A DNA stretch of 63,253 nucleotides, counting the filler, from Dugesia japonica (lineage: Eukaryota), in the NCBI GenBank assembly GCA_001938525.1. It is 6 parts of 6 records of this genome, joined end to end, with 100 filler letters (N's around TTAATTAATTAA, not from the genome) between each part and the next. Parts side by side here need not be neighbours in the genome. Positions count along the whole stretch, not along the records: positions 19,833 to 29,721 come from MQRL01611001.1; positions 29,822 to 43,488 come from MQRL01591460.1; positions 43,589 to 53,472 come from MQRL01610535.1; positions 53,573 to 63,253 come from MQRL01601119.1; 2 more parts are not named here. One strand, written 5' to 3'. The notes under the pieces were generated by a model. It did no database searches, was not told the DNA's origin, and worked only from the letters and a program-made list of their open reading frames with translations. A program made the translations under genes and the position numbers. Shown piece after piece: positions 1 through 63,253 of the stretch. Positions within the stretch are counted from its first letter, which is position 1; the number at the start of each line of letters is the position of its first letter.

Positions 1-225
1 CCAATTAGATCTGGTATTAATTTCTCTACTATTATAAATGTTACTTCTTTGCACACCTCTGAAACTACAACTTCCAAACGTATCTTTCCAATTGTCTCCA
101 ATGAGCTGTTATTCGCGTAATGCTATCGTTTCTCGCTTTTCTCTAACATTGTTTCTCCGAGTCTATTAAATCCTTTCATGCTCATCACATTTAAATAAAG
201 CTTGTATTTGCTGATCGATTTTAAA
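1..225 (-). pseudogene. Retropepsin (Gypsy-type aspartic protease) relic
   Basis: Minus strand reads LNVMSMKGFNRLGETMLEKSEKR*HYANNSSLETIGKIRLEVVVSEVCKEVTFIIVEKLIPDLIG, matching the ANxSxLxxxG...FxVVxxLxxDLILG half of retropepsins. The catalytic DTG appears deleted and there is one in-frame stop. Confidence 0.6.
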
Positions 226-2559
226 AATCCACAAAAATACAGGAGGAGGATAATAGTAAGGCCGAAAATTTTCAAATAGAAGAAACACGATGTAAATATA
301 CATTAATTAATATTTATTAATCAAAATAACAATTAATATATATTAATCATTATATTAATTAATATATTAATCAATACATTAATAAACATATTAATGATTA
401 TACTACTAGATACAATAATTAATAAATAATAATCAATATATTAATTAATATATATTAATCAAAATAATAATGAATATACTAATCATTATATTAATTAATA
501 TATATAAAATATGTTAATAATATAATATAAATATCGTAAAGCGATTCAATATTTAATATTGATCTCTCAAATTAAATTTTAATTCAAAATACAAAAAACT
601 TGGCAACCGCCAGAAAAGAAAAAATTTAATTTAAAAATTTGGAAATTAAAATTTGGATTAGAAATTAAATTTCAATTAAAAAATTAACAATTCTGTCAGT
701 CGAAAAAAACAAAAGTAGAATTAATTACAGAATGATCTAAAATTAAATTGTAAAACTTGGCAACTGTCAGTAGGAAAGTAAAAATGTCGAAAATATTGAA
801 GTTAAAACTGTTTTGATAAAATGATTTTATGCAGTTATTTAAAACTTAATCTTGGAAAAATAATTCACAATACTCAATTTCAATTGTTTGGGCTAAATTT
901 TTTCAAGAACAATTTAATAAAAATCACAGTAATCAAATCCACGGAATAGTTCCTGCAAAAAACAGTAACTTTTTAGTTTTATCGTTAAATAAATTTCTTG
1001 GAAAATTATCATTAATTATTTTTTTTACTGTTTTATTTATATTTTTTTCTTCCAGTATATTCATATATAAACTATTCAATGCATTTTACATAGCATACAC
1101 CCCAAGTTTCCCTACACAAACTTATCTTTTTTTGGTGACTCTCTTTGGCAGTGGTGTGGCCAAAGTGAGGGTTTGGGGGTTAACCTCCTTGGCGTATGAA
1201 AAAAAATTTAATTTTTCATTTTAAATCAGCTTTACCATAATCATGCACTCCATTTGGCCGTAATGAACTGTTTTATATACCAATAAATTCTACTCCTAAT
1301 GAAGCTTTGGACTTGGACGATATCGAAAATTTTATTGATGATGTAGAAGAATATTTCAGAGAAGATCTGTATTCGGATAATAAATTTGGAGTTAGTTGAA
1401 GAAAATATAGACGTTATTACATTAAGTATTGATTTTGGTCAAATTATTAACATGTTAAGAGATGTTATAAGAATGTTTAAAAAATGATCTTTAAAGCACT
1501 CTATTTTGCACCATAATATAGTTCAAAAATGGGGAAAAAACTGAAGTTAAAGTTGGACATCAAAACAAAATGGAATTCTTTGATTGTAATAATTCGACAA
1601 TTTTTAATTTTATCAGAATGTGTCAATAAATCCTTAGTGGAATTGAATTTAAACGGAAATCAATAACAACTATCTATTTTAATTTTTATTGTTATTGTTA
1701 TTTAGATATTATTTTAGCAAATTTATAAATTTATTAACAATTACTTTTAAAAATCTACACTCTTCAATATACAGAAGATTAGAACTTTATAATGTAGAAT
1801 TAATTTATGTTTTCAAAAATCAGCATTCTTAATAGTCCATAAATAAACTATTCTTTTTTTCTAGGAAATCTTATTATGGGTGATGTTTAAAACACTCTAG
1901 ATTTTATTGCTGACAGCATTTCATTCTTGAAAGCCGATTTCATTTATTAGAAACTTCTTGAATTATTAGATCAAATTATTTTCCTTGAATATAAGTGTTC
2001 GCAGTAAAATTCAAACCATTGATTTAATATCATAATGTATTCAAAATAAAACAAATTATTTTAAAAGTATTTTATTCATTGAAACAAAATAAATAATTTG
2101 ATTCAGATCAGATACAATTTGAAAAAAACAACTTCAATTTTCAATTAATACAAAATAAAAAACATTTAGTTTAAAAAATCTATTTTAATGAAAAAATTTT
2201 AAAATAATTTAAAATTTACATTAAATTTAACATTCATTTTTACGTATTACTTGACTTTTTTTTTACTTGACTTCGAAGATAATTGGGGTTCCATAAAATT
2301 TTTAAAATGTTAAAAGGGTTTCATGAGGAAAAATAATTGGGAAACGCTGAACTATAGTTTTGATATATTTTTAAATCAAAGTTAAGTATTTTATTAACAA
2401 AATTTCAAAAATCATATAAAAAAATATCGGCGTTGTTAATATTTAAAATACAATCCATTATAGTTTATGGTCTTTTTAATCTTTCACACAATTTAATGAT
2501 TCTGAGGCAATACCATTCGGTTTCTTTAGAAGTGAAAAATTATCGAACGTTAGTTTTAT

Positions 2560-3165
2560 TCCATTGGATATTCTCAATGCTAATTTCGCCAGAAACACAC
2601 CATGGACCTAAATAGAAAGTGTTAGTTCCGGGCTGCAGGCTAAATGTGGTAAGAATTTGATGCTATTCGGGTCTTCAACCTTCTGACGAGCGACATACAA
2701 AGGTGCGTTAAAAGTTTTCGACACTGTTTTACTAAAAATGCAACCTTACCACATATTTTTAAAAAATGCCAAATAAATCAAGCAATAATAACTGAAAGAC
2801 ATAATACTTGCCTTGATATTATTGTCAGTAAATTTAAAATCCCAAATGTTATTGTTGAGGAAAATAGAGTAAACAAATATATTTCGGACCAAAGGAAAAA
2901 GACAATATATTTAATTGATGTAAAATACCCGATAGACTTTGAAAAATATAATTTAAAGAGACTAACAAGATAATTTAAGAAAACAATGAAACTAACAAAA
3001 CCAGACTATAACGTAGAATTAGATTCGTCCATTATTAAACCAATTCCAACAATAACCGTACGAAAGATTCTTGGAAAAAAAATATTATTAAAGTAGTATT
3101 AAAAGGATTACTCAAAATCAAAAATAGCAAAATTCAGCAGAAATATGGAAATTCTACAAAACTGG
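2560..3165 (+). mobile_element. 3' relic of an RLE-type (R2/NeSL/R4-like) non-LTR retrotransposon
   Basis: 2692-2973 reads SFRHCFTKNATLPHIFKKCQINQAIITERHNTCLDII...KKTIYLIDVKYPID. This is a degenerate CCHC knuckle plus RHN plus the restriction-like endonuclease IYLIDVxxP motif. A SAEIWK terminal motif follows near 3140. Confidence 0.7.
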
Positions 3166-4559
3166 AATCGGAGACAGTAGAATAAAATTCAATACTGAAG
3201 ATTGGTGTTCAAACAAAAATTAACTGTAGAAAAATTTGTAGGTTCCATGTAGAATCAAAAACAGAAAAGATTATTTTCGCAAATTCAAACTTGGTATTTT
3301 GAGTAAATTTAATGTATGATGAAGCTGCTTGAAAAACATATTTATCATTTTTACAAATAAATTTGGACGTAACAGTGGTTATTTAAAAGCATTAAAATAT
3401 TCAGAAACAATTGAAAATTTCTTTGAAGAGATAAAAATATAGAATAATGAAAATAGTAAAAGAAGGTATGCATAGAAAAAACCATTAACTGATGACGACT
3501 TACCAATTTTCTACTGAACCAATTATTTCTAAAATAAAATTACATGATGAATCAAAACCAGTCAAGTTTCTAGAGATTCAAAATCAGGTAAATGAAAAAT
3601 GAAGCAGAACTTTAAAAACTGGAAAAGGTTTTTTAAACCACGGGGTCTTCTTATTTCGTTCATTTTAACTACATTCTCTCCGTGATCATTAAATATTTAT
3701 TTTGTGGTTTTCGCAGCATTGTTTCTCTTAAAGTAATGAAGCATAATAACTCGAAAAATCAGGTCTTCATACTCTATTTGTGGAATTCAAAAGGAGTTGT
3801 AAATTAAAGCAAATTTATTTTATTAAAGTATTATTAATTTGAGATGTATTATTTATCTTTATATTGTTCTGAATGAAGTCATGAAATGAAAGGCTTAAAA
3901 TAACCAAAATATGATACACCAAAACAATATATATTAAAAACATTTTGTATTTAAATGATTTTAGGGATAAATGTAAACGAACAAAAATGACGAAATCTTG
4001 TAAACTCTTATGAATCAAAATCTTTCATAATCGAATGAATATCGTAAACAAGTAGAAGATCCATTGAAACAAAGATAACAAAATGATGTTATCAATCTTC
4101 TACTACTATTGCATCTTGAAATTACGCAGAGCAACAGAGAGGAATAACAAAGAGGAGCCAAAAATAAATTGATATTAATTGAAATAAATTAATAAACAAG
4201 AAATAAACGTAGAGAAATATAACTTAAAAGATAAAGGTATAATCAATAATCTTTTAAAAATGATTAATATAGGAAATTAAGATATTTAAAGGTGTATTTG
4301 TAAAACATTGAGGAGTTGATATCTTCATATATCGTTTCAACTAAGAGATTTATTTAAAACAATAAAAAATCCACATTTCTTCACATATACCAATTATCGT
4401 TTATTAAGTTATTTTTAAAATTGTGTAAATTAATTAAATATTAATAAATATAATTAATTAGAAGTAAGTATCGAAATTTTTAGCAACTAACAAATTTTGA
4501 TTTTATTAGATTTTAAAAATTTGTATTGTAATTATAAATTTTAAGAAGTTATTTTATTT

Positions 4560-5475
4560 TATTTGGAAATTACATTTGAGAAGCGTTATGTGAACACTTA
4601 AGATTTGTAAAATTGTAGTTTGTAATTATTAAAGCTCTTAAAATGATCCTATATCGTATACCACAACGCTTAATTTCTTGTTAATTTTTATTTTATTTTA
4701 ATTCTTAATTATATTTTTGGAGAAAATTTGATGGCCTCAAGAGAGTCAACAGAAAAAGATTATCCATGAAGAGACACTTGAGGTAAATGTTTTATAAACG
4801 AGAGAATGTGTGCTTGATTTAAGAAACATGTATGCTTATATGTACCAATTTAAATAAAAATTTTCCATGGTTCATTTTAACCTACAAAAGCTTCCAAAAC
4901 CATGTGAGACTAAGCATCTCGAGACCATTATTCTTTTATCTTGTTTGACTGTTCCTGTAATGCAGGATTTGGAATAACACTCATTTTAAGTCTTCAAACA
5001 CATTTTGAGCGCTGAAACTGTAACAAATATGGTGATTCATCTGAACATATCAACATTTTCCATTCTTCTATATTTCAACTTAGATGCTCATTTGTCCATG
5101 TCAATCATCTTTGTTGATTAACAATAGATACAAACGGTTTTCTCACTTGTAAACGTAAATAATATCCAGCTTCGTCTAATATGTTGCCGATAGTTTGAAA
5201 AGATCCATTATGATTTGTTTCGCTGAAATTGTACGAGCTAATTTTTCCACAGACACAATATTTTCATCATTAATATTGGTTGTTTTTCTTTTTCTTCCAC
5301 TATCAACTTTACGTTCAAAGTTCAAAACAACTTGTAATCTTGAAGAAATTTAGTGACTGCCGATTGAACTCTTCCAATTTTCTTTGCGATCTGTCACCCA
5401 GATAATCCGCAATCTACATATGCCACAATCAGTTCTTTTTGAAAATTAATAAACTTTGGTTTGATATAATTTCAT
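4560..5475 (-). mobile_element. Tc1-family transposase relic
   Basis: Frameshifted minus-strand peptides IAKKIGRVQSAVTKFL..SGRKRKTT, RKPFVSIVNQQR*LTWTNEHLS*NIEEWKMLICSDESP and IMVSRCLVSHGFG. Confidence 0.8.
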
Positions 5476-6118
5476 ATAACAATGCACAAAAAAATCCGAT
5501 CACTATCAAATAAGACAAATTACTTGAAACAACAAATTTCATATAGATTTGCTGTGAAATCGATTAAATCAAATAAATTGAATAAATGTTGGTTTTGTAT
5601 TATTTTGCGTAAATTTAAATAGTTTAGACAGCTCATTTAAATGGAATTAAATATGTAAGAGTGATTCATACATTATACATATCTGGGAAATGTTTGGATT
5701 TGGTATAAATTATATTATATTATATAAAAATTCAAAATATTTTAAAATTGATATATCTTATACAAATATTAAAAAGTACATTACAGAATTTTAAAAAAGA
5801 AAAATATTTTTTAAATGTAAATTGATTTAAATAATTGCTATATATTATATTCGGTAAAATTAAACAAGTATAAAATTATTTTCGGAGATTATTTTGAAAA
5901 ATAATTAAAATATGAAAAACTATATATATTTTTTAAAAAGAAAATCGATATACATAAATATTTTATTTTAATGAATGTCAAATTAAATTTAAATTTCTCA
6001 TATTATTTGTTTAAATACTATGAATTATTTTTGCATCTTTTTTAACTTTAATAAAACACGTGATAATAAATAAAATTTATGGGAAATTGTTAAATTTTAA
6101 ATTTAATTAATAATATCA

Positions 6119-6430
6119 ATGGCAAAGCTAACTAATTTTGAAATGAACAGATTTTGACATATTCAGATTGCGACTTATCTGGGAGATAAATAACAAGGAA
6201 AATTGGGGAAGTTCAATCGACAGTTGCTACATTTTTCAAAGATTATGGAGCAACTGGAAATTACGAACATAAAATTGGTAGTGGAAGAGATAAAATCACC
6301 AATGATGATGGTCAAAATATGTTTTCCGTGGCAATAAATACTTTTATCATTTCGGCAAAAAAAATCAAGAGATATAAATGTGAAAATCTCAACAAACTAT
6401 CCCCAACAGATTACATAATAAATGGTTAAT
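6119..6430 (+). mobile_element. Second Tc1 transposase N-terminal relic, same family as 4560-5475 but opposite orientation
   Basis: MAKLTNFE..YSDCDLSGR*ITRKIGEVQSTVATFFKDYGATGNYEHKIGSGR aligns with the HTH region of the minus-strand copy. Confidence 0.7.
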
Positions 6431-7489
6431 TAATTAATGGATTTTTAAAAAAATAGTTTCAAGTATTTTGTCTTATTTGGATAGTGCTTGAAATTTTTTG
6501 TACGTATTGTATATCTTAGGAATGTCTACAGAATCTGGACGAATTCCTGACGTGGTAGGAAGAGAGCGAAAAGGAACTGATTAAGTTTTATATGGATGCT
6601 ATTGAACTCAAATCAACAGAATCATGTAGTCAATGTTATTTGATCGTTTCAACTGAATAGTGACCAGTATACAGAGCAACGTAAACAGTTAATGATAATC
6701 ATTGAGACAACGTTTCACCCGATTAATGCTCCATTTGATAGTGATATTGATGTGAAAAAGAACGTATTTTGGTTTAGAGTGAAAATTAATATTAATTCGG
6801 GTGCGACGTTTTTTCGAAAAAACTCAAACCAAATCGACACAAAGCGAGGCCATGGTGTAATTATATTCGAAGCTAAAATATTTATTATAAAACATCTATT
6901 ATAAATTGCCCTAATATAAATATTTTCTCATTTGAATTTCTTTTTAAAATAAGATTGTAAATTAAACTAAAGTACAGTGTTATGAAGAGTTAAGAATTTT
7001 ATCAAGATATTCATACTATTGAACAAGAACGCACGTGAAAGCTTAAAAAGTAAACTATGGCTATGAAAAAAGAGTTGATTCTAATTTGTGGTTGTAGAGC
7101 GCGAAATGCAGCGAAGAGAAAATTGTGAAATCCACAGAAAGTGATTTGAAGAAATAGGCCTTATAATTTTATATGTATATTTAAGAAATAATTCAGTTAT
7201 GTGTGATGTAAAATTTAATCTGTTTTATGGAAAAGATAATTTTTATGGAGATAATAAGGACAATAGAATTTAGTCAATAATAATTACTATATGTATGATG
7301 ATCTGGGATGATAAAAGAAATTATTTTGTATGGAAAAATTACAAATGTCGAGTAAATTATTTTGTGAATGTGAATTTAAAAATATAAATTTTATTGTAGC
7401 ATTATTCAAGATATTGTGTTGTGGAATAATTTCTGAATTTTTTTCATGAAAAATAAAAATCTAAGTTATAACATATAAATCTTTATTTT

Positions 7490-7770
7490 ACTCACAAAAT
7501 ATTGAACACTATTGTTTATTAATTCATTATGTCAGGTTAATAAAAACATTGGGTTTTCCTGAAAATAATTCTCCAAATACTCTTTGACATCCTCCATCGT
7601 TGTGGGTTCAGATTATTTTGAAGGAGTCGGAATAGATAGAAATCCGAAGGTATTAAATCTGGCGAGTACGATGGGTGCTGCATTGCTTTTCAACCGAGAT
7701 CGAGGTTGCTAAAGCAGTATGTTGTTAAGAGCTGTCCTGGTGAAATAACACATTCTTTTTGTTCACCAAT
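7490..7770 (-). mobile_element. mariner transposase C-terminal relic
   Basis: VLFHQDSS*QHTA and MQHPSYSPDLIPSDFYLFRLLQNNL (mariner YSPDLAPxD motif). Confidence 0.8.
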
Positions 7771-8474
7771 TCTGAACATTTAGGTCAGACTAAGAACATC
7801 TTTTTAATTTGTTGGACTTTTAACGGATTTACTCTAATTTGAAAAATTTATGAGCTAATTCATGAGATTCCAACAAAGTTGTATTTTGTTTAACCACAAA
7901 AGATAAATAAGAGCTTTTATCGTCAATTGTATCCAAAACTATCTATTGTATACAGGATTTACAAAGAACACTCGCATTATCACCAAAATGAAAAGCAGTA
8001 CAACTGATAAATCTTATGAAAATTGTGAAGACATTCATAAAAAAGTAAACATCTCAAAATGTCCATATATTTTTTGTTGCTAATATACACATTTGAAATT
8101 AAGATATTACAGATAAACCACTTTAGTTAAAAAGACACATACTTTAAACATATTCAGTGGCGTAGCAAAAAAGTAAAGAGGTCTATCGTGTTCGGGGCGC
8201 TTCTCGCAGAGGTGGACCAAATGCTCCCGACAACAAACGTAATTTTCTGCATCCAAAAAAAATTTAATAGAATTTTGGCAAGGCGTCTGCGATCGATAAA
8301 GTTTGGAAACCACGCTATATTATATTATTGTTTTTCGAATTTTCGGAGAAAATAGACTAAGGATCACTAAAAAGTTATTGTACTCCGGATGCTAGTTATG
8401 GTCGCTNNNNNNNNNNNNNNNNNNNNNNNNNNNNNNNNNNNNNNNNNNNNNNNNNNACATACTTTAAACATATT

Positions 8475-8735
8475 CAGTGGCGTAGCAAAAAAGTAAAGAG
8501 GTCTATCGTGTTCGGGGCGCTACTCGTAGAAGTGGACTAAATGCTCCCGACGACAAACGTTATTTTCTGCATCCAAAAAAAATTTAATAGATTTTTGGCA
8601 AGGCGTCTGCGATCGATAAAGTTTGGAAACCACGCTATATTATATTATTGTTTTTCGAGTTTTCGGAGAAAATAGACTAAGGATCACTAAAAAGGTATTG
8701 TACTCCGGATGCTAGTTATGGTCGCTCCTCCACTA
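8475..8735. mobile_element. Short non-autonomous DNA transposon (MITE-like); partial second copy at 8155-8406
   Basis: Imperfect terminal inverted repeats CAGTGGCGTAGC ... GCTCCTCCACTA; GC-rich relative to flanks. Confidence 0.5.
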
Positions 8736-9377
8736 ATTCCATTGCTATCTCCAAAAAATAAAGTCATAAAAGCTTTATGCGCGAAATAAATAATTAACAT
8801 TTAAGAATTCAATAATATCAAAAATACTAAGAAAAAACGTATTTAAAAAGCAATATATTAATTACGTAACGTATATTAATAATATACAAATAAAATTTTG
8901 TTAAGAAATTATTTATTATATAAAGCAGTTAACTGATTATTTTTTGGAAAGTTCAGTATTAAAATTTTAATGACCTTACGATTTATTAATTAGTAAATCC
9001 ACAAAGCAGAATGTATTAGAAATGAATATGAATACTTAAATGCTATTTAATTTAATTAAATTGTTTTGTAAAAATGTTTTTTATGATATTTATAGTTGAT
9101 AAGTTAATTCAAGTAAATTTCAAGAAAAGAATTGTCAATATCAGTATTTTTCAATTTGATGAAACTTTTTTAAAATTAAAATTAGATATTTTGGAATTTT
9201 TTAATTTAATATGTTTAATCCAAGAGTTTTTGTAAATAATAATTTTACTTACAATTTTTAATAATAATGTTTTAATATTTAAATTATTTATCACTGTGTT
9301 ATGAAACAATTTAATTTTTTAAGTGGTTAAGAATGGATATTATTTAGTTAGAGTTATTTATATTTTACTTAAGATTT

Positions 9378-9829
9378 ATGGAATATATAAATGAAGTTTG
9401 GCGCACAGATTGTGAGTTTTTTGTGTAATTAAAATCTTAAATTTTTCGACAGCTGTTTTAAAAATTTAAACGTAAATATTATCTTTTCAAAATATTCTTT
9501 TTAATCTATTTAAAATTTTCCGTTACAGTTAAATTTTTGTCAATCTGTCGGAAATGAATTTAATAAAATAAATTTATGTNNNNNNNNNNNNNNNNNNNNN
9601 NNNNNNNTTTTTTTACAATTATAGTATATAAGTTACAACAACAAGCTCCTAAAGCAAAACCTGTAGTCAACAAAATTGAATTAGCTTCAAAACCAGTATT
9701 TTATGGAGTAGAATATCATGGGAAGATTAGTAGAGATGAAGTTGAAAGTATAATGCAAAATCAATCACCGGGTGCTTATCTTATTAGAGATGGATTGAGA
9801 TGTCGGGGAACTTACACTTTAGCTATTAA
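9378..9829 (+). CDS. CHN1/2: Chimaerin (SH2-C1-RhoGAP), first two coding exons: 9378-9411 and 9625-9829
   Basis: Spliced product MEYINEVWRTDLYKLQQQAPKAKPVVNKIELASKPVFYGVEYHGKISRDEVESIMQNQSPGAYLIRDGLRCRGTYTLAIK parallels alpha2-chimaerin VWKSYLYQLQQEAP..YGREFHGMISRE..GSYLIRES..GTYTLAL. GT-AG junctions are phase-compatible. Downstream exons were not found; the segment ends at a spacer. Confidence 0.9.
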
Positions 9830-10383
9830 GTAATTTTTAATTTAATAATATTGAAAATGAATTATTCTATGAAATTTGGAAATTAGTGTTTCATTAAATA
9901 ACAATTACTTTATTATCCAAGTTAATATCGAAATTTTCTTAATAATGCTATACACAATGTTATATTCAATACTAATGATCATTAACTATAATTAATGATA
10001 AATAATAGTCTTTTCCGTTCAATAGATAATTGCTATCGTTATTTACACGATTACAACTTATTTGCTCATAGTTTTAATCAATTTTATATTAAAATCAGTT
10101 AATTAAATACGAAAATTTTCATACTAATTACAAAAAAAATTTATTTTAAAAATTTTAATTTATATAAATTATTATCTGAAAAATGTTAAAATCAAATAAA
10201 TGAAATTTTGTATAAAATTGTTATTAATGAATCTACTGTACACCTGATTATGTTTTTACGTGATGGATACGTTCCTCGAAAACTCGCGTCAAATATTATT
10301 ATTATTATTATTTTTATTATTTATTTTATTATTTTTATTATTTTTATTATTTTTATTATTAATTTTATTATTATTATTATTAT

Positions 10384-10483
10384 NNNNNNNNNNNNNNNNN
10401 NNNNNNNNNNNNNNNNNNNNNNNNNNNTTAATTAATTAANNNNNNNNNNNNNNNNNNNNNNNNNNNNNNNNNNNNNNNNNNNN
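10384..10483. other. Artificial assembly spacer N44-TTAATTAATTAA-N44 (12-mer at 10428; also at 19777, 29766, 43533, 53517)
   Basis: Identical 12-mer with stops in all six frames, centred in N runs, five times. Confidence 0.95.
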
Positions 10484-11145
10484 ATATATCATTTTTTCAG
10501 TGTCCTATACAAGAAAAGTCAATATTGCTACTCGCAAGCACATACACGTAACTGAGAATTTAAGACTGCCCGAAAATTCAAAATATATAAACTGTCCGAA
10601 CCTTCAATCATTAATACTACCCAGACATTCATCTATACACTCACAGCGCTCTTCCGCAATGATTTTCAAAAGTTCAAACACATACACTCACTGGTAAAAT
10701 CAATACCATATGGTAACTGTGAGTTGCTTTATGTAATGCTAAATGCTGGTGGAAATAATTACGTATTATATCAAATACATGCTTGTTATGTGCACATTGA
10801 TTATCTAATTGACTAAAATTTAAACTCAAGTGGTCTCGGGTGTATGCATTCATCTACTGTTTAATGCATAAATAATCTAGGATAACGTCTATAGTTTTTA
10901 ATGTTGTAGTGACATATTAATCATATTAAAATAAAATAAATAATAATAAAAACTTACTGATGTTTATTGGACACGAGTCTGAAGAAGAAATTAAATTAAG
11001 ATATAGTTAAAGAATCAAAAATATATTTATGGTTTTTAATGATTATGTAATCATTGTATAATAATTACTTTTGTTTTAACTGACGTACTTTGATAATTTT
11101 TCTGTATAAAATGAGGTGAAATTATTTATTATTTTAAATAAAATC

Positions 11146-11180
11146 AATTGCTGACGAGCACAAAGTCGAAAATTAGAATT
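11146..11180 (+). ncRNA. Minimal type-I hammerhead ribozyme motif in a Penelope-type repeat (one arm only)
   Basis: aattg-CTGACGA-gcacaaagtc-GAAA-AT-TA-gaatt; stems I and II slightly degenerate. Confidence 0.5.
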
Positions 11181-12722
11181 ATTATCAAAAACAAAAGAAA
11201 AACTTTTATCGAAGCTTTTATTTTAATATATTTTAAAAAATAAGTGTTACGCCCGGCATTTATTTTCTCAATAATGGTAATTGTAAAAGAGTTATTGCTT
11301 GTTTAGATTAAGTTAGATTAATAAATTTTAGATTAAAATTAGGATAATTAATGATTTTTAAGCTACGTTCAGTGAGGACTATTAATATTAGTTGTGTCGA
11401 GCAATATTAACTTCAACAATAGATACTCTTTGCCGGCATTATTATTTAATTGATTTACATTACATTTTTATTAAAATTAAGTGAAAATATTGATTGTTTC
11501 TAGAGTTCTTAGTGTAAAATCAGTGAAAAAGCTTATTTTGTTTAAATTAACCAAAACTTACGAATGTTTAGATAGTTGAACTAAGTTTCTGTGATGGGCT
11601 TAAATATTAGATGTTCCAGGGTTCATACTATAATATATTTGTTGGAAGCATTAGTTGTCCAGGGTTCAAACTATCAGTTTTATATAGGGTATGCACTCAA
11701 AATTATTTTCATAAATTATTTCAATAACCGATTTGGTTACATTACATACCATTACATTATGCTATTGATATAAGTCAATGAACTTAGTGTATTTGTCTAA
11801 TTGAAATTCATGGAACTCTTAACAAACCATTAAATATGACTTAGCATTGGTTTATTTAAATTGACTTGATAGAATAAGCTTAACAATCACAATATGCTCA
11901 ACATATCTAATAAATACAGCCATCAGTTAAAACTATCATATCCGATGATTAAAATGTATCAAATGCAATCATATATAATTTTTAAAACCAGCGAAAACTC
12001 TAGAAAGCTAAGAATTATACTTAAATCATACAGTATTCATAAGATATAAAATACTAAGAAAATCATAGAGTATTCAAAAGATATAGAATACTTTGAAAAT
12101 CATATAATAATGTAGACGTTATAGTCGAAAGATGAAAACATACAACTGTATATAGATTTTACCACCAATATTTTATTTCCAAAGAGAAGAAACATATCAA
12201 GTAGAGATGTAAGTAGATGGTGATGATAAAGCATAAGTAACTATATTATTTTAAAACATGTTCATGGGAAAAACTTTAGAAAATCATTAAGCTGATACAA
12301 TAATCCTGTAGAAGCATGAAATGTATTTAAATCTATTGAAAACGATATAAAATACAAGCAAACTCTAGAAAACTTGGGGGAAAATCCATAGATTTCAATA
12401 CGAATCTTTGTAGCTGTTTACAACTCTTAAAGTGGAATTATACAACACATAAGCTGGATAAATCTATTAAGTAATCATTTATTATAACATTTATTCAGTT
12501 GTTACTAGTCACCATGTTGCATAATGAATTGTTGACTTTAAATTTTATTTATATAAATTTTCTATAGACTTTACACAAAGTATTAATAAATATATACTGA
12601 GTCCATAAGCAATTTCATTAAAACGTATAGGCACTCAATTAAAATATAGTCCAGTTTTATAAAGATTTATCAAAATTTCGTTGATTTCCCTAAATTTCAA
12701 GCATTTTCCTAAAGTTAATTGC

Positions 12723-12888
12723 AATTATTGCGAGAATAATTGTTGGGCGTAACTATTGATCGTTTTTCAGAATTCATTAAAATAAAAGCTTCAATCAAAA
12801 TTTGTTCTTTGGGTTTTTGATAAGAAGTCTTTTATTATCAAAAACCAAAAAAACTAGTTTTGATCGAAACTTTTATTTTAATGAATTA
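12723..12888. repeat. Palindromic Penelope-associated repeat, centre (ribozyme cores) deleted
   Basis: Inverted arms aattcattaaaataaaagcttcaatcaaaa...ggtttttgataa / ttatcaaaaacc...ttttgatcgaaacttttattttaatgaatt; same family as 37189-37422. Confidence 0.75.
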
Positions 12889-14325
12889 ATTAAATGTCTC
12901 TCAAGTCTCATTAATATCTCTAAATGGCTTTACATAGTCTATTATTTGTATTTTATTGTGTTTCTTTAGAGTTTAGCAGTTATATATTGACAGAAGACCA
13001 ATGGTTTTTACTTGTCGAAAATTATGAAACAATGGACACTGTAAGCCTATGGATACATGGAAAAAGTATACAAATTGTTAACTAAAAACCCCATGTTGTA
13101 CAGTAAATCCAATGGATAGAATAAGCAAATAGCTACAAAAAGCCAATATCTTAAAGAAGGCCCACGTGTTACAGAAATATCATGTGATCCAGTAAACCTG
13201 TGTATAGAGTATGTAAATTGATATAGAAAACCAATATAATACAATAAAGGCAATGGGTACAGTAAGCCAATGAGTATAAACTAGTGGATATAGCAAACTA
13301 ATATACATCACACATTGTATAACATGTAAGAGTTTACAGTATTCAATTGGAATCATTGAAATTCAGTTATTTCCATGAGCCAGTTTAATGGGTACTACTA
13401 CTTCTATCAGTCAATAAATACTGAAAGCCAATGTGATATAGTAAATTAGTTCACATAATTGACGTGTAATATTTTATCACAGTGTTCGATCAATACGGTC
13501 AATTAAAGTAATTATTTTAATTTATTACAATAATTTAATGTATTTTTAGAGTGATATATAATCTTACCTAATTATGTCTAGAAAAATAGGTTTTTAAATA
13601 CATTTTATAAGTTTGAATTTTGCGTGTTTATTGTTGATATCAGCAATGTTTTAATATTTTTTATTATTTTACTGCTTTCTAGTTTTTTAATGAAAATTTA
13701 ATTATTTTAAGGTTAAATTGGAGATTTTCAATAATTTGTAAACTTGTATAAATATATCGTTATTTCCTGATTTGAAAGTTCGGCTGTAGTTAATAAGTTA
13801 AATTAATTAAATTAGACTCTTTTCTAAACACTTACCTAATATTAGTAGTTTAGTGATTTCTACAAGTAAGTTAAATTAAAAAGAATTATTGCAAATTATC
13901 CTAAATTCATGTAACATTTTTATAGGTTTATGGTAATTAATTGCTTTAATATTTCCAACATTAAAAATAGTAAATCCCGTGTATATTGAAAAACATGATG
14001 ATTGCACAAATAGTGTCAAAAGCCTAAATTCTATTTTACTCCATTAAGGCTCTATGTATTAAAGTTAAAACTGGAGGTTAGTTTGTTAGTAACTTTAAAA
14101 ATGATTTCAATAATTTTAGAATTTTTTGTTTTAATAAATTGGGAAAATGTTAAATATGATTAGAAGTTCAACAATTATCAATTATTTGTCTGATAAATGT
14201 AATGTTTAATTTACAAAATTAACTATTTCCATATGAAAAGTTTGTATGCTGTCGGATTCGAGAATCAATTTCTGAAACTCGGATTCTGAAAAATTTTCAT
14301 TGTTCTAGCAATAATAATAAATTAC

Positions 14326-14905
14326 TCGTATCATTCTTGGCCTCTTGTAACTGGGTATTCATTGAATATGAGCAAGAAACATTTATTCTTTCACAATCTA
14401 CCAAACTTTTAATAATTTTCTCTGTGTTTTCAAAATTTATTTTAATGCAATCTTGCATTTTCTTTTCGAACCAAAGAGTCAAATTATAAAAATTGCTAAT
14501 ATTCATCTAACAAAAATATTAAAATTTATTTTATTCAATTTGATAATTTACTTCATTAATTGTTTGCTTAACAAATAATTCCAGATGTTCTTTTACATAA
14601 TGCAATGTTCTCTGTATTGGATCAACAACTTTTTCAATTTGTTTTTGGGATAAATTCATGTATGATTTTTCAATAGTATAAGGGGATTCCCTGTTTCCGC
14701 CTGTGTTTCGCATTAGTGTTCTAAGATTTTCTTGTTTAAATTTATCAATATGTAAATCATTTATTTCCTTTTTAAATTGATCATAAATTGCTACGCTTAT
14801 CAAGGCACCACCTGATAACTCGTTACTATATTGAACTTTGTCGCCATTTATTATTTTTTTATATTCATCTTTAAATGTATTCACATACGTAGTCAAACTT
14901 CTTAT
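14326..14905 (-). CDS. Divergent dynamin-family protein, middle/stalk domain exons (14905-14552, 14506 to about 14326)
   Basis: ELSGGALISVAIYDQF..RTLMRNTGGNR..QKQIEKVVDPIQRTLHYVKEHL matches the dynamin middle domain [38 protein letters not shown]. There is a 45-nt phase-0 GT-AG intron at 14507-14551. GTPase exons were not seen. Confidence 0.8.
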
Positions 14906-16348
14906 CTAAATATTAATAATAATTACTAGTTTTAGCTAATTATTCACATTCATTTTCAATTAGACGTAAAAATTAATAGTCATAATTCAGACAGGATTTT
15001 TCAATAGGGTTTATTAGAATCGATTATAAAACAGAAATATTGGCTACAGTATATATAAAATACTATATATTAGTATAACACCTTGATCGCCGTAATGTGA
15101 AAAATAATTTTACTCCCAGGGTCAACCTATTTTTTTAATTAAATCAAAACCAAATCTTTCAATCGTGATTTGCATGAACGCCACACGGCTTACTAAGTAA
15201 ACTTTTTATGATTGGGCCACATTGTTCAACGTGATTTAGCTAGAAACAAGTTAATTAACATATTCTTGATCATTTCCTATTAGTGTTTTATTGTTCTGCA
15301 GTATATACATAACTCACACAGCTTTGATGGTGTGAGTATGTTTTGAAAAGCGAGTTGAAATTTTGTGATTGGTGATCCTTTTTCTTAAACTCTTTTATTT
15401 AAAAAAGTTTAAATTATTGATGAAAAATTTAATTAACGAATATTTGGTTTTAGATTTTAATAATAAATTGAAATTCTGGATGAACAAATATTTGGTTTTA
15501 ATATTTATAATAATAGTAAAATTTTTGATATTTTTTTAAAATATAATTTTTTAATTTTATAATTTAATAATTTTTAAAATTTTAAATAACTTAAAATGAA
15601 TTTTAAGTAATTGAAAAAATGATAACCAATTAAAATATAAGATTTAAATTTGTTTGAATAAACAAATAGTGTCAGTTATAGTTTTCTTTGTGAATAAATT
15701 TTCTATGGAATTGAGTTTTGATATTGATGATCCGAAGAGTACTTAAACTCATCTAACAGACGGTATATATAAATGTGAAGCAACTTTAATTTAACAATTA
15801 TTGGGTTACCATTTGAATTTTAGACTGGCCTGGATTAGAAAATATTTAATATTACGAAATGAATACAATATGAGTGCAACACAAATGCATACGCCTGATA
15901 ATTTGAGACTACCTGAAACATTAAAATATTATATAATATAAACACCCAAATGTCCAATAAATCAAACTTATCTAAACATATATACTTTTATAAACACTTG
16001 CCCCATCTAACAACAAATTTTTAAAAATTCATACACACCCACACCTCGAAAAAATCAAAACGCATTTTTCATATTACTCAACCTTTCGTCTTTTCAGTAA
16101 TAATATTTATAAATATTAATATTTATTATAAATATTAATATTTATTAATAATAATAATAATCTTTAACCTCCAAAAAATAAATCAATAACTAAATAAACC
16201 AATCTATAACATGGCCATCACCTGTGACAGCAATTTAACTTTTATAACATCGCCAAATTCATCCAAATCTATCAATTACTCACCAAAACACACTATTTTT
16301 AACAAAACTGCGCGATAACTCATTGCCATAGTACAGTGAGCTCACAAC

Positions 16349-16970
16349 AGTAGGTAGATAGTAGCTCATTACCACAATATTTTAAACCACAATTTGATAT
16401 ACCCCCCTCCCTTCGGAGGGGCTTGGAAACTGCTGAGAATTGTGGTATGAAATTTGTGGTGTTATATTTTACTATGATTTTTGGGATCAAATTTCTTTTG
16501 ATAGGATTAGTTTTTTTTGATAGGATCAATTTTTGATGGATCAAAAATTGTTTATCGGATCAATTGTTTGATCGGATCTGAAATTTTTGATACTGGAGGG
16601 TGGAATTTTTTTTCGTTTTAATTAATGGAATTTATTTGTATTAATTAATATTGGAAAAATTTGTGTGTAATTCAAAATTTAGCATTTTTCTGGGGGGGAA
16701 TTAAATTTTTTTTATAAAAGGATGTTGTGAGGTTTTGAAGTCCAAATATATCTTTTGGAAAGTCTCTTTATTTCGCATAGTATGAGGAGTTTCTAAATTT
16801 AGAATGGGTAGCCTCTATATTTAGTATGGTATGGGCAGTCTTGATATTTTGCATGAGGAGTCTATATATTTAGCATGGGAAGGCTCGATATTTGGCATGA
16901 GATGAGGCAGACTTGATATTTTGCATGGGATGGGTTAGTCTCTTTTTTTGCATGGGATGAGACAGTCTTA
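16349..16970 (+). mobile_element. Putative Polinton terminus with subterminal repeat array
   Basis: Starts AGTAGGTAGATAG. The 16740-16970 array (..gtcttgatattttgcatg..) is the reverse complement of 47170-47460. Confidence 0.5.
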
Positions 16971-17280
16971 ATACATAAGCTTTTTAGCATCTATTCCGAG
17001 TCCGTTTGTTATTGAACTTATCGATTAGCTTGCGTAGTTTTAACTAGGCCAAGCTCGATTGTAGTACCTGCATCTACGGTAGAAGTGCTTCCATCCGTTT
17101 ACATTCTGACATAATTGAACACCACTACAACTGTTTTAAAAACAATCAGTCATCATTGCCAATAACTGACTAGACTCAGATCCGCAAAATGGCAAGGGAT
17201 TCCAGGCAACTGTTACTTATTCAATGCATTACATTTTTTACATTACGTAACAAATATTAGTCATCTTTGACACATTTTTG

Positions 17281-17432
17281 ACCATATTAATGGAACCTTC
17301 AAACATTATAGACTATCTTACTATAGAACCTTTAAATATTACAGACCATATTATTAGGGAACCTTTAAACATAATTTCCCATATTAATGGAACCTTTAAT
17401 CATAATAAACCATATAATAATGGAACATTTAA
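17281..17432. repeat. Degenerate ~28-30 bp tandem repeat (accatattaatggaacctttaaacat)
   Basis: About five visible units. Confidence 0.7.
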
Positions 17433-18475
17433 TTTGATTTACCTAAATTTACATTAAATTAACATTTAAAAATATAATTTAAATTAATCATATCAAACAA
17501 TTAAAATATAAAATAAATAAACTCACCATTTTTAAATTCTTAATTATTAATTCTCATTTTTTAATTTTTAATACTGTTTGGGTAAAACACCTGAGATTGA
17601 AAAATAAACCAGCAATTAGGTACCCCTGAAATTCGAAAGAATGTCATAAGAAAGAAAACGAAGAATAAAAACCACAGAAGGCGTAAAATCAGTTACGGAA
17701 AAGAATAATTGAAGAAAAATACCGTGATTACGGAACTTAAGAAGGAGAGATAACTCGTACAAAGAGAAAGAAATATGGAAAAAACACAAACGGACCGAAA
17801 GAACAAAAAAAAGGGACAATTAACAACAAATAAAAGTAATTCATTAACTAAAATAAAGAAAGTCGAAGAAAATGTATTATCATCTCNNAGAAAATAAACA
17901 AAAACGAATTAATTAGCAAAAGAAAACAGCGAAATTAAATTAAAGTTAATCAGGAAGACAAAGAAATGAACAACATATTAATATTTTGGAAGAAAATAAA
18001 ATAATTAATTTATTTATTTAAATAAAATAAATTGAACAATTTAAATTAAATTATTTTTAAAAAGAAAATAATTGTTTCATGAAAAATGGCAAAAACAACA
18101 ACTTTCCTTTGTGAAAAAATTAGCCATTAAAATGATTCAGGTCAAGAAAACATCGGAAATCTTGATCAAATAAGTTAAAAAAATCGTTAGGAGTCTCAGA
18201 AAAAAGTTACAGGTGTTTGAAGATTGACCAATAGATTCGAAGTCCAAAAATATCAACCAATAAAAAGAGCTCACATGACGTCCAAACGTCAGAAAAGTCG
18301 TACGATTGAGAGTGTGAAGAGAAACCGGTATAATTACCGATGAAAACGTCACCAAGAATCAATCTTTATCAAGAAAAATATCGAGTTTGACCAGAAAATA
18401 TTCAATTATCACAAAAGGAGCATTATTTTTACTCTTTCACTCATGATGCAACGATTTCCGACTTGATGGATTATA

Positions 18476-18561
18476 GAAGTTATGGAACCCACAATAATCA
18501 TGGAGCCAATAGTTATGGAACCCACAATAATCATGGAACCAATAGTTATGGAACCCACAAT
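18476..18561. repeat. 33-bp tandem repeat (agttatggaacccacaataatcatggaRccaat), about 2.5 copies
   Basis: Directly visible. Confidence 0.85.
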
Positions 18562-20039
18562 GGTTAATTGGTACGCGATTGGTGCCATGATACATTAAAT
18601 AATTCATGTGTGCTTGCTCCGGATCGGGATCCAGATCACGTTAGTTTTATTGTTTGTTCTAATTATTAATTAATGTATAACAAATGAAGTTTGGATAATC
18701 TAATATATTTTTCACTTGTTAGAATTTTAGGTTCTTGATAACTTTAAAACTTAGGGTATTGATTTATAAAGAAGTAATTAAATGAACTCAGCTAAATATG
18801 CATAAGCATGAAAAATTATAATTAATTAGGACTCAATGAACTCATAAATTAAAAATACAATAAAACAAGTTATAAGCTGAAATCGAATAAATTAATGATT
18901 GATAAATATGATTTTAAAATCAAGCGAGTGTCACGAAATAGGAACTCAAATCAAAGGAATGCGAGTCTGTACTCGAATTACGAGTCAACGGCTTCATTCC
19001 GAAGATCTGAATTTTTTGGGGACACCAGATTCAAATTCATCGCGGGGTTTTACCAATTCAATTACCCTAGACTTAATTTTATATAAAGTTCAACCCCCCT
19101 AGATTTAATCATATAAGAAACCAATCCACCTAGGGTACAACCCCAACAATACAATTAAGAAAATATGAAATTAAAAAATCAATATATTTATTGATTGTTT
19201 AATTTTAATATCTTAAATGTATTAAAAATTAAAAATACGAATTCATATTATCTTAATTATAATAATTGCAATTATGGTAATATAAAATTTTTAAAAATCA
19301 ATATATTTATTGATTTTTTAATTTCTTATTATCATAATTGTAATTATTATAATTATGGTAATATGAAATGAATAAAATATAAATTTTTAAAAATTATTTA
19401 TTATTTACATAGTTACCAAGTATTTACTTAGTTACCATGTATAATTTTTATTATTTACATAGTTACGCTATGCGGGAGAGGTTTTATTTAGATTACTGCT
19501 ATATTTTCGTGGTTTGAGTAGTTTAAAAATTTCTAAGACACGTGTTAGTGTGTTGCATCTGAGTTGCATCTCTATTGCATTTATTTAAAAAAAATTTTGG
19601 TGGGAAATTTAAACAATTTATTAAATATTCTTAGATATGTAATTTTCAGTTATTGCGTTTTGCTGTTAGTAGGGGGATAGTGGCGCATTGTCATCACTCA
19701 CATAACGCTGGGCGGAACCCCCCCGGGTGGGGNNNNNNNNNNNNNNNNNNNNNNNNNNNNNNNNNNNNNNNNNNNNTTAATTAATTAANNNNNNNNNNNN
19801 NNNNNNNNNNNNNNNNNNNNNNNNNNNNNNNNTTTGTAGTAGTAAAATAAAAAATGTCTAACAATATGAGTTCTGATTTTCAAAATGAATCAACAATTGA
19901 AGATATTCCTAACAGCCGTTATTTAGGAATTTATTTTTTATCAACCTGATGAAAGTCAATCTCATTTCTTCTTTTAAAGATAGTCTTTCCGCTCTTATTT
20001 TTTCACCCTTGTTTATTCCAATTTTCTATCTGATGGTAG

Positions 20040-21790
20040 TATTACTACTCAAGTGTAATATATGTCCACTGTGAAATGGGTAGTTAATATTTCACCAGGT
20101 TTCTTTTGGATTAAGGTGTCCAGAAAATGAATCTGAAAGTCGATTGACTTCTCTAAAGTGAATTTGATGTTATCATTAATATTATTGGCTAATTCCAAAA
20201 TATTCTCTAAAGGAGAATTAATAACAAAGAAATTATTGTCTACATATCTGAACCATAGATGTATTTTTTTCTTAACTTTGAGAATTATTTTACTTTCAAA
20301 TGTGCTGGAATAAAACTTAATAGTGGTCTCAAACAATATGTCATAAGATTGCGTAGATTGAGTATCAGAAGCATTGGCAATAGGTCTTCCTTTCATTGTT
20401 GTTTTATGATCTTTAGAGACACATATACGTGTCTCTAATATATGATGGAACTGGTTTATGATATTTTACTGTTAAAAATAAAAATTTTATCCGGTCTTCT
20501 TATTTCTCTGCAATTGTAAGCAATGTTTTAATGAATTTATTTTCTTTAGTAATTGGTAGTCTTTTATGGGTGATGGTTACATAATTATTCAGATTTTCAT
20601 AGAAGAAATCCTAGTATGTCTATTCAGGCAAAGCTACCAATTTATTTGTTTTGTCTGTTGGATAATTGATTTCGATTTTTTATTTCTTTAATAATTTAAT
20701 AATAATTAATTATAATAATTAAATATAAGATAGTTTTAAAACAGATTTAATTTATTTGTGTTTTAAGGCAAAATTTTTTAAAGTCAAATTTGTATTTAAA
20801 ATTTATATCAGAAGAATAAAATATAAAAGTAAATAAATAAAATATATTTTTAATATATTTTAAAATTAGGTAAAAAAGTTTCAAAATTAAAAATACTTCA
20901 AATAGAATAAAAAATATAAAAGTAAATAAATAAAATTAATATTTTTAGTGTATTTTGAAATTTGGTAATAAAGCTTCAAAATTTAAAAAATATTTAGAAT
21001 AAAATAAAATATAAAAGTAAATAAATAAAATAAGTATTTTAAAATTTGGTAATAAGCTCTAAAATTAAAAATTTTAACAATCGCTGATGTTTAATGTTTT
21101 TCGCTTTTAAATATGAATTTTTAAATTTGTTTGAAAAAAGCAAATTTATGTTTATAGCTTTTATTTGAAATAAATTTTATGGAGATAATAAAATTTTGAT
21201 GTTGATAATTCGATGAGTTCTCAAAACTCTAAGAATTTTGTTTTCATTACTTTTTGACTTGATATTCTTGTTATATTTGTAAGTTTCTTAAAGATTATTT
21301 CTGAGTTCCACTATATTGTTATCAATTTCTGTAATTGAATAATTATACGTTGGTATCATACGTTTGAATGATTGTTTATACTTCCATCTTGATGAAAAAA
21401 CTGAGGTATTATCTGATATTTCATATGCTGTGTTTTCTAGTCTATGCAATTGACATTTGATACTGTAAATAAAAGCTTCAATCATTGCAATATTGGACAA
21501 GTCAGAGACTCCTGAATTTGCAGGAATGTAGNTTATTCCTTTGTTTAATAATTCTATTTGTCTGTCAGTAAATGTGTATTCTGTTAGATTTTGGAAAGGA
21601 AGAACAGTTGCATTGCTTTTAACATCTGAATGTAATTTTATTTTCATTTTAATTTTTTCTTCTGTTTCAGTTTACTTAGAAAGTAGTGCTCTCAATTTTT
21701 TTGTTTGTTCAGTTCTCATTTGTTTTCTTTTAATGAAATCTCAAATATGATCAATGCTTAAGTCCAAAAATTATTATCGCAATAATTATA
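20040..21790 (-). mobile_element. Penelope-like retroelement (PLE) relic: N-terminal region and reverse transcriptase
   Basis: QNLTEYTFTDRQIELLNKGIXYIP (PLE NLS..LT..LLxKGLxFxP motif) and WFRYVDNNFFV..NINDNIKFTLEKSIDFQIHFLDTLI (RT YVDD decayed to YVDN, plus IxFTxE..FLD). Interrupted by a ~90-bp AT-rich tandem repeat at 20815-21075. Confidence 0.8.
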
Positions 21791-22462
21791 ATTATAAAAC
21801 AAAGATCTGTGAATCATTCAATTGCAAAAAAACGAGGGAAACCTTCAGAATTTATAAAAAGTTACTAAGGCGTATTAACTAATTTTTGATGTTCTGATAA
21901 TAAGCATTTATTGCAGCAAACCAGTCATTTTCGTTTCACTGTCACACATGATCAGTCAACTTTCAGAAAATATTTTAGAAACGTATAAAGAGTGGATAAA
22001 TATATGTGAAATTGGATCTTGATAAATGGATGTAAGTGAGACTATAAAATTGGTTGTATTTGTACGAGGAGTTACTGAAAATTTTTGGACATGGTTACTA
22101 CGTCTTCAACCACCACTAGACATGATGTGAAGTTGATAATGAAGTTTGAACTTGACATTTCCAAACTATGTGGCTTCATAACTGATGGGGCACCCTTAAC
22201 GACATGTAGAACCACTGGATTCACCAAAAAATTTTGGGATACCATTGCTTCGGAAGGGGTTTTAATAAATCACAGTATTATACACCAGGGAAACTTGTGC
22301 ACAAAAGTACTTTTTTATTTTAAAATGTATTCACAATGTACTTCATAACTCAATACACTAGTTATCAATAAATTACAGTCATCACATGTTTTTACGGTAA
22401 CTGACCCTAGTTGTTCCAATGTTCGAAAGTCGCCTACCAATGGAATAAGTTGTACACTCCTG
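21790..22462 (+). mobile_element. hAT (Buster/SPIN/GTF2IRD2-like) transposase relic with right terminus
   Basis: DVSETIKLVVFVRGVTENF, LCGFITDGAP and INHSIIHQGNLCTKVL. The right end reads CAGGAGTGTACAACTT on the minus strand and is flanked by the 8-mer TTGTAAAA, which fits the Buster NNNTANNN target consensus. Confidence 0.75.
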
Positions 22463-22837
22463 TTTTACAACTAAAAAAAACTAATTTTATTTAGAATTAC
22501 AAACTTAAAATTTTACATTTTTATTGTCTTGGATAAGACATATTTGCATCCAATACTAAATTACAATTTCATTCATTTCATTTATTAAAAGCATGAAATT
22601 ATTAGCAACTTCGTAATTATTTTTATTTAACATTAACTGAACTTTATTTGGCTGATTAACTTCAAAATCACAATACAATGGCCAAACAACATAATGATAA
22701 CCTTTTAATTCAAAAATATTTATAATAATGCCTTTAATTTCCAAATATCATAATTTTTTTACTTTATTCAATTAATTAATAAAAAATATTTTTTATTTAC
22801 AATATTTAACTACATAAAAATAAATTAAACTAATTAC

Positions 22838-24683
22838 CAATATGCCCATTCCAAATGGCTAGTCTCAAAGCTGACCAATCCTCTTTGTCAGTTATTAATT
22901 GATTAGCTCCTGAAGTTAAAAGTAAATTACAAATATTTGTAAACCCATGTTGTGCAGCAATCATTAATGCAGTCATTCCACTTTCATTTACACAATTTAC
23001 ATCTAAACCATTAACAATCAACTGGGAGACGGTATTATAGTTATTTTGTCGTACAGATTCATGAAAAGAAAATGAATACATGTTTGTCCTATCCAAGATC
23101 TTAGAATACGTTAAAATTATATTATAAATACATTTGGAAAAAATTATGAAAGAAGATTCAGCATTATTTTTAATTTGACTTGGAAAATAAACTGATTCGA
23201 AAAATAATTTAACGACATTATCTAAACCCCAATCGTAAAGACTTCCACATTTCTCGAATTGCAATATTCCTTTAACTTCAAAATCACAATACAATAACCA
23301 CACTGCATAATGATAACCTTTGAATTTAAAAATTGGAGCTGAAGCAATTAAATGAAATCCAAAATATATTATTTGTAAAGGGCTTAACTTTGATTTAATA
23401 TATGTATAATATAGAGACAACACAGCGTGCCCATCAATAAGAGAGCATTTGTATTTTGGAGTACACAATTTAACATCTAACAACCATTCTGGTAAACTGT
23501 TATGCTTAAAGACAAAACAATTATCAACACTTTTAGGTAAAAAATAAGCAACTTTTGATAAAACACGTTTCACATAATATAAATCAAGATTAGCATCTAA
23601 ATTAAGAACTGCAGTAAATATTTCATGATCTGACAATGGAATAATTGATGATAATACAATATTGAAAACATTTTTTAATGTTCTAAAATCTTGATAATTT
23701 TTAAATAATGTTTCGAAAATCCATAAATATAATCCACACAATATTCCTGGTATATGCTTAATAGCTTGAAGATCAAGATAACAGTCTAATATACCATCAA
23801 GTACAATTTCTAAATATATAATATATCCATTACTCTTTATGTGCAATAAATTCAATAATTCAGTTGTTTCAGAATTAACGATTTGTTTCAGATTATTATC
23901 TATATCAATTCTATTCAATATATATATTTGTATATCACGAATCACGTAACTTTTGCTTAGATCATCCAGATAAAATTTACGAAAACCCATAAATTTGCGA
24001 ACAATCAATTGATTTTCTTTTCGACACGTACAAACCAATGAAAGCCATTCAGGAAAAAAATTATGATGTGCAGATAATAAATCTGATATACTTTTACTTC
24101 CTTGTCTACTTTTATGAAAAGAGTCCTTATTTGATAAAAACGAAATCCTTTCATTCATATAATTGGACAAAAGAGTTTCATCAATGGAATCAATAAGAAT
24201 AAACATGTTTTCATTAGGAGGTGGAAAAGATAATAAAGGTAAGAGAATTCCATTTTTAAATGCTCTGTCTGGATAATTACACAGATTATCAAACAAAAAT
24301 AAATTACATAAACCAGATGAATTTATACTTTTTGAATAGATGTCACCAAAGTGCTTGGATGTCAATAACTTTTGATGAATATTGAAAATAAATTTCGCTA
24401 TATTTAAACTGTCTATATCATTTGACGAACAAAAATGTGATGCTAAAAGTAATGACTTTAATTTTTGAATTTTCAAGCATTCATTCTTAACATCACAGGT
24501 AAGTTGCTTACAGATTGTACTCTTACCACTACCCGAACCACCTAATATTAGCAATCCACATGACTTTGCACAGTTTCGAGTATTAATACAATGCAAAATT
24601 TTTTGAAACACCCATTCCCTTTTAATAATATATTTGGAGAACAGTGAATTCTTTTCACAATTCCCATTATTAAAATTTATCAT
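22838..24683 (-). CDS. ANKRD50-like: ANKRD50/TANC-like protein: P-loop NTPase (NACHT-like) plus first ankyrin repeats; large first coding exon
   Basis: Walker A LILGGSGSGKST, LASHFC, Walker B ILIDSIDE, FPEWLSLVCTCR, YFGFHL, then ankyrin GMTALMIAAQHGFTNICNLLLTSGA..WSALRLAIWNGH. Splice donor at 22837. Confidence 0.85.
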
Positions 24684-25548
24684 CTAAAATGAAAAAAATA
24701 CAATACACAATTCTTCGTTTATCGAATAACATTTTATTTACATTACTTTCGGGAATAAATTATTAGAAAATTTTATTAATAAAGGATAAAGAAAATTAAT
24801 TTTAAATAATTATATTTAATATAATAATTACATTATAATTTAATATTGGTTATGGTTGCAAATTGATAGTTTAACAGCTAAGCATTAATTAGAATTCTTA
24901 ATTAAAAATTAATAAGTTATAATTACTACAATCAATAATGACAAATAACTAAAAGTTAGTAATTAAGTATTTATCGAAAATTAAAATATATAATTAAATA
25001 TTAAAACATTTACTTAAAATTGTTTCAAAAGACTTTGAAAATAAAAATGAATAAAAATTTATATTCGTAACACACTTCAAGTTAACTGTTAATATGCAAA
25101 AATGAAAGAAAGTAATTTTTCAACGAATTTGATGATTCATAATATTTATTAACTATATAAATTAAACATGTTCAAATTTATGATTTTCAAACATTAAAAT
25201 TACAGCAGCCAGTCATGGTTTCCCGAACGGTTCACGCGAACGTCTAATAAACGGGAAAAAATACTTGTGAATTACTTTGTATTAATATTTTTTTTAATTT
25301 TTTTTGCAAAAAAATTCATTTAAAAATTTCTATGAAAAAGTGAAAACGTAAAATCTTATTTTTATCATCATAAATTGCCTAAATAAAATAACTAAAATAA
25401 CATATTTTATTTATTAACTTAAAATAATATTTTAGATTCATCATAAATTTTTTTGACTCAAATCAAGAATTTTTAAAAATTTTAAGAAAATAAATTATAT
25501 TTATACAAAAGACTTTGAAAATAAAAATTTATATTCGTATCACACTTG

Positions 25549-27437
25549 ATCCAGAAATGTCAAACCTTTTCAGAAACAGATTTATGCAGTCAGTATCAAT
25601 CAATATTCGACATCATTTGGTACAATATCAAACTAAAACTCTGAATCAGTTCGCCAAGCTAGACAATTGTCACTTTGAAATAGAGTCCCATTCTCTCAAC
25701 TCTATTATCAGAAACCAATGAAAAGAGAATTCAACCCAAGAAGATCTCAATTCCATTAAAGCAAGAAGGAATCAGAATTATGAGAAAAATTTCAGAGAAC
25801 TTTCTTTTTATCATAATAAATTTGGAAAGTATGCTGTTAAATGTCAACAACCATGCTCTTGGTCCACCAGAAATTATTCGGGAAAAGATCTCAGTAGAGC
25901 AGACATTTGAGATCCAAATCTAAACAAAGTCGCCGCAATCTGTAAACGCAATCTTCGCAGTTCTAGTTTTGTCAGATAAGCTTAAATATAAATTTTTAGT
26001 AGACTCAGGTGCTGACATTGTTCCCATTCCTATTCCAGCCAGATAATACGAAAGTCAGACATTCTTTAATTACGGCCAACAATGGAGAAATCGAAGGTTT
26101 GCGTGAGAAAAAATTAACATTATTTATACTAAGCATTCTAGAAACATTCACATGGCTATTCACGGTTACTGATATACACCGACCCATCTTAGAATCAGAT
26201 TTTTTGTCAAATTTCAGACTATTGGTAGATTGTCACAAAAATTGCATTCTTAGGACACAGAACAATATTATGAGCACTGAAAATCAAACTTGCNNNNNNN
26301 NNNNNNNNNNNNNNNNNNNAAAAAAGCAAAGAGTTTGCAGATTAGGAGGAATCGTTCTTAGTCAAATATAAAAAGAGTTTGATGACATGCTCACTGAGGA
26401 TATTATTCCACCAAGTAACAGTGAATGGGCTTCACCATTTGTAATTGTCAAAAAGAAAGATGTAAAGAAATAGTCTCCATGTAGAGACAGTCGGATGCCT
26501 AATGCAATCATGAAACCAGACCGATATCCATTACCCAGAATGAGCAGTATTTTGGACAAAGTTACAGATTGTTCATTTTTTTCTACTTTAGATCTTAAGA
26601 AAGTGTATTATCAAATCCCAATCAATGAGGAGGACCGACATAAAACGGCTATTATAACTCTATTTGGATTATTTGAATACAAAAGTATGCCATTCATGGA
26701 CAGAAGTAGTGGCTCTGAATAAAATTACATCCAAATCCGTGGAGGAAGCCTTAACTCAAGAATGGATATCTCGCTTTGGAGTACCAGAGATAATAGTAAG
26801 CGGCAATAGTAGCCAATTTATATCTGAAAAATTTAACGATCTCTTCAATTACTTTTGAATTGAACATAGGCATACAACACTATACTACCAACAGAGCAAC
26901 GAAAAAATAGAAATATTCCACATTTCTCTAAATAATGCTTTTTGGACTCAAGGAACTAATACTGAACGTAGTTGGTTAGAAAATCTTCCATTAACAATGT
27001 TAAGAATCCGTAACGCGCGGGGGAAGATTCAGAGTTATCACCATGTCAAACAGTTTTTGAGACTAATATCCGTTTACCAAGTGATATTGTTCTACCATCA
27101 TGCTCTAATGGATAAACGCAAATTAAGAAGACCACTACAGTCAGTTTATGAAGGTCCATATCTGTTAACTTGGAGAAAAGAAGATTGCAAAGTTATTGAA
27201 GTAATGCGACGAGGACAAGCAGAACAAATTTTCATAGACAAAATTCGCCCAGTCTTTATTTTAAATGCTCCTGCATATGACAGGGGGAGTGATGTAGTAT
27301 TACATTCAGAAAATAATTAATGAAATATATTAAATATTTAATTAATTTTGTTTATATCATTTATTTTATTAAAATACATAATTTTCAAATTGCTTGGATT
27401 CTTCTCATTCAAATTATATCATTCAATATTGACTACA
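25549..27437 (+). mobile_element. Internally deleted Ty3/Gypsy LTR retrotransposon with 3' LTR (27293-27437)
   Basis: Gag FYHNKFGKYAVKCQQPCSW; protease FLVDSGAD; RT SEWASPFVIVKKKD, PDRYPLP and FSTLDLKKVYYQIP..KTAIITLFGLFEY; integrase EWISRFGVPEIIVS and YEGPY. Polypurine tract AGGGGGAGTGA precedes TGTAGT...ACTACA. Confidence 0.92.
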
Positions 27438-27559
27438 ATAATTAATATTAATAATCATTAATATTATTATTAGCTTTCAAATATGTGCTTTTCTATGAAT
27501 AATTCGTGTAAACAATATAGACAAAGTTTTAAATTATTAATATTTAAAATTAAGAAATT

Positions 27560-27980
27560 AAGAAATGATGCTGCATATCAAATTTTCGGTCCCAGTGGTA
27601 GTGGAAAAACACTGTTTGTATGCAAATTATTGAAATACAATTTACTTAAATCAAAATTCAATAAAATTTACTGGCATTGAGGGACAAATGAAGAGCATGG
27701 ATTGACTCAATCAAGTTTTCTAATATAAAAGTGAAAATTAAAAATGGGTGTGATGATAATTGGAGCAAGAGATTGAAACCAGATGGTATAATTGTTGATG
27801 ATGATCTATACCAAGAAGCAAACAAGGAAAAGGACTTTAACAATTCATTTACAACAACAACAAGACATTGTAATGTGACTGTGATTTTCACTTCTCAAAA
27901 TCTATTTCATCAAGAAGGCGATCATAGAACTCGTAATTTAAATGTACAATGATTTTATTTAAAAATCCAAAAGATAAAAC
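27560..27980 (+). pseudogene. Polinton/Maverick A32/FtsK-like DNA packaging ATPase relic
   Basis: QIFGPSGSGKTLFV (Walker A), GIIVDDDL (Walker B), TRHCNVTVIFTSQNLF, RTRNLNVQ and LFKNPKDK; stops and frameshifts present. Confidence 0.85.
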
Positions 27981-28004
27981 ATGTAAGTACAGAGAAAGTA
28001 TTAA

Positions 28005-28095
28005 ATCCTATTGTATTCAATAGAGTGGGATTTCAAGATCCATTTACAACAACCTATGGAGAGCATTGCTTATTGTGGTTGAAATATCAATATTG
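28005..28095 (+). pseudogene. Polinton adenain-like cysteine protease, C-terminal fragment
   Basis: VFNRVGFQDPFTTTYGEHCLLWLKY resembles the N..Q...S..CG.HC motif; the catalytic Cys position reads Tyr (TAT). Confidence 0.6.
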
Positions 28096-29821
28096 TTATA
28101 TGAAACAAATGTTTTTAATCAAAAATTATGTATTCGCTTGATTTGTAGTTAGTAGGTAGATAGTGGCGCACTGGAACAAAGACTTTTTTCAAACCCCCCC
28201 CGTCAGAAATTTTTTTTTCCAACCGATTTTTTTTGATTTATTTTTTATTTTATTTTATTTTATTATTTTTTTTGAAAAGCAGGTCAAGGTCAAGTTAAGA
28301 AATTGCTATGGCAACGAAATTGATATGGTTGGATGCGCAATGAGACGGTCGACAAGGTGGTGTCTTTAAATGTGTAATCTGATTCATAGGTAAAAGGTTA
28401 TTTAATATTTAAACAACAAAAACGGCATACAGGCGCCATTTTGAATTTTACAAAGTTGTATATTATTGGATAGACAATTAAAAACTGTCTATACATTACA
28501 TAAAGGACTACTATCGTAGAGTGCTTTGTTTTCGCGGCATTTTGAAAAAACTAACAAAGAACCCACTCGTCGAGTGGCCAAAATAAAGATGCTATGAAAA
28601 CGATTTTTTCCAGTATGATGCAAAATTAAATTCTAAGATCAATNNNNNNNNNNNNNNNNNNNNNNNNNNNNNNNNNNNNNNNNNNNNNNNNNNTTTTTTT
28701 GAAAAGCAGGTCAAGGTCAAGTTAAGAAATTGCTATGGCAACGAAATTGATATGGTTGGATGCGCAAAGAGACGGTCGACATGATGGTGTCTTTAAATGT
28801 GTAATCTGATTCATAGGTAAAAGGTTATTTAATATTTAAACAACAAAAACGGCCTACAGGCGCCATTTTGAATTTTACAAAGTTGTATACTATTGGATAG
28901 ACAATTAAAAACTGTCTATACATAACATAAAGGACTACTATCGTAGAGCGCTTTGTTTTCGCAGCATTTTGAAAAAACTAACAAAGAACTCGAGTGGCCA
29001 AAATAAAGATGCTATGAAAACGATTTTTTCCAGTATGATGCAAAATTAAATTCTAAGATCAATGGCGGAAGTTAAAATTTTGTAGGACATAAATTTAAAA
29101 CGTTATTAAGGTTTAAAAATTCTGAAATTTTTTAAAGAGGCGCCAGTTTCAATTTTTTCCATTACTGTTGTTTTGATTTTGGTTTTATTCAATAGAGAAT
29201 TGAAAGTTGTATATAATCATTAAAAATTAAATTTTAAAAATATTGTTTCCTAGCAGTAAAATTAAAAAAACCAGAAATTTAAAATTTGGGNNNNNNNNNN
29301 NNNNNNNNNNNNNNNNNNNNNNNNNNNNNNNNNNNNNNNNNNNNNNNNNNNNATTGCTTAAAGGACTAGTATCGAAAAATGGTTGCTTCATGGCGTAAAT
29401 TGCGATTATAGTGTAGTAGGTAGATTGTTGCGCACTGGAACAAAGACTTTTAAAAATTTAAAATATTGAATACTTTCTCTGTACTTACATGTTTTATCTT
29501 TTAGATTTTTAAATAAAATCATTGTACATTGGATACATGCTATGATGACAAAATTGATATCGTTGGAATCGTAATGAGATGACGGACATAACTGTCATCA
29601 CGGAATTTCAATCCGACGTATTGGTGAGGAGTTTCTAAAGATTTTATAATTTAAATTTTAAAAACCTTGTACAGGTGTGGAATGTTAATATCTTGACTCG
29701 ATTTTGATATTATCTGATAGANNNNNNNNNNNNNNNNNNNNNNNNNNNNNNNNNNNNNNNNNNNNTTAATTAATTAANNNNNNNNNNNNNNNNNNNNNNN
29801 NNNNNNNNNNNNNNNNNNNNN

Positions 29822-29955
29822 TTTTTTTTGTTTTTGATAATAATTCTAATTTTCGACTTTGCCTTCGTCAGGAAGAAGTTAATTCCTGACAAAGACAAAG
29901 TCGAAAATTAGAATCAAGAACAAAAATAAATTTTTATCGAAGCTTTAATTTTAAA
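29822..29955. ncRNA. Palindromic repeat with two opposed minimal hammerhead ribozyme motifs
   Basis: Minus strand 29842-29876: cttc-CTGACGA-a-GGC-aaa-GTC-GAAA-AT-TA-gaatt. The plus-strand copy 29881-29915 has a core substitution (CTGACAA). Confidence 0.6.
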
Positions 29956-30794
29956 GTAATTCTTTATTAGTATTTAATTTAAAGCACCCGAATTTCTGGA
30001 ATTTTTCCAGAATTATCCAGTGAAAAGTACAACCGAGTCCAAGCAACTAATTTCTTTAACATTTCGTCACGAATATAGCAGTATTTTAATGATTTAAATA
30101 TGCCATTTTCACTAAAAGTTTCTTTCAGACATTTTGTCGACAACTAATCTATAACAAACAAAACTCTATAACACAATACATAGGGATCATTATCTGAAGC
30201 AAAATGGTATTGCAGTTGTGAGGTAACTTTTGACTATGGATAAGAGCGATAGCGACACCATTCTTTCGTAACTGACTTTTGTAAGATTAGCATAATTCGA
30301 TATAAAACCAAGGATAAACTGAAACTATTAACTCCAAATTTATACAAGAATTAGTAATAGTGCAAAAGAACATGATAACTCGACTATATAACCAAATAAA
30401 GTACATTCAAAAAAATTCATAATTAATTTGTGTTCAAAAAAAGCTGTTAAAACAAAATTAAAATACTCATTTTAAGATTGATCGTCAATAATAACATCGG
30501 CACAATCTGGGAAAAATCGTGTTTTTTTATTTTCTTTTAACCAACTTTGGAATTCGTAATATCTCAAGTATATCAATATTACAGTACTTTTGACGCTCAT
30601 TACAAAAGCTAGTATTAAAAAGAATAAAAATGTTGACTGGAATAAAATTATCAAAATATAAGATGTCGAAAAAACATCAAAATATTAAGAAATTGATTTA
30701 TAATAAAATGATAAAGCTAAATCTAGAACATTTAATAAATCAAATTTGACAATTGAACATTAAAAATTGAGATTTACAAATATTTATTGACAAA

Positions 30795-31256
30795 TTAATC
30801 AAGCATTCCATCAAGAAAATCTAAAGTAGGACTAATGCTTATAAAATCATTTAAATGAACTCTAGTAATTGTTTTTTTATTAGATAATTGAGCAAAATAT
30901 GCAGCGCCTTTGACAATATCCCGAATAAAATATTCTGTAGCTTTATTAATAAGTGAAATAGAATCATTATTTATAACTCCAATTTCGCTATTTAACTTAA
31001 TTATTGTTTTGATTCGAGATTTAGGGAAAATTAACATTTTCTCTTTGACTTCATTAATATTTTCACTCGTATTAGCTTCAGTATCATTATATTTTTCTTC
31101 TGATTGAGCATCTTGAAAATTAAATTGATTATCTTGATCTAAATTTTCTGAATCTACATTTTTATTTAAATTATCATTTTCAAATAACTGTTCTTCTTTT
31201 TCATATTCTACAGAATCATCACTTAATTGTACATCATCAATGTCAATATCACTCAT
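30795..31256 (-). CDS. POLE4: DNA polymerase epsilon subunit 4 (H2A-like histone fold) with acidic N-terminal extension
   Basis: Single-exon 153-aa ORF with FPKSRIKTIIK..KATEYFIRDIVK..KKTITR..LDFLDGMLD. The C-terminus matches POLE4 FAFLEGTLD better than CHRAC1. Confidence 0.85.
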   Translation of the reverse strand: MSDIDIDDVQLSDDSVEYEKEEQLFENDNLNKNVDSENLDQDNQFNFQDAQSEEKYNDTEANTSENINEVKEKMLIFPKSRIKTIIKLNSEIGVINNDSISLINKATEYFIRDIVKGAAYFAQLSNKKTITRVHLNDFISISPTLDFLDGMLD

Positions 31257-33720
31257 TTTTTACGGTTGAAATCTAAAAATAATCTAAAGACAATTTAAAA
31301 TTTGATTTTATTTAAGATATTATTTAAACAAGTAATTTAATCATCCATAAATCATACATACATAATAAAGTTAAAAAAACAGTTTACTGAATAAAAAATA
31401 TCAAATGTTATGATAATATTATAAACAAATTGGAAATTTCAATATTTTCATTATGCAATTATGCAAGGTAATTGTTCTATTTTAAACTATTGAAAAAACA
31501 ATCGTAGAAATACATAATTGCCAGAATAAAATGTGTTACTTGATAATTTTGATGTTGTATAGTGTGGTGGTAAGAAATATTGATTGATAAATTTGGAGTA
31601 GTACATCAACAAAGTAATAATAATTTGTCTCATAATATTTTTAACAACAGAAAGTTATCATAATATGTCTTATAATAATTTTNNNNNNNNNNNNNNNNNN
31701 NNNNNNNNNNNNNNNNNNNNNNNNNNNNNNNNNNNNNNNNNNNNNNNNNNNNNNNNNNNNNNNNNNNNNNNNNNNNNNNNNNNNNNNNNNNNNNNNNNNN
31801 NNNNNNNNNNNNNNNNNNNNNNNNNNNNNNNNNNNNNNNNNNNNNNNNNNNNNNNNNACCAATTTTTATTGACTTTAATCTAACGTTGAATAATTATATC
31901 AATTTTATTTGTTCAGAAATTTTTAAAACTTTTAAGATTCTTTTTTAAATTTTTTAAGATGATTAAATAATATTTTTATCTAACATAACTCGTAATTATT
32001 AAATATTGAAAGTCATTAATTTGATAATTGTTTTACATCTGTGCATTATCAAGTGAATACTTTAGAATAATATGATTCCCAGTAACGAAATTGAAACGAA
32101 TCAAACCCTACTTAAATTGTCATAAAGTTACCTTAACTGCAATGAGTTGAGAAGTGAGAAACCCCACAGACAACATGTTATAAGTTCTGCCCCGAGGCGT
32201 CTCATTTTTTTGCTCGTATCAAATCATCTTAAAATTCTAAATCAAAATGTTATATTAATAGATATGAAATTAGTGATCTACTTTTAAAAGGTTTAATTTA
32301 GTAATAACCCGAAATAGTTCCCTTTAGGAACCAATTATGTCCTTGAATGAATGGAGTTTCACCACGCCACCACCGAACCAGATGACAGCCTTATATTACT
32401 CTTGGAGTGACTTCAAGATCCTTGGTGGAAAAACCAAGACAAGACACCAAAGATCAGAAACAAGAAATTGTAGAGTTAAAGATAAAATTGCACAAAAAAT
32501 AGAGGAGGTCGTGCGACGTGAACAGGACTAGTGAAGACAAAACTAAGCGCTGAAAGATCTGGTTTATTTTAAATCTCTAAATATACTAATAAAATCATAA
32601 AAAGATATTTGTTTATTCTACAAAATGTCTGTTCGAATCGCGAAACTGACAAGAGAAGAATTGGTAATAGAGAAACAAAATAATCAGGCAGAACTGAAAC
32701 GGCTCAGAAAAAAAGCTTCGAGAGACCAGAGACAAAAATGCAGTGTTGAAAAAGAAAATTACAGGTTTACGAGAATGGGTCGACAAGGAAAACTCATCCT
32801 CATGGCTAACAATCATATGTTCGCTGAAACTGCAAAGAGCTTTGCTGATCAAGAGGCAGTATTAGTCAATGTCTGGACTTTATGGAAAGAGTTTGAGAGC
32901 AAAAAGACGGTAGAAAGCACGGGGTACATCATGACAGGTTTTCGGAAGGAAAACATCAAAACCTCGAAGCCCAAAGAAATAATCAATAAAATAAACCATG
33001 TATCATGATTGACATTAAAAACCTAACACATAAATATGAAATTAATAGAGGAAAAATATGACAAAATATTGAAATGAGAAGCTAATGTACAAAATTTGGG
33101 AAAAAACCCAAAATAGAAAATATAGGCGAAAATGCACGTAAAAGAGATATTAATAGGTTATTTATATAAAACCATAAAACTGAAATATATTACCTGTTAA
33201 AAAGCCTGAAAAATAATACACTTGAAATTACAAACTCAAAACCATATAAAATTTATTAATGAGTGAAAAAGAGGAGATCAATGTCTGTTACTTTAGGAAT
33301 AAAGAACAAGTGAATATCTTTAAGGGCGACAAGCTGAAGAATTGTCAAGATGACAGAATTAAAAATGGAAAATAATTTTTCACAAGTAACTATATAGCGA
33401 ATTTCAAAATATGTTTTTTAGGTTTTAGTTTTGGTGCTTAATAGTTAATAAATTAAAAATAACATGTTAAGAACAATATCTGAGGGCATAATTCGCTTTT
33501 GAAAAGAGGTAATAAATTTTTAAGATAAATAAAAAACTACTAATCTTTTTAATTTCATTAATGTATGTATTATCTCATCTGAGTCAAAAGAATCATCAGT
33601 TAAATTTTTTAGTTTTATTTTCTGAAATTAAATTTTTATTTATAATTTTGATATTTTTAATTTATTAAAAAATTTGTTATAATAAATTTAGTCTTTAATT
33701 TATTATTTAAATTAATTTAG

Positions 33721-36700
33721 ATGGCAGAATATACTGATAAAGAAATTAGAAACATATTAAAAAGTTATGGTGAAGAAATCGGTCCTATAACTGATACAAC
33801 TAGAAATATTTACTTGAAAAAAATTAAAAGCCTTCAAAAAAGCAATGTAATAATATAATTTTCTATTATTAGCTACTTTGATGAATTTTTAATTCAGCCA
33901 ACAAAAAAAGTAAGAAAATCAGAACCTACTTTTGCAAGCAAACCAAATTGGACACCACCTAAAATAAATGAACCACAAACACCAATATCAAATAATAGTC
34001 AATATACAAATTTAGATCGAAATATTAGAAAAGAACCAAATCTAAATCCAACAACTCAACATGTTAATGCTTTTGGAAGTATCAGTGATTCTCCTGTAAC
34101 AAAAAAGTTTACAAATAACAAAGTTCCCGAACCAATTTTCATTAACAAAAGTGATCGTAAACCTTTCAGATATTCTTTAGTGAGTACAGATAGACAAATT
34201 AATAATGAAGATAATTACTGTAAAGAATTCAAAGGAAGAGTAATTTCACCAATTTCATTGTCAAAAAGCTACGAAAATAATTATCCACCGCCGGAACAAG
34301 TTACAAGTTTTATAAATCAATATCCCACTGAAAGAAATTTTCCTCAAATAAATGGAAATAATAAAAAAAATTGGTATAATGGTTCTTTGAATACAATATC
34401 CAATTATTTCGTAAAACATAAACAACGTGGGGATCTTATGGATATTTCAGACGGAGATTTATCCGATAATGAAAGTCCTTTCATGACAAGGTTAAGAAAA
34501 AAATATTGGAAAAGAAATGGTTCGTTAANTTTGTTGTTTTTTTCAATAATAAATTAAATTAATATTCAAATATGAAAATTCACTTTTATTAAATTTAAGA
34601 ATTAAGACGATAAAAATTATTAAAAATTTCTTCTTTAATTATTTTAAAAGATTTTTTCTTAATTTTGAAAAATTTATTTTTACTTTAAAGTTTTATGTAG
34701 CAAATAATTTTTCAATATTGTCTAGAAATAATATCATGTGATTCAGACGTACTTTTAGTTGGTCTCAATTGCTGTCTTTTCATTAGAAAATTAGGATCCG
34801 TTTATTTTAAAAATTCATTAAAATATTAAAATTTTTTTAATAACGAAATTTTTTTTGAAAATTTGCATAAACATTTTAGGAGATTTTGCGTACCGAGAGA
34901 GAGATAGAGGGTGGTTGGATTTAGGAGATTTTGCGTACAGAGAGAGAGAGAGAAGGTGGTTGGATTGAGGAGATTTTGCGTACCGAGAGAGAGAGAGGGT
35001 GGTTGGATTTAGAAGATTTTGCGTACGGAGAGAGAGGTGGTTGGATTGAGGAGATTTTGTATACCGAGAGAGATAGTGTGGTTGGATTTAGAAGATTTTG
35101 CGTACCGAGAGAGAGATAGAGGGTGGTTGGATTTAGGAGATTTTGCGTACAGAGAGAGAAAAGGTGGTTGGATTGAGGAGATTTTGCGTACAGAGAAAGA
35201 GAAAGTGGTTGGATTGAGGAGATTTTGCGTACAGAGAAAGAGAAGGTGGTTGGATTGAGGAGATTTTGCGTACAGAGAAAGAGAAGGTGGTTGGATTGAG
35301 GAGATTTTGCGTACCGAGAGAGAGAGAGGGTGATTGGATTTAGGGGATTTTGCGTACAGAGAGAGATAGAGGGTGGTTGTATTTAGGAGATCTTGTATAT
35401 CGAGAGAGAGAGATAGAGGGTGGTTGTATTTAGGAGATCTTGTATATCGAGAGAGAGAGATAGAGGGTGGTTGTATTTAGGAGATCTTGTATATCGAGAG
35501 AGAGATAGAGGGTGGTTGGATTTAGAAGATTTTGCGTACCGAGAGAGAGAAGATGGTTGGATTTAAGAGATTTAGTGTACCGAGATAGAGAAGGTGGTTG
35601 GATTTAGGAGATTTTGCGTACAGATAGTTGGATAGAGGGTTGTTGAATTGAGGAGATTTGGCGTACCGAGAGAGAGAGAGAGATAGAGGGTTGTTGGATT
35701 TAGGAGATTTAGCGTACCGAGATAGAGAAGGTGGTTGGATTTAGGAGATTTTGCGTATCTAAAGGAANNNNNNNNNNNNNNNNNNNNNNNNNNNNNNNNN
35801 NNNNNNNNNNNNNNNNNNNNNNNNNNNNNNNNNNNNNNNNNNNNNNNNNNNNNNNNNNNNNTAAAGTTTCATTCAGATTTAAATGAGTGAGCCTTCAAAA
35901 AACTAATCGCCACGACCGGAACTTATTTTTGTTCGGAACTCAAGGCTCAACCGTCACATTAAATTATTTCTTTTACGTTAAGTTTTCTTTAACATTTTAT
36001 CAAATCTAGAGGAAACTCGAAAATATAAATAGTGCGTCGTGAAACATTTCAATGTGTGTGTCTGTGTGTGTCGTGATTCAATACAGATTGGATAACGCCT
36101 TGTTAACCAATGCTTTGTTTTAAATATGAATTACGGGCCATCCATACATTACGTACACAAAACACTCATATTTTAATACCACTTGCCTCTCTGTTGCATC
36201 AGGTAGATATTTTGGACCCCCAGTTTGTGTANNNNNNNNNNNNNNNNNNNNNNNNNNNNNNNNNNNNNNNNNNNNNNNNNNNNNNNNNNNNNNNNNNNNN
36301 NNNNNNNNNNNNNNNNNNNNNNNNNNNNNTTTGTGTACGCACAAATGAGCTTCTTCTCTACTCGAATCTTGTTTGCAAAACACTCATATTTTAATACCAC
36401 TTGTCTCTCTGTTGCATCAGGTAGATATTTTGGACCCCCAGTTTGTGTACGCACAAATGAGCTTCTTATCTACTCGAATCTTGCTTGCAAAACACTCATA
36501 TTTTAATACCACCTGCCTCTCTGTTGCATCAGGTAGATATTTTGGACCCCCAGTTTGTGTACGCACAAATGAGCTTCTTCTCTACTCGAATCTTACGAAT
36601 ATTACGATTAATTTCGCTTCAGTGGTAATTTATAGGTTAATGAACATTTACTAGCTAAAACATTGAGTTGTAATAATAAAATTGTGATTTAAGTTAATAC

Positions 36701-39700
36701 AAAAGCTTTATAATAATACACAGTTTTATTGAACAAAGCACAATACTCAGGACAACACATGAACCTATTGGATATTGCAGGTATTGGAACACAACTGACT
36801 ATCTACAAACTTAATTCTTTATATTTTCTTCTAGTCCAGATTCCAAATATTTCTTATCTTTCACTATAAAATAAGTTATATAAATTTCCCATATTTTCCG
36901 AGAGCTTCTCTTTATCGCTGAAAAAATCCACAATTTTATCTACATTGGTAATCTTATTGATTGTAATAATTCCAATAATTAAATGTGGGAACAGAACATG
37001 TTCATGTTGGACCGAGTAATTCTTGAAATCTTTTATAATATTTCCTTCTTCAAACTTAAAATTGTCATTTTCAATCTTTACAGTCATTATTTCTAAAAAA
37101 ATAGTGAATGGTAACTTATAAGACAACCGGAATTGCTTATTCTTTGGAAAATTTGTTACACATTAAGGTTACCTATATTACAATTGGAATTATTGCGAGA
37201 ATAATTGTTGGAAATAACCATTGATTGCTTTTCAGAATTCATTAAAATAAAAGCTTCAATCAAAATTTTTTTTTTTTTGGTTTTTGATAATAATTCTATA
37301 TTTCGACTTTGTCTTCGTCAGGAAAAAGTCAATTCCTGACGAAGAAAAAGTCGAAATATAGAATTATTATCAAAAACCAAAAAAAAACAAGAACAAATTT
37401 TGATCAAAACTTTTATTTTAATAAATTTTAACTATATTAATCTATTGTTAATATATAAGTAAATTGATTTTAATTTTCTCTGAAATNNNNNNNNNNNNNN
37501 NNAAAACACAATCTACATTTTTTATTCAATAAATCTTACTGTAAAATAAATTATCCTGGTATTTGGTACGATGATCTGCTTTGATGTATTTAGTTTACCA
37601 ACAAATACAGTACAATAATAATAAATCAATTGAAACTCTTGTCTGTATCTATAATCTGAGTATGAACGTTAAAAGTTTATATTTTAACAAAAATTCTAAC
37701 ACCAAATATATATTCAATTTATTAATATCAATTAGCAACAAAATATCTGTAACCTAAAATATCGATTGATTACATAGAGATTTTCTACGAATTTTCAAAA
37801 ATAATGCCTCGATTAACAATCTGATAAAAATTTAGACGCTAATAATTCCAAGCTGGAACCGAAAACATTGAAAAAAACCGATTCAATTTTCACGAATTTA
37901 AATCAGTTACCAAATATTCTATTGGTGGGTGTTATAATCTGCATAGTAGTCGTGTTTTTTGGCTATTTTATGATGAAGAGCCGATATTCACATATCGAAC
38001 TCGATATTGCAATCGATAATTTGATTTGCAAAAATGATTTGTTGCATAAAAACTGTTTCACATCTAAGGAAATACCGAAATTGAAAAAACATCTTGGAAA
38101 ACTTTATGAAATTCTTTCTGAATATTCAGGTGAAAAAACCTGTGAATTTAACACGAATAAAAGGCTATCGTTTACAAAAGCTCGAGATATATTGAATCAT
38201 AAATTGAAACGTGAAAAGCAAGAACCGATTAATGATGATATTTGGGATAAATTAATGAAAATGGTTATTATGTTACCACAAGATAAATTGGAAATTGTTG
38301 GATACTCACATGATCATAAAGTTGTTGAAACTGGCAGGTAAGAGTTGCTTTTATGCATTAATATTTAATATATTAACATGACAACATAGTNNNNNNNNNN
38401 NNNNNNNNNNNNNNNNNNNNNNNNNNNNNNNNNNNNNNNNNNNNNNNNNNNNNNNNNNNNNNNNNNNNNNNNNNNNNNNNNNNNNNNNNNNNNNNNNNNN
38501 NNNNNNNNNNNNNNNNNNNNNNNNNNNNNNNNNNNNNNNNNNNNNNNNNNNNNNNNNNNNNNNNNNNNNNNNNNNNNNNNNNNNNNNNNNNNNNNNNNNN
38601 NNNNNNNNNNNNNNNNNNNNNNNNNNNNNNNNNNNNNNNNNNNNNNNNNNNNNNNNNNNNNNNNNNNNNNNNNNNNNNNNNNNNNNNNNNNNNNNNNNNN
38701 NATATGATTGGATATTAAATTATAAATTAGTTTTATATGATTGGATATTAAATTATAAATTAATTTTATATGATTGGATATTAAATAATAAATTAATTTC
38801 ATATGATTGATTATTAAATGATAAATTAATTTTATATGATTGGATATTAAATTATAAATTAGTTTTATATGATTGGATATTAAATTATAAATTAATTTCA
38901 TATGATTGGATATTAAATAATAAATTAATTTCATATGATTGGATATTAAATAATAAATTAATTTCATATGATTGGATATTAAATGATAAATTAATTTTAT
39001 ATGATTGGATATTAAATAATAAATTAATTTCATATGATTGGATATTAAATTATAAATTAATTTTATATGATTGGATATTAAATGATAAATTTCTTTTAAA
39101 CCCGATTGAAAGATATTTTTTATTACATATTTCAACAGGAAATCTGTCATCTTCAGATATAATATTTTATCCAATGTTTCTCAAAGTTTTTGAATAGAAT
39201 CCCTCTTTTTTATTTATAAGTATACCAATAATCAAAATTTAGCTGTGTATTGTAAATAACACAAATTTCTTTTAACAGCCAACATTGGGTTTTTATTTAA
39301 ACCATATAATTAATATAAAATTGAAAATTATGTCGATTTCGAGAAACAATCTATTTTTTGTTTTGTAGTTCAGTTAACTCAGAAAAGTAAATTTCACACA
39401 AATATGTACTTGGAAACGGTCAAAGTATCGTGAGTGAGCTGTAAGACGAAAATTCCCCTAGTGCAAAACCGATACAAAAAGTCTCTGAACGAAAATCCAT
39501 ATGTCTCAAAGTAGAAAACCGATAAAAATGGCCCCGAGTGCAAAAATAAGACAAAAAATCCCCAGAGTTGACTATTTTATAAATATTTCAATCCTGTTAC
39601 AAAATTATTCAAAAAAAAAAAATTCAACTCCAGAGACTTTGTTTTTTTTCGGTCATTTCGTGAGTGCGATATTTCTTAAATCATGATATTACTGAAAAAA

Positions 39701-42700
39701 AATTTCAGTTATACTCCAATTTTTGAAAAGTTTTTAAAACAAATCTAAATTTTAATTTAATTAATGATAATAATTTTTTTCCTGCCAAAACTGACCGTTG
39801 AATTTTAACATTCCGCATATTCTCATTTTATATTAGGGATTTCCCAGAAATTCAATTTTTTTCAAAGTACCCTTAATATTTTGTCGAGAAACTCTACTTT
39901 GGGAAATGACGATTTAAATTATCTAAAAGCTCTTGTACATTACATTTTATATTACATAATCAATTACGTAATCTCGCCAATAAATCAAATTAGTTAAAAA
40001 CATTCAAAAAAGACCTGCCTGAACATTAAATTTTGAATCAATCATCCTACTCAATATTGTCTCACACATCTGTCTTCCTGAGACAAGACAAAGCCGTTTA
40101 AAGTTTCTACACAAAATCTAAAATTATTTATACTAATAACTATTTTACAACTTTTGTTCGGCGATATTACTTTCACTACAAACTCGACAATTCCTCTGAA
40201 TTCTCTCCAATATATATGACTTTACACTTATTTTATATTCATATTTATAAACAAGATCTTTCAAAATAATTGGATATTAAATTGCGGCGAATTAGCCTCT
40301 CAGTTGTCACGGAATTCATGAGTAGGTCATAAATATCATGTATAACGGCATTCTTGGAAACAATTTAACATACTGACATTTGCGAACAGCACCAACTCAC
40401 AAAATAAACTATTATTGAATGATAGCTATTGGTACTTATATAACACTGGTTTAAATTGATGAAGCCTAGTTACTCATGTGCGACTCTGGTGTCATTACCA
40501 ATCAAACTGTTAATTTGTTCTATTTCATATAAATACCGGGAATTTATTAAATAGTAAAAGCTGAAAGCCAAATTTTCCGCACCGGTGAACTGATATTTGT
40601 ACTTTTTGTATAAATCATGGTTTTTGATTATTTTTTATCAACGAAATTCATAAATTTAATAGTACTTCCAATTCGTATTTCGAACAGTGCACCTGCATCA
40701 GCCATATTATATAATAATTATTGACTACTAAAAAAACGCATTAAAATATGATTAGTTTACTATTATGACACTTCAATTTACTTCAAGAAACTCTATTATT
40801 TATGGATTTACAACTGTAAGATACTCAATTTTAATGATTTACTAAATCAAAGAATCGAGAAGTATAATTTACAAATTTTTATTAACACAAGCAGTCTATG
40901 TAAAAATGTCTAATTTAATAAAATGAATATTACGTAATTTTCACATTGGTATTGTAATGACGTAACATATTTGAGCTTAAATAAATAAATCAAGCATGAG
41001 TTTCAAAGAATACCATTATCTATGTATAAATCCATAAAATAAATAATCTATTATTAGTACAATGATATGCCTAGATACGTTACTATGACTAAAGTCTGTT
41101 ATGTGACATTTTATTAGAACTATTATAAAGCTAGACTAATTCAAAGCGAAATTTTAATTGGCCAATTCATTATATTGAAAAGTATTCAATTTTCTTAAGA
41201 GAAAATAAATTCATTTTTAAATATTTTTAGAGCTATTATTATGGAAAAAACGTCAAATATTAATCCGTTCCTTTTAATAATGCTCACCACAACTTTTATG
41301 TGACTATATCTGATCATTTGATAATGTTATATAATGTCTATATTGTCTCATTTTATGACCCATAGCTTATCGTGTATGCATATAAATAATCGAGAATCTA
41401 ATGTAATTTTCCTTCGATAATTTTAATTCATTTTCCTATTAAATTGAGTGTTTTATGACGCCTATCTTTTCCTTAAATATCACGTTCTGAATTTTATTAT
41501 TTTACATAAAATTATGCATTTGATTTTATATATTGATGCACCATTTCATTGTAGCAGTATAATTGCACTTATAAACTGTTTTAAGATTTTTGTTTATAAT
41601 TCAAAATTGTCCGGATGACTGCTATTTTTTTGCACTTTTAATTCAAAATATGAATCTTAAAAATTTTAACAATAAATATAATTTAATTGTAATATAATCC
41701 AAATTGTTATTATTATTAATAATGGGTTTATTGGAAAAAGTTTTGTCATAAATAATTCTTAAACAAACATCATTAGGTATCATTTTCGGATTTTTTAAAA
41801 TTTCAAGTGCTTTATCTTCTTCATGCCACATAAGTGGGTAATTAGTTTACGTTCAATGGAAAAGTTATTTACATTTGCGAAAGAAAAATAAACGTGAAAT
41901 CTTTACTAAATTTCTTAAGCAGAAAATAAATCCCATGTGCCATAAGATACGTAAAAATGATTTTTGTAAATTTCTGAACATGAAAATATATAATTTAAAA
42001 ATGTGTNNNNNNNNNNNNNNNNNNNNNNACTAATCCAAGCATGCTTAATTTTTGTCAGCATCTGAGTTTGCCTTATTAAAGCCTAGGGCTTAAATTCAAA
42101 ATAACATACATTTAAAAGCAAGCCAAAAAATTTCACAAAAACCAGTTGATTTTCGATTTGCTCATCAAAAATATCTGTTTCATCATCATCAACAACTCTA
42201 TTTTATTCTTTCTTTATTTCCATCAATTCAATTGTACTAAATTCAAAAAGTCCTTGTTCAATTATATATTTATATGTCAATATAATTAACCACAATGTTT
42301 TTTAAAAAGGATTTACTTAAATTACCGATGGGCCCAATTTTGGAAAACCCCGGTTTTTCAATTTTATATTAATTAGATTGTTTTTAAAAAAAAATATTGT
42401 GATATCTTTACTAATATATAGCACGTATAATATAGCACATTGATGGGTAAACTTTTTCAAGCTGCGACACACCTAAGTAATTAAGTTTTTCGCGATACGC
42501 CAATTAATATTTTTGCAATTTAAAGCGGTACCAAAATCATTTATTTAAATTCTTTTTGAAAAAACTAATAAAACATTATTATTCTTTATATAAGATTGAA
42601 AATCAATGCGATATATGGGCGTGGCGTTGTGAACAGTTTTTTCAAAATTTTTAATTTATTTTCTCGACACCACTAAAATACCATGAACTCAAAAAAAAAT

Positions 42701-43488
42701 AATTCTTGACAAAAATGTTTTTTTCAATAAAATTCTAACTGATTTTTTATTGTTTTGTATTTTTTTTTCTTTTATAAAAAATTTATTTTTAATATAAATA
42801 CTTAATTTTTTGTTTTTAATTCAAAAACTTTTTAGTGTACTAATTATTTGAATAAGGACATAAGTAGTAGTATTATAAATAAAAGGAAAGCATTGTTCTC
42901 CGAGAGATTACACTTTAAATTAATTATAATACAAGTCTCGTCAAAAGTCATCCGATGCTAAGTTAGAACCATTTAATTTCCAGAGTTATTTAATTTTAAC
43001 AACTGGATAAATTTAATAAAAAAATACATCTAAATATGAATAATGTGGGATTNNNNNNNNNNNNNNNNNNNNNNNNNNNNNNNNNNNNNNNNNNNNNNNN
43101 NNNNNNNNNNNNNNNNNNNNNNNNNNNNNNNNNNNNNNNNNNNNNNNNNNNNNNNNNNNNNNNNNNTGCTTTAACGGTCTACTTCAAATTAAGATTACCA
43201 GAAGATATAACATATCTCGAATGCTTAAAGCCGAAACGTTCCTTAATTTGTAGATTCAAGATGAGTTTTGTGAATATGATGAATTGGATATTTTATATTA
43301 TGTTCATTTTATTAATAATAATGCTGGTATTGATTCTGGGATATTTTCTGAATCTTTATCGAATAAAAAGGAAGGAAATTAAAGAAAAGCATATAAGTGA
43401 ATTGAAAGAAGTTGTTTCCAGCATATCAGATTTACTTCAAGATCAATTGCGACAATCGGACTATAGTGCTACTACTGATAAATTTCTT
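33721..43488 (+). CDS. LEMD2/LEMD3: LEM-domain inner nuclear membrane protein (MAN1/LEMD2 type). Exons 33721-33846, 33898 to about 34519, about 37836-38337, and about 43167-43488; 3' end lost at spacer
   Basis: LEM domain YTDKEIRNILKSYGEEIGPITDTTRNIYLKKI; 51-nt intron 33847-33897; TM1 (ILLVGVIICIVVVFFGYF); luminal Cys region; LECLKPKRSLICRF followed by TM2 and the start of the MSC domain. Internal exon boundaries are partly inferred. Confidence 0.85.
34877..35760. repeat. G-rich minisatellite (~42-50 bp: gagattttgcgtacMgagaga(ga)n..ggtggttggattKag), roughly 20 units, in LEM gene intron
   Basis: Directly visible; unit length varies with an internal (GA)n tract. Confidence 0.95.
36159..36594. 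repeat. 112-bp tandem repeat (at least 3 units, partly in a gap)
   Basis: aaaacactcatatttt recurs at 36377 and 36489; each unit holds the hairpin TTTGTG-TACG-CACAAA. Confidence 0.9.
37189..37422. ncRNA. Most complete palindromic PLE-associated repeat, with hammerhead motifs on both strands (minus 37292-37326; plus 37331-37365)
   Basis: Plus: AATTC-CTGACGA-agaaaaagtc-GAAA-TA-TA-GAATT (stem I AATTC/GAATT perfect). Minus: ttc-CTGACGA-a-GAC-aaa-GTC-GAAA-TA-TA-gaa. Confidence 0.7.
38702..39091. repeat. 33-bp minisatellite (atatgattggatattaaatDataaattaatttY), about 12 visible units
   Basis: Directly visible; extends into the preceding gap. Confidence 0.95.
40950..42200 (-). mobile_element. Highly decayed hAT (ZMYM1/DUF4371-like) transposase
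   Basis: Scattered remnants GFCEIFWL, a frameshifted PL(R)GHEE-like motif near 41830, NETI..MIRY and SNVS. Confidence 0.4.
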
Positions 43489-43772
43489 NNNNNNNNNNNN
43501 NNNNNNNNNNNNNNNNNNNNNNNNNNNNNNNNTTAATTAATTAANNNNNNNNNNNNNNNNNNNNNNNNNNNNNNNNNNNNNNNNNNNNTTTAATTTGCTT
43601 GATAAAATTTAGAAAATTCGCAACACGAATGCAAAACATTTACAAATCAAGTACAAAATATACCAATTTAAATTTAGAAATTTAAATTTCATAGAATTTA
43701 TATACTACGTTATGGTTTTTTATTATGCATATATATAATGCATTTCATTATTATTTCTTGAAATTTTTAAAT

Positions 43773-43955
43773 ATGAATTTTTCAAATATGAAAATAATGG
43801 AAGAACAATTTAGTAAACAAGGTTTGGTTTTTTTATTAATTTTATAATTTTATTAAATTTATAATTTAGGAATGCTTATAGACATAATAGAGAAAAGAAA
43901 GAGGCTTGATGAAGAACGAAAACCCATGCTTCCGGATTGCATTGTCAATGAGTAA
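43773..43955 (+). CDS. Small spliced orphan ORF (exons 43773-43821, 43870-43955)
   Basis: A 48-nt GT-AG intron joins MNFSNMKIMEEQFSKQ-G-MLIDIIEKRKRLDEERKPMLPDCIVNE in frame; it may splice onward at GA|GTAAAT. Confidence 0.4.
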
Positions 43956-45214
43956 ATGGAGGCTGAATTTTGTGAACCTGATTGTATCGGGTGCGCAGAG
44001 TTTAACCTCTATNNNNNNNNNNNNNNNNNNNNNNNNNNNNNNNNNNGATGCGTTTAATAGATATAATGCATATTTTTGTTATCATTAAAATAAATGTATT
44101 ATTTTTAAGTCTTTGTTTTTTATTTATTTAAGTTTTTTTTATTTATTTAGGTTATTTTAAAAACTAAAATAAAATTAAGAAGATTTATTTTTTTCATAAA
44201 TATTTATTTCAATAAAAAAAAATAAATAAAGTGTTGGGTATTTCTACGCAACAAAGGATTTTATAGTTCTGATTTTTTTGTAATATAAATAAGTGATTGA
44301 TTTTATGGTAGTTGATTTTTCCCTTGTAATTATGTAAATACAAATACTANATAATGATATTTTTAAGCAAAGTTATAAATACGTGATATATGTATTGACC
44401 TTAGTAAATAAATAAAATAAAACACACCTCATAAATAATATTCTACGAATAGACTTATACAGCTTATGGCGCAGGAATTTTATATTAAAAGAAAAAAGCC
44501 ACTCAAAGAGAGAGATTTTTCCAGTTAATTTTTTTTTCTGAAAATTTTACAAAACCAATAAGTATTTATACTGATTTCTCATGCAAACACACATATACAT
44601 GCAACATAAGTAATCATTATTTTATAAACAAAATCCATATTTTCTGTACAAAATAAATCCATATTTTCTGTACAAAATAAATCCATATTTTCAGCAATAA
44701 ATGTCACCTGTTGTTTTTCTTTCATAAATTTATTGAACAGGATTTCAGTAGTTTAATAAATATCACAATATTTTTTCACTAATTTATTGAACTCAATTAA
44801 TAAATACTATCTGGTGAACAAAATTACAAAATAAACTAATAAAATTACATTCTAAATTCAAAATAAAATTATAAACTACTAAATTAAAATACAAAAATAA
44901 AAATTATACTAATAANNNNNNNNNNNNNNNNNNNNNNNNNNNNNNNNNNNNNNNNNNNNNNNNNNTCAGATAGGATATTGATCAAATAAAATATAACAAA
45001 GTCAGTATTGAATAATTGTTGAATAATTGAATTGATTTTTCTCTAATCGAATTTTGATTGGGCTTGAACGTTGATTTAGACGAACTTGCATTTGAATACA
45101 TGTGTGCATTATTATCTATGTTATGCGTGCAATTTTTATACTTTACTTTGTATTTTGAATACTCAACACAAGTAAACATAAAGTAAACATTAAGGAAACA
45201 CCAAGTAAACCAAT

Positions 45215-45647
45215 TTAGATCGTCTTTGCAATATTTTTAAGTTTCCAAATGACTCCTACTGAATTAATGGACTTCTTGAAACCTTTAATCTCAACTTGAA
45301 TTATATTTTGACTATCGTCTTCATATTGGTTCTTGTCCTTTTCTTTAAAACTTATATAAATAACCTCATTGGCGTCAATTTGTCTGCTTAATCTTGGAAA
45401 CATGGCTTCCAGTACATTTTTATCCTTCTCATGAATTCCAGATGGAACCAAACTAAATTTGGCCTTTTTTATTGAAACTGGTTTCTAAAATAATAAGTTA
45501 TAATGAAATAAAAAAAATAATTACTTTGAAGTCATAGATAATTGAAGTCTTCAAAAAGAACAACTTGTAATTATGGAAATCTGTAATTTTTCCAAATTCA
45601 ACAGTTATTGTTGAGACGTTTTCTTTAGTTAGTTGATTTTTTTGCAT
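45215..45647 (-). pseudogene. Spliced orphan gene (5' exon frameshifted) in a Polinton-like segment
   Basis: ..QVVLFEDFNIYDFK, a short GT-AG intron, then KPVSIKKAKFSLVPSGIHEKDKNVLEAMFPRL..IIQVEIKGFKKSINSVGVIWKLKNIAKTI*. Confidence 0.5.
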
Positions 45648-46003
45648 TTTTGAATTGTAAAAGTGATTAATGTTATGTAAAACTTTGCTTTTATACTAGT
45701 TACGATACACACACTCGTTATTTGTGAGTTCCTATTTGTTAATATGTACTATAATTGATATGATTGGTTATTGGGTTTATATAAATAGNNNNNNNNNNNN
45801 NNNNNNNNNNNNNNNNNNNNNNNNNNNNNNNNNNNNNNNNNNNNNNNNNNNNNNNNNNNNNNNNNNNNNNNNNNNNNNNNNNNNNNNNNNNNNNNNNNNN
45901 NNNNNNNNNNNNNNNNNNNNNNNNNNNNNNNNNNNNNNNNNNNNNNNNNNNNNNNNNNNNNNNNNNNNNNNNNNNNNNNNNNNNNNNNNNNNAAGATAAA
46001 AAG

Positions 46004-46373
46004 ATGGAAGATACATGTCATGATGATGGTAACGATAGTGGTTATTTTGAAATTGAAGACAAAAATGATGAGAATTATTATGGTAAAAGTTTAATTTATT
46101 ATTGTTTAATTTAATTATTTTTTAAAATTAGTGTTGGAGATATTACATGAAAATTTTCCAGAATTACTTCATGAATATATGCTGTTGATGATGATTGAAT
46201 ATTTAAAGCATTTATTGCAGAAAAAAGCAATAGATATGTTTCAAGTTATGGACAATTTCGTTATAGAACTTCATGCAGGTTTCCCTTTCAATGAAAACAA
46301 GAACCATTATGAAGCCTTAAAAGAAATAATTTTGAAGATGACTGAAGAATATCATAAAAAAATGTTTAATTAA
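46004..46373 (+). CDS. Intact two-exon orphan gene, 106 aa (exons 46004-46082, 46132-46373)
   Basis: A 49-nt phase-1 GT-AG intron gives an uninterrupted MEDTCHDDGNDSGYFEIEDKNDENYYVLEILHENFPELL..KKMFN*, with AATAAA right after the stop. Confidence 0.65.
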
Positions 46374-46556
46374 TAAATGTTATATTAATAAATGTTTTAT
46401 TGGATAATTGTTTTCTTTTTTTAATTATTTATTTATTTTTTATTTATTTAATAAATACGTTTTTTTATAATACTAAGTAAACAAAAAAACAATATTTTAA
46501 ATAAATTAATTTATGATAACTAATTTCATTAACATACATTTTAAGTGGATACATAC

Positions 46557-47470
46557 ATATCGCTAATTAGACTTTTTATTAAAAATTGCAACATTAATGA
46601 GACTTTTTATTAAAAAATGACAACAGTAATGAAACATTTTATTAAACGTTGCATCGCTAATGAGATTTGTTATTTAAAATTGCAACACTAATCAGACTTT
46701 TTATTAATAATTGCAACACTAATGATACTTTTTATTAAATATTGCATCACTAATATGTTTTTAAAGAAAATTACCTAGTTAATGTTTTTTTTTATGATAA
46801 AAGTTATGTTTTTATCATCTTGTAAAGAAACGTTTTAATTTGAATATTGTATCATACAAATATCACAAAGACTCCCCTCGTTGAACTTTTATTTGAATTT
46901 TTAATAAAAGTGATATTTTATTATGCAAATATCGCCAAGACTCCCCTCTGTGAAGTTTTTAAATAGATATATTTTCATAACTGCAACTCAGAAGCATTAC
47001 AGCTGCAACACACAAACACTGAAAATCACGTGCCTGGGAATTTTTTATTAATAAATGCCATAGGTATGCGACTCAGTTGCAACTCGGATGCAACACACTT
47101 ACACTGAAAATCACATGCCTAGGAATTTTTATTGATATTTTAAATAAATGCAATAAGTATGCAGCTCAGATGCAACTAAGATGCTAAATATAGAGGTTCC
47201 CCATGTTAAATATAGTAGCTCCCCATTCAAAATTTCAAGGCTGCTCATACCTTGCAAAATATCAAGTCTGTCCCAACCCGTGCTAAATATAGAGGCTCCA
47301 CATGTTAAATATAATGACTCCCCATTCAAAATTTCAAGACTTCTCATATCATGCAAAATATCTAGACTACCTATACAATGCATAAATTCCTTGTAATAAT
47401 ATCTTAAAAATATCTTAAAAAATATCAAGACTGCCCAATATCATGTAATACTATCTTAAAAAATATCAAG
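46557..47470. repeat. Nested subterminal repeat arrays (~31-bp units 46557-46755; gatgcaac/aaatatcaagact units to 47470)
   Basis: Directly visible; reverse-complement homology to 16740-16970 and 19530-19590. Confidence 0.75.
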
Positions 47471-48104
47471 ATTGTTCGATATATTGTAATAATATCTTAA
47501 TAATACCCATTTAAACGGAAAATTTCCAACCAAAATATTTTTTTTGAATTTCCCGCCAAAAAGCTTTTAAAATATCAAGACTCCTCTCTTCCCCGTTCAA
47601 AAATATTAAAAAACAATCCTTCCCTGATCAAAAAACCGAAAAAATAACCAAAAAAGCAATCAAATACATTAAAATACCATTACTTTCATTAAATTCATCA
47701 ATTTAAGCAAAATACAGCATTTTAAACCAAAATAAAGATTTCAANNNNNNNNNNNNNNNNNNNNNNNNNNNNNNNNNNNNNNNNNNNNNNNNNNNNNNNN
47801 NNNNNNNNNNNNNNNNNNNNNNNNNNNNNNNNNNNNNNNNNNNNNNNNNNNNNNNNNNNNNNNNNNNNNNNNNNNNNNATTTTTTAACACACTTATACTA
47901 CTTACAAAATAAACCAATCAAAAAGTAGCCCTTAAAATAAAACATCAAAGCAGATTCGACAACCAACATCTTCCCTATCACATTACCTCTCCAACAAACC
48001 ATCAACCAACAAATTCCATCAACCACATACAAACCTACAGCCTCCATAAAAATTACAGGACAAAATTATCAATATTTTAAATTAAATATATATTATGATC
48101 AAGT

Positions 48105-49314
48105 CTTACTTCATAATGTATTCCAATGTTGCAAAGATATTATTTGCAATAAAATTGTTCGGTTGTCACTATTTTGAATTTCACTTTCAAATACACCATA
48201 AATTATGACATATTTATGGGGTATTTAAAGCTTTAGAAACTTTGATATCCAACCGCAAATTTCCTTGTTTAAGTAATTGACTCTGATTAATATCAAAATC
48301 TGGAGTTTTTTCAAAATTTAGTTTTGAATTCTTCACGTGTAATTCCGAAATTCCTATCCAAATTTTTATCCAAATATTCCATATTTTAAACTATAGATTG
48401 CATATATGTTGTACTATAATTATCGTTTTCAAAATCCAGAGTATATGCTTCTCGATAATCAATGTTCTTTTAAATAAATTATGGAAGTAGCATTGAGATG
48501 AACAAAGTTTGAACTAGACTTTTTATAGCTCCAACATATTGATCTTCACTTTGAAATGTGACTAGATTAAAGTTTTGTAGCTGACAATCACCAAATATTT
48601 GTTCCTTATAAAATAATGTACTACCTTTACTAATTACAAAGGCAACAATTTCTTTCTTTTTATTGGATAAACTGCATTTTGTTTTTTTAATCCTATTTGA
48701 TGACCTGCGTCTAGAAATTGATATTTTGGCTCATCAGCAGTTGATTCCAAACACATTATTGAAGATGATCTAGTCATTTGAGTTTGTATATTAACACCTG
48801 TAATGAGATATTTAGGCTGATCCATAAAATTAAGTTGCAATGAACCACAAAAAGACAATGCTTAATATATTTTAATATACTTTTGCTATCTGTTTCTGTT
48901 CCATACCCTATTGTTGTAAGACAAATATTCTTACTATCTACATTATAATTGAAAATAGTTTCAATCATAGCCTTCGGAATATATGTATTGCTTCGATTTG
49001 GACATTATTAACTGAAAGAATGACAGTTCTGAACAGATTATGAACCATTTAGTTGGTGTGTGCTACATCATCAGAAGATTCAGCCAAACATTTTCAAGTA
49101 TTATCAACTACTTTACTTGTACATACAATAAAGTATCATTCAAATCCAAATATTCTGTTTATGATTCGTTTATAAAAAAGAATAATTCACTTTTTTGATC
49201 AACAATTGAATTCATAGGAGACACATCTTTAAATGCACCATACTCAATAACGGCTTGAGGTGATGGGCCATAAAAATTATATAATTTAGTATTCGATACT
49301 AAGTTTATCGTCAT
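48105..49314 (-). pseudogene. Polinton/Maverick major capsid protein (PY, double jelly-roll) relic, near full length
   Basis: MTINLVSNTKLYNFYGPSPQAVIEYGAFKDVSPMNSI..EYLDLNDTLLYVQVKV..HNLFRTV..YIPKAMIETIFNY..GSLQLNFMDQPKYLITGVNI..TPD..KQGNLRLDIK..IIYGVFESEI follows the Polinton MCP consensus from end to end; several stops and frameshifts. Confidence 0.85.
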
Positions 49315-50561
49315 TGGATTAAAATTAAATTAACTGGAACACCTTTCCGCAAATGCTCGATAACTTATCAAGTCAGGCANTGCGCTCCTATTTTTTAGGT
49401 AACTTGAGCACACTTTTGGTATTAGTCCTTTAGACAATGTGTAGACAGAATTTAGGTTCCACCTAGTTAGCAATGATTTCGATTCCAATAAGTTAAAATC
49501 AATAAAGTCAGAGTGCTGTTGAGTGCTAGAAGTGTTTATGAATTTCGATTAGCACACTTGCACACTTAAATAAAAAAGGTACAAGTACACATTCTGCGTG
49601 CATAGATACCAAATTTGATCCGATCAACAAAATTGCACCCAGTTTTTAAGAAGTTTTTAAAAATTTTAAAAATTTACCAATATTATTTTAAAATTTTTTA
49701 AGCATGAAAACAAAAAATTATTTTCCATCTCTGAAACATATAAAAATATATATAGTCATCTGTTACTTATTTACGCGAGGAGGAGTGGGTAAGGCTGTGT
49801 AATTCTATCTTCCTACTATAGATCATACAAATCAGTCAAATCAAGCTGTAATTTTAAATTTTCATAAATTTAATTTAAATTGTAATTTAAAAAAATGTTA
49901 AGACCAATTTAACAATTTTAATAATTTTTCATCTAGTAAATGTGTAATATGTATAAAATGTAGCAACATTTCAGAAAATGAGAGAGAACCTTTTTTATTA
50001 GGATCCTATCGCCGTGCCACGTTGGCCATACCCTAGATACAGAACGGGTTCTAGCAATATTCTTATTAATTATGTGACGTTCTGAACACGCTAAAACTTT
50101 ACAATTTTTAAAATTCTACATCACTAATAAAATCTAATTTTAGTTATTAATTAAATTTTACTCAAAATAATGCAATTAGAATAATTAAAAAAANNNNNNN
50201 NNNNNNNNNNNNNNNNNNNNNNNNNNNNNNNNNNNNNNNNNNNNNNNNNNNNNNNNNNNNNNNNNNNNNNNNNNNNNNNNNNNNNNNNNNNNNNNNNNNN
50301 NNNNNNNNNNNNNNNNNNNNNNNNNNNNNNNNNNNNNNNNNNNNNNNNNNNNNNNNNNNNNNNNNNNNNNNNNNNNNNNNNNNNNNNNNNNNNNAATCAA
50401 CGACAAACAAATAAAACAGTGAATAGCAACTATCTTGTTATTTTAAAAATAAAATCTCTAACACTGACACAAAAAGATAAATAAAGAAATCACTTTAAAG
50501 TTATGCACATCAAGCTATTATTTGTTTTAAATAAAATGGAAATGCCATTTCCAAATCTAAA

Positions 50562-50998
50562 TTATTTTTGAGTTACCTGAATGACCGAAAACAAAGCTCC
50601 ACAAGCGCGACAGCAAGGCTCACAACATATACTAGTAAGTGATTCCATAAGTGACTTGAATATAGAGCAATGAAGTCCGTAAACTTTACACATTGGTGTC
50701 AAGCACCAAATATACTCAAAAGATACACACGCAAAACAGCAGCCCCAACATAAAGCTACACATAAACCACAAATTACTGTCAAAAATTTATAGCAGCATC
50801 CTATCCCAAATTTATAACAGCAGTAAGAGTTCCGCCATAAACAATCTATCGAATGAGCGCCTTCTGGTTCAGCTAAAATGTCTTCAAATGTCACCTATAA
50901 ATTGTCAAATATTTTAATTGAAAGATAAATTACTATTCAACCTTTAAGTGCGTATTGATATTTCTAGGATCTCTATTTTCCAAGTCTAAATCTGCCAT
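50562..50998 (-). CDS. CAV: Caveolin (Cys-rich invertebrate type), 129 aa; exons 50998-50942 and 50894-50562
   Basis: MADLDLENRDPRNINTHLK|VTFEDILAEPEGAHSIDCLW (caveolin signature FEDVIAEP); 47-nt phase-0 intron. Confidence 0.95.
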
Positions 50999-52641
50999 AA
51001 TAAAAATCCAAATTATACAATTAATAACACATTGAATGTGGAATGCACTATAAATATTAGTTTCTATGGATTTGAAACTATGGTGCAACCATCAATAATA
51101 GATGAGCAATAGCAATTCAAAGTTAATCCTCATGATTATTTTTATTGGTGTTGCTATGCTGTACTATTTCAACACTGCATACAATCAAAAAATAATTTTC
51201 CAGTGCAATACAATGTGTCAAGGAAATGAAAATTTTATCTAAATATTTGTAACTAATAAATATCATTTACAAAAAATCAAATTTTAACAGTAAAATAAAA
51301 ATATTCACATTAATAATATATATATTCATATGATAAACTAACCTATGTTACGTCATATCTTTCATTAATATTCGGCATTTAAAAATTANNNNNNNNNNNN
51401 NNNNNNNNNNNNNNNNNNNNNNNNNNNNNNNNNNNNNNNNNNNNNNNNNNNNCCGAATTTCTTAACGAAAATATTTTAATAAATAATTTAGTTAACTTCA
51501 TAAAAGAAAATTTTAAATTTTAATATTTGAAATTAATTAATTATTATTATTAATTAATTTAAATTAATGACGTAGTTCAATAAAATAATTTTTGCTGCAT
51601 TAATTTTAAAATTTTAAATAATTTTAAATAAATAATTTTTGGAATAATTTTCAAATAAACGTTTCAATAAATAATTTTTAAAAATAGTTTAATCTGAATT
51701 TAAATTATATTAAAATCTTTTTGAATGAAATATTTCGAAAATTTATTGTTTTTGATTATTAAATAATTTTTTAATTAACTTCGGCCAGAATTAAATAAAA
51801 ATGTTTAGCTTGTTTTAAAATTTGTTTAAAAAACAAATTTATAGTTTGTGTTTTTGTTTTGTCTTGAATAAATATTGGAATGAAAATTGTTAATTTTTTA
51901 AATGCAAAGATGAATGTTACAGATTCATCTAACAACTATAATTCAATAACAAACTGATCATCAATAAGATTTATTTTATAAATAAACGATTTATAATTAA
52001 TTATTAACAATTAAAGGTTACAATAAATTACACAATTTAAATTTAAAACTTAAAAACATTTCTTTACTAAAATGGCATATCGATTACTAAATTAAATTGC
52101 GGTTTCAACAAAGTTTTTGACAAAAGTTATTAAAAATGATTAAACAAATTTCAAAATTTTTCAACTTTTAAATACACTAATGTTATGAAACGTTTCACAA
52201 AAATGGTTAAAAAAAATTTACCATTTCAATAAAAACTAAATTCACATTATGACGAAATCAAGACAAAATTACAATTAAATCTTTTACAATCACACTTTTA
52301 ATAATTTAACAAAAATTGACCAAACTTTACAATTAAAACGATAATAATTTAATTCTTTTAAATTTAACACAACAATAAAAGTTGTACATAAGTTATGTAC
52401 ATAAAAGAAATTATATGTAAAAACCCAATCAAAAAATTATGTGATTCAATTTATCTCCCACATTAATAATAATAATTTTGCTTCGACGAATAATTAGAAT
52501 TATGATACTATTAATATCCTTGTTATCTATCATAATTGAAAAATAACTAAGTGCTTAGAATATTTATTAAATNNNNNNNNNNNNNNNNNNNNNNNNNNNN
52601 NNNNNNNNNNNNNNNNNNNNNNNNNNNNNNNNNNNNNNNNN

Positions 52642-52920
52642 AAACGTTTTTCATCTTTTTGACCATTCTACTCTTTTGGTTTCAAACCATTTAGAAACTT
52701 GATTTCTACTTGATGTGCTGATACGTACCTCACTATCTGGTATGGCTCTTCATATAGCAAACCGTTTTTCCTTTATCAGCGTGGTTTTACTCGGATGAAT
52801 ACCCAATCTCCCTCTTTAAAGTATATTTTTCCTCGCTTATCTTTCTCGAAATTTTACATTTTCTGCGCCGCCTTCTCCAAATTCTGTCGCACTACATCTT
52901 TTCTGTTTGTCCTTCCACTG
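52642..52920 (-). mobile_element. Gypsy integrase C-terminal (GPY/F) relic
   Basis: VRQNLEKAAQKM*..FKEGDWVFIRV..LLYEEPYQIVRYVS. Confidence 0.6.
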
Positions 52921-54624
52921 AATTGCTAGTTTTTGGAATTCAATAAATAGAAATATTCAATAATAACTTAAACAATGAATTATTAAAGTTCATTATATCA
53001 CTTTCCATTATTATTGCTCGCATTTTATGAACATGTCTTTTTATGTTCAACTTTAAATTGGTTGTTTTTTTATTGTGCACTTTTATTCCACACTATTTTG
53101 ATTTTCGAATATATCTTTCCGATGTTTGTCATTTAAAACTTGCCCCTTTATTAGTATAGGTAAATTCTATATTTTAATTATTTGTAATAAAATTTCGTCT
53201 ATTGATTTATGAAACTAACAGAGGTAAAAAACTTGTGAAGAATTGAAATTTACGTATACTTTCTTATGAAACAAATACGAAGAATCAATTATACAGTAAA
53301 CTAAAGATAAGTTCAATTAATTCTAACGACATTAATAGTTGATAAAACCATTCATTTATTCCAACAAAGATAAACCACCACATACAAATCAAGCGATCTA
53401 TAGTTCAAAATTTACGTCTAAACCAGGGGTTTGCAACTTTGTTTAGCTGCGGATCAAAGTAAAAAACGGTGANNNNNNNNNNNNNNNNNNNNNNNNNNNN
53501 NNNNNNNNNNNNNNNNTTAATTAATTAANNNNNNNNNNNNNNNNNNNNNNNNNNNNNNNNNNNNNNNNNNNNTATTATTATTATTATTATAATTATTATT
53601 ATTATTGGGACAGAACCCAACAAATTAATTTATAACATAAGTTAATAACGTGAATTACCAAACAAAATCGTGAAAACACGAATAAGCTACTTTATTATAA
53701 GAAATTAGACAGGAAACAATTGTTTTAAATATAAATAAGCAGGTTGTATTATATAGAAAACCTGATATCGGAAAAACAAAACATTTAATATGTGTCAAAC
53801 TTCATATTCCAATAAAATAGATGAGTTATGAGAAAACAAATAATAAAGAAATTGTTAAATTAATTACGGAAGGAATTACCAAAAAATGTGATAAATTAAA
53901 ACAATTTGTAAAAAAATGGAATTGGTTGTGAAATAAACTCAACAAATTACAACGAGATACTTAAAAGGAGTATAAATACTAGCGAAAAAAATATTAAATT
54001 AAACATTCAGAACAAAAGTAGACAATAAAAGAACATTTTTTGGCCAAAGACGGGAAATTATCAATCAAAGACTCTCAGTAATCGTGCAACGAAAGCATAA
54101 TCATTTTTAAGATCTAATTTCGTAGGAATTGGAAGCAGGAGAACACAAATATTACCCCAAAACCCTGTAAAACGGAAGTTCCAGGAAAGTAAAAAGTGTT
54201 TTCCGATGTAATCAATGCTAACCAATAAGTTGGCATAAACAGTTCTTACACAATCGATAAAGAAATCACTCCAAGAGAAATAAATATAAAACCAAGAAAG
54301 CACACTTCACAAAACTAAATAATCTGTAGATGTATGTTCATTGCAAAATGAAATGAAAATTATGATTTTTATGTGTATTTCGCTTTAAAAAAGTAAGCTC
54401 AAAAAAGAAGGAATGCTGTGTGTATATGATTTTGAATGTGTGTTTTTAAGTTGAATTATTAATTTGTTACCATCAACAGACAAAGTGAGACTATTAAGTT
54501 TGGGTTATCTTTCGAAAATCTGATAGTATTAATTTATGTTAGTAACTTTTAAAAATCATGTAAAATGGTTTATCATCAATAAATAAGTAATTTTCCGAAA
54601 TATAACCGCCCTTGCAGCTGTTAA

Positions 54625-55140
54625 GTTGGTAGTAAGCTCGTAAGCGTATTACTGATTGCTGTGGTGTAACGGCAAAGGAGAACGTAGTTATGTTGGTAGT
54701 AAGCTCGTAAGAGTAGTACTAACTGCTGCGTTGAAAACGGGATTGGAAAACGTAGTTTACTAAGTATATGTACGATTGATGGGCGGTCAATCACGTTATG
54801 GATAGTAATGTTTACCAGGCGGTAAATATTTTAAGTAGGTGCTAATAATGCGGATTGTTAGCTTGGATGAGCATGAACTCAAACATACTCAGAGGTAGTC
54901 GAACGTGATAAATATGCTCGGATAGATTTCCGCATGTTCAGATATGATTGAACATGCTTATTAGCTCACCTGAACTCAGATTTACTCAAATCAACTCAAA
55001 TGTGCATCGATATGCTCAAACAAGATAAAAATACTCAGATATATTTCAACATGTTCAGATATGATTGAACATGTTAATTATGATTATGATAACTCAGATC
55101 TACTCAAACGTACTCATAAATGCTAAATAGACTCAGTTAT
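54625..55140. repeat. Degenerate tandem repeats (~66 bp x2 at 54625-54757; aactcagat/catgttcagatatgattgaacatg units)
   Basis: Directly visible duplicated blocks. Confidence 0.65.
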
Positions 55141-55578
55141 CATATTATCAGATAGTTTTTGATAGACTAAATATTTAAACATCATCGTCCTCAATATATT
55201 TGATTACTTTCAGATATATTCAAATATGGTCATATACTCTCAAACAAATGGTAAATGATACGAACACATAAATGGGTTTCCAAACGATAAATGAAAAATG
55301 AAAAACTATTATTCAGTGCTCTCAAATAAATCTATAATGATATTATGCTCTCAGCCAAGATCACAGAAAACCTTATGCACTCCAATAGAACCAGATAAAT
55401 GAAATCACATTATCATCACTAGAACTGACCCTTTTTTATGTATCCTGTGTCATAGTTAATGTAATAAATGTTTATATCGTTATTTCAGAATACAGGATTT
55501 TCATCATTTCAACATTTGATTTTCATCATTTTAGAGCTTCTGTCGCTCACAGTATTTATGTTTTAATGTGGTATTTTA

Positions 55579-57086
55579 TTAAAGTATTATGAAAACTATT
55601 ACATCAAATTATCAAATTAAGTTAAAATTATTACAGTGAAGTTAAAATTAATTATTTTTTCCTAAATAACTACATTTAAGAATAAAAAATAAGTAATCTG
55701 TTTTATAATTCATTAAAATATTATTTGGCATGAAATTGACATGATTATCATTAATTTCGTGGTTTATCACAAAAGTCTGTTTCAATTCTTGATTCATTTA
55801 TTATTTATAATGTTAGATGAGTTTGGAATGATTATTTTAAATACTTTTTTAATTTACAAATGTAATATTATTATAATAACTATTAATAGACACTTAAATG
55901 GTAATATTTATAGGAAACACATGAAAAATAATAGAAAACTAAGTAAAAGTACTATAAATCTATGTAAAACACATTAAAACATTAATAGAATACCATCATA
56001 AATCCATATAAATCTATCATAAACCCCCGAAGAAATTTATCTGAACTCCATAAACCCCTAAACATTCAAAGAAATGCTTAAAAATTTTAAGAGTTAATAG
56101 ACATTTCATGAATTTTATTGGGATTTGATAGGAAATTTATTGATTTATAGTGGTTTTCTTTTATGAAATTATGGGATTTATTGTTGTTAATAAGGGTTTT
56201 ATAATGGTATTTTATAAGAGTTTTATATGTGTTATAATTAGTTTAACATTGGTTTATATGGACATTTTAGTGGTTTTGTTGGATTTCCGTTTCAAGGGTT
56301 TATAAAGATATGAGCACTAATATCTGAATTTTGAGATCTTTTTGAAATTTTAAGAATTTTATGGTGATTTCTTGAATTTAGGTTATTTATTTTTGTTTTA
56401 TTGTGGTATTTTATATATGTTTTTTATAATTTTATTATCGTTTAAACATTATTTTATAGTGTCTTTATACGGGTTTTAAGCATTTCTTGGAATGTTTAGG
56501 GGTTTATGGAGTTCAGATAAATTTCTTCGGGGGTTTATGATAGATTTATAGGGATTTATGATGGTATTCTATTAATGTTTTAATGTGTTTTACATGGATT
56601 TATAGTACTTTTACTTAGTTTTCTATTATTTTCTATGGGTTTCCTATAATTATTCTCATTTAAGTGTTTAATAATAGTTATTATAATAATATTACACTTT
56701 TAAATTAAAATAGTATTTAAAATAATCAAAAAAAAATTAAATAATAATTAAAGTAATTATATCAAGAATATTAAAGATACTGATAATAAAATATTGGTAC
56801 AGTAATTATTATTTTTTGAAAATTAATTTAATTTACTTTATTTTTTTAGAACAACAATAGTGTAAGGAATAATAAATGTTTTTTGATGAATCAAGAATTA
56901 AAACAGACTTTTGTGATAAACTATGTCAATTTCATGCAAAATAATAATTTAATGAATTACAAAACAGATTACTTATTTTTTATTCTTAAATGTAGTTATT
57001 TTGGAAAAAATAATTAATTTTAACTTCACTGTAATAATTTTAACTTAATTTGATAATTTGATGTAATAATTTTCATAATACTTTAA
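55579..57086. repeat. ~1.5-kb foldback (long inverted repeat) element
   Basis: 55579 to about 56090 is the reverse complement of about 56470-57086, with indels (e.g. aaacccccgaagaaatttatctgaactccataaaccc / gggtttatggagttcagataaatttcttcgggggttt). Confidence 0.9.
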
Positions 57087-57799
57087 CTTTTTTAAAAGTT
57101 TATTTGAATTTATTTAATAACTACATTTAATAATACATTTAATAATTATGATTTTGATTTAATTGCTAAGACCATTATTTAATTTGTTAATTTAAATTTA
57201 ATTATACTAATAAATTTCAGGTTTAATAAGTATTGATTTTATAATTTAAATAAATAAGATTTATATTTAACTGATTTATTAAGACTTGTTAATGTTATTT
57301 TTCTATTATGCTATTTTATATAAGTAGGTATCAGATTAACAAGTTTCTTTATATAGTTAATTAAATTATATTAAGAATATTGATGTTTGTTTAATCGCAC
57401 CAATTTAATTAAGAAGTATATATGTGAGTGTATTATTAAATTTGGGCTATAAAAAATACAAATAATGTTTCGAATCGTTACATCAATCAAAAGCAATAAT
57501 ATAAGTGCATAATATAGATAATAGATGCTTTATATATAGCATACTTGCAGTGCTGAATTATGATAACGTTTACGATCCTTGAGATTGCCGAAAAATATTT
57601 AACAGTTTTCTAAATGAATTAGCATATGATAGGCTCATCAATATTCCAGACTTTGACAAGAAAAATAATTCATCGATTAGAGTGTTAAATATAAAAAAAC
57701 TATTGATAAGAACAAAAGACCTTAATGGTATAGTATATTCCCATATAAATTTGCAACTTCGTATAAAATGCTTATAAATCAAACAGAGTTACCAGAACA

Positions 57800-59330
57800 A
57801 TGGACAGAAATAACAAGTGGAGAATATGAAATTGCAAAATTGTCATGGATAGAGTTGAGAATTAATAAGTGTTTTGGAATACATGGTGTCCCTAAATCAT
57901 TCTAAATATCTACTTGTTGGCTGATAATTTTTAAACATTTCGTAAAAAGCGCTTGAAGAACATGGATTGGAGCCGCTACAATTTGTTTAATTACCAGGAT
58001 TGCTCTCAAGTCAATGGATAGACCAATAGAATTACTCCAAGATATTGAAATGCAACATTTATTTGAGTTAGGAATTTGTGGAGGAATGTCTTTTGTGAAT
58101 AAACGTTATTTTCATGCAGATAAGATTACCTCATTGCTTTACATTGACATTAATTACCTATATAGTTGAGCCTTAATGCAGCCTTTGCTATATAGCAACT
58201 TTGATTTTATATTAGAAGAACATATTAAAGAAACCTAACAGAAGATGTTCGCCGATATCAATAATGAGATTGGATACATGCTGAAAATTGATCTTGAACT
58301 ACCTATGGAGTATCGTGATAGATTAGATCATTTACCTTTGTCTCCAGGACACAAATGTCCACGTGGATCAAAGGTCAAGAATTTGCTGATGAAACATGAA
58401 TATAAACGGCATTAAATCGTATATTGACGATTACTGGAACTGTATATAAAGCTTGAGACTTTTGTGATGGCAGTGTATCGAATAATAAAGTTTAAACAAA
58501 CGGAAGTATTTACCAATTATATTAATGCAAATTCTACAAGAAGAACAAAATCAAAGTCTCACTTTGAGAAAGATTTCTACAAACTAATATATAATGCGCT
58601 ATATGATAAGACAGAGGAGAATTTAAAGAATCGCATGGATCTCCGGCTATGTAATAACGAGAAGAAATTTGTAACTTATACCAGTAAAGTTACATTTAAG
58701 AAAATAATAGATATCAAAGAAGGACACAAGGCTCTATTGCTAGAAAAAGATACTATATGTTTAGACAGGCCAATTATATTGGTCAAGTGGTTCTAGATTA
58801 GAATAAATTAAGGATGTATAGGCTCTAATATGAAGAGTTGGAAAGAAATCGTCAACGATTTCATTACAAAATTGATATTATTGCTGGAGATACGAATAGT
58901 TTTTTCTTATCATGTACTGTGGTGGATAAAAACCAATTCTTATCTCATATTAAATCGGATGGTCTCTTGGATACAAGCAATTTTCCAAAATGTGATCCCC
59001 TCTATTTCAGTGATATGACCAGAAGAATTGGATGGTTTAAAGATCAAGGAGAAGGTGAAGATTATACTGGATGGGTATTCCTAAGGCATAAATGTTATAG
59101 TTTAAAGAAAGCAGATGCTACTATAACAATGAAGGCAAAATGAATAAGTTTAAATCAAACATATCCATTGAAATTATTTAAATGCACACAAAAAAGATCA
59201 AGACGGAGATGAAGAACTAGACAAAGTTATGCAGACTAGTTTCCAATCAATAAATCATCAGGTTTATACAATATAGAGTATGAAACGCAAATTTTCTTGC
59301 ATGAATGATTTGCCCTATTAGAGCAAAAGA
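57800..59330 (+). pseudogene. Polinton protein-primed DNA polymerase B (pPolB) relic
   Basis: HGLEPLQFV*LPGL, ELLQDIEMQHLFELGICGGMSFVNKRY, LYIDINYLYS*ALMQPL, KDFYKLIYNALYDKTEEN, IAGDTNSF, GWFKDQ, LRHKCYS and KAK. These are decayed GIRGG, DxNNLYG, KLxxNxxFGK and DTDS motifs. Confidence 0.9.
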
Positions 59331-59699
59331 AATACTAGTATCGCATACAAATTTAATATTTAAATAATACATATTTAATTGTTGTTTTAAGGACAACAGC
59401 ATGTCAAAGAAAACAAAGAAGACGATGATTTTAGTTTAAATGATGAAATAAATGTTGTTTTACTAATTTGTTGTACTAAAGGATTCTACCTTGAACATTT
59501 GGAGGAAGTTATAAACAATTTTGAAAAATATATTGTAGATTGTTTAGAGATTAAAGAAATTATCTAAAATAAATTAAATGTCAGATAAATTTGAGATACT
59601 CATCGTTGAATTCAAAACTCTAGACGTTTTCATTTAAAGTTTATTATAAAATAATAACATTAAATATACATTTGTTTTTTTAACAAATTAAATCGAAAT

Positions 59700-60972
59700 A
59701 CTACCATGATAAAAAAATTCCCGGTAAACTGAATTTTAAAATGCAACAAACTATTTTTTCAAGACAATTTTAATTGTCACCTTTGAAGTAGTCTCCATTA
59801 ACCTTAATGCATCTATGTCTGCGTGTAATCCAATTTTCAAATGCCTTCTGGAACTCTTTCTTTAGTTTACCCAACTATGCATCCTTTGCTTTTTGTTTGA
59901 TTGCTTCAGTGGTATCAAAAGGTTTTCCTCGAATTGATTGTTTAGCCTATTAAATAGGAAGAAATCGCAAACAGCCATATCTGGTNAATTTGAAGCTTGT
60001 TGGATGCTTTTTATATTGAACGTTTGCAATAAATCTCGAATAACTATTGAATTATGAACTGGTACAATGTCATTGTGTAAAATCCAGGAATTTGCTCTTC
60101 ACAAATCTTTTCTTTTCAAACGAACAGCTTCATGCAATCGTCTCATAACACCTAGATAATACTCCTTGTTGACTGTTTGACCTTCCGGAATAAATTTATG
60201 GTGTACAACTCCATTGTAATCGATGGAAACGGTCAGCATGATCTTTCTGTTAGACTGACCTTTTTTTGCGGAGACTGCCAATGACTTGATTGATGTTTTG
60301 TTTGAGTTTCATACTCAAACACTCACGTATTATCACCATAAATTATACGTTTTATAAATGTTTCATCAGAATCAACGTTAGAGAGCATGTCCTTTGAAAT
60401 TTCAACACGACTTAATTTTTGAAAAATGTTCAATTCACATGGAATAAGTCTTGCAGTAACGCGCTTCAATCCCAAATCCTCATGCGAAATGGTTTGAACT
60501 GTTCCAAATGATATTTAACAATCTCTCTGATACTCAATTTCCAATTTTTCATTAACAATTTCTATGATATTTTTTTCTTTCTTTGAAGTTGATGGTCTTC
60601 CAGATCTAGGATTATCTGTGACAGTCTCACGACCCTCTAAAATCGCGCATACCCTTCATTAGTTGTTGATTTTGATAAAAAATTGTTACCATAGCACTTC
60701 TGTATCATTTTCAAGGTATTGGGACGTTTAATATCGTTTTTGACGCAGAATTTAATGCATATTCTTTGTTCAATTATATCATCCATCATACACATAGGAA
60801 ATAACATTAAAATTAATTTACATTAATTACTGTAGCTTTTACGATCTAATGAGCAGAAATGTGGTGATGTAGTAAAACAAATATGTATCAACTATTAAAA
60901 ATAAGAATTACATCTATAGCATTTGTGTGTGAATTTTAAATTTGGTTGACCGGGTATTTTTTGATCATAGAT
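59700..60972 (-). mobile_element. Full-length decayed mariner element with terminal inverted repeats
   Basis: TIRs ccatgataaaaaaattcccggt / accgggtattttttgatcatag. Transposase starts near 60789 MMDDIIEQRICIKFCVKN, then LIPCEL, IIYGDNT*V, KIMLTV..GQTVNKEYYLGVMRRL and PDMAVCDFFLF. Confidence 0.9.
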
Positions 60973-61038
60973 GTTATGTGTACATTGATTATAGATAGAT
61001 TAAATTTTATTTATTAAATTTTATTTAGACGTATTTAT

Positions 61039-61442
61039 TCATCTGCTAACGAATTCAAGAAATTTGTACTTGTTGACCAATTTTAAATTTTGGTTTTGGC
61101 TTATTATTGATGAAATACTGCCTGAAATTATTATCATTATATGTAACATCAACTGGTTTTTCCCTCGCATACCTTGGTGTTCAGAATTATATAAATAAAG
61201 CATTTTTGGTAAAACAATTATCCATCTTTTGTTGCCTTGTTTTGTAAAATATTTGTTTAATCGAGTGCGCAAAGTTCGATTAAATCGCTCAACTAAAGTG
61301 GCGTTGTATTGAGAAAATATTGAATAGTGTAATATTACAAGTTATTTTAATAATGATTTGACTTGTGTATTGTAGAATTCTTTACCTAAATCAGTTTGAA
61401 TAACTCTTGGCTATACATTTCTGAGCATATCAGTTAAAGCCA
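61039..61442 (-). pseudogene. Polinton retroviral-like (DDE) integrase relic
   Basis: PRVIQTDLGKEFYN..HYSIFSQYNATLVERFNRTLRTRLNKYFTKQGNKRWIIVLPKMLYLYNSEH, the typical Polinton integrase pattern. Confidence 0.85.
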
Positions 61443-61446
61443 AAAT

Positions 61447-62595
61447 TAGGTGTATCGGAAAATAATGCGGATTTTTTAAAATCTATTTTTTATCATATAT
61501 GATTAAATAAATCTTATTGTTTATGTATTGTTTTTTTTTGAATATTCATTGATTATTATGATAAACATTTAAATATTATTAAAGTGTTAATATTTTTAGT
61601 ATTTTTAGATTCAAACATAATAAAGTTTATTTCTGGAAAAGAACATTTGCGGGTAGTGACGATCAGCTATTTTATTGTAGAAAAAACTGCTGTAAAAACA
61701 TACCGCCTGTTTTGCAATGTCTATGGCGAAGATGCACCATCTCAAGTTACCAGCGAGCGTTGGTTTAACCGCTTCAAAATGATGATTTCAATATGAGAGA
61801 CAATTAACGTTCAGATCTTACTTCTACATTTGATGACCAACAAATAGAATTTATAATATATGAAGATACATGTCAAACTCAAAAACAACTAGCCATGCAA
61901 CTAGATGCTGGCCAGCAAGCAGTTTTTGATCGCTTAAAAGAAATGGACAAACTTTTAAAGAAAGGCATATGGGTATAGATAGTCATAGACAACTGTAAAA
62001 CATAAAAGTAGTTTGAGAAATGTTGCTGCGACGACACAAACGAAAATCTTTCTTACATAAAATTTTGAAAGGAGTTGAGAAGTGAATTTATTATGAAAAT
62101 CCCAAACGCAAGAAATTGTGGATTGATCTGGGTAAAGATTCAAAACAGACTGCAAAACAAAATTGTTTTGGAAAGAAAACAATGCTCTGCGTCTGGTGGG
62201 ATCAAAAGAGTGGGGTATATTATGAGCTTCTAAAACAAGGCGAAACTAATAATTCTAATGGATATCAAAAACAAATAATGGAGCTAAACTAATGTATACC
62301 AAATGTCTAGAATGGGCCAAAAGATTTGGTAAAGTATTTTTGCTCCATGAAAACGCATCGTCACATACTTCAAAAGGAGTAAAAAACATGTTAAAAGATC
62401 TAGCCTGGAAAGTACTCACCCACTCGCCATACTCACCAGATTTTGGTCCTTCTTTATTTTATCTATTCAAATCAATGACACATGAATTTGCTGAGCAGCA
62501 CTTCAAAACCTACGATGATTTTTAAAAAAAAGTCTCTTAATGGTTCGCCTCGAAATTCAATGTTAGAAATAATAAAAACTTTGATTACCTCAATT
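61447..62595 (+). mobile_element. Decayed Mos1-like mariner inserted into the integrase region
   Basis: Left end TTAGGTGTATCGGAAAATAATGCGG; KEHLR..VYGEDAPSQVTSERWFNRFK, KTMLCVWWDQK..YYELLKQGET, LLHENASSH and HSPYSPDFGPS. Confidence 0.85.
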
Positions 62596-62708
62596 GTAAT
62601 CTATTTTCGCTAAGTGGGGCACATGGTGCAGGGCGCTCACATCTACCTACTTTTATTCAATGGAAATAAAAATACAAAATAGATAAACATCAATAAATAT
62701 TAATTACC

Positions 62709-63253
62709 TATAATCCAGAAAGATGTTCTNAAAANGCGCGCGTGTAAATAACCTGCATTATCAATATAAATTTGAAAAGATTGATTTTTTAAACTAATTA
62801 TTAGATAAATAAATAAATAATTCTGAGAAAAAATATTACAATTTTAATGAAAGTATTTTTAGTTCGTGATCATCTTTAGTAAATGCTGGTTTGAATGAAA
62901 ATTGTAATTTCTGTAATCTGTAATAAACAGATTTTGATAATGAAAGACTACCATTGAATTTGATAGAATAGTCTAATTAAATAATAAATTTAAANNNNNN
63001 NNNNNNNNNNNNNATTATAACCCAGATTACAATGATCCCCAATGTATTCAGATATTCCACAGTCACACCCAAACCGTCCTCTCCATAATTCCAAACATCT
63101 CCCATTATTATAACATGAATTTGAATTGCAAACTGGATTACAAAATGGTTTAATCATTTCCCCAATATGATCACCAGTAGTTGCTAATTTCAAAATTGAA
63201 TCTTTAATTGCAAAATATTCAATACACCCCCACAGATTTTCCTGATTTGATTG
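62709..63253 (-). CDS. Neurexin-family (Caspr/axotactin-like) LamG-EGF-LamG exons: 63253-63022, 62972-62840, 62793 to about 62709
   Basis: SVGCIEYFAI..CNSNSCYNNGRCLELWRGRFGCDCGISEYIGDHC (EGF), then DYSIKFNG..FSFK and FQIYIDNAGYLHAR (LamG); short phase-compatible GT-AG introns. Confidence 0.75.

Follow-up and report, generated by a model that had tools for sequence, protein, structure and literature searches.

Polintons, or Mavericks, are the elements that Starrett et al. 2021 (PMC8502044) named adintoviruses, and according to the same paper degraded copies of them are widespread in animal germlines. In vertebrates, where 96% of Maverick loci are degraded, a module of integrase, minor capsid, PW, major capsid protein (MCP) and protease genes converges on the gene encoding protein-primed DNA polymerase B (pPolB), an arrangement shared by the intact relatives described below (Barreat and Katzourakis 2021, PMC8097293). 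In planarians, Polintons/Mavericks are reported to be abundant and piRNA-repressed in Schmidtea, and expanded in Dugesia (PMC8532177, PMC10558129, bioRxiv 10.64898/2025.12.11.693146). The portions of these three accounts drawn on here deal with the elements as transposons and give no account of capsid genes, and we found no description of capsid genes of planarian Polintons in the open-access literature. One supplement of PMC8502044 contains none of the terms 'Schmidtea', 'Dugesia', 'Girardia', 'planaria' and 'TBP'.

Here, we analyzed a stretch of 63,253 nucleotides from Dugesia japonica (the window), which contains relics of five Polinton genes. In common with adintoviruses (PMC8502044), the relics comprise pPolB, an rve integrase, an FtsK/A32 ATPase, an adenain protease and a predicted double jelly-roll hexon, in integrated form; in contrast to the adintoviruses of that paper, the window holds relics only, on separate scaffolds, and no penton or accessory gene survives in it. 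We propose that the relics are very probably three separate broken remains of one capsid-encoding Polinton/Maverick lineage inserted in the host chromosomes. They belong to a known type of element, of which they are an unremarkable fossil, and do not represent a new system.

Results

Five gene relics on three scaffolds

The window is composed of six unrelated scaffolds, all shorter than 14 kb, that are joined by linkers of the form N44-TTAATTAATTAA-N44, three of which are seen between the relic-bearing scaffolds (Table 1). Because these linkers separate the relic scaffolds, the 35-kb span originally assigned to the Polinton finding is an artefact of how the window was built; the three independent segments of about 10 kb in the preliminary description are real, and correspond to scaffolds of 9.9, 9.9 and 9.7 kb. 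One scaffold carries the ATPase and the tail of the protease, one the major capsid gene, and one pPolB facing the integrase core. There are gaps in the ATPase/protease scaffold, as well as a tandem duplication that is likely false (28267-28989).

Relics were searched for by tblastn of the window with seven intact natural relatives as queries, using the reversed window as a decoy. All five genes were matched with E-values of 2e-8 to 9e-98, while the best decoy E-values for the seven queries were 0.79-3.1. The five relics are thus located, beyond chance, at or near the positions first proposed for them, but two starts were off: the ATPase, placed at 27560-27980, begins about 50 bp earlier, and pPolB, placed at 57800-59330, begins about 330 bp earlier with an N-terminal piece at 57433-57759. 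The identity of the relics depends on the intact relatives, because a direct Pfam scan of 12 single-frame read-throughs returned no E-value below 0.025, and none of the 12 passed the curated cut-off; the same was true of three short relic pieces (0/3). Profile searches of the window for the penton-position gene, PW, TBP and two more genes conserved in the relatives returned no relic. As initially judged, every copy in the window is dead, with stops, frameshifts, deletions of several kb and mariner insertions distributed across the relics, which likely produce no protein.

Table 1. Positions of gene relics, candidate element end, inserted transposons and linkers in the window
Feature	Position	Strand	Evidence or context
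Packaging ATPase (A32/FtsK-type) relic	27510..27984	+	tblastn E 2e-38 to L006 ATPase
Adenain-like maturation protease, C-terminal third	27992..28105	+	tblastn E 2e-8 and 6e-8; profile E 3e-6
AGTAG-type end motif (candidate terminus of a Polinton inserted separately)	28150..28170	+	pattern search
Artificial linker	29722..29821	.	end of ATPase/protease scaffold
Artificial linker	43489..43588	.	start of capsid scaffold
Near full-length major capsid protein relic	48147..49314	-	tblastn E 9e-98 (48147-49302), residues 2-406 of 406
Artificial linker	53473..53572	.	start of pPolB/integrase scaffold
Protein-primed DNA polymerase B relic	57433..59348	+	tblastn E 2e-91 to L002 PolB (57472-59348)
Broken Tc1/mariner between pPolB and integrase	59655..60897	-	Pfam Transposase_1 E 1e-9; 24-nt imperfect inverted arms
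rve integrase core relic	61144..61455	-	tblastn E 3e-29 (61159-61440), residues 125-219 of 358
Second broken mariner, 5' side of integrase relic	61585..62689	+	Pfam HTH_48 E 3e-13, Transposase_1 E 3e-20; inverted arms

The major capsid protein

The MCP relic is broken into seven pieces by six frame changes, with seven stops and a gap of about 15 codons. It is matched by 118 of 893 candidates at E<=0.01, and shares 62% pooled identity over 419 columns with the intact relative P0001. The predicted structure of P0001 has a pLDDT of 92, and Foldseek against the PDB places the capsids of iridovirus, PBCV-1, Sputnik and mavirus on top (E to 1e-16, TM 0.5-0.67); in its top-match cluster in the Atlas, 30% of the members carry the DJR-like family PF21738. 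The double jelly-roll anticipated in the preliminary description is therefore predicted, on this intact relative instead of the relic, and the predicted fold supports a double jelly-roll capsid for the relic lineage. Pfam searches with seven intact capsid relatives and a PDB sequence search with the capsid profile gave no match, and none of 80 pattern matches from an IMG/VR scan with the capsid alignment was confirmed. The PW and protease genes that flank MCP in the relatives were not detected beside the relic in scans of its flanks.

DNA polymerase and integrase

The pPolB relic consists of four main pieces with frame changes and 12 stops, and motif C is substituted. About 330 codons are absent (profile positions 325-648), corresponding to the start of the exonuclease and an endonuclease-VII insert in the relatives. 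Pfam identifies Endonuclease_7 in 31 and PF03175 in 10 of 43 PolB relatives, and the L002 PolB matches Endonuclease_7 only. A nuclease domain within pPolB, present in the intact relatives and deleted in the window copy, is also known from the pPolB2 Polintons of nematodes and oomycetes, which have an HNH insert; pPolB1 and pPolB2 are both assigned there to Group 2 (Jeong et al., 10.1101/2023.08.22.554363). The pPolB locus is matched by 159 of 161 PolB relatives, none of which matches elsewhere in the window. For the intact L002 PolB, the predicted fold (pLDDT 88.5) aligns with phi29 polymerase at a Z-score of 19.5 (rmsd 3.1, 532 aligned), versus 11.2 for the top-ranking B-family polymerase apart from phi29, and adintovirus/MELD PolBs are near the top in BFVD, at identities of only 16-24%. 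The PDB sequence search with the PolB profile gave weak matches only (phi29, E 0.09). With PF03175 matches in the minority and Endonuclease_7 in the majority, the relatives' PolB leans tentatively to the divergent 'Beta' adintovirus class.

The integrase relic has two stops and lacks its N- and C-terminal parts. Although it has no Pfam match by itself, it is 55-62% identical to the integrases of the closest capsid-linked loci (E to 5e-32), which match Pfam rve (PF00665) with an E-value of 1e-12. The integrase and pPolB relics are convergent on the same scaffold, 1.8 kb apart, where 1.24 kb of the interval is mariner; the same convergence is found in loci L002, L028 and L062.

ATPase, protease and element ends

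The ATPase relic covers residues 2-162 of 222 with one stop and two frame changes, and keeps the Walker A region; intact ATPase relatives match Pfam Pox_A32 above the curated cut-off (E 1.8e-6 and 4.8e-6). The protease match (27992-28084) corresponds to residues 83-113 of 117, a fragment of only ~31 residues, for which the decoys reached E-values of 3.1 (tblastn) and 6.0 (profile), and the E-value against L028, one of the closest relatives, is 0.15. Four of five protease relatives tested match Pfam Peptidase_C5 (E 3e-6 to 4e-3). What we take to be the position of the catalytic cysteine is substituted in the relic. From order and strand, we infer that ATPase and protease derive from one insertion, and likewise pPolB and integrase; the ATPase/protease junction would then be a deletion junction at which about 5 kb has been lost.

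The end motif downstream of the protease has three more copies, at 16348, 19667 and 29414, and all four are on the plus strand. Four matches compare with none expected, but the pattern was built from these same matches. The motif resembles the (AGT)2 end motif of vertebrate Mavericks (PMC8097293). Neither an inverted partner for the four ends nor a pair of TIRs or a 6-bp target duplication was found in the window; five long relative loci contain no long TIR pair, and the end pattern is absent from all 80 relative loci, the majority of which stop short of an element end.

The ATPase/protease junction (27941-28006) recurs as an inverted 66-bp copy (97%) at 29465..29530 on the minus strand, just past the 29414 end motif. 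A junction that occurs twice, the second time right behind an element end, favours a reading in which some deletion derivatives, notably the ATPase-protease fusion, were non-autonomous Polintons that moved in trans after the deletion, and did not decay in place. We consider this unlikely, though compatible with the main reading, given that the duplicate spans only 66 bp, that the scaffold is gapped and bears the likely false duplication, and that the ends are unpaired.

Intact relatives and a common origin

The intact relatives of the relics are loci in metagenome assemblies. All five genes occur together in 3 of 80 relative loci, and three or more in 18. The initial assignment of the gene set to Polintons/Mavericks of the adintovirus type stands, as the five relics match genes that are linked in fixed order in these loci. 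In the intact relatives, unlike in vertebrate Mavericks (PMC8097293), the ATPase gene is not with pPolB but shares the strand of the capsid gene, upstream of the integrase, and several relatives have a TBP-like gene. A gene of ~340 aa occupies the place expected for the minor capsid (penton); its Atlas matches are unnamed viral and eukaryote clusters.

The three scaffolds are unlinked, and a true gypsy RT/integrase relic (26000-27340) directly adjoins the ATPase, as might be seen if the relics came from unrelated element classes (e.g., a Ginger/gypsy integrase, a plasmid-type PolB and a virophage/PLV ATPase) and resembled a set only through the random joining of scaffolds. Three observations make this very unlikely: (i) the top-scoring counterparts of the remaining four relics, with identities of 38-63%, lie in loci that were fetched by the capsid alone; (ii) nine multi-gene loci fall in a similar order when ranked against the ATPase, the integrase or the MCP relic (Spearman 0.90-0.95, a descriptive correlation since the loci are related); and (iii) on both two-gene scaffolds, order and strand are as in the relatives.

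Copy number, genome setting and expression

Depth was evaluated for the capsid gene only, using contigs of two public runs from two studies over 3.5 kb at the capsid relic, which are matched by 5473 and 7565 contigs. Summed contig depth over the capsid, which does not equal copy number, is 1.4e3-2.8e5 compared with 9.5-14 at single copy, i.e., from 100-fold to more than 10,000-fold the single-copy value. Because contigs pile on the capsid relic so far above single-copy depth, the family is likely high-copy, with hundreds of copies or more, and the high genomic load previously suggested is likely as regards this gene. Younger, more uniform copies are likely present elsewhere in the genome. Over 48630-49626, contigs with 0-8 differing letters have a depth of 7.5-22, similar to that of the neighbouring caveolin exon (9.5 and 14). 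The exact copy of the capsid relic is thus at single-copy depth amid a deep pile of related contigs, as a chromosomal copy would be.

Since the nearest intact relatives come from metagenome assemblies, the relics could in principle be contaminant contigs that derive from a free virus or from a symbiont and were assembled along with those of the animal. This is extremely unlikely: the genes are in pieces, with mariners interrupting them; the GC content of the relic scaffolds (25-28%) is like that of the other scaffolds of the window; a caveolin exon is present on the capsid scaffold and a TANC/ANKRD50-like gene on a pPolB-free scaffold; and the single-copy depth of the exact capsid copy recurs in the runs of both studies. 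Matches to the TANC/ANKRD50-like gene reach only 32-39%, with spider and newt as the named sources.

The earlier description of the genome as compact is not supported, as the contig sets of the two runs in which this DNA is found add up to 933 and 782 million letters. Planarian genomes are AT-rich and about 0.8-2 Gb in size, in agreement with the 25% GC and contig totals of 780-930 Mb found here.

RNA reads on the capsid relic were rejected as a sign of capsid expression on account of their low identity and presence on both strands. In one RNA set (X12), 594 of 768 such reads are less than 90% alike and only three reach 99% or more; reads are about equal on the two strands, whereas those on the caveolin exon are strictly one-stranded. 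The reads fit other copies that are read both ways, or traces of genomic DNA from a high-copy repeat. Among the data sets listed as containing the capsid stretch there is no RNA set, which does not bear on expression.

Discussion

In the ancestor, the genes for ATPase, integrase, a putative minor capsid, PW, major capsid and protease would have followed one another in this order, opposite to pPolB and facing it. By the mechanisms described in the Polinton literature, it may have copied itself by protein-primed replication and inserted by means of its rve integrase, and it could have packaged its own DNA with a double jelly-roll capsid, ATPase and protease. The copies likely entered the chromosomes of this animal, whose DNA is AT-rich and rich in repeats, a long time ago. 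Decay after insertion likely removed about 5 kb from the ATPase-protease interval, over 3 kb from that of integrase and pPolB, and about 1 kb inside pPolB, and likely added two mariner insertions with many stops and frameshifts.

In animal genomes, dead fragments are the usual state of Mavericks, and the relics alone matter little. What they show is that the abundant Polinton family of this genome belongs to the virus-like type that encodes a capsid, within a clade of fixed gene order whose intact members have so far come only from metagenome contigs. It is conceivable, though we regard it as quite improbable, that the high-copy, recently spread Polinton family of this planarian host, from a clade whose intact members often have their own TBP, retains complete copies whose capsid genes are expressed and which give rise to particles in normal animals. 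If so, a laboratory animal would offer a direct view of whether animal Polintons make virions. Planarian Polintons are reported as piRNA targets that are de-silenced during differentiation (PMC8532177), which makes this family a sensible place to seek natural Polinton particles.

Five broken genes on three scaffolds

The window consists of six scaffolds of 9.2–13.7 kb, each with a GC content of 25–28%, which are separated by five linkers (N44-TTAATTAATTAA-N44) and do not form a single locus. The motifs named in the preliminary description are visible on six-frame translation, and a Pfam scan of 12 single-frame read-throughs gave no significant match. With a single capsid frame as query, 118 of 893 candidate proteins were recovered, mostly of 402–431 residues (best E 8e-54); a single polymerase frame recovered 11 of 1540. 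Relic limits were set by tblastn of seven intact-relative queries back onto the window, with the reversed window as decoy. The ATPase, protease, capsid, pPolB and integrase relics described previously were all recovered on three of the six scaffolds, with E values of 9e-98 to 2e-8 compared with best values of only 0.79–3.1 for the decoy. As had also been claimed, all copies in the window are dead, every one of the five genes being broken by stops, frame changes, truncation or missing parts.

Coordinates of features in the window and in metagenomic loci carrying related elements (L-numbers)
Feature	Position	Strand	Remarks
S3	19833-29721		scaffold with ATPase and protease relics
S5	43589-53472		scaffold with capsid relic
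S6	53573-63253		scaffold with pPolB and integrase relics
ATPase relic	27510-27984	+	E 2e-38; 1 stop, 2 frame changes, truncated
Protease relic	27992-28084	+	E 2e-8; last third only
Capsid relic	48147-49302	-	E 9e-98; residues 2-406, 7 pieces, 7 stops
pPolB relic	57472-59348	+	E 2e-91; 12 stops in 4 main pieces, ~330 codons missing
Integrase relic	61159-61440	-	E 3e-29; core only, 2 stops
AGTAG-type motif	16348	+	
AGTAG-type motif	19667	+	
AGTAG-type motif	28150	+	
AGTAG-type motif	29414	+	
Tandem array	34875-35757		41-bp unit, 20 copies
Tandem array	38702-39098		33-bp unit, 12 copies
Caveolin exon	50562-50894		Pfam E 9e-29
TANC/ANKRD50-like NACHT-ankyrin exon	22830-24683		host gene, 617 codons
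Histone-fold protein	30795-31259		host gene
Dynamin-family middle domain	14531-14905		host gene
TBP-like gene	L002:2175-2621		
TBP-like gene	L028:2420-2869		
TBP-like gene	L062:12141-12749		
TBP-like gene	L037:6466-6966		

Gene identity from intact relatives

The folds reported here are models of relatives, to which the relics are tied by 38–63% identity. The fold of P0001, an intact relative sharing 62% pooled identity with the capsid relic, was predicted from 114 sequences (pLDDT 92); its top PDB matches were the double jelly-roll capsids of iridovirus, PBCV-1, EhV-201, Sputnik and mavirus (E to 1e-16, TM 0.5–0.67), the architecture anticipated beforehand, and BFVD returned the same capsid class. 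For the intact pPolB of L002, modeled from 43 sequences (pLDDT 88.5), phi29 polymerase scored best (Z 19.5; next family member, 11.2), and adintovirus, MELD and bidnavirus-like polymerases headed the BFVD matches. With regard to the Alpha or Beta adintovirus class, PF03175 was matched by 10 of the 43 polymerase relatives and Endonuclease_7 by 31. The relatives' ATPase, integrase and protease match Pox_A32, rve (one with chromo) and Peptidase_C5, respectively. The five hallmark genes and the pPolB–integrase linkage of Polintons/Mavericks are all present as relics. No penton relic was found in the window with profiles from relatives.

Linkage, order and internal deletion

A metagenome scan by capsid alignment alone yielded 80 loci. 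The five relics are the only places in the window that ORFs of these loci match significantly. The complete set of five genes is found in three of the loci, and at least three of the genes in 18. When scored against the ATPase, integrase and capsid relics, nine loci with several of the genes fall in much the same rank order (Spearman 0.90–0.95, descriptive only, the loci being kin). Unrelated elements could also leave relics on separate scaffolds, but given this shared set of loci we regard such an origin as very improbable.

The usual order in relatives is (TBP) – ATPase – small ORF – integrase – putative minor capsid – PW – MCP – protease, facing pPolB. In S3, ATPase and protease abut on the same strand, whereas corresponding points in relatives lie ~5 kb apart. 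In S6, pPolB and integrase are convergent, as in relatives, with a gap of 1.8 kb, 1.24 kb of it mariner, compared with 3.7–5 kb in L002 and L028; S5 carries the capsid relic without other genes of this set. We infer three insertions, each shrunk by internal deletion. That some of these were mobile non-autonomous deletion derivatives is rather unlikely, and would be compatible with descent from a working Polinton.

Intact relatives encode a TBP-like protein of ~150 residues (Pfam TBP, E 2e-17 and 5e-18), with 10 such ORFs in nine of the 80 loci; no relic of this gene was found in the window. L028 contains two putative minor-capsid family genes in tandem (5616–7687; one in other loci) and, close to its left end (at 225–719 and 794–957), a 165-residue ORF and two long hairpins; by eye, we take this ORF to resemble a ubiquitin-conjugating enzyme. 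One of the figure legends in PMC8502044 includes the label TBP.

Element ends and nearby repeats

Four copies of a motif beginning AGTAG, all on the plus strand, were found with a pattern derived from these same matches. No inverted partner for them was found in the window, and no target duplication is readable. The copy at 28150 would start a new insertion behind the protease and not close the ATPase/protease copy. Related non-coding repeat arrays lie in inverted orientation on two scaffolds (46900–47745; 16769–16932 and 19552–19596), with an E2F-like site near 47550; they are likely sub-terminal Polinton sequence, directed away from the capsid relic. The AGTAG motif resembles the (AGT)2 Maverick end (PMC8097293).

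Immediately upstream of the pPolB relic is a 1.5-kb foldback (55579–57086; arms ~220 and 255 bp, 89–95% complementary), probably a separate non-autonomous element. A broken gypsy-type reverse transcriptase and integrase relic (26000–27340; Pfam RVT_1, rve) adjoins the ATPase upstream, and a second integrase-tail-like piece was noted by eye at 52700–52900. A palindromic MITE-like repeat family occurs on four scaffolds (11140–11294, 12717–12887, 21723–21797, 29822–29963 and 37170–37431).

Copy load and transcripts

Part of the capsid stretch was found in ten runs from five studies, nine of which runs share one species label. The window holds animal-type host genes (caveolin and the TANC/ANKRD50-like gene). 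Contamination as the source of the relic scaffolds is very improbable. The 25% GC, the size of the contig sets and the mariner and gypsy load make a planarian host likely; a search with the TANC/ANKRD50-like gene gave matches of 32–39% identity, named as spider and newt. Contigs of two runs were aligned to 47880–51380. The caveolin exon has single contig cover (depth 9.5 and 14), and near-identical contigs reach a comparable depth over the capsid copy, which is therefore a single chromosomal locus. A further 5473 and 7565 contigs pile up in this interval, with a summed depth over the capsid of 1.4e3–2.8e5, which is no copy number. Even if overlapping contigs inflate this depth ~30-fold, as we estimate, its peaks would correspond to several hundred copies. 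The high genomic load proposed earlier is thus likely for the capsid gene, its pile-up being far above single-copy depth; the term 'compact' does not suit a genome with contig sets that add up to 933 and 782 million letters. In run X1, at least 94% of the depth falls on one other letter at 19 of the 21 capsid places among the best-supported rows, which makes the window copy a divergent member of an otherwise more uniform family.

RNA reads on the capsid relic are mostly <90% alike and lie on both strands; they therefore do not demonstrate expression of the capsid. In the caveolin exon, both RNA runs deviate at ~13 listed places, where the two contig sets mostly match the window; the differences may reflect another strain or a paralogue. 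Just beyond the capsid 3′ end, 47880–48113 has very high summed depth (0.8–2.5e5) and gave no match to protease or other profiles from relatives.

Discussion

Polintons are replicated by a protein-primed polymerase, inserted by an rve integrase, and encode a capsid, packaging ATPase and maturation protease (PMC8502044, PMC11161782, PMC6431247). The relics very probably descend from such a working element, which would have combined protein-primed replication and rve integration with its own capsid, packaging ATPase and maturation protease, and would have spread widely in the genome before the copies in the window decayed without function.

Among vertebrate Mavericks, 96% of loci are degraded (PMC8097293), and degraded copies are thus the norm. 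Schmidtea Polintons are reported as piRNA targets (PMC8532177, PMC10558129) and Polintons as expanded in Dugesia (10.64898/2025.12.11.693146); we found no description of capsid genes of Schmidtea or Dugesia Polintons in our searches of the open-access literature. That whole copies form particles in a laboratory animal seems improbable. The relics are real, correctly identified as Polinton, and ordinary.

What the first reader, a model, noticed from the sequence alone, without database searches (positions are those of the whole stretch)
37189..37422. Palindromic repeat family with back-to-back minimal hammerhead ribozymes
Seen: a near-perfect ~180-bp hairpin element whose two arms each contain CTGACGA-stem II (GAC aaa GTC)-GAAA-TA-TA or AT-TA followed by GAATT, which pairs with the AATTC before the core. 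Family members lie at 29822-29955 (both arms), 11146-11225 (one arm) and 12723-12888 (cores deleted). Stem III differs between copies (ATAT vs AATT) yet stays palindromic, and one stem II has a G-U-compatible change (GGC/GTC), suggesting structural conservation. Established: minimal type-I hammerheads with loopless palindromic stem III occur in Penelope-like element pseudo-LTRs and are thought to cleave as dimers. Inference: this is a multi-copy, non-autonomous, ribozyme-bearing foldback element, so a transcript from either strand would carry one hammerhead. One copy sits in an intron of the LEM gene.
Basis: partly seen in the sequence, partly recalled or inferred. Interest (0 to 1): 0.78.

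Follow-up and report, generated by a model that had tools for sequence, protein, structure and literature searches.

The report
Foldback repeat carrying minimal hammerhead motifs
A 196-base hairpin-forming repeat in an intron of an animal LEM/MAN1-type gene carries on each arm a tiny hammerhead-ribozyme motif of the kind known from Penelope-like retrotransposons, but every copy here is flawed in some way and probably does not cut, so it is a new example of a known kind rather than a new system.

Summary
The observation largely holds. Positions 37234-37429 form a 196-nt foldback: arms of about 94 nt, an 8-nt spacer, RNA MFE -93/-105 kcal/mol and z about -19. A second copy lies at 29822-29962, cut by the piece edge, and its flanks are unrelated.

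Read outward from the centre, each arm carries a 31-35-nt motif with every published hallmark of Penelope-like-element (PLE) minimal type I hammerheads:
- both core boxes;
- a G10.1-C11.1 pair;
- a loopless palindromic helix III.

My descriptor hits only these elements. It found nothing in 2000 shuffles or in 40 Mb of composition-matched random sequence, so chance is excluded.

Ribozyme competence is doubtful:
- No arm has all parts intact. The plus arms carry a helix II mismatch (copy A) or G8-to-A (copy B), and the minus arms have a 3-bp helix I.
- Helix II is only 3 bp.
- No Rfam hammerhead model matches, even at E ≤ 10.
- The hammerhead fold is predicted to be unfavourable, and the long hairpin would sequester it.
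- Covariation evidence is a single double change.

No RT or GIY-YIG ORF lies in the piece.

Best reading: a decaying, non-coding, PLE-derived head-to-head repeat. It is a new member of a known kind and of modest interest.

The parts
37234..37429 (.). Foldback element, copy A (complete): left arm 37234-37324, spacer 37325-37332, right arm 37333-37429
   Evidence: Inverted repeat I2/I3. RNA folds of both strands give a hairpin of about 95 bp, z -18.6/-19.7. Self-match in blastn.
37294..37324 (-). Minus-strand minimal hammerhead motif of copy A. C3=37321, A9=37315, extra A=37314, helix II 37313-37311/37307-37305, G12-A14=37304-37302, helix III tetranucleotide 37301-37298, H17=37297, helix I only 3 bp. 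The predicted scissile bond lies between 37297 and 37296.
   Evidence: The only kind of hit of the min-HHR descriptor. Sequence read. Pair counts.
37331..37365 (+). Plus-strand hammerhead-like motif of copy A. C3=37336, 5-bp helix I (37331-37335 with 37361-37365), intact core, and an A/G mismatch in helix II at 37346. H17=37360.
   Evidence: Core pattern match at 37336-37356. Fails the descriptor because of helix II. Alignments A1/A3.
29822..29962 (.). Foldback element, copy B. Left end cut by the piece edge, spacer 29875-29882.
   Evidence: Repeats D13, I1 and I5. Sequence. 90.6% identity to copy A over 85 nt. Flank similarity ends at about 29962.
29844..29874 (-). Minus-strand minimal hammerhead motif of copy B. 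Intact core, helix II with one G-U pair, helix III tetranucleotide AAUU, 3-bp helix I, H17=29847.
   Evidence: Descriptor hit. Pattern match at 29851-29871. Pair counts.
29882..29914 (+). Plus-strand hammerhead-like motif of copy B, with the core G8 replaced by A (29891). 4-bp helix I, intact 3-bp helix II.
   Evidence: Sequence. Alignment A3. Not matched by the core pattern.
33721..33855 (+). LEM-domain exon of the host gene, upstream of copy A
   Evidence: Pfam LEM PF03020, E=2.2e-14, 53.2 bits against a cutoff of 24.
37836..38338 (+). Host-gene exon, downstream of copy A: transmembrane segment plus the start of a MAN1/Src1 C-terminal domain
   Evidence: AG acceptor and GTAAG donor read. Weak MSC match to profile positions 90-175, collinear with the next exon.
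43036..43488 (+). Host-gene exon (MSC domain continues), cut by the piece edge and by an N mask
   Evidence: Pfam MSC PF09402, profile 201-275, E=0.0024, below the curated cutoff.

Best explanation
The element is a short (196 bp), non-coding, multi-copy foldback. Each arm is the hammerhead-bearing terminal stretch of a Penelope-like retroelement, or of a non-autonomous derivative of one. The two stretches are joined head-to-head: their 5' sides, which carry the ribozyme motif, face the centre, and their 3' sides point outward.

The motif is a genuine PLE-type minimal type I hammerhead. It has CUGANGA and GAAA boxes, an extra nucleotide after A9, a G10.1-C11.1 pair, and a loopless self-complementary helix III that can only form between two molecules.

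The plus-strand arm plus the spacer holds the fuller copy (helix I of 4-5 bp). The minus-strand arm is a copy truncated 3 nt upstream of C3. The genomic copies seen here are decaying relics: one arm has a helix II mismatch, one has lost G8, and two have a 3-bp helix I.

Any transcript that spans both arms would fold into the hairpin of about 95 bp rather than into a hammerhead. Self-cleavage at these loci is therefore unlikely.

Shown:
- the hairpin;
- the motif and its non-random nature;
- the two copies with unrelated flanks;
- the intronic position;
- the absence of RT/endonuclease ORFs nearby.

Inferred:
- the PLE origin;
- the head-to-head origin by the PLE insertion mechanism;
- inactivity.
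For: Motif beyond chance:
- The descriptor gives 2 hits, both in the elements. It gives 0 in 2000 shuffles and 0 in 40 Mb of random sequence of the same composition.
- The core pattern matches 5 times against 0.72 expected, and 3 of those matches are in the elements.

All four features that Cervera and de la Pena list as emerging hallmarks of PLE min-HHRs are present (paper read, sequence):
- the catalytic boxes;
- a nucleotide between 9 and 10.1;
- G10.1-C11.1;
- palindromic 15.2-16.2.

The same paper reports dual min-HHRs close together on opposite strands, and most motifs occurring as solo elements from truncated PLEs.

Craig et al. 2021 state that PLE insertions are heavily 5'-truncated and often have an inverted 5'-truncated copy abutting the 5' end, which makes inverted repeats, with HHRs near the 3' ends. 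The PAc study shows a PLE protein cleaving and extending both DNA strands. That offers a way to make head-to-head copies.

At the named structure 85% of cells pair, against 10-47% when partners are slid. Both arms of a copy share the same helix III variant.

Similarity between the copies ends at the element ends, so they are insertions and not a segmental duplication.
Against: - No PLE reverse transcriptase or GIY-YIG ORF lies in the 13.7-kb piece: 54 ORFs of at least 45 aa were scanned.
- The link to a PLE therefore rests on motif type and architecture only. No PLE of this genome could be compared, because no eukaryotic genome collection is available.
- Helix II is 3 bp, whereas published PLE min-HHRs have 6-8 bp.
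- No Rfam hammerhead model matches at E ≤ 10, even when one arm is searched alone.
- Copies A and B share the same centre and a similar 8-nt spacer (6 of 8 bases). Independent random 5' truncations would not give this. It suggests that the palindrome itself is the amplified unit, which would also fit a DNA-level MITE.
- No target-site duplication or PLE 'tail' could be defined from one complete copy.
- Core columns vary less than the rest (1 of 13, against 9 of 34 inner and 11 of 36 outer columns). With four related sequences this is only a trend.
Confidence: 0.58

Rival explanations
1. The element is a MITE-like DNA foldback transposon that spreads as a palindromic DNA unit. The hammerhead-type motif is a passenger: either captured long ago from a PLE fragment or irrelevant to the element's spread.
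For: - The repeated unit is the whole palindrome. Copies A and B share the centre, the spacer length and 6 of 8 spacer bases, and match better in direct (90.6%) than in inverted (84.7%) orientation.
- Its size (196 bp), AT-richness, full-length inverted arms, intronic position and unrelated flanks are typical of MITEs.
- The Rfam hits go to generic long-hairpin miRNA models, all far below their gathering scores.
Against: - No convincing target-site duplication. The flanks of the complete copy offer only a 5-of-6 direct match that overlaps the inverted repeat (sequence).
- No transposase was seen in the piece.
- This reading does not explain why a motif with every PLE min-HHR hallmark sits at the same place in each arm, when chance is excluded.
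- A head-to-head arrangement of 5'-truncated copies is itself a documented PLE insertion pattern.
Confidence: 0.22
2. One reading: an active, ribozyme-bearing non-autonomous retroelement. Its transcripts from either strand self-cleave through dimeric hammerheads, and the cleavage processes the element's RNA.
For: - The core is intact in 3 of 4 arms.
- The helix III tetranucleotide changes by a double substitution and stays self-complementary. One helix II change is wobble-compatible.
- PLE min-HHRs are reported to cleave only as dimers and only weakly in vitro, so weak predicted stability does not by itself exclude activity (review read).
Against: - No arm has all parts intact.
- Helix II is 3 bp with a triloop.
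- The hammerhead conformation is predicted at 0 to +0.6 kcal/mol as a monomer and +4 to +5.8 as a dimer. Competing folds are at -2.4 and at -7.8 to -10.5.
- A read-through transcript forms a -93 to -105 kcal/mol hairpin that buries the motif.
- The partner motif is on the opposite strand, so no same-strand dimer partner lies within 7.4 kb.
- No Rfam hammerhead hit.
- Two of the four independent changes are disruptive, one of them at G8.
Confidence: 0.12
3. The locus matters as a long hairpin RNA (a source of small RNAs, or an intronic structure) and the hammerhead likeness is incidental to its function.
For: - A near-perfect stem of about 95 bp forms on both strands.
- The element lies in an intron on the sense strand of an expressed-looking gene.
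- Many miRNA-precursor models give sub-threshold matches.
Against: - All those matches are far below the gathering scores (best 62.6 bits against 144) and go to many unrelated families, as any long AT-rich hairpin would.
- No expression data are available.
- This does not explain the non-random hammerhead motif.
Confidence: 0.05
4. Chance resemblance: an AT-rich palindrome that happens to contain hammerhead-like strings.
For: - Only one independent origin is needed, since all four arms descend from one sequence.
- The first stage looked at many windows.
Against: - The descriptor gave 0 hits in 2000 shuffles of the piece and 0 in 40 Mb (both strands) of composition-matched random sequence.
- The features present are specifically those of the PLE subclass, not just the core boxes.
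Confidence: 0.03

Closest known systems
Minimal type I hammerheads of Penelope-like elements (Cervera and de la Pena 2014, PMC4209133; Lunse, Weinberg and Breaker, RNA Biol 14:1499, known to me only through the review PMC6765202 because the paper is not held)
   Same: - CUGANGA and GAAA boxes.
- An unpaired nucleotide between A9 and G10.1.
- A G10.1-C11.1 pair.
- No loop 3, with a self-complementary 15.1-16.1 tetranucleotide, so helix III forms only between two motifs.
- A short helix I (4-5 bp on the plus arms).
- Mostly solo copies away from full elements, and pairs on opposite strands have been reported.
   Different: - Helix II is 3 bp with a 3-nt loop, instead of the 6-8 bp described.
- No PLE ORF or pseudo-LTR context lies in the piece.
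- The repeated unit is a tight palindrome, with the two motifs 15 nt apart (C3 to C3) rather than 100-700 bp apart.
PLE insertion architecture with an inverted 5'-truncated copy (Craig et al. 2021, PMC8557442)
   Same: Two 5'-truncated copies lie head-to-head, with the HHR-bearing 3' region present and the 3' ends pointing outward.
   Different: - There is no full-length or long copy on either side. Both copies are truncated to about 95-100 nt.
- Two loci share the same junction, which random truncation does not predict.
Metazoan non-LTR retrozymes (de la Pena et al. 2020, PMC7229834; Li et al. 2026 preprint 10.64898/2026.07.22.740005)
   Same: Short, non-coding, hammerhead-bearing repeats thought to derive from PLE pseudo-LTRs.
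   Different: - Retrozymes are direct tandem repeats of about 170-400 bp.
- They carry canonical type I hammerheads with loop 1-loop 2 contacts and give circular RNAs.
- Here the repeat is inverted, the motif is minimal, and no tandem array exists.
MITEs / foldback DNA transposons
   Same: Small size, AT-rich, arms that pair along the whole length, multi-copy, found in introns.
   Different: - No target-site duplication or related transposase was found.
- MITEs are not known to me to carry hammerhead cores (my own knowledge; the literature search found none).

Membership tests
Hammerhead ribozyme (general, type I) | Conserved core: C3 U4 G5 A6 N7 G8 A9, G12 A13 A14, A15.1-U16.1, and H17 not G | tested here: met
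   Present in 3 of 4 arms. The plus arm of copy B has A at position 8.
Hammerhead ribozyme (general, type I) | Three helices around the core, able to fold | tested here: inconclusive
   - Helix II is 3 bp (one arm has a mismatch).
- Helix I is 3-5 bp.
- Helix III is possible only between molecules.
- 85% of cells pair, against 10-47% in slid controls.
- The fold is predicted at 0 to +5.8 kcal/mol, worse than alternatives.
Hammerhead ribozyme (general, type I) | Match to a curated Rfam hammerhead covariance model | tested here: not met
   No hammerhead family appears at E ≤ 10 in the whole piece, in the 141-nt element core, or in one arm alone. As far as I know, these models represent canonical motifs with a closed helix III (my own knowledge).
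Hammerhead ribozyme (general, type I) | Site-specific self-cleavage | not testable with these tools
   No expression or end-mapping data are available here.
PLE-associated minimal hammerhead | Unpaired nucleotide between 9 and 10.1 | tested here: met
   An A is present in all four arms. The criterion comes from PMC4209133.
PLE-associated minimal hammerhead | G10.1-C11.1 closing pair | tested here: met
   G-C in 4 of 4 arms (pair 16-24).
PLE-associated minimal hammerhead | Palindromic 15.2-16.2 with no loop 3 (dimer-type helix III) | tested here: met
   U-A in copy A and A-U in copy B, on both arms of each (pair 29-30).
PLE-associated minimal hammerhead | Long helix II (6-8 bp) and helix I of 4-5 bp | tested here: not met
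   Helix II is 3 bp in all arms. Helix I is 5 and 4 bp on the plus arms and 3 bp on the minus arms.
PLE-associated minimal hammerhead | Location in the pseudo-LTR or 3' region of an element encoding RT and GIY-YIG endonuclease | tested here: not met
   No RVT or GIY-YIG family appears among 54 stop-to-stop ORFs of at least 45 aa in the piece. Most published motifs are also solo, so this does not exclude descent from a PLE.
PLE-associated minimal hammerhead | A same-strand partner nearby (tandem) for dimer formation | tested here: not met
   The adjacent partner is on the opposite strand. The nearest same-strand motif is 7450 nt away.
Metazoan non-LTR retrozyme | Direct tandem repeats, each with a canonical type I hammerhead | tested here: not met
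   The pair is inverted, not a tandem array. The tandem arrays of the piece lack the core pattern.
MITE / foldback DNA transposon | Terminal inverted repeats and multiple copies with unrelated flanks | tested here: met
MITE / foldback DNA transposon | Target-site duplication of fixed length | tested here: inconclusive
   There is only one complete copy. No clear duplication flanks 37234-37429.
miRNA / hairpin-RNA precursor families of Rfam | Score at or above the family gathering threshold | tested here: not met
   The best score is 62.6 bits against a threshold of 144. The hits are spread over dozens of unrelated families.

The most novel reading that the evidence does not exclude
The palindrome itself is the mobile unit of a previously undescribed kind of non-autonomous PLE parasite. 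Each insertion would be made anew from one short RNA by priming on both DNA strands. That would explain why both arms of a copy share the same helix III variant while the copies differ.

Its 31-nt motif, with a 3-bp helix II, would be the smallest natural hammerhead still able to act in trans as a dimer. In both copies the damaged motif is the plus-strand one, and for copy A the plus strand is the sense strand of the host gene. That pattern would then reflect selection against cutting host pre-mRNA.
Probability: 0.1. Interest if true: 0.6.

Novelty: new member of a known kind. Interest (0 to 1): 0.3.

Why it matters
Minimal hammerheads tied to Penelope-like elements are already known by the thousands in animal genomes, so one more family is not a surprise.

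This locus adds a very compact case. Two motifs sit 15 nt apart on opposite strands inside a near-perfect 196-nt foldback, helix II is at the lower size limit, and the same junction is found at two loci. If a genome-wide census confirmed that the palindrome is the amplified unit, it would give a natural record of how PLE-type insertion produces inverted copies. It would also show how such fragments go on to spread.

For genome annotation, the practical point is that this repeat should be labelled as a PLE-type hammerhead-bearing foldback. It should not be labelled as a miRNA hairpin, which is what covariance-model scans weakly suggest.

Tried and rejected
**Rfam.** Three searches were run: the whole piece, the 141-nt centre, and one 50-nt arm, all at E ≤ 10. 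None returned a hammerhead family. They returned only generic sub-threshold miRNA-hairpin, leader and snoRNA matches, which I reject as artefacts of a long AT-rich hairpin.

**Relatives elsewhere.** Exact-pattern scans found nothing related.
- A 32-position pattern covering the variation of the four arms found nothing in metagenome contigs.
- A 21-position core pattern gave 7 metagenome hits, 3 prokaryotic-genome hits and 0 viral-contig hits. All hits are GC-rich (42-66%) bacterial-looking sequence without the helix I/III context, about the number expected by chance.
- No eukaryotic genome collection is on hand, so a family census was impossible.

**Transparency note.** Those two IUPAC search patterns summarise variation of a 21-32-nt stretch of the element across its arms. 

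**Source organism.**
- The exact product of the histone-fold gene is not on record.
- The word search found one unnamed relative at 54% identity.
- The organism remains unidentified. It is an AT-rich (about 25% GC) animal, judged by the LEM domain.
- I do not take the contig for human.

**Literature string search.** A search for the motif found nothing. The Cervera supplement is not held, and the Lunse et al. paper is not held.

**Other core-pattern matches.** The matches at 33334(+) and 39130(-) were read and rejected: G at position 17, no helix I, and helix II not adjacent to GAAA.

**Left alone.**
- The large protein search, structure prediction and RNA model building were not used, because no claim here rests on them.
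- The N runs, including 37488-37502 just right of the element, were left untouched.
- The parts of the window outside 29822-43488 were ignored.
Full report
**What is there**

The piece 29822-43488 is very AT-rich, 15-41% GC in 500-nt windows and mostly 20-30%. It is interrupted by N masks, which I left alone.

At 37234-37429 the sequence is a foldback.
- The inner arms, 37267-37324 and 37333-37390, are 97% complementary around an 8-nt spacer (I2).
- With one indel in an A run, pairing continues outward for another 34 nt or so on each side.
- As RNA, either strand folds into one hairpin of about 95 bp: -93.1 and -105.2 kcal/mol, z -18.6 and -19.7, with none of 200 shuffles as stable.

A second copy lies at 29822-29962, with its left end removed by the piece edge.
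- It matches copy A at 90.6% over 85 nt in the same orientation and at 84.7% in the inverted one.
- It has a spacer of the same length with 6 of 8 bases shared.
- It loses all similarity beyond the element end.
- The two are therefore insertions of one repeat family, not a segmental duplication.
- No further fragment of the family lies in the piece.

**The motif**

Read outward from the centre, each arm starts with a hammerhead-type motif. In order it contains:
- a short 5' strand of helix I;
- the CUGACGA box;
- one extra A;
- a 3-bp helix II closed by G-C, with an AAA loop;
- GAA;
- the tetranucleotide A-N-N'-U with no loop;
- an A at the cleavage position;
- the 3' strand of helix I.

[quoted passage not shown] All four are present here.

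The same paper describes such motifs as mostly solo, derived from truncated elements, and sometimes paired on opposite strands.

**Is it chance?**

I wrote a descriptor with these features: helix I of at least 3 bp, helix II of 3-8 bp, loop of 3-8 nt, and an optional extra nucleotide.
- It hits only 37294-37324(-) and 29844-29874(-).
- It hits nothing in 2000 dinucleotide-preserving shuffles of the piece.
- It hits nothing in 40 Mb of first-order Markov sequence of the same composition, scanned on both strands.
- The bare core pattern occurs 5 times against 0.72 expected, and three of those are in the elements. The other two fail on inspection.

Chance is excluded for practical purposes.

**How good a ribozyme?**

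Not good.

| Arm | Helix I | Core | Helix II |
|---|---|---|---|
| Copy A, plus | 5 bp (two bases come from the spacer) | intact | A/G mismatch |
| Copy A, minus | 3 bp | intact | intact, 3 bp |
| Copy B, plus | 4 bp | G8 replaced by A | intact, 3 bp |
| Copy B, minus | 3 bp | intact | one G-U pair |

So no arm has every part intact. In both copies the arm with the fuller helix I is the one carrying a disabling change.

Further points against activity:
- Helix II is 3 bp, against the 6-8 bp reported for PLE motifs.
- Nearest-neighbour energies put the hammerhead conformation at 0 to +0.6 kcal/mol as a monomer and at +4.0 to +5.8 as the domain-swapped dimer. Competing folds reach -2.4 and -7.8 to -10.5.
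- No Rfam hammerhead family matches at E ≤ 10, even when a single 50-nt arm is searched alone.
- A transcript that spans the element would form the long hairpin.
- The neighbouring motif is on the other strand, so it cannot serve as the same-strand partner of a dimeric hammerhead. The nearest same-strand motif is 7450 nt away.

**Conservation and covariation**

- At the named structure, 85% of cells form standard pairs, against 10-47% when partners are slid by 1-3 columns.
- One pair (15.2-16.2) changes on both sides between the copies, and one helix II pair changes to a wobble. One helix II pair and one core base are broken.
- 67 of 500 shuffles reach the observed covariation score.
- One of 13 core columns varies, against 9 of 34 other inner-arm columns and 11 of 36 outer columns.
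- With four related sequences this is a trend, not a test.

**Context**

Copy A lies in an intron of a plus-strand gene of the LEM/MAN1 type.
- A LEM-domain exon lies at 33721-33855 (E=2.2e-14).
- An exon at 37836-38338 has an AG acceptor and a GTAAG donor. It encodes a transmembrane segment and gives a weak match to positions 90-175 of the MAN1/Src1 C-terminal domain.
- An exon at 43036-43488 matches positions 201-275 of the same domain.
- The plus strand is therefore the sense strand, and the sense motif of copy A is the one with the broken helix II.

Copy B lies about 830 nt from a minus-strand histone-fold gene at 30795-31256.

None of 54 stop-to-stop ORFs of at least 45 aa matches a reverse transcriptase or a GIY-YIG endonuclease.

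**Mechanism, as far as it can be argued**

PLE insertions are strongly 5'-truncated. They often carry an inverted 5'-truncated copy abutting the 5' end, and they have hammerheads near their 3' ends. A purified PLE protein cleaves and extends both strands of its target.

Two very short copies of a hammerhead-bearing 3' region joined 5'-to-5' is exactly the geometry seen here. I take this as the most likely origin (inference).

Two observations pull in different directions:
- Both arms of a copy share the same helix III variant while the copies differ. That is expected if each palindrome was made from one template at insertion, or if the arms are homogenised.
- The two loci share the same junction and spacer. 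That is expected if the palindrome itself is the unit that is copied, and it would also fit a DNA-level MITE.

One complete copy gives no clear target-site duplication, so I cannot decide between retro- and DNA-level spread.

**Comparison with the known, and verdict**

The motif works like, and by sequence criteria belongs with, the PLE-type minimal type I hammerheads. It departs from them in its 3-bp helix II. It also lacks the PLE ORF context in this piece, and it fails the Rfam models.

It is not a retrozyme: there is no direct tandem array and no canonical hammerhead.

The inverted arrangement is a documented PLE pattern. The tight 196-nt palindrome recurring with the same junction is the only unusual aspect.

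I rate it a new member of a known kind: real, non-random, but probably a decaying relic without activity at these loci. Interest is 0.30.

**What could not be done**

- No eukaryotic genome collection was available, so there is no family census.
- Pattern scans of metagenome, prokaryote and viral collections gave only chance hits.
- The organism was not identified. It is not human.
- The two IUPAC patterns typed for those scans summarise variation of a 21-32-nt stretch across the arms. I flag them for transparency.

Noticed in passing
34875-35774: A GA-rich tandem array of 38-51-bp units (mostly 41-47 bp), at least 21 copies, with strong GC skew (+0.72 to +0.75). It lies in the same intron as copy A and ends at an N mask.
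   Followed up: no
38636-39195: A 33-bp AT-rich tandem array of 12 or more units, in the intron after the 37836-38338 exon and next to an N mask. It creates a spurious 269-aa ORF on the minus strand.
   Followed up: no
36112-36600: A 112-bp tandem repeat of at least 3 units at 96-100% identity, interrupted by N masks, about 630 nt left of copy A. It carries no hammerhead core pattern.
   Followed up: partly
33721-33855, 37836-38338, 43036-43488 (+): Host gene of the LEM/MAN1 type. The LEM exon is clear. The MAN1/Src1 C-terminal domain is split over two exons and scores only weakly, which suggests a divergent protein.
   Followed up: partly
30795-31256 (-): A single-exon histone-fold gene (CBFD_NFYB_HMF, E=9e-11). 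Its exact product is not on record, and it has only one relative (54% identity, unnamed) in the 5.8-billion-protein word search. The source genome is poorly represented in public protein sets.
   Followed up: partly
36854-37126 (-): A 90-aa ORF with no Pfam family, ending 108 nt from the left end of copy A. It could be an exon of a nested minus-strand gene or just noise.
   Followed up: partly
39130-39156 (-): A hammerhead core-like string followed by UAUG. It has a possible 5-bp helix II closed by G-U. It fails on G at position 17 and on having no helix I, so it is probably chance.
   Followed up: yes
37346 (+) and 29891 (+): In both copies the disabling change sits in the plus-strand motif, the one with the fuller helix I. 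The minus-strand motif keeps its core and helix II. For copy A the plus strand is the sense strand of the host gene. With two copies this may be coincidence.
   Followed up: partly
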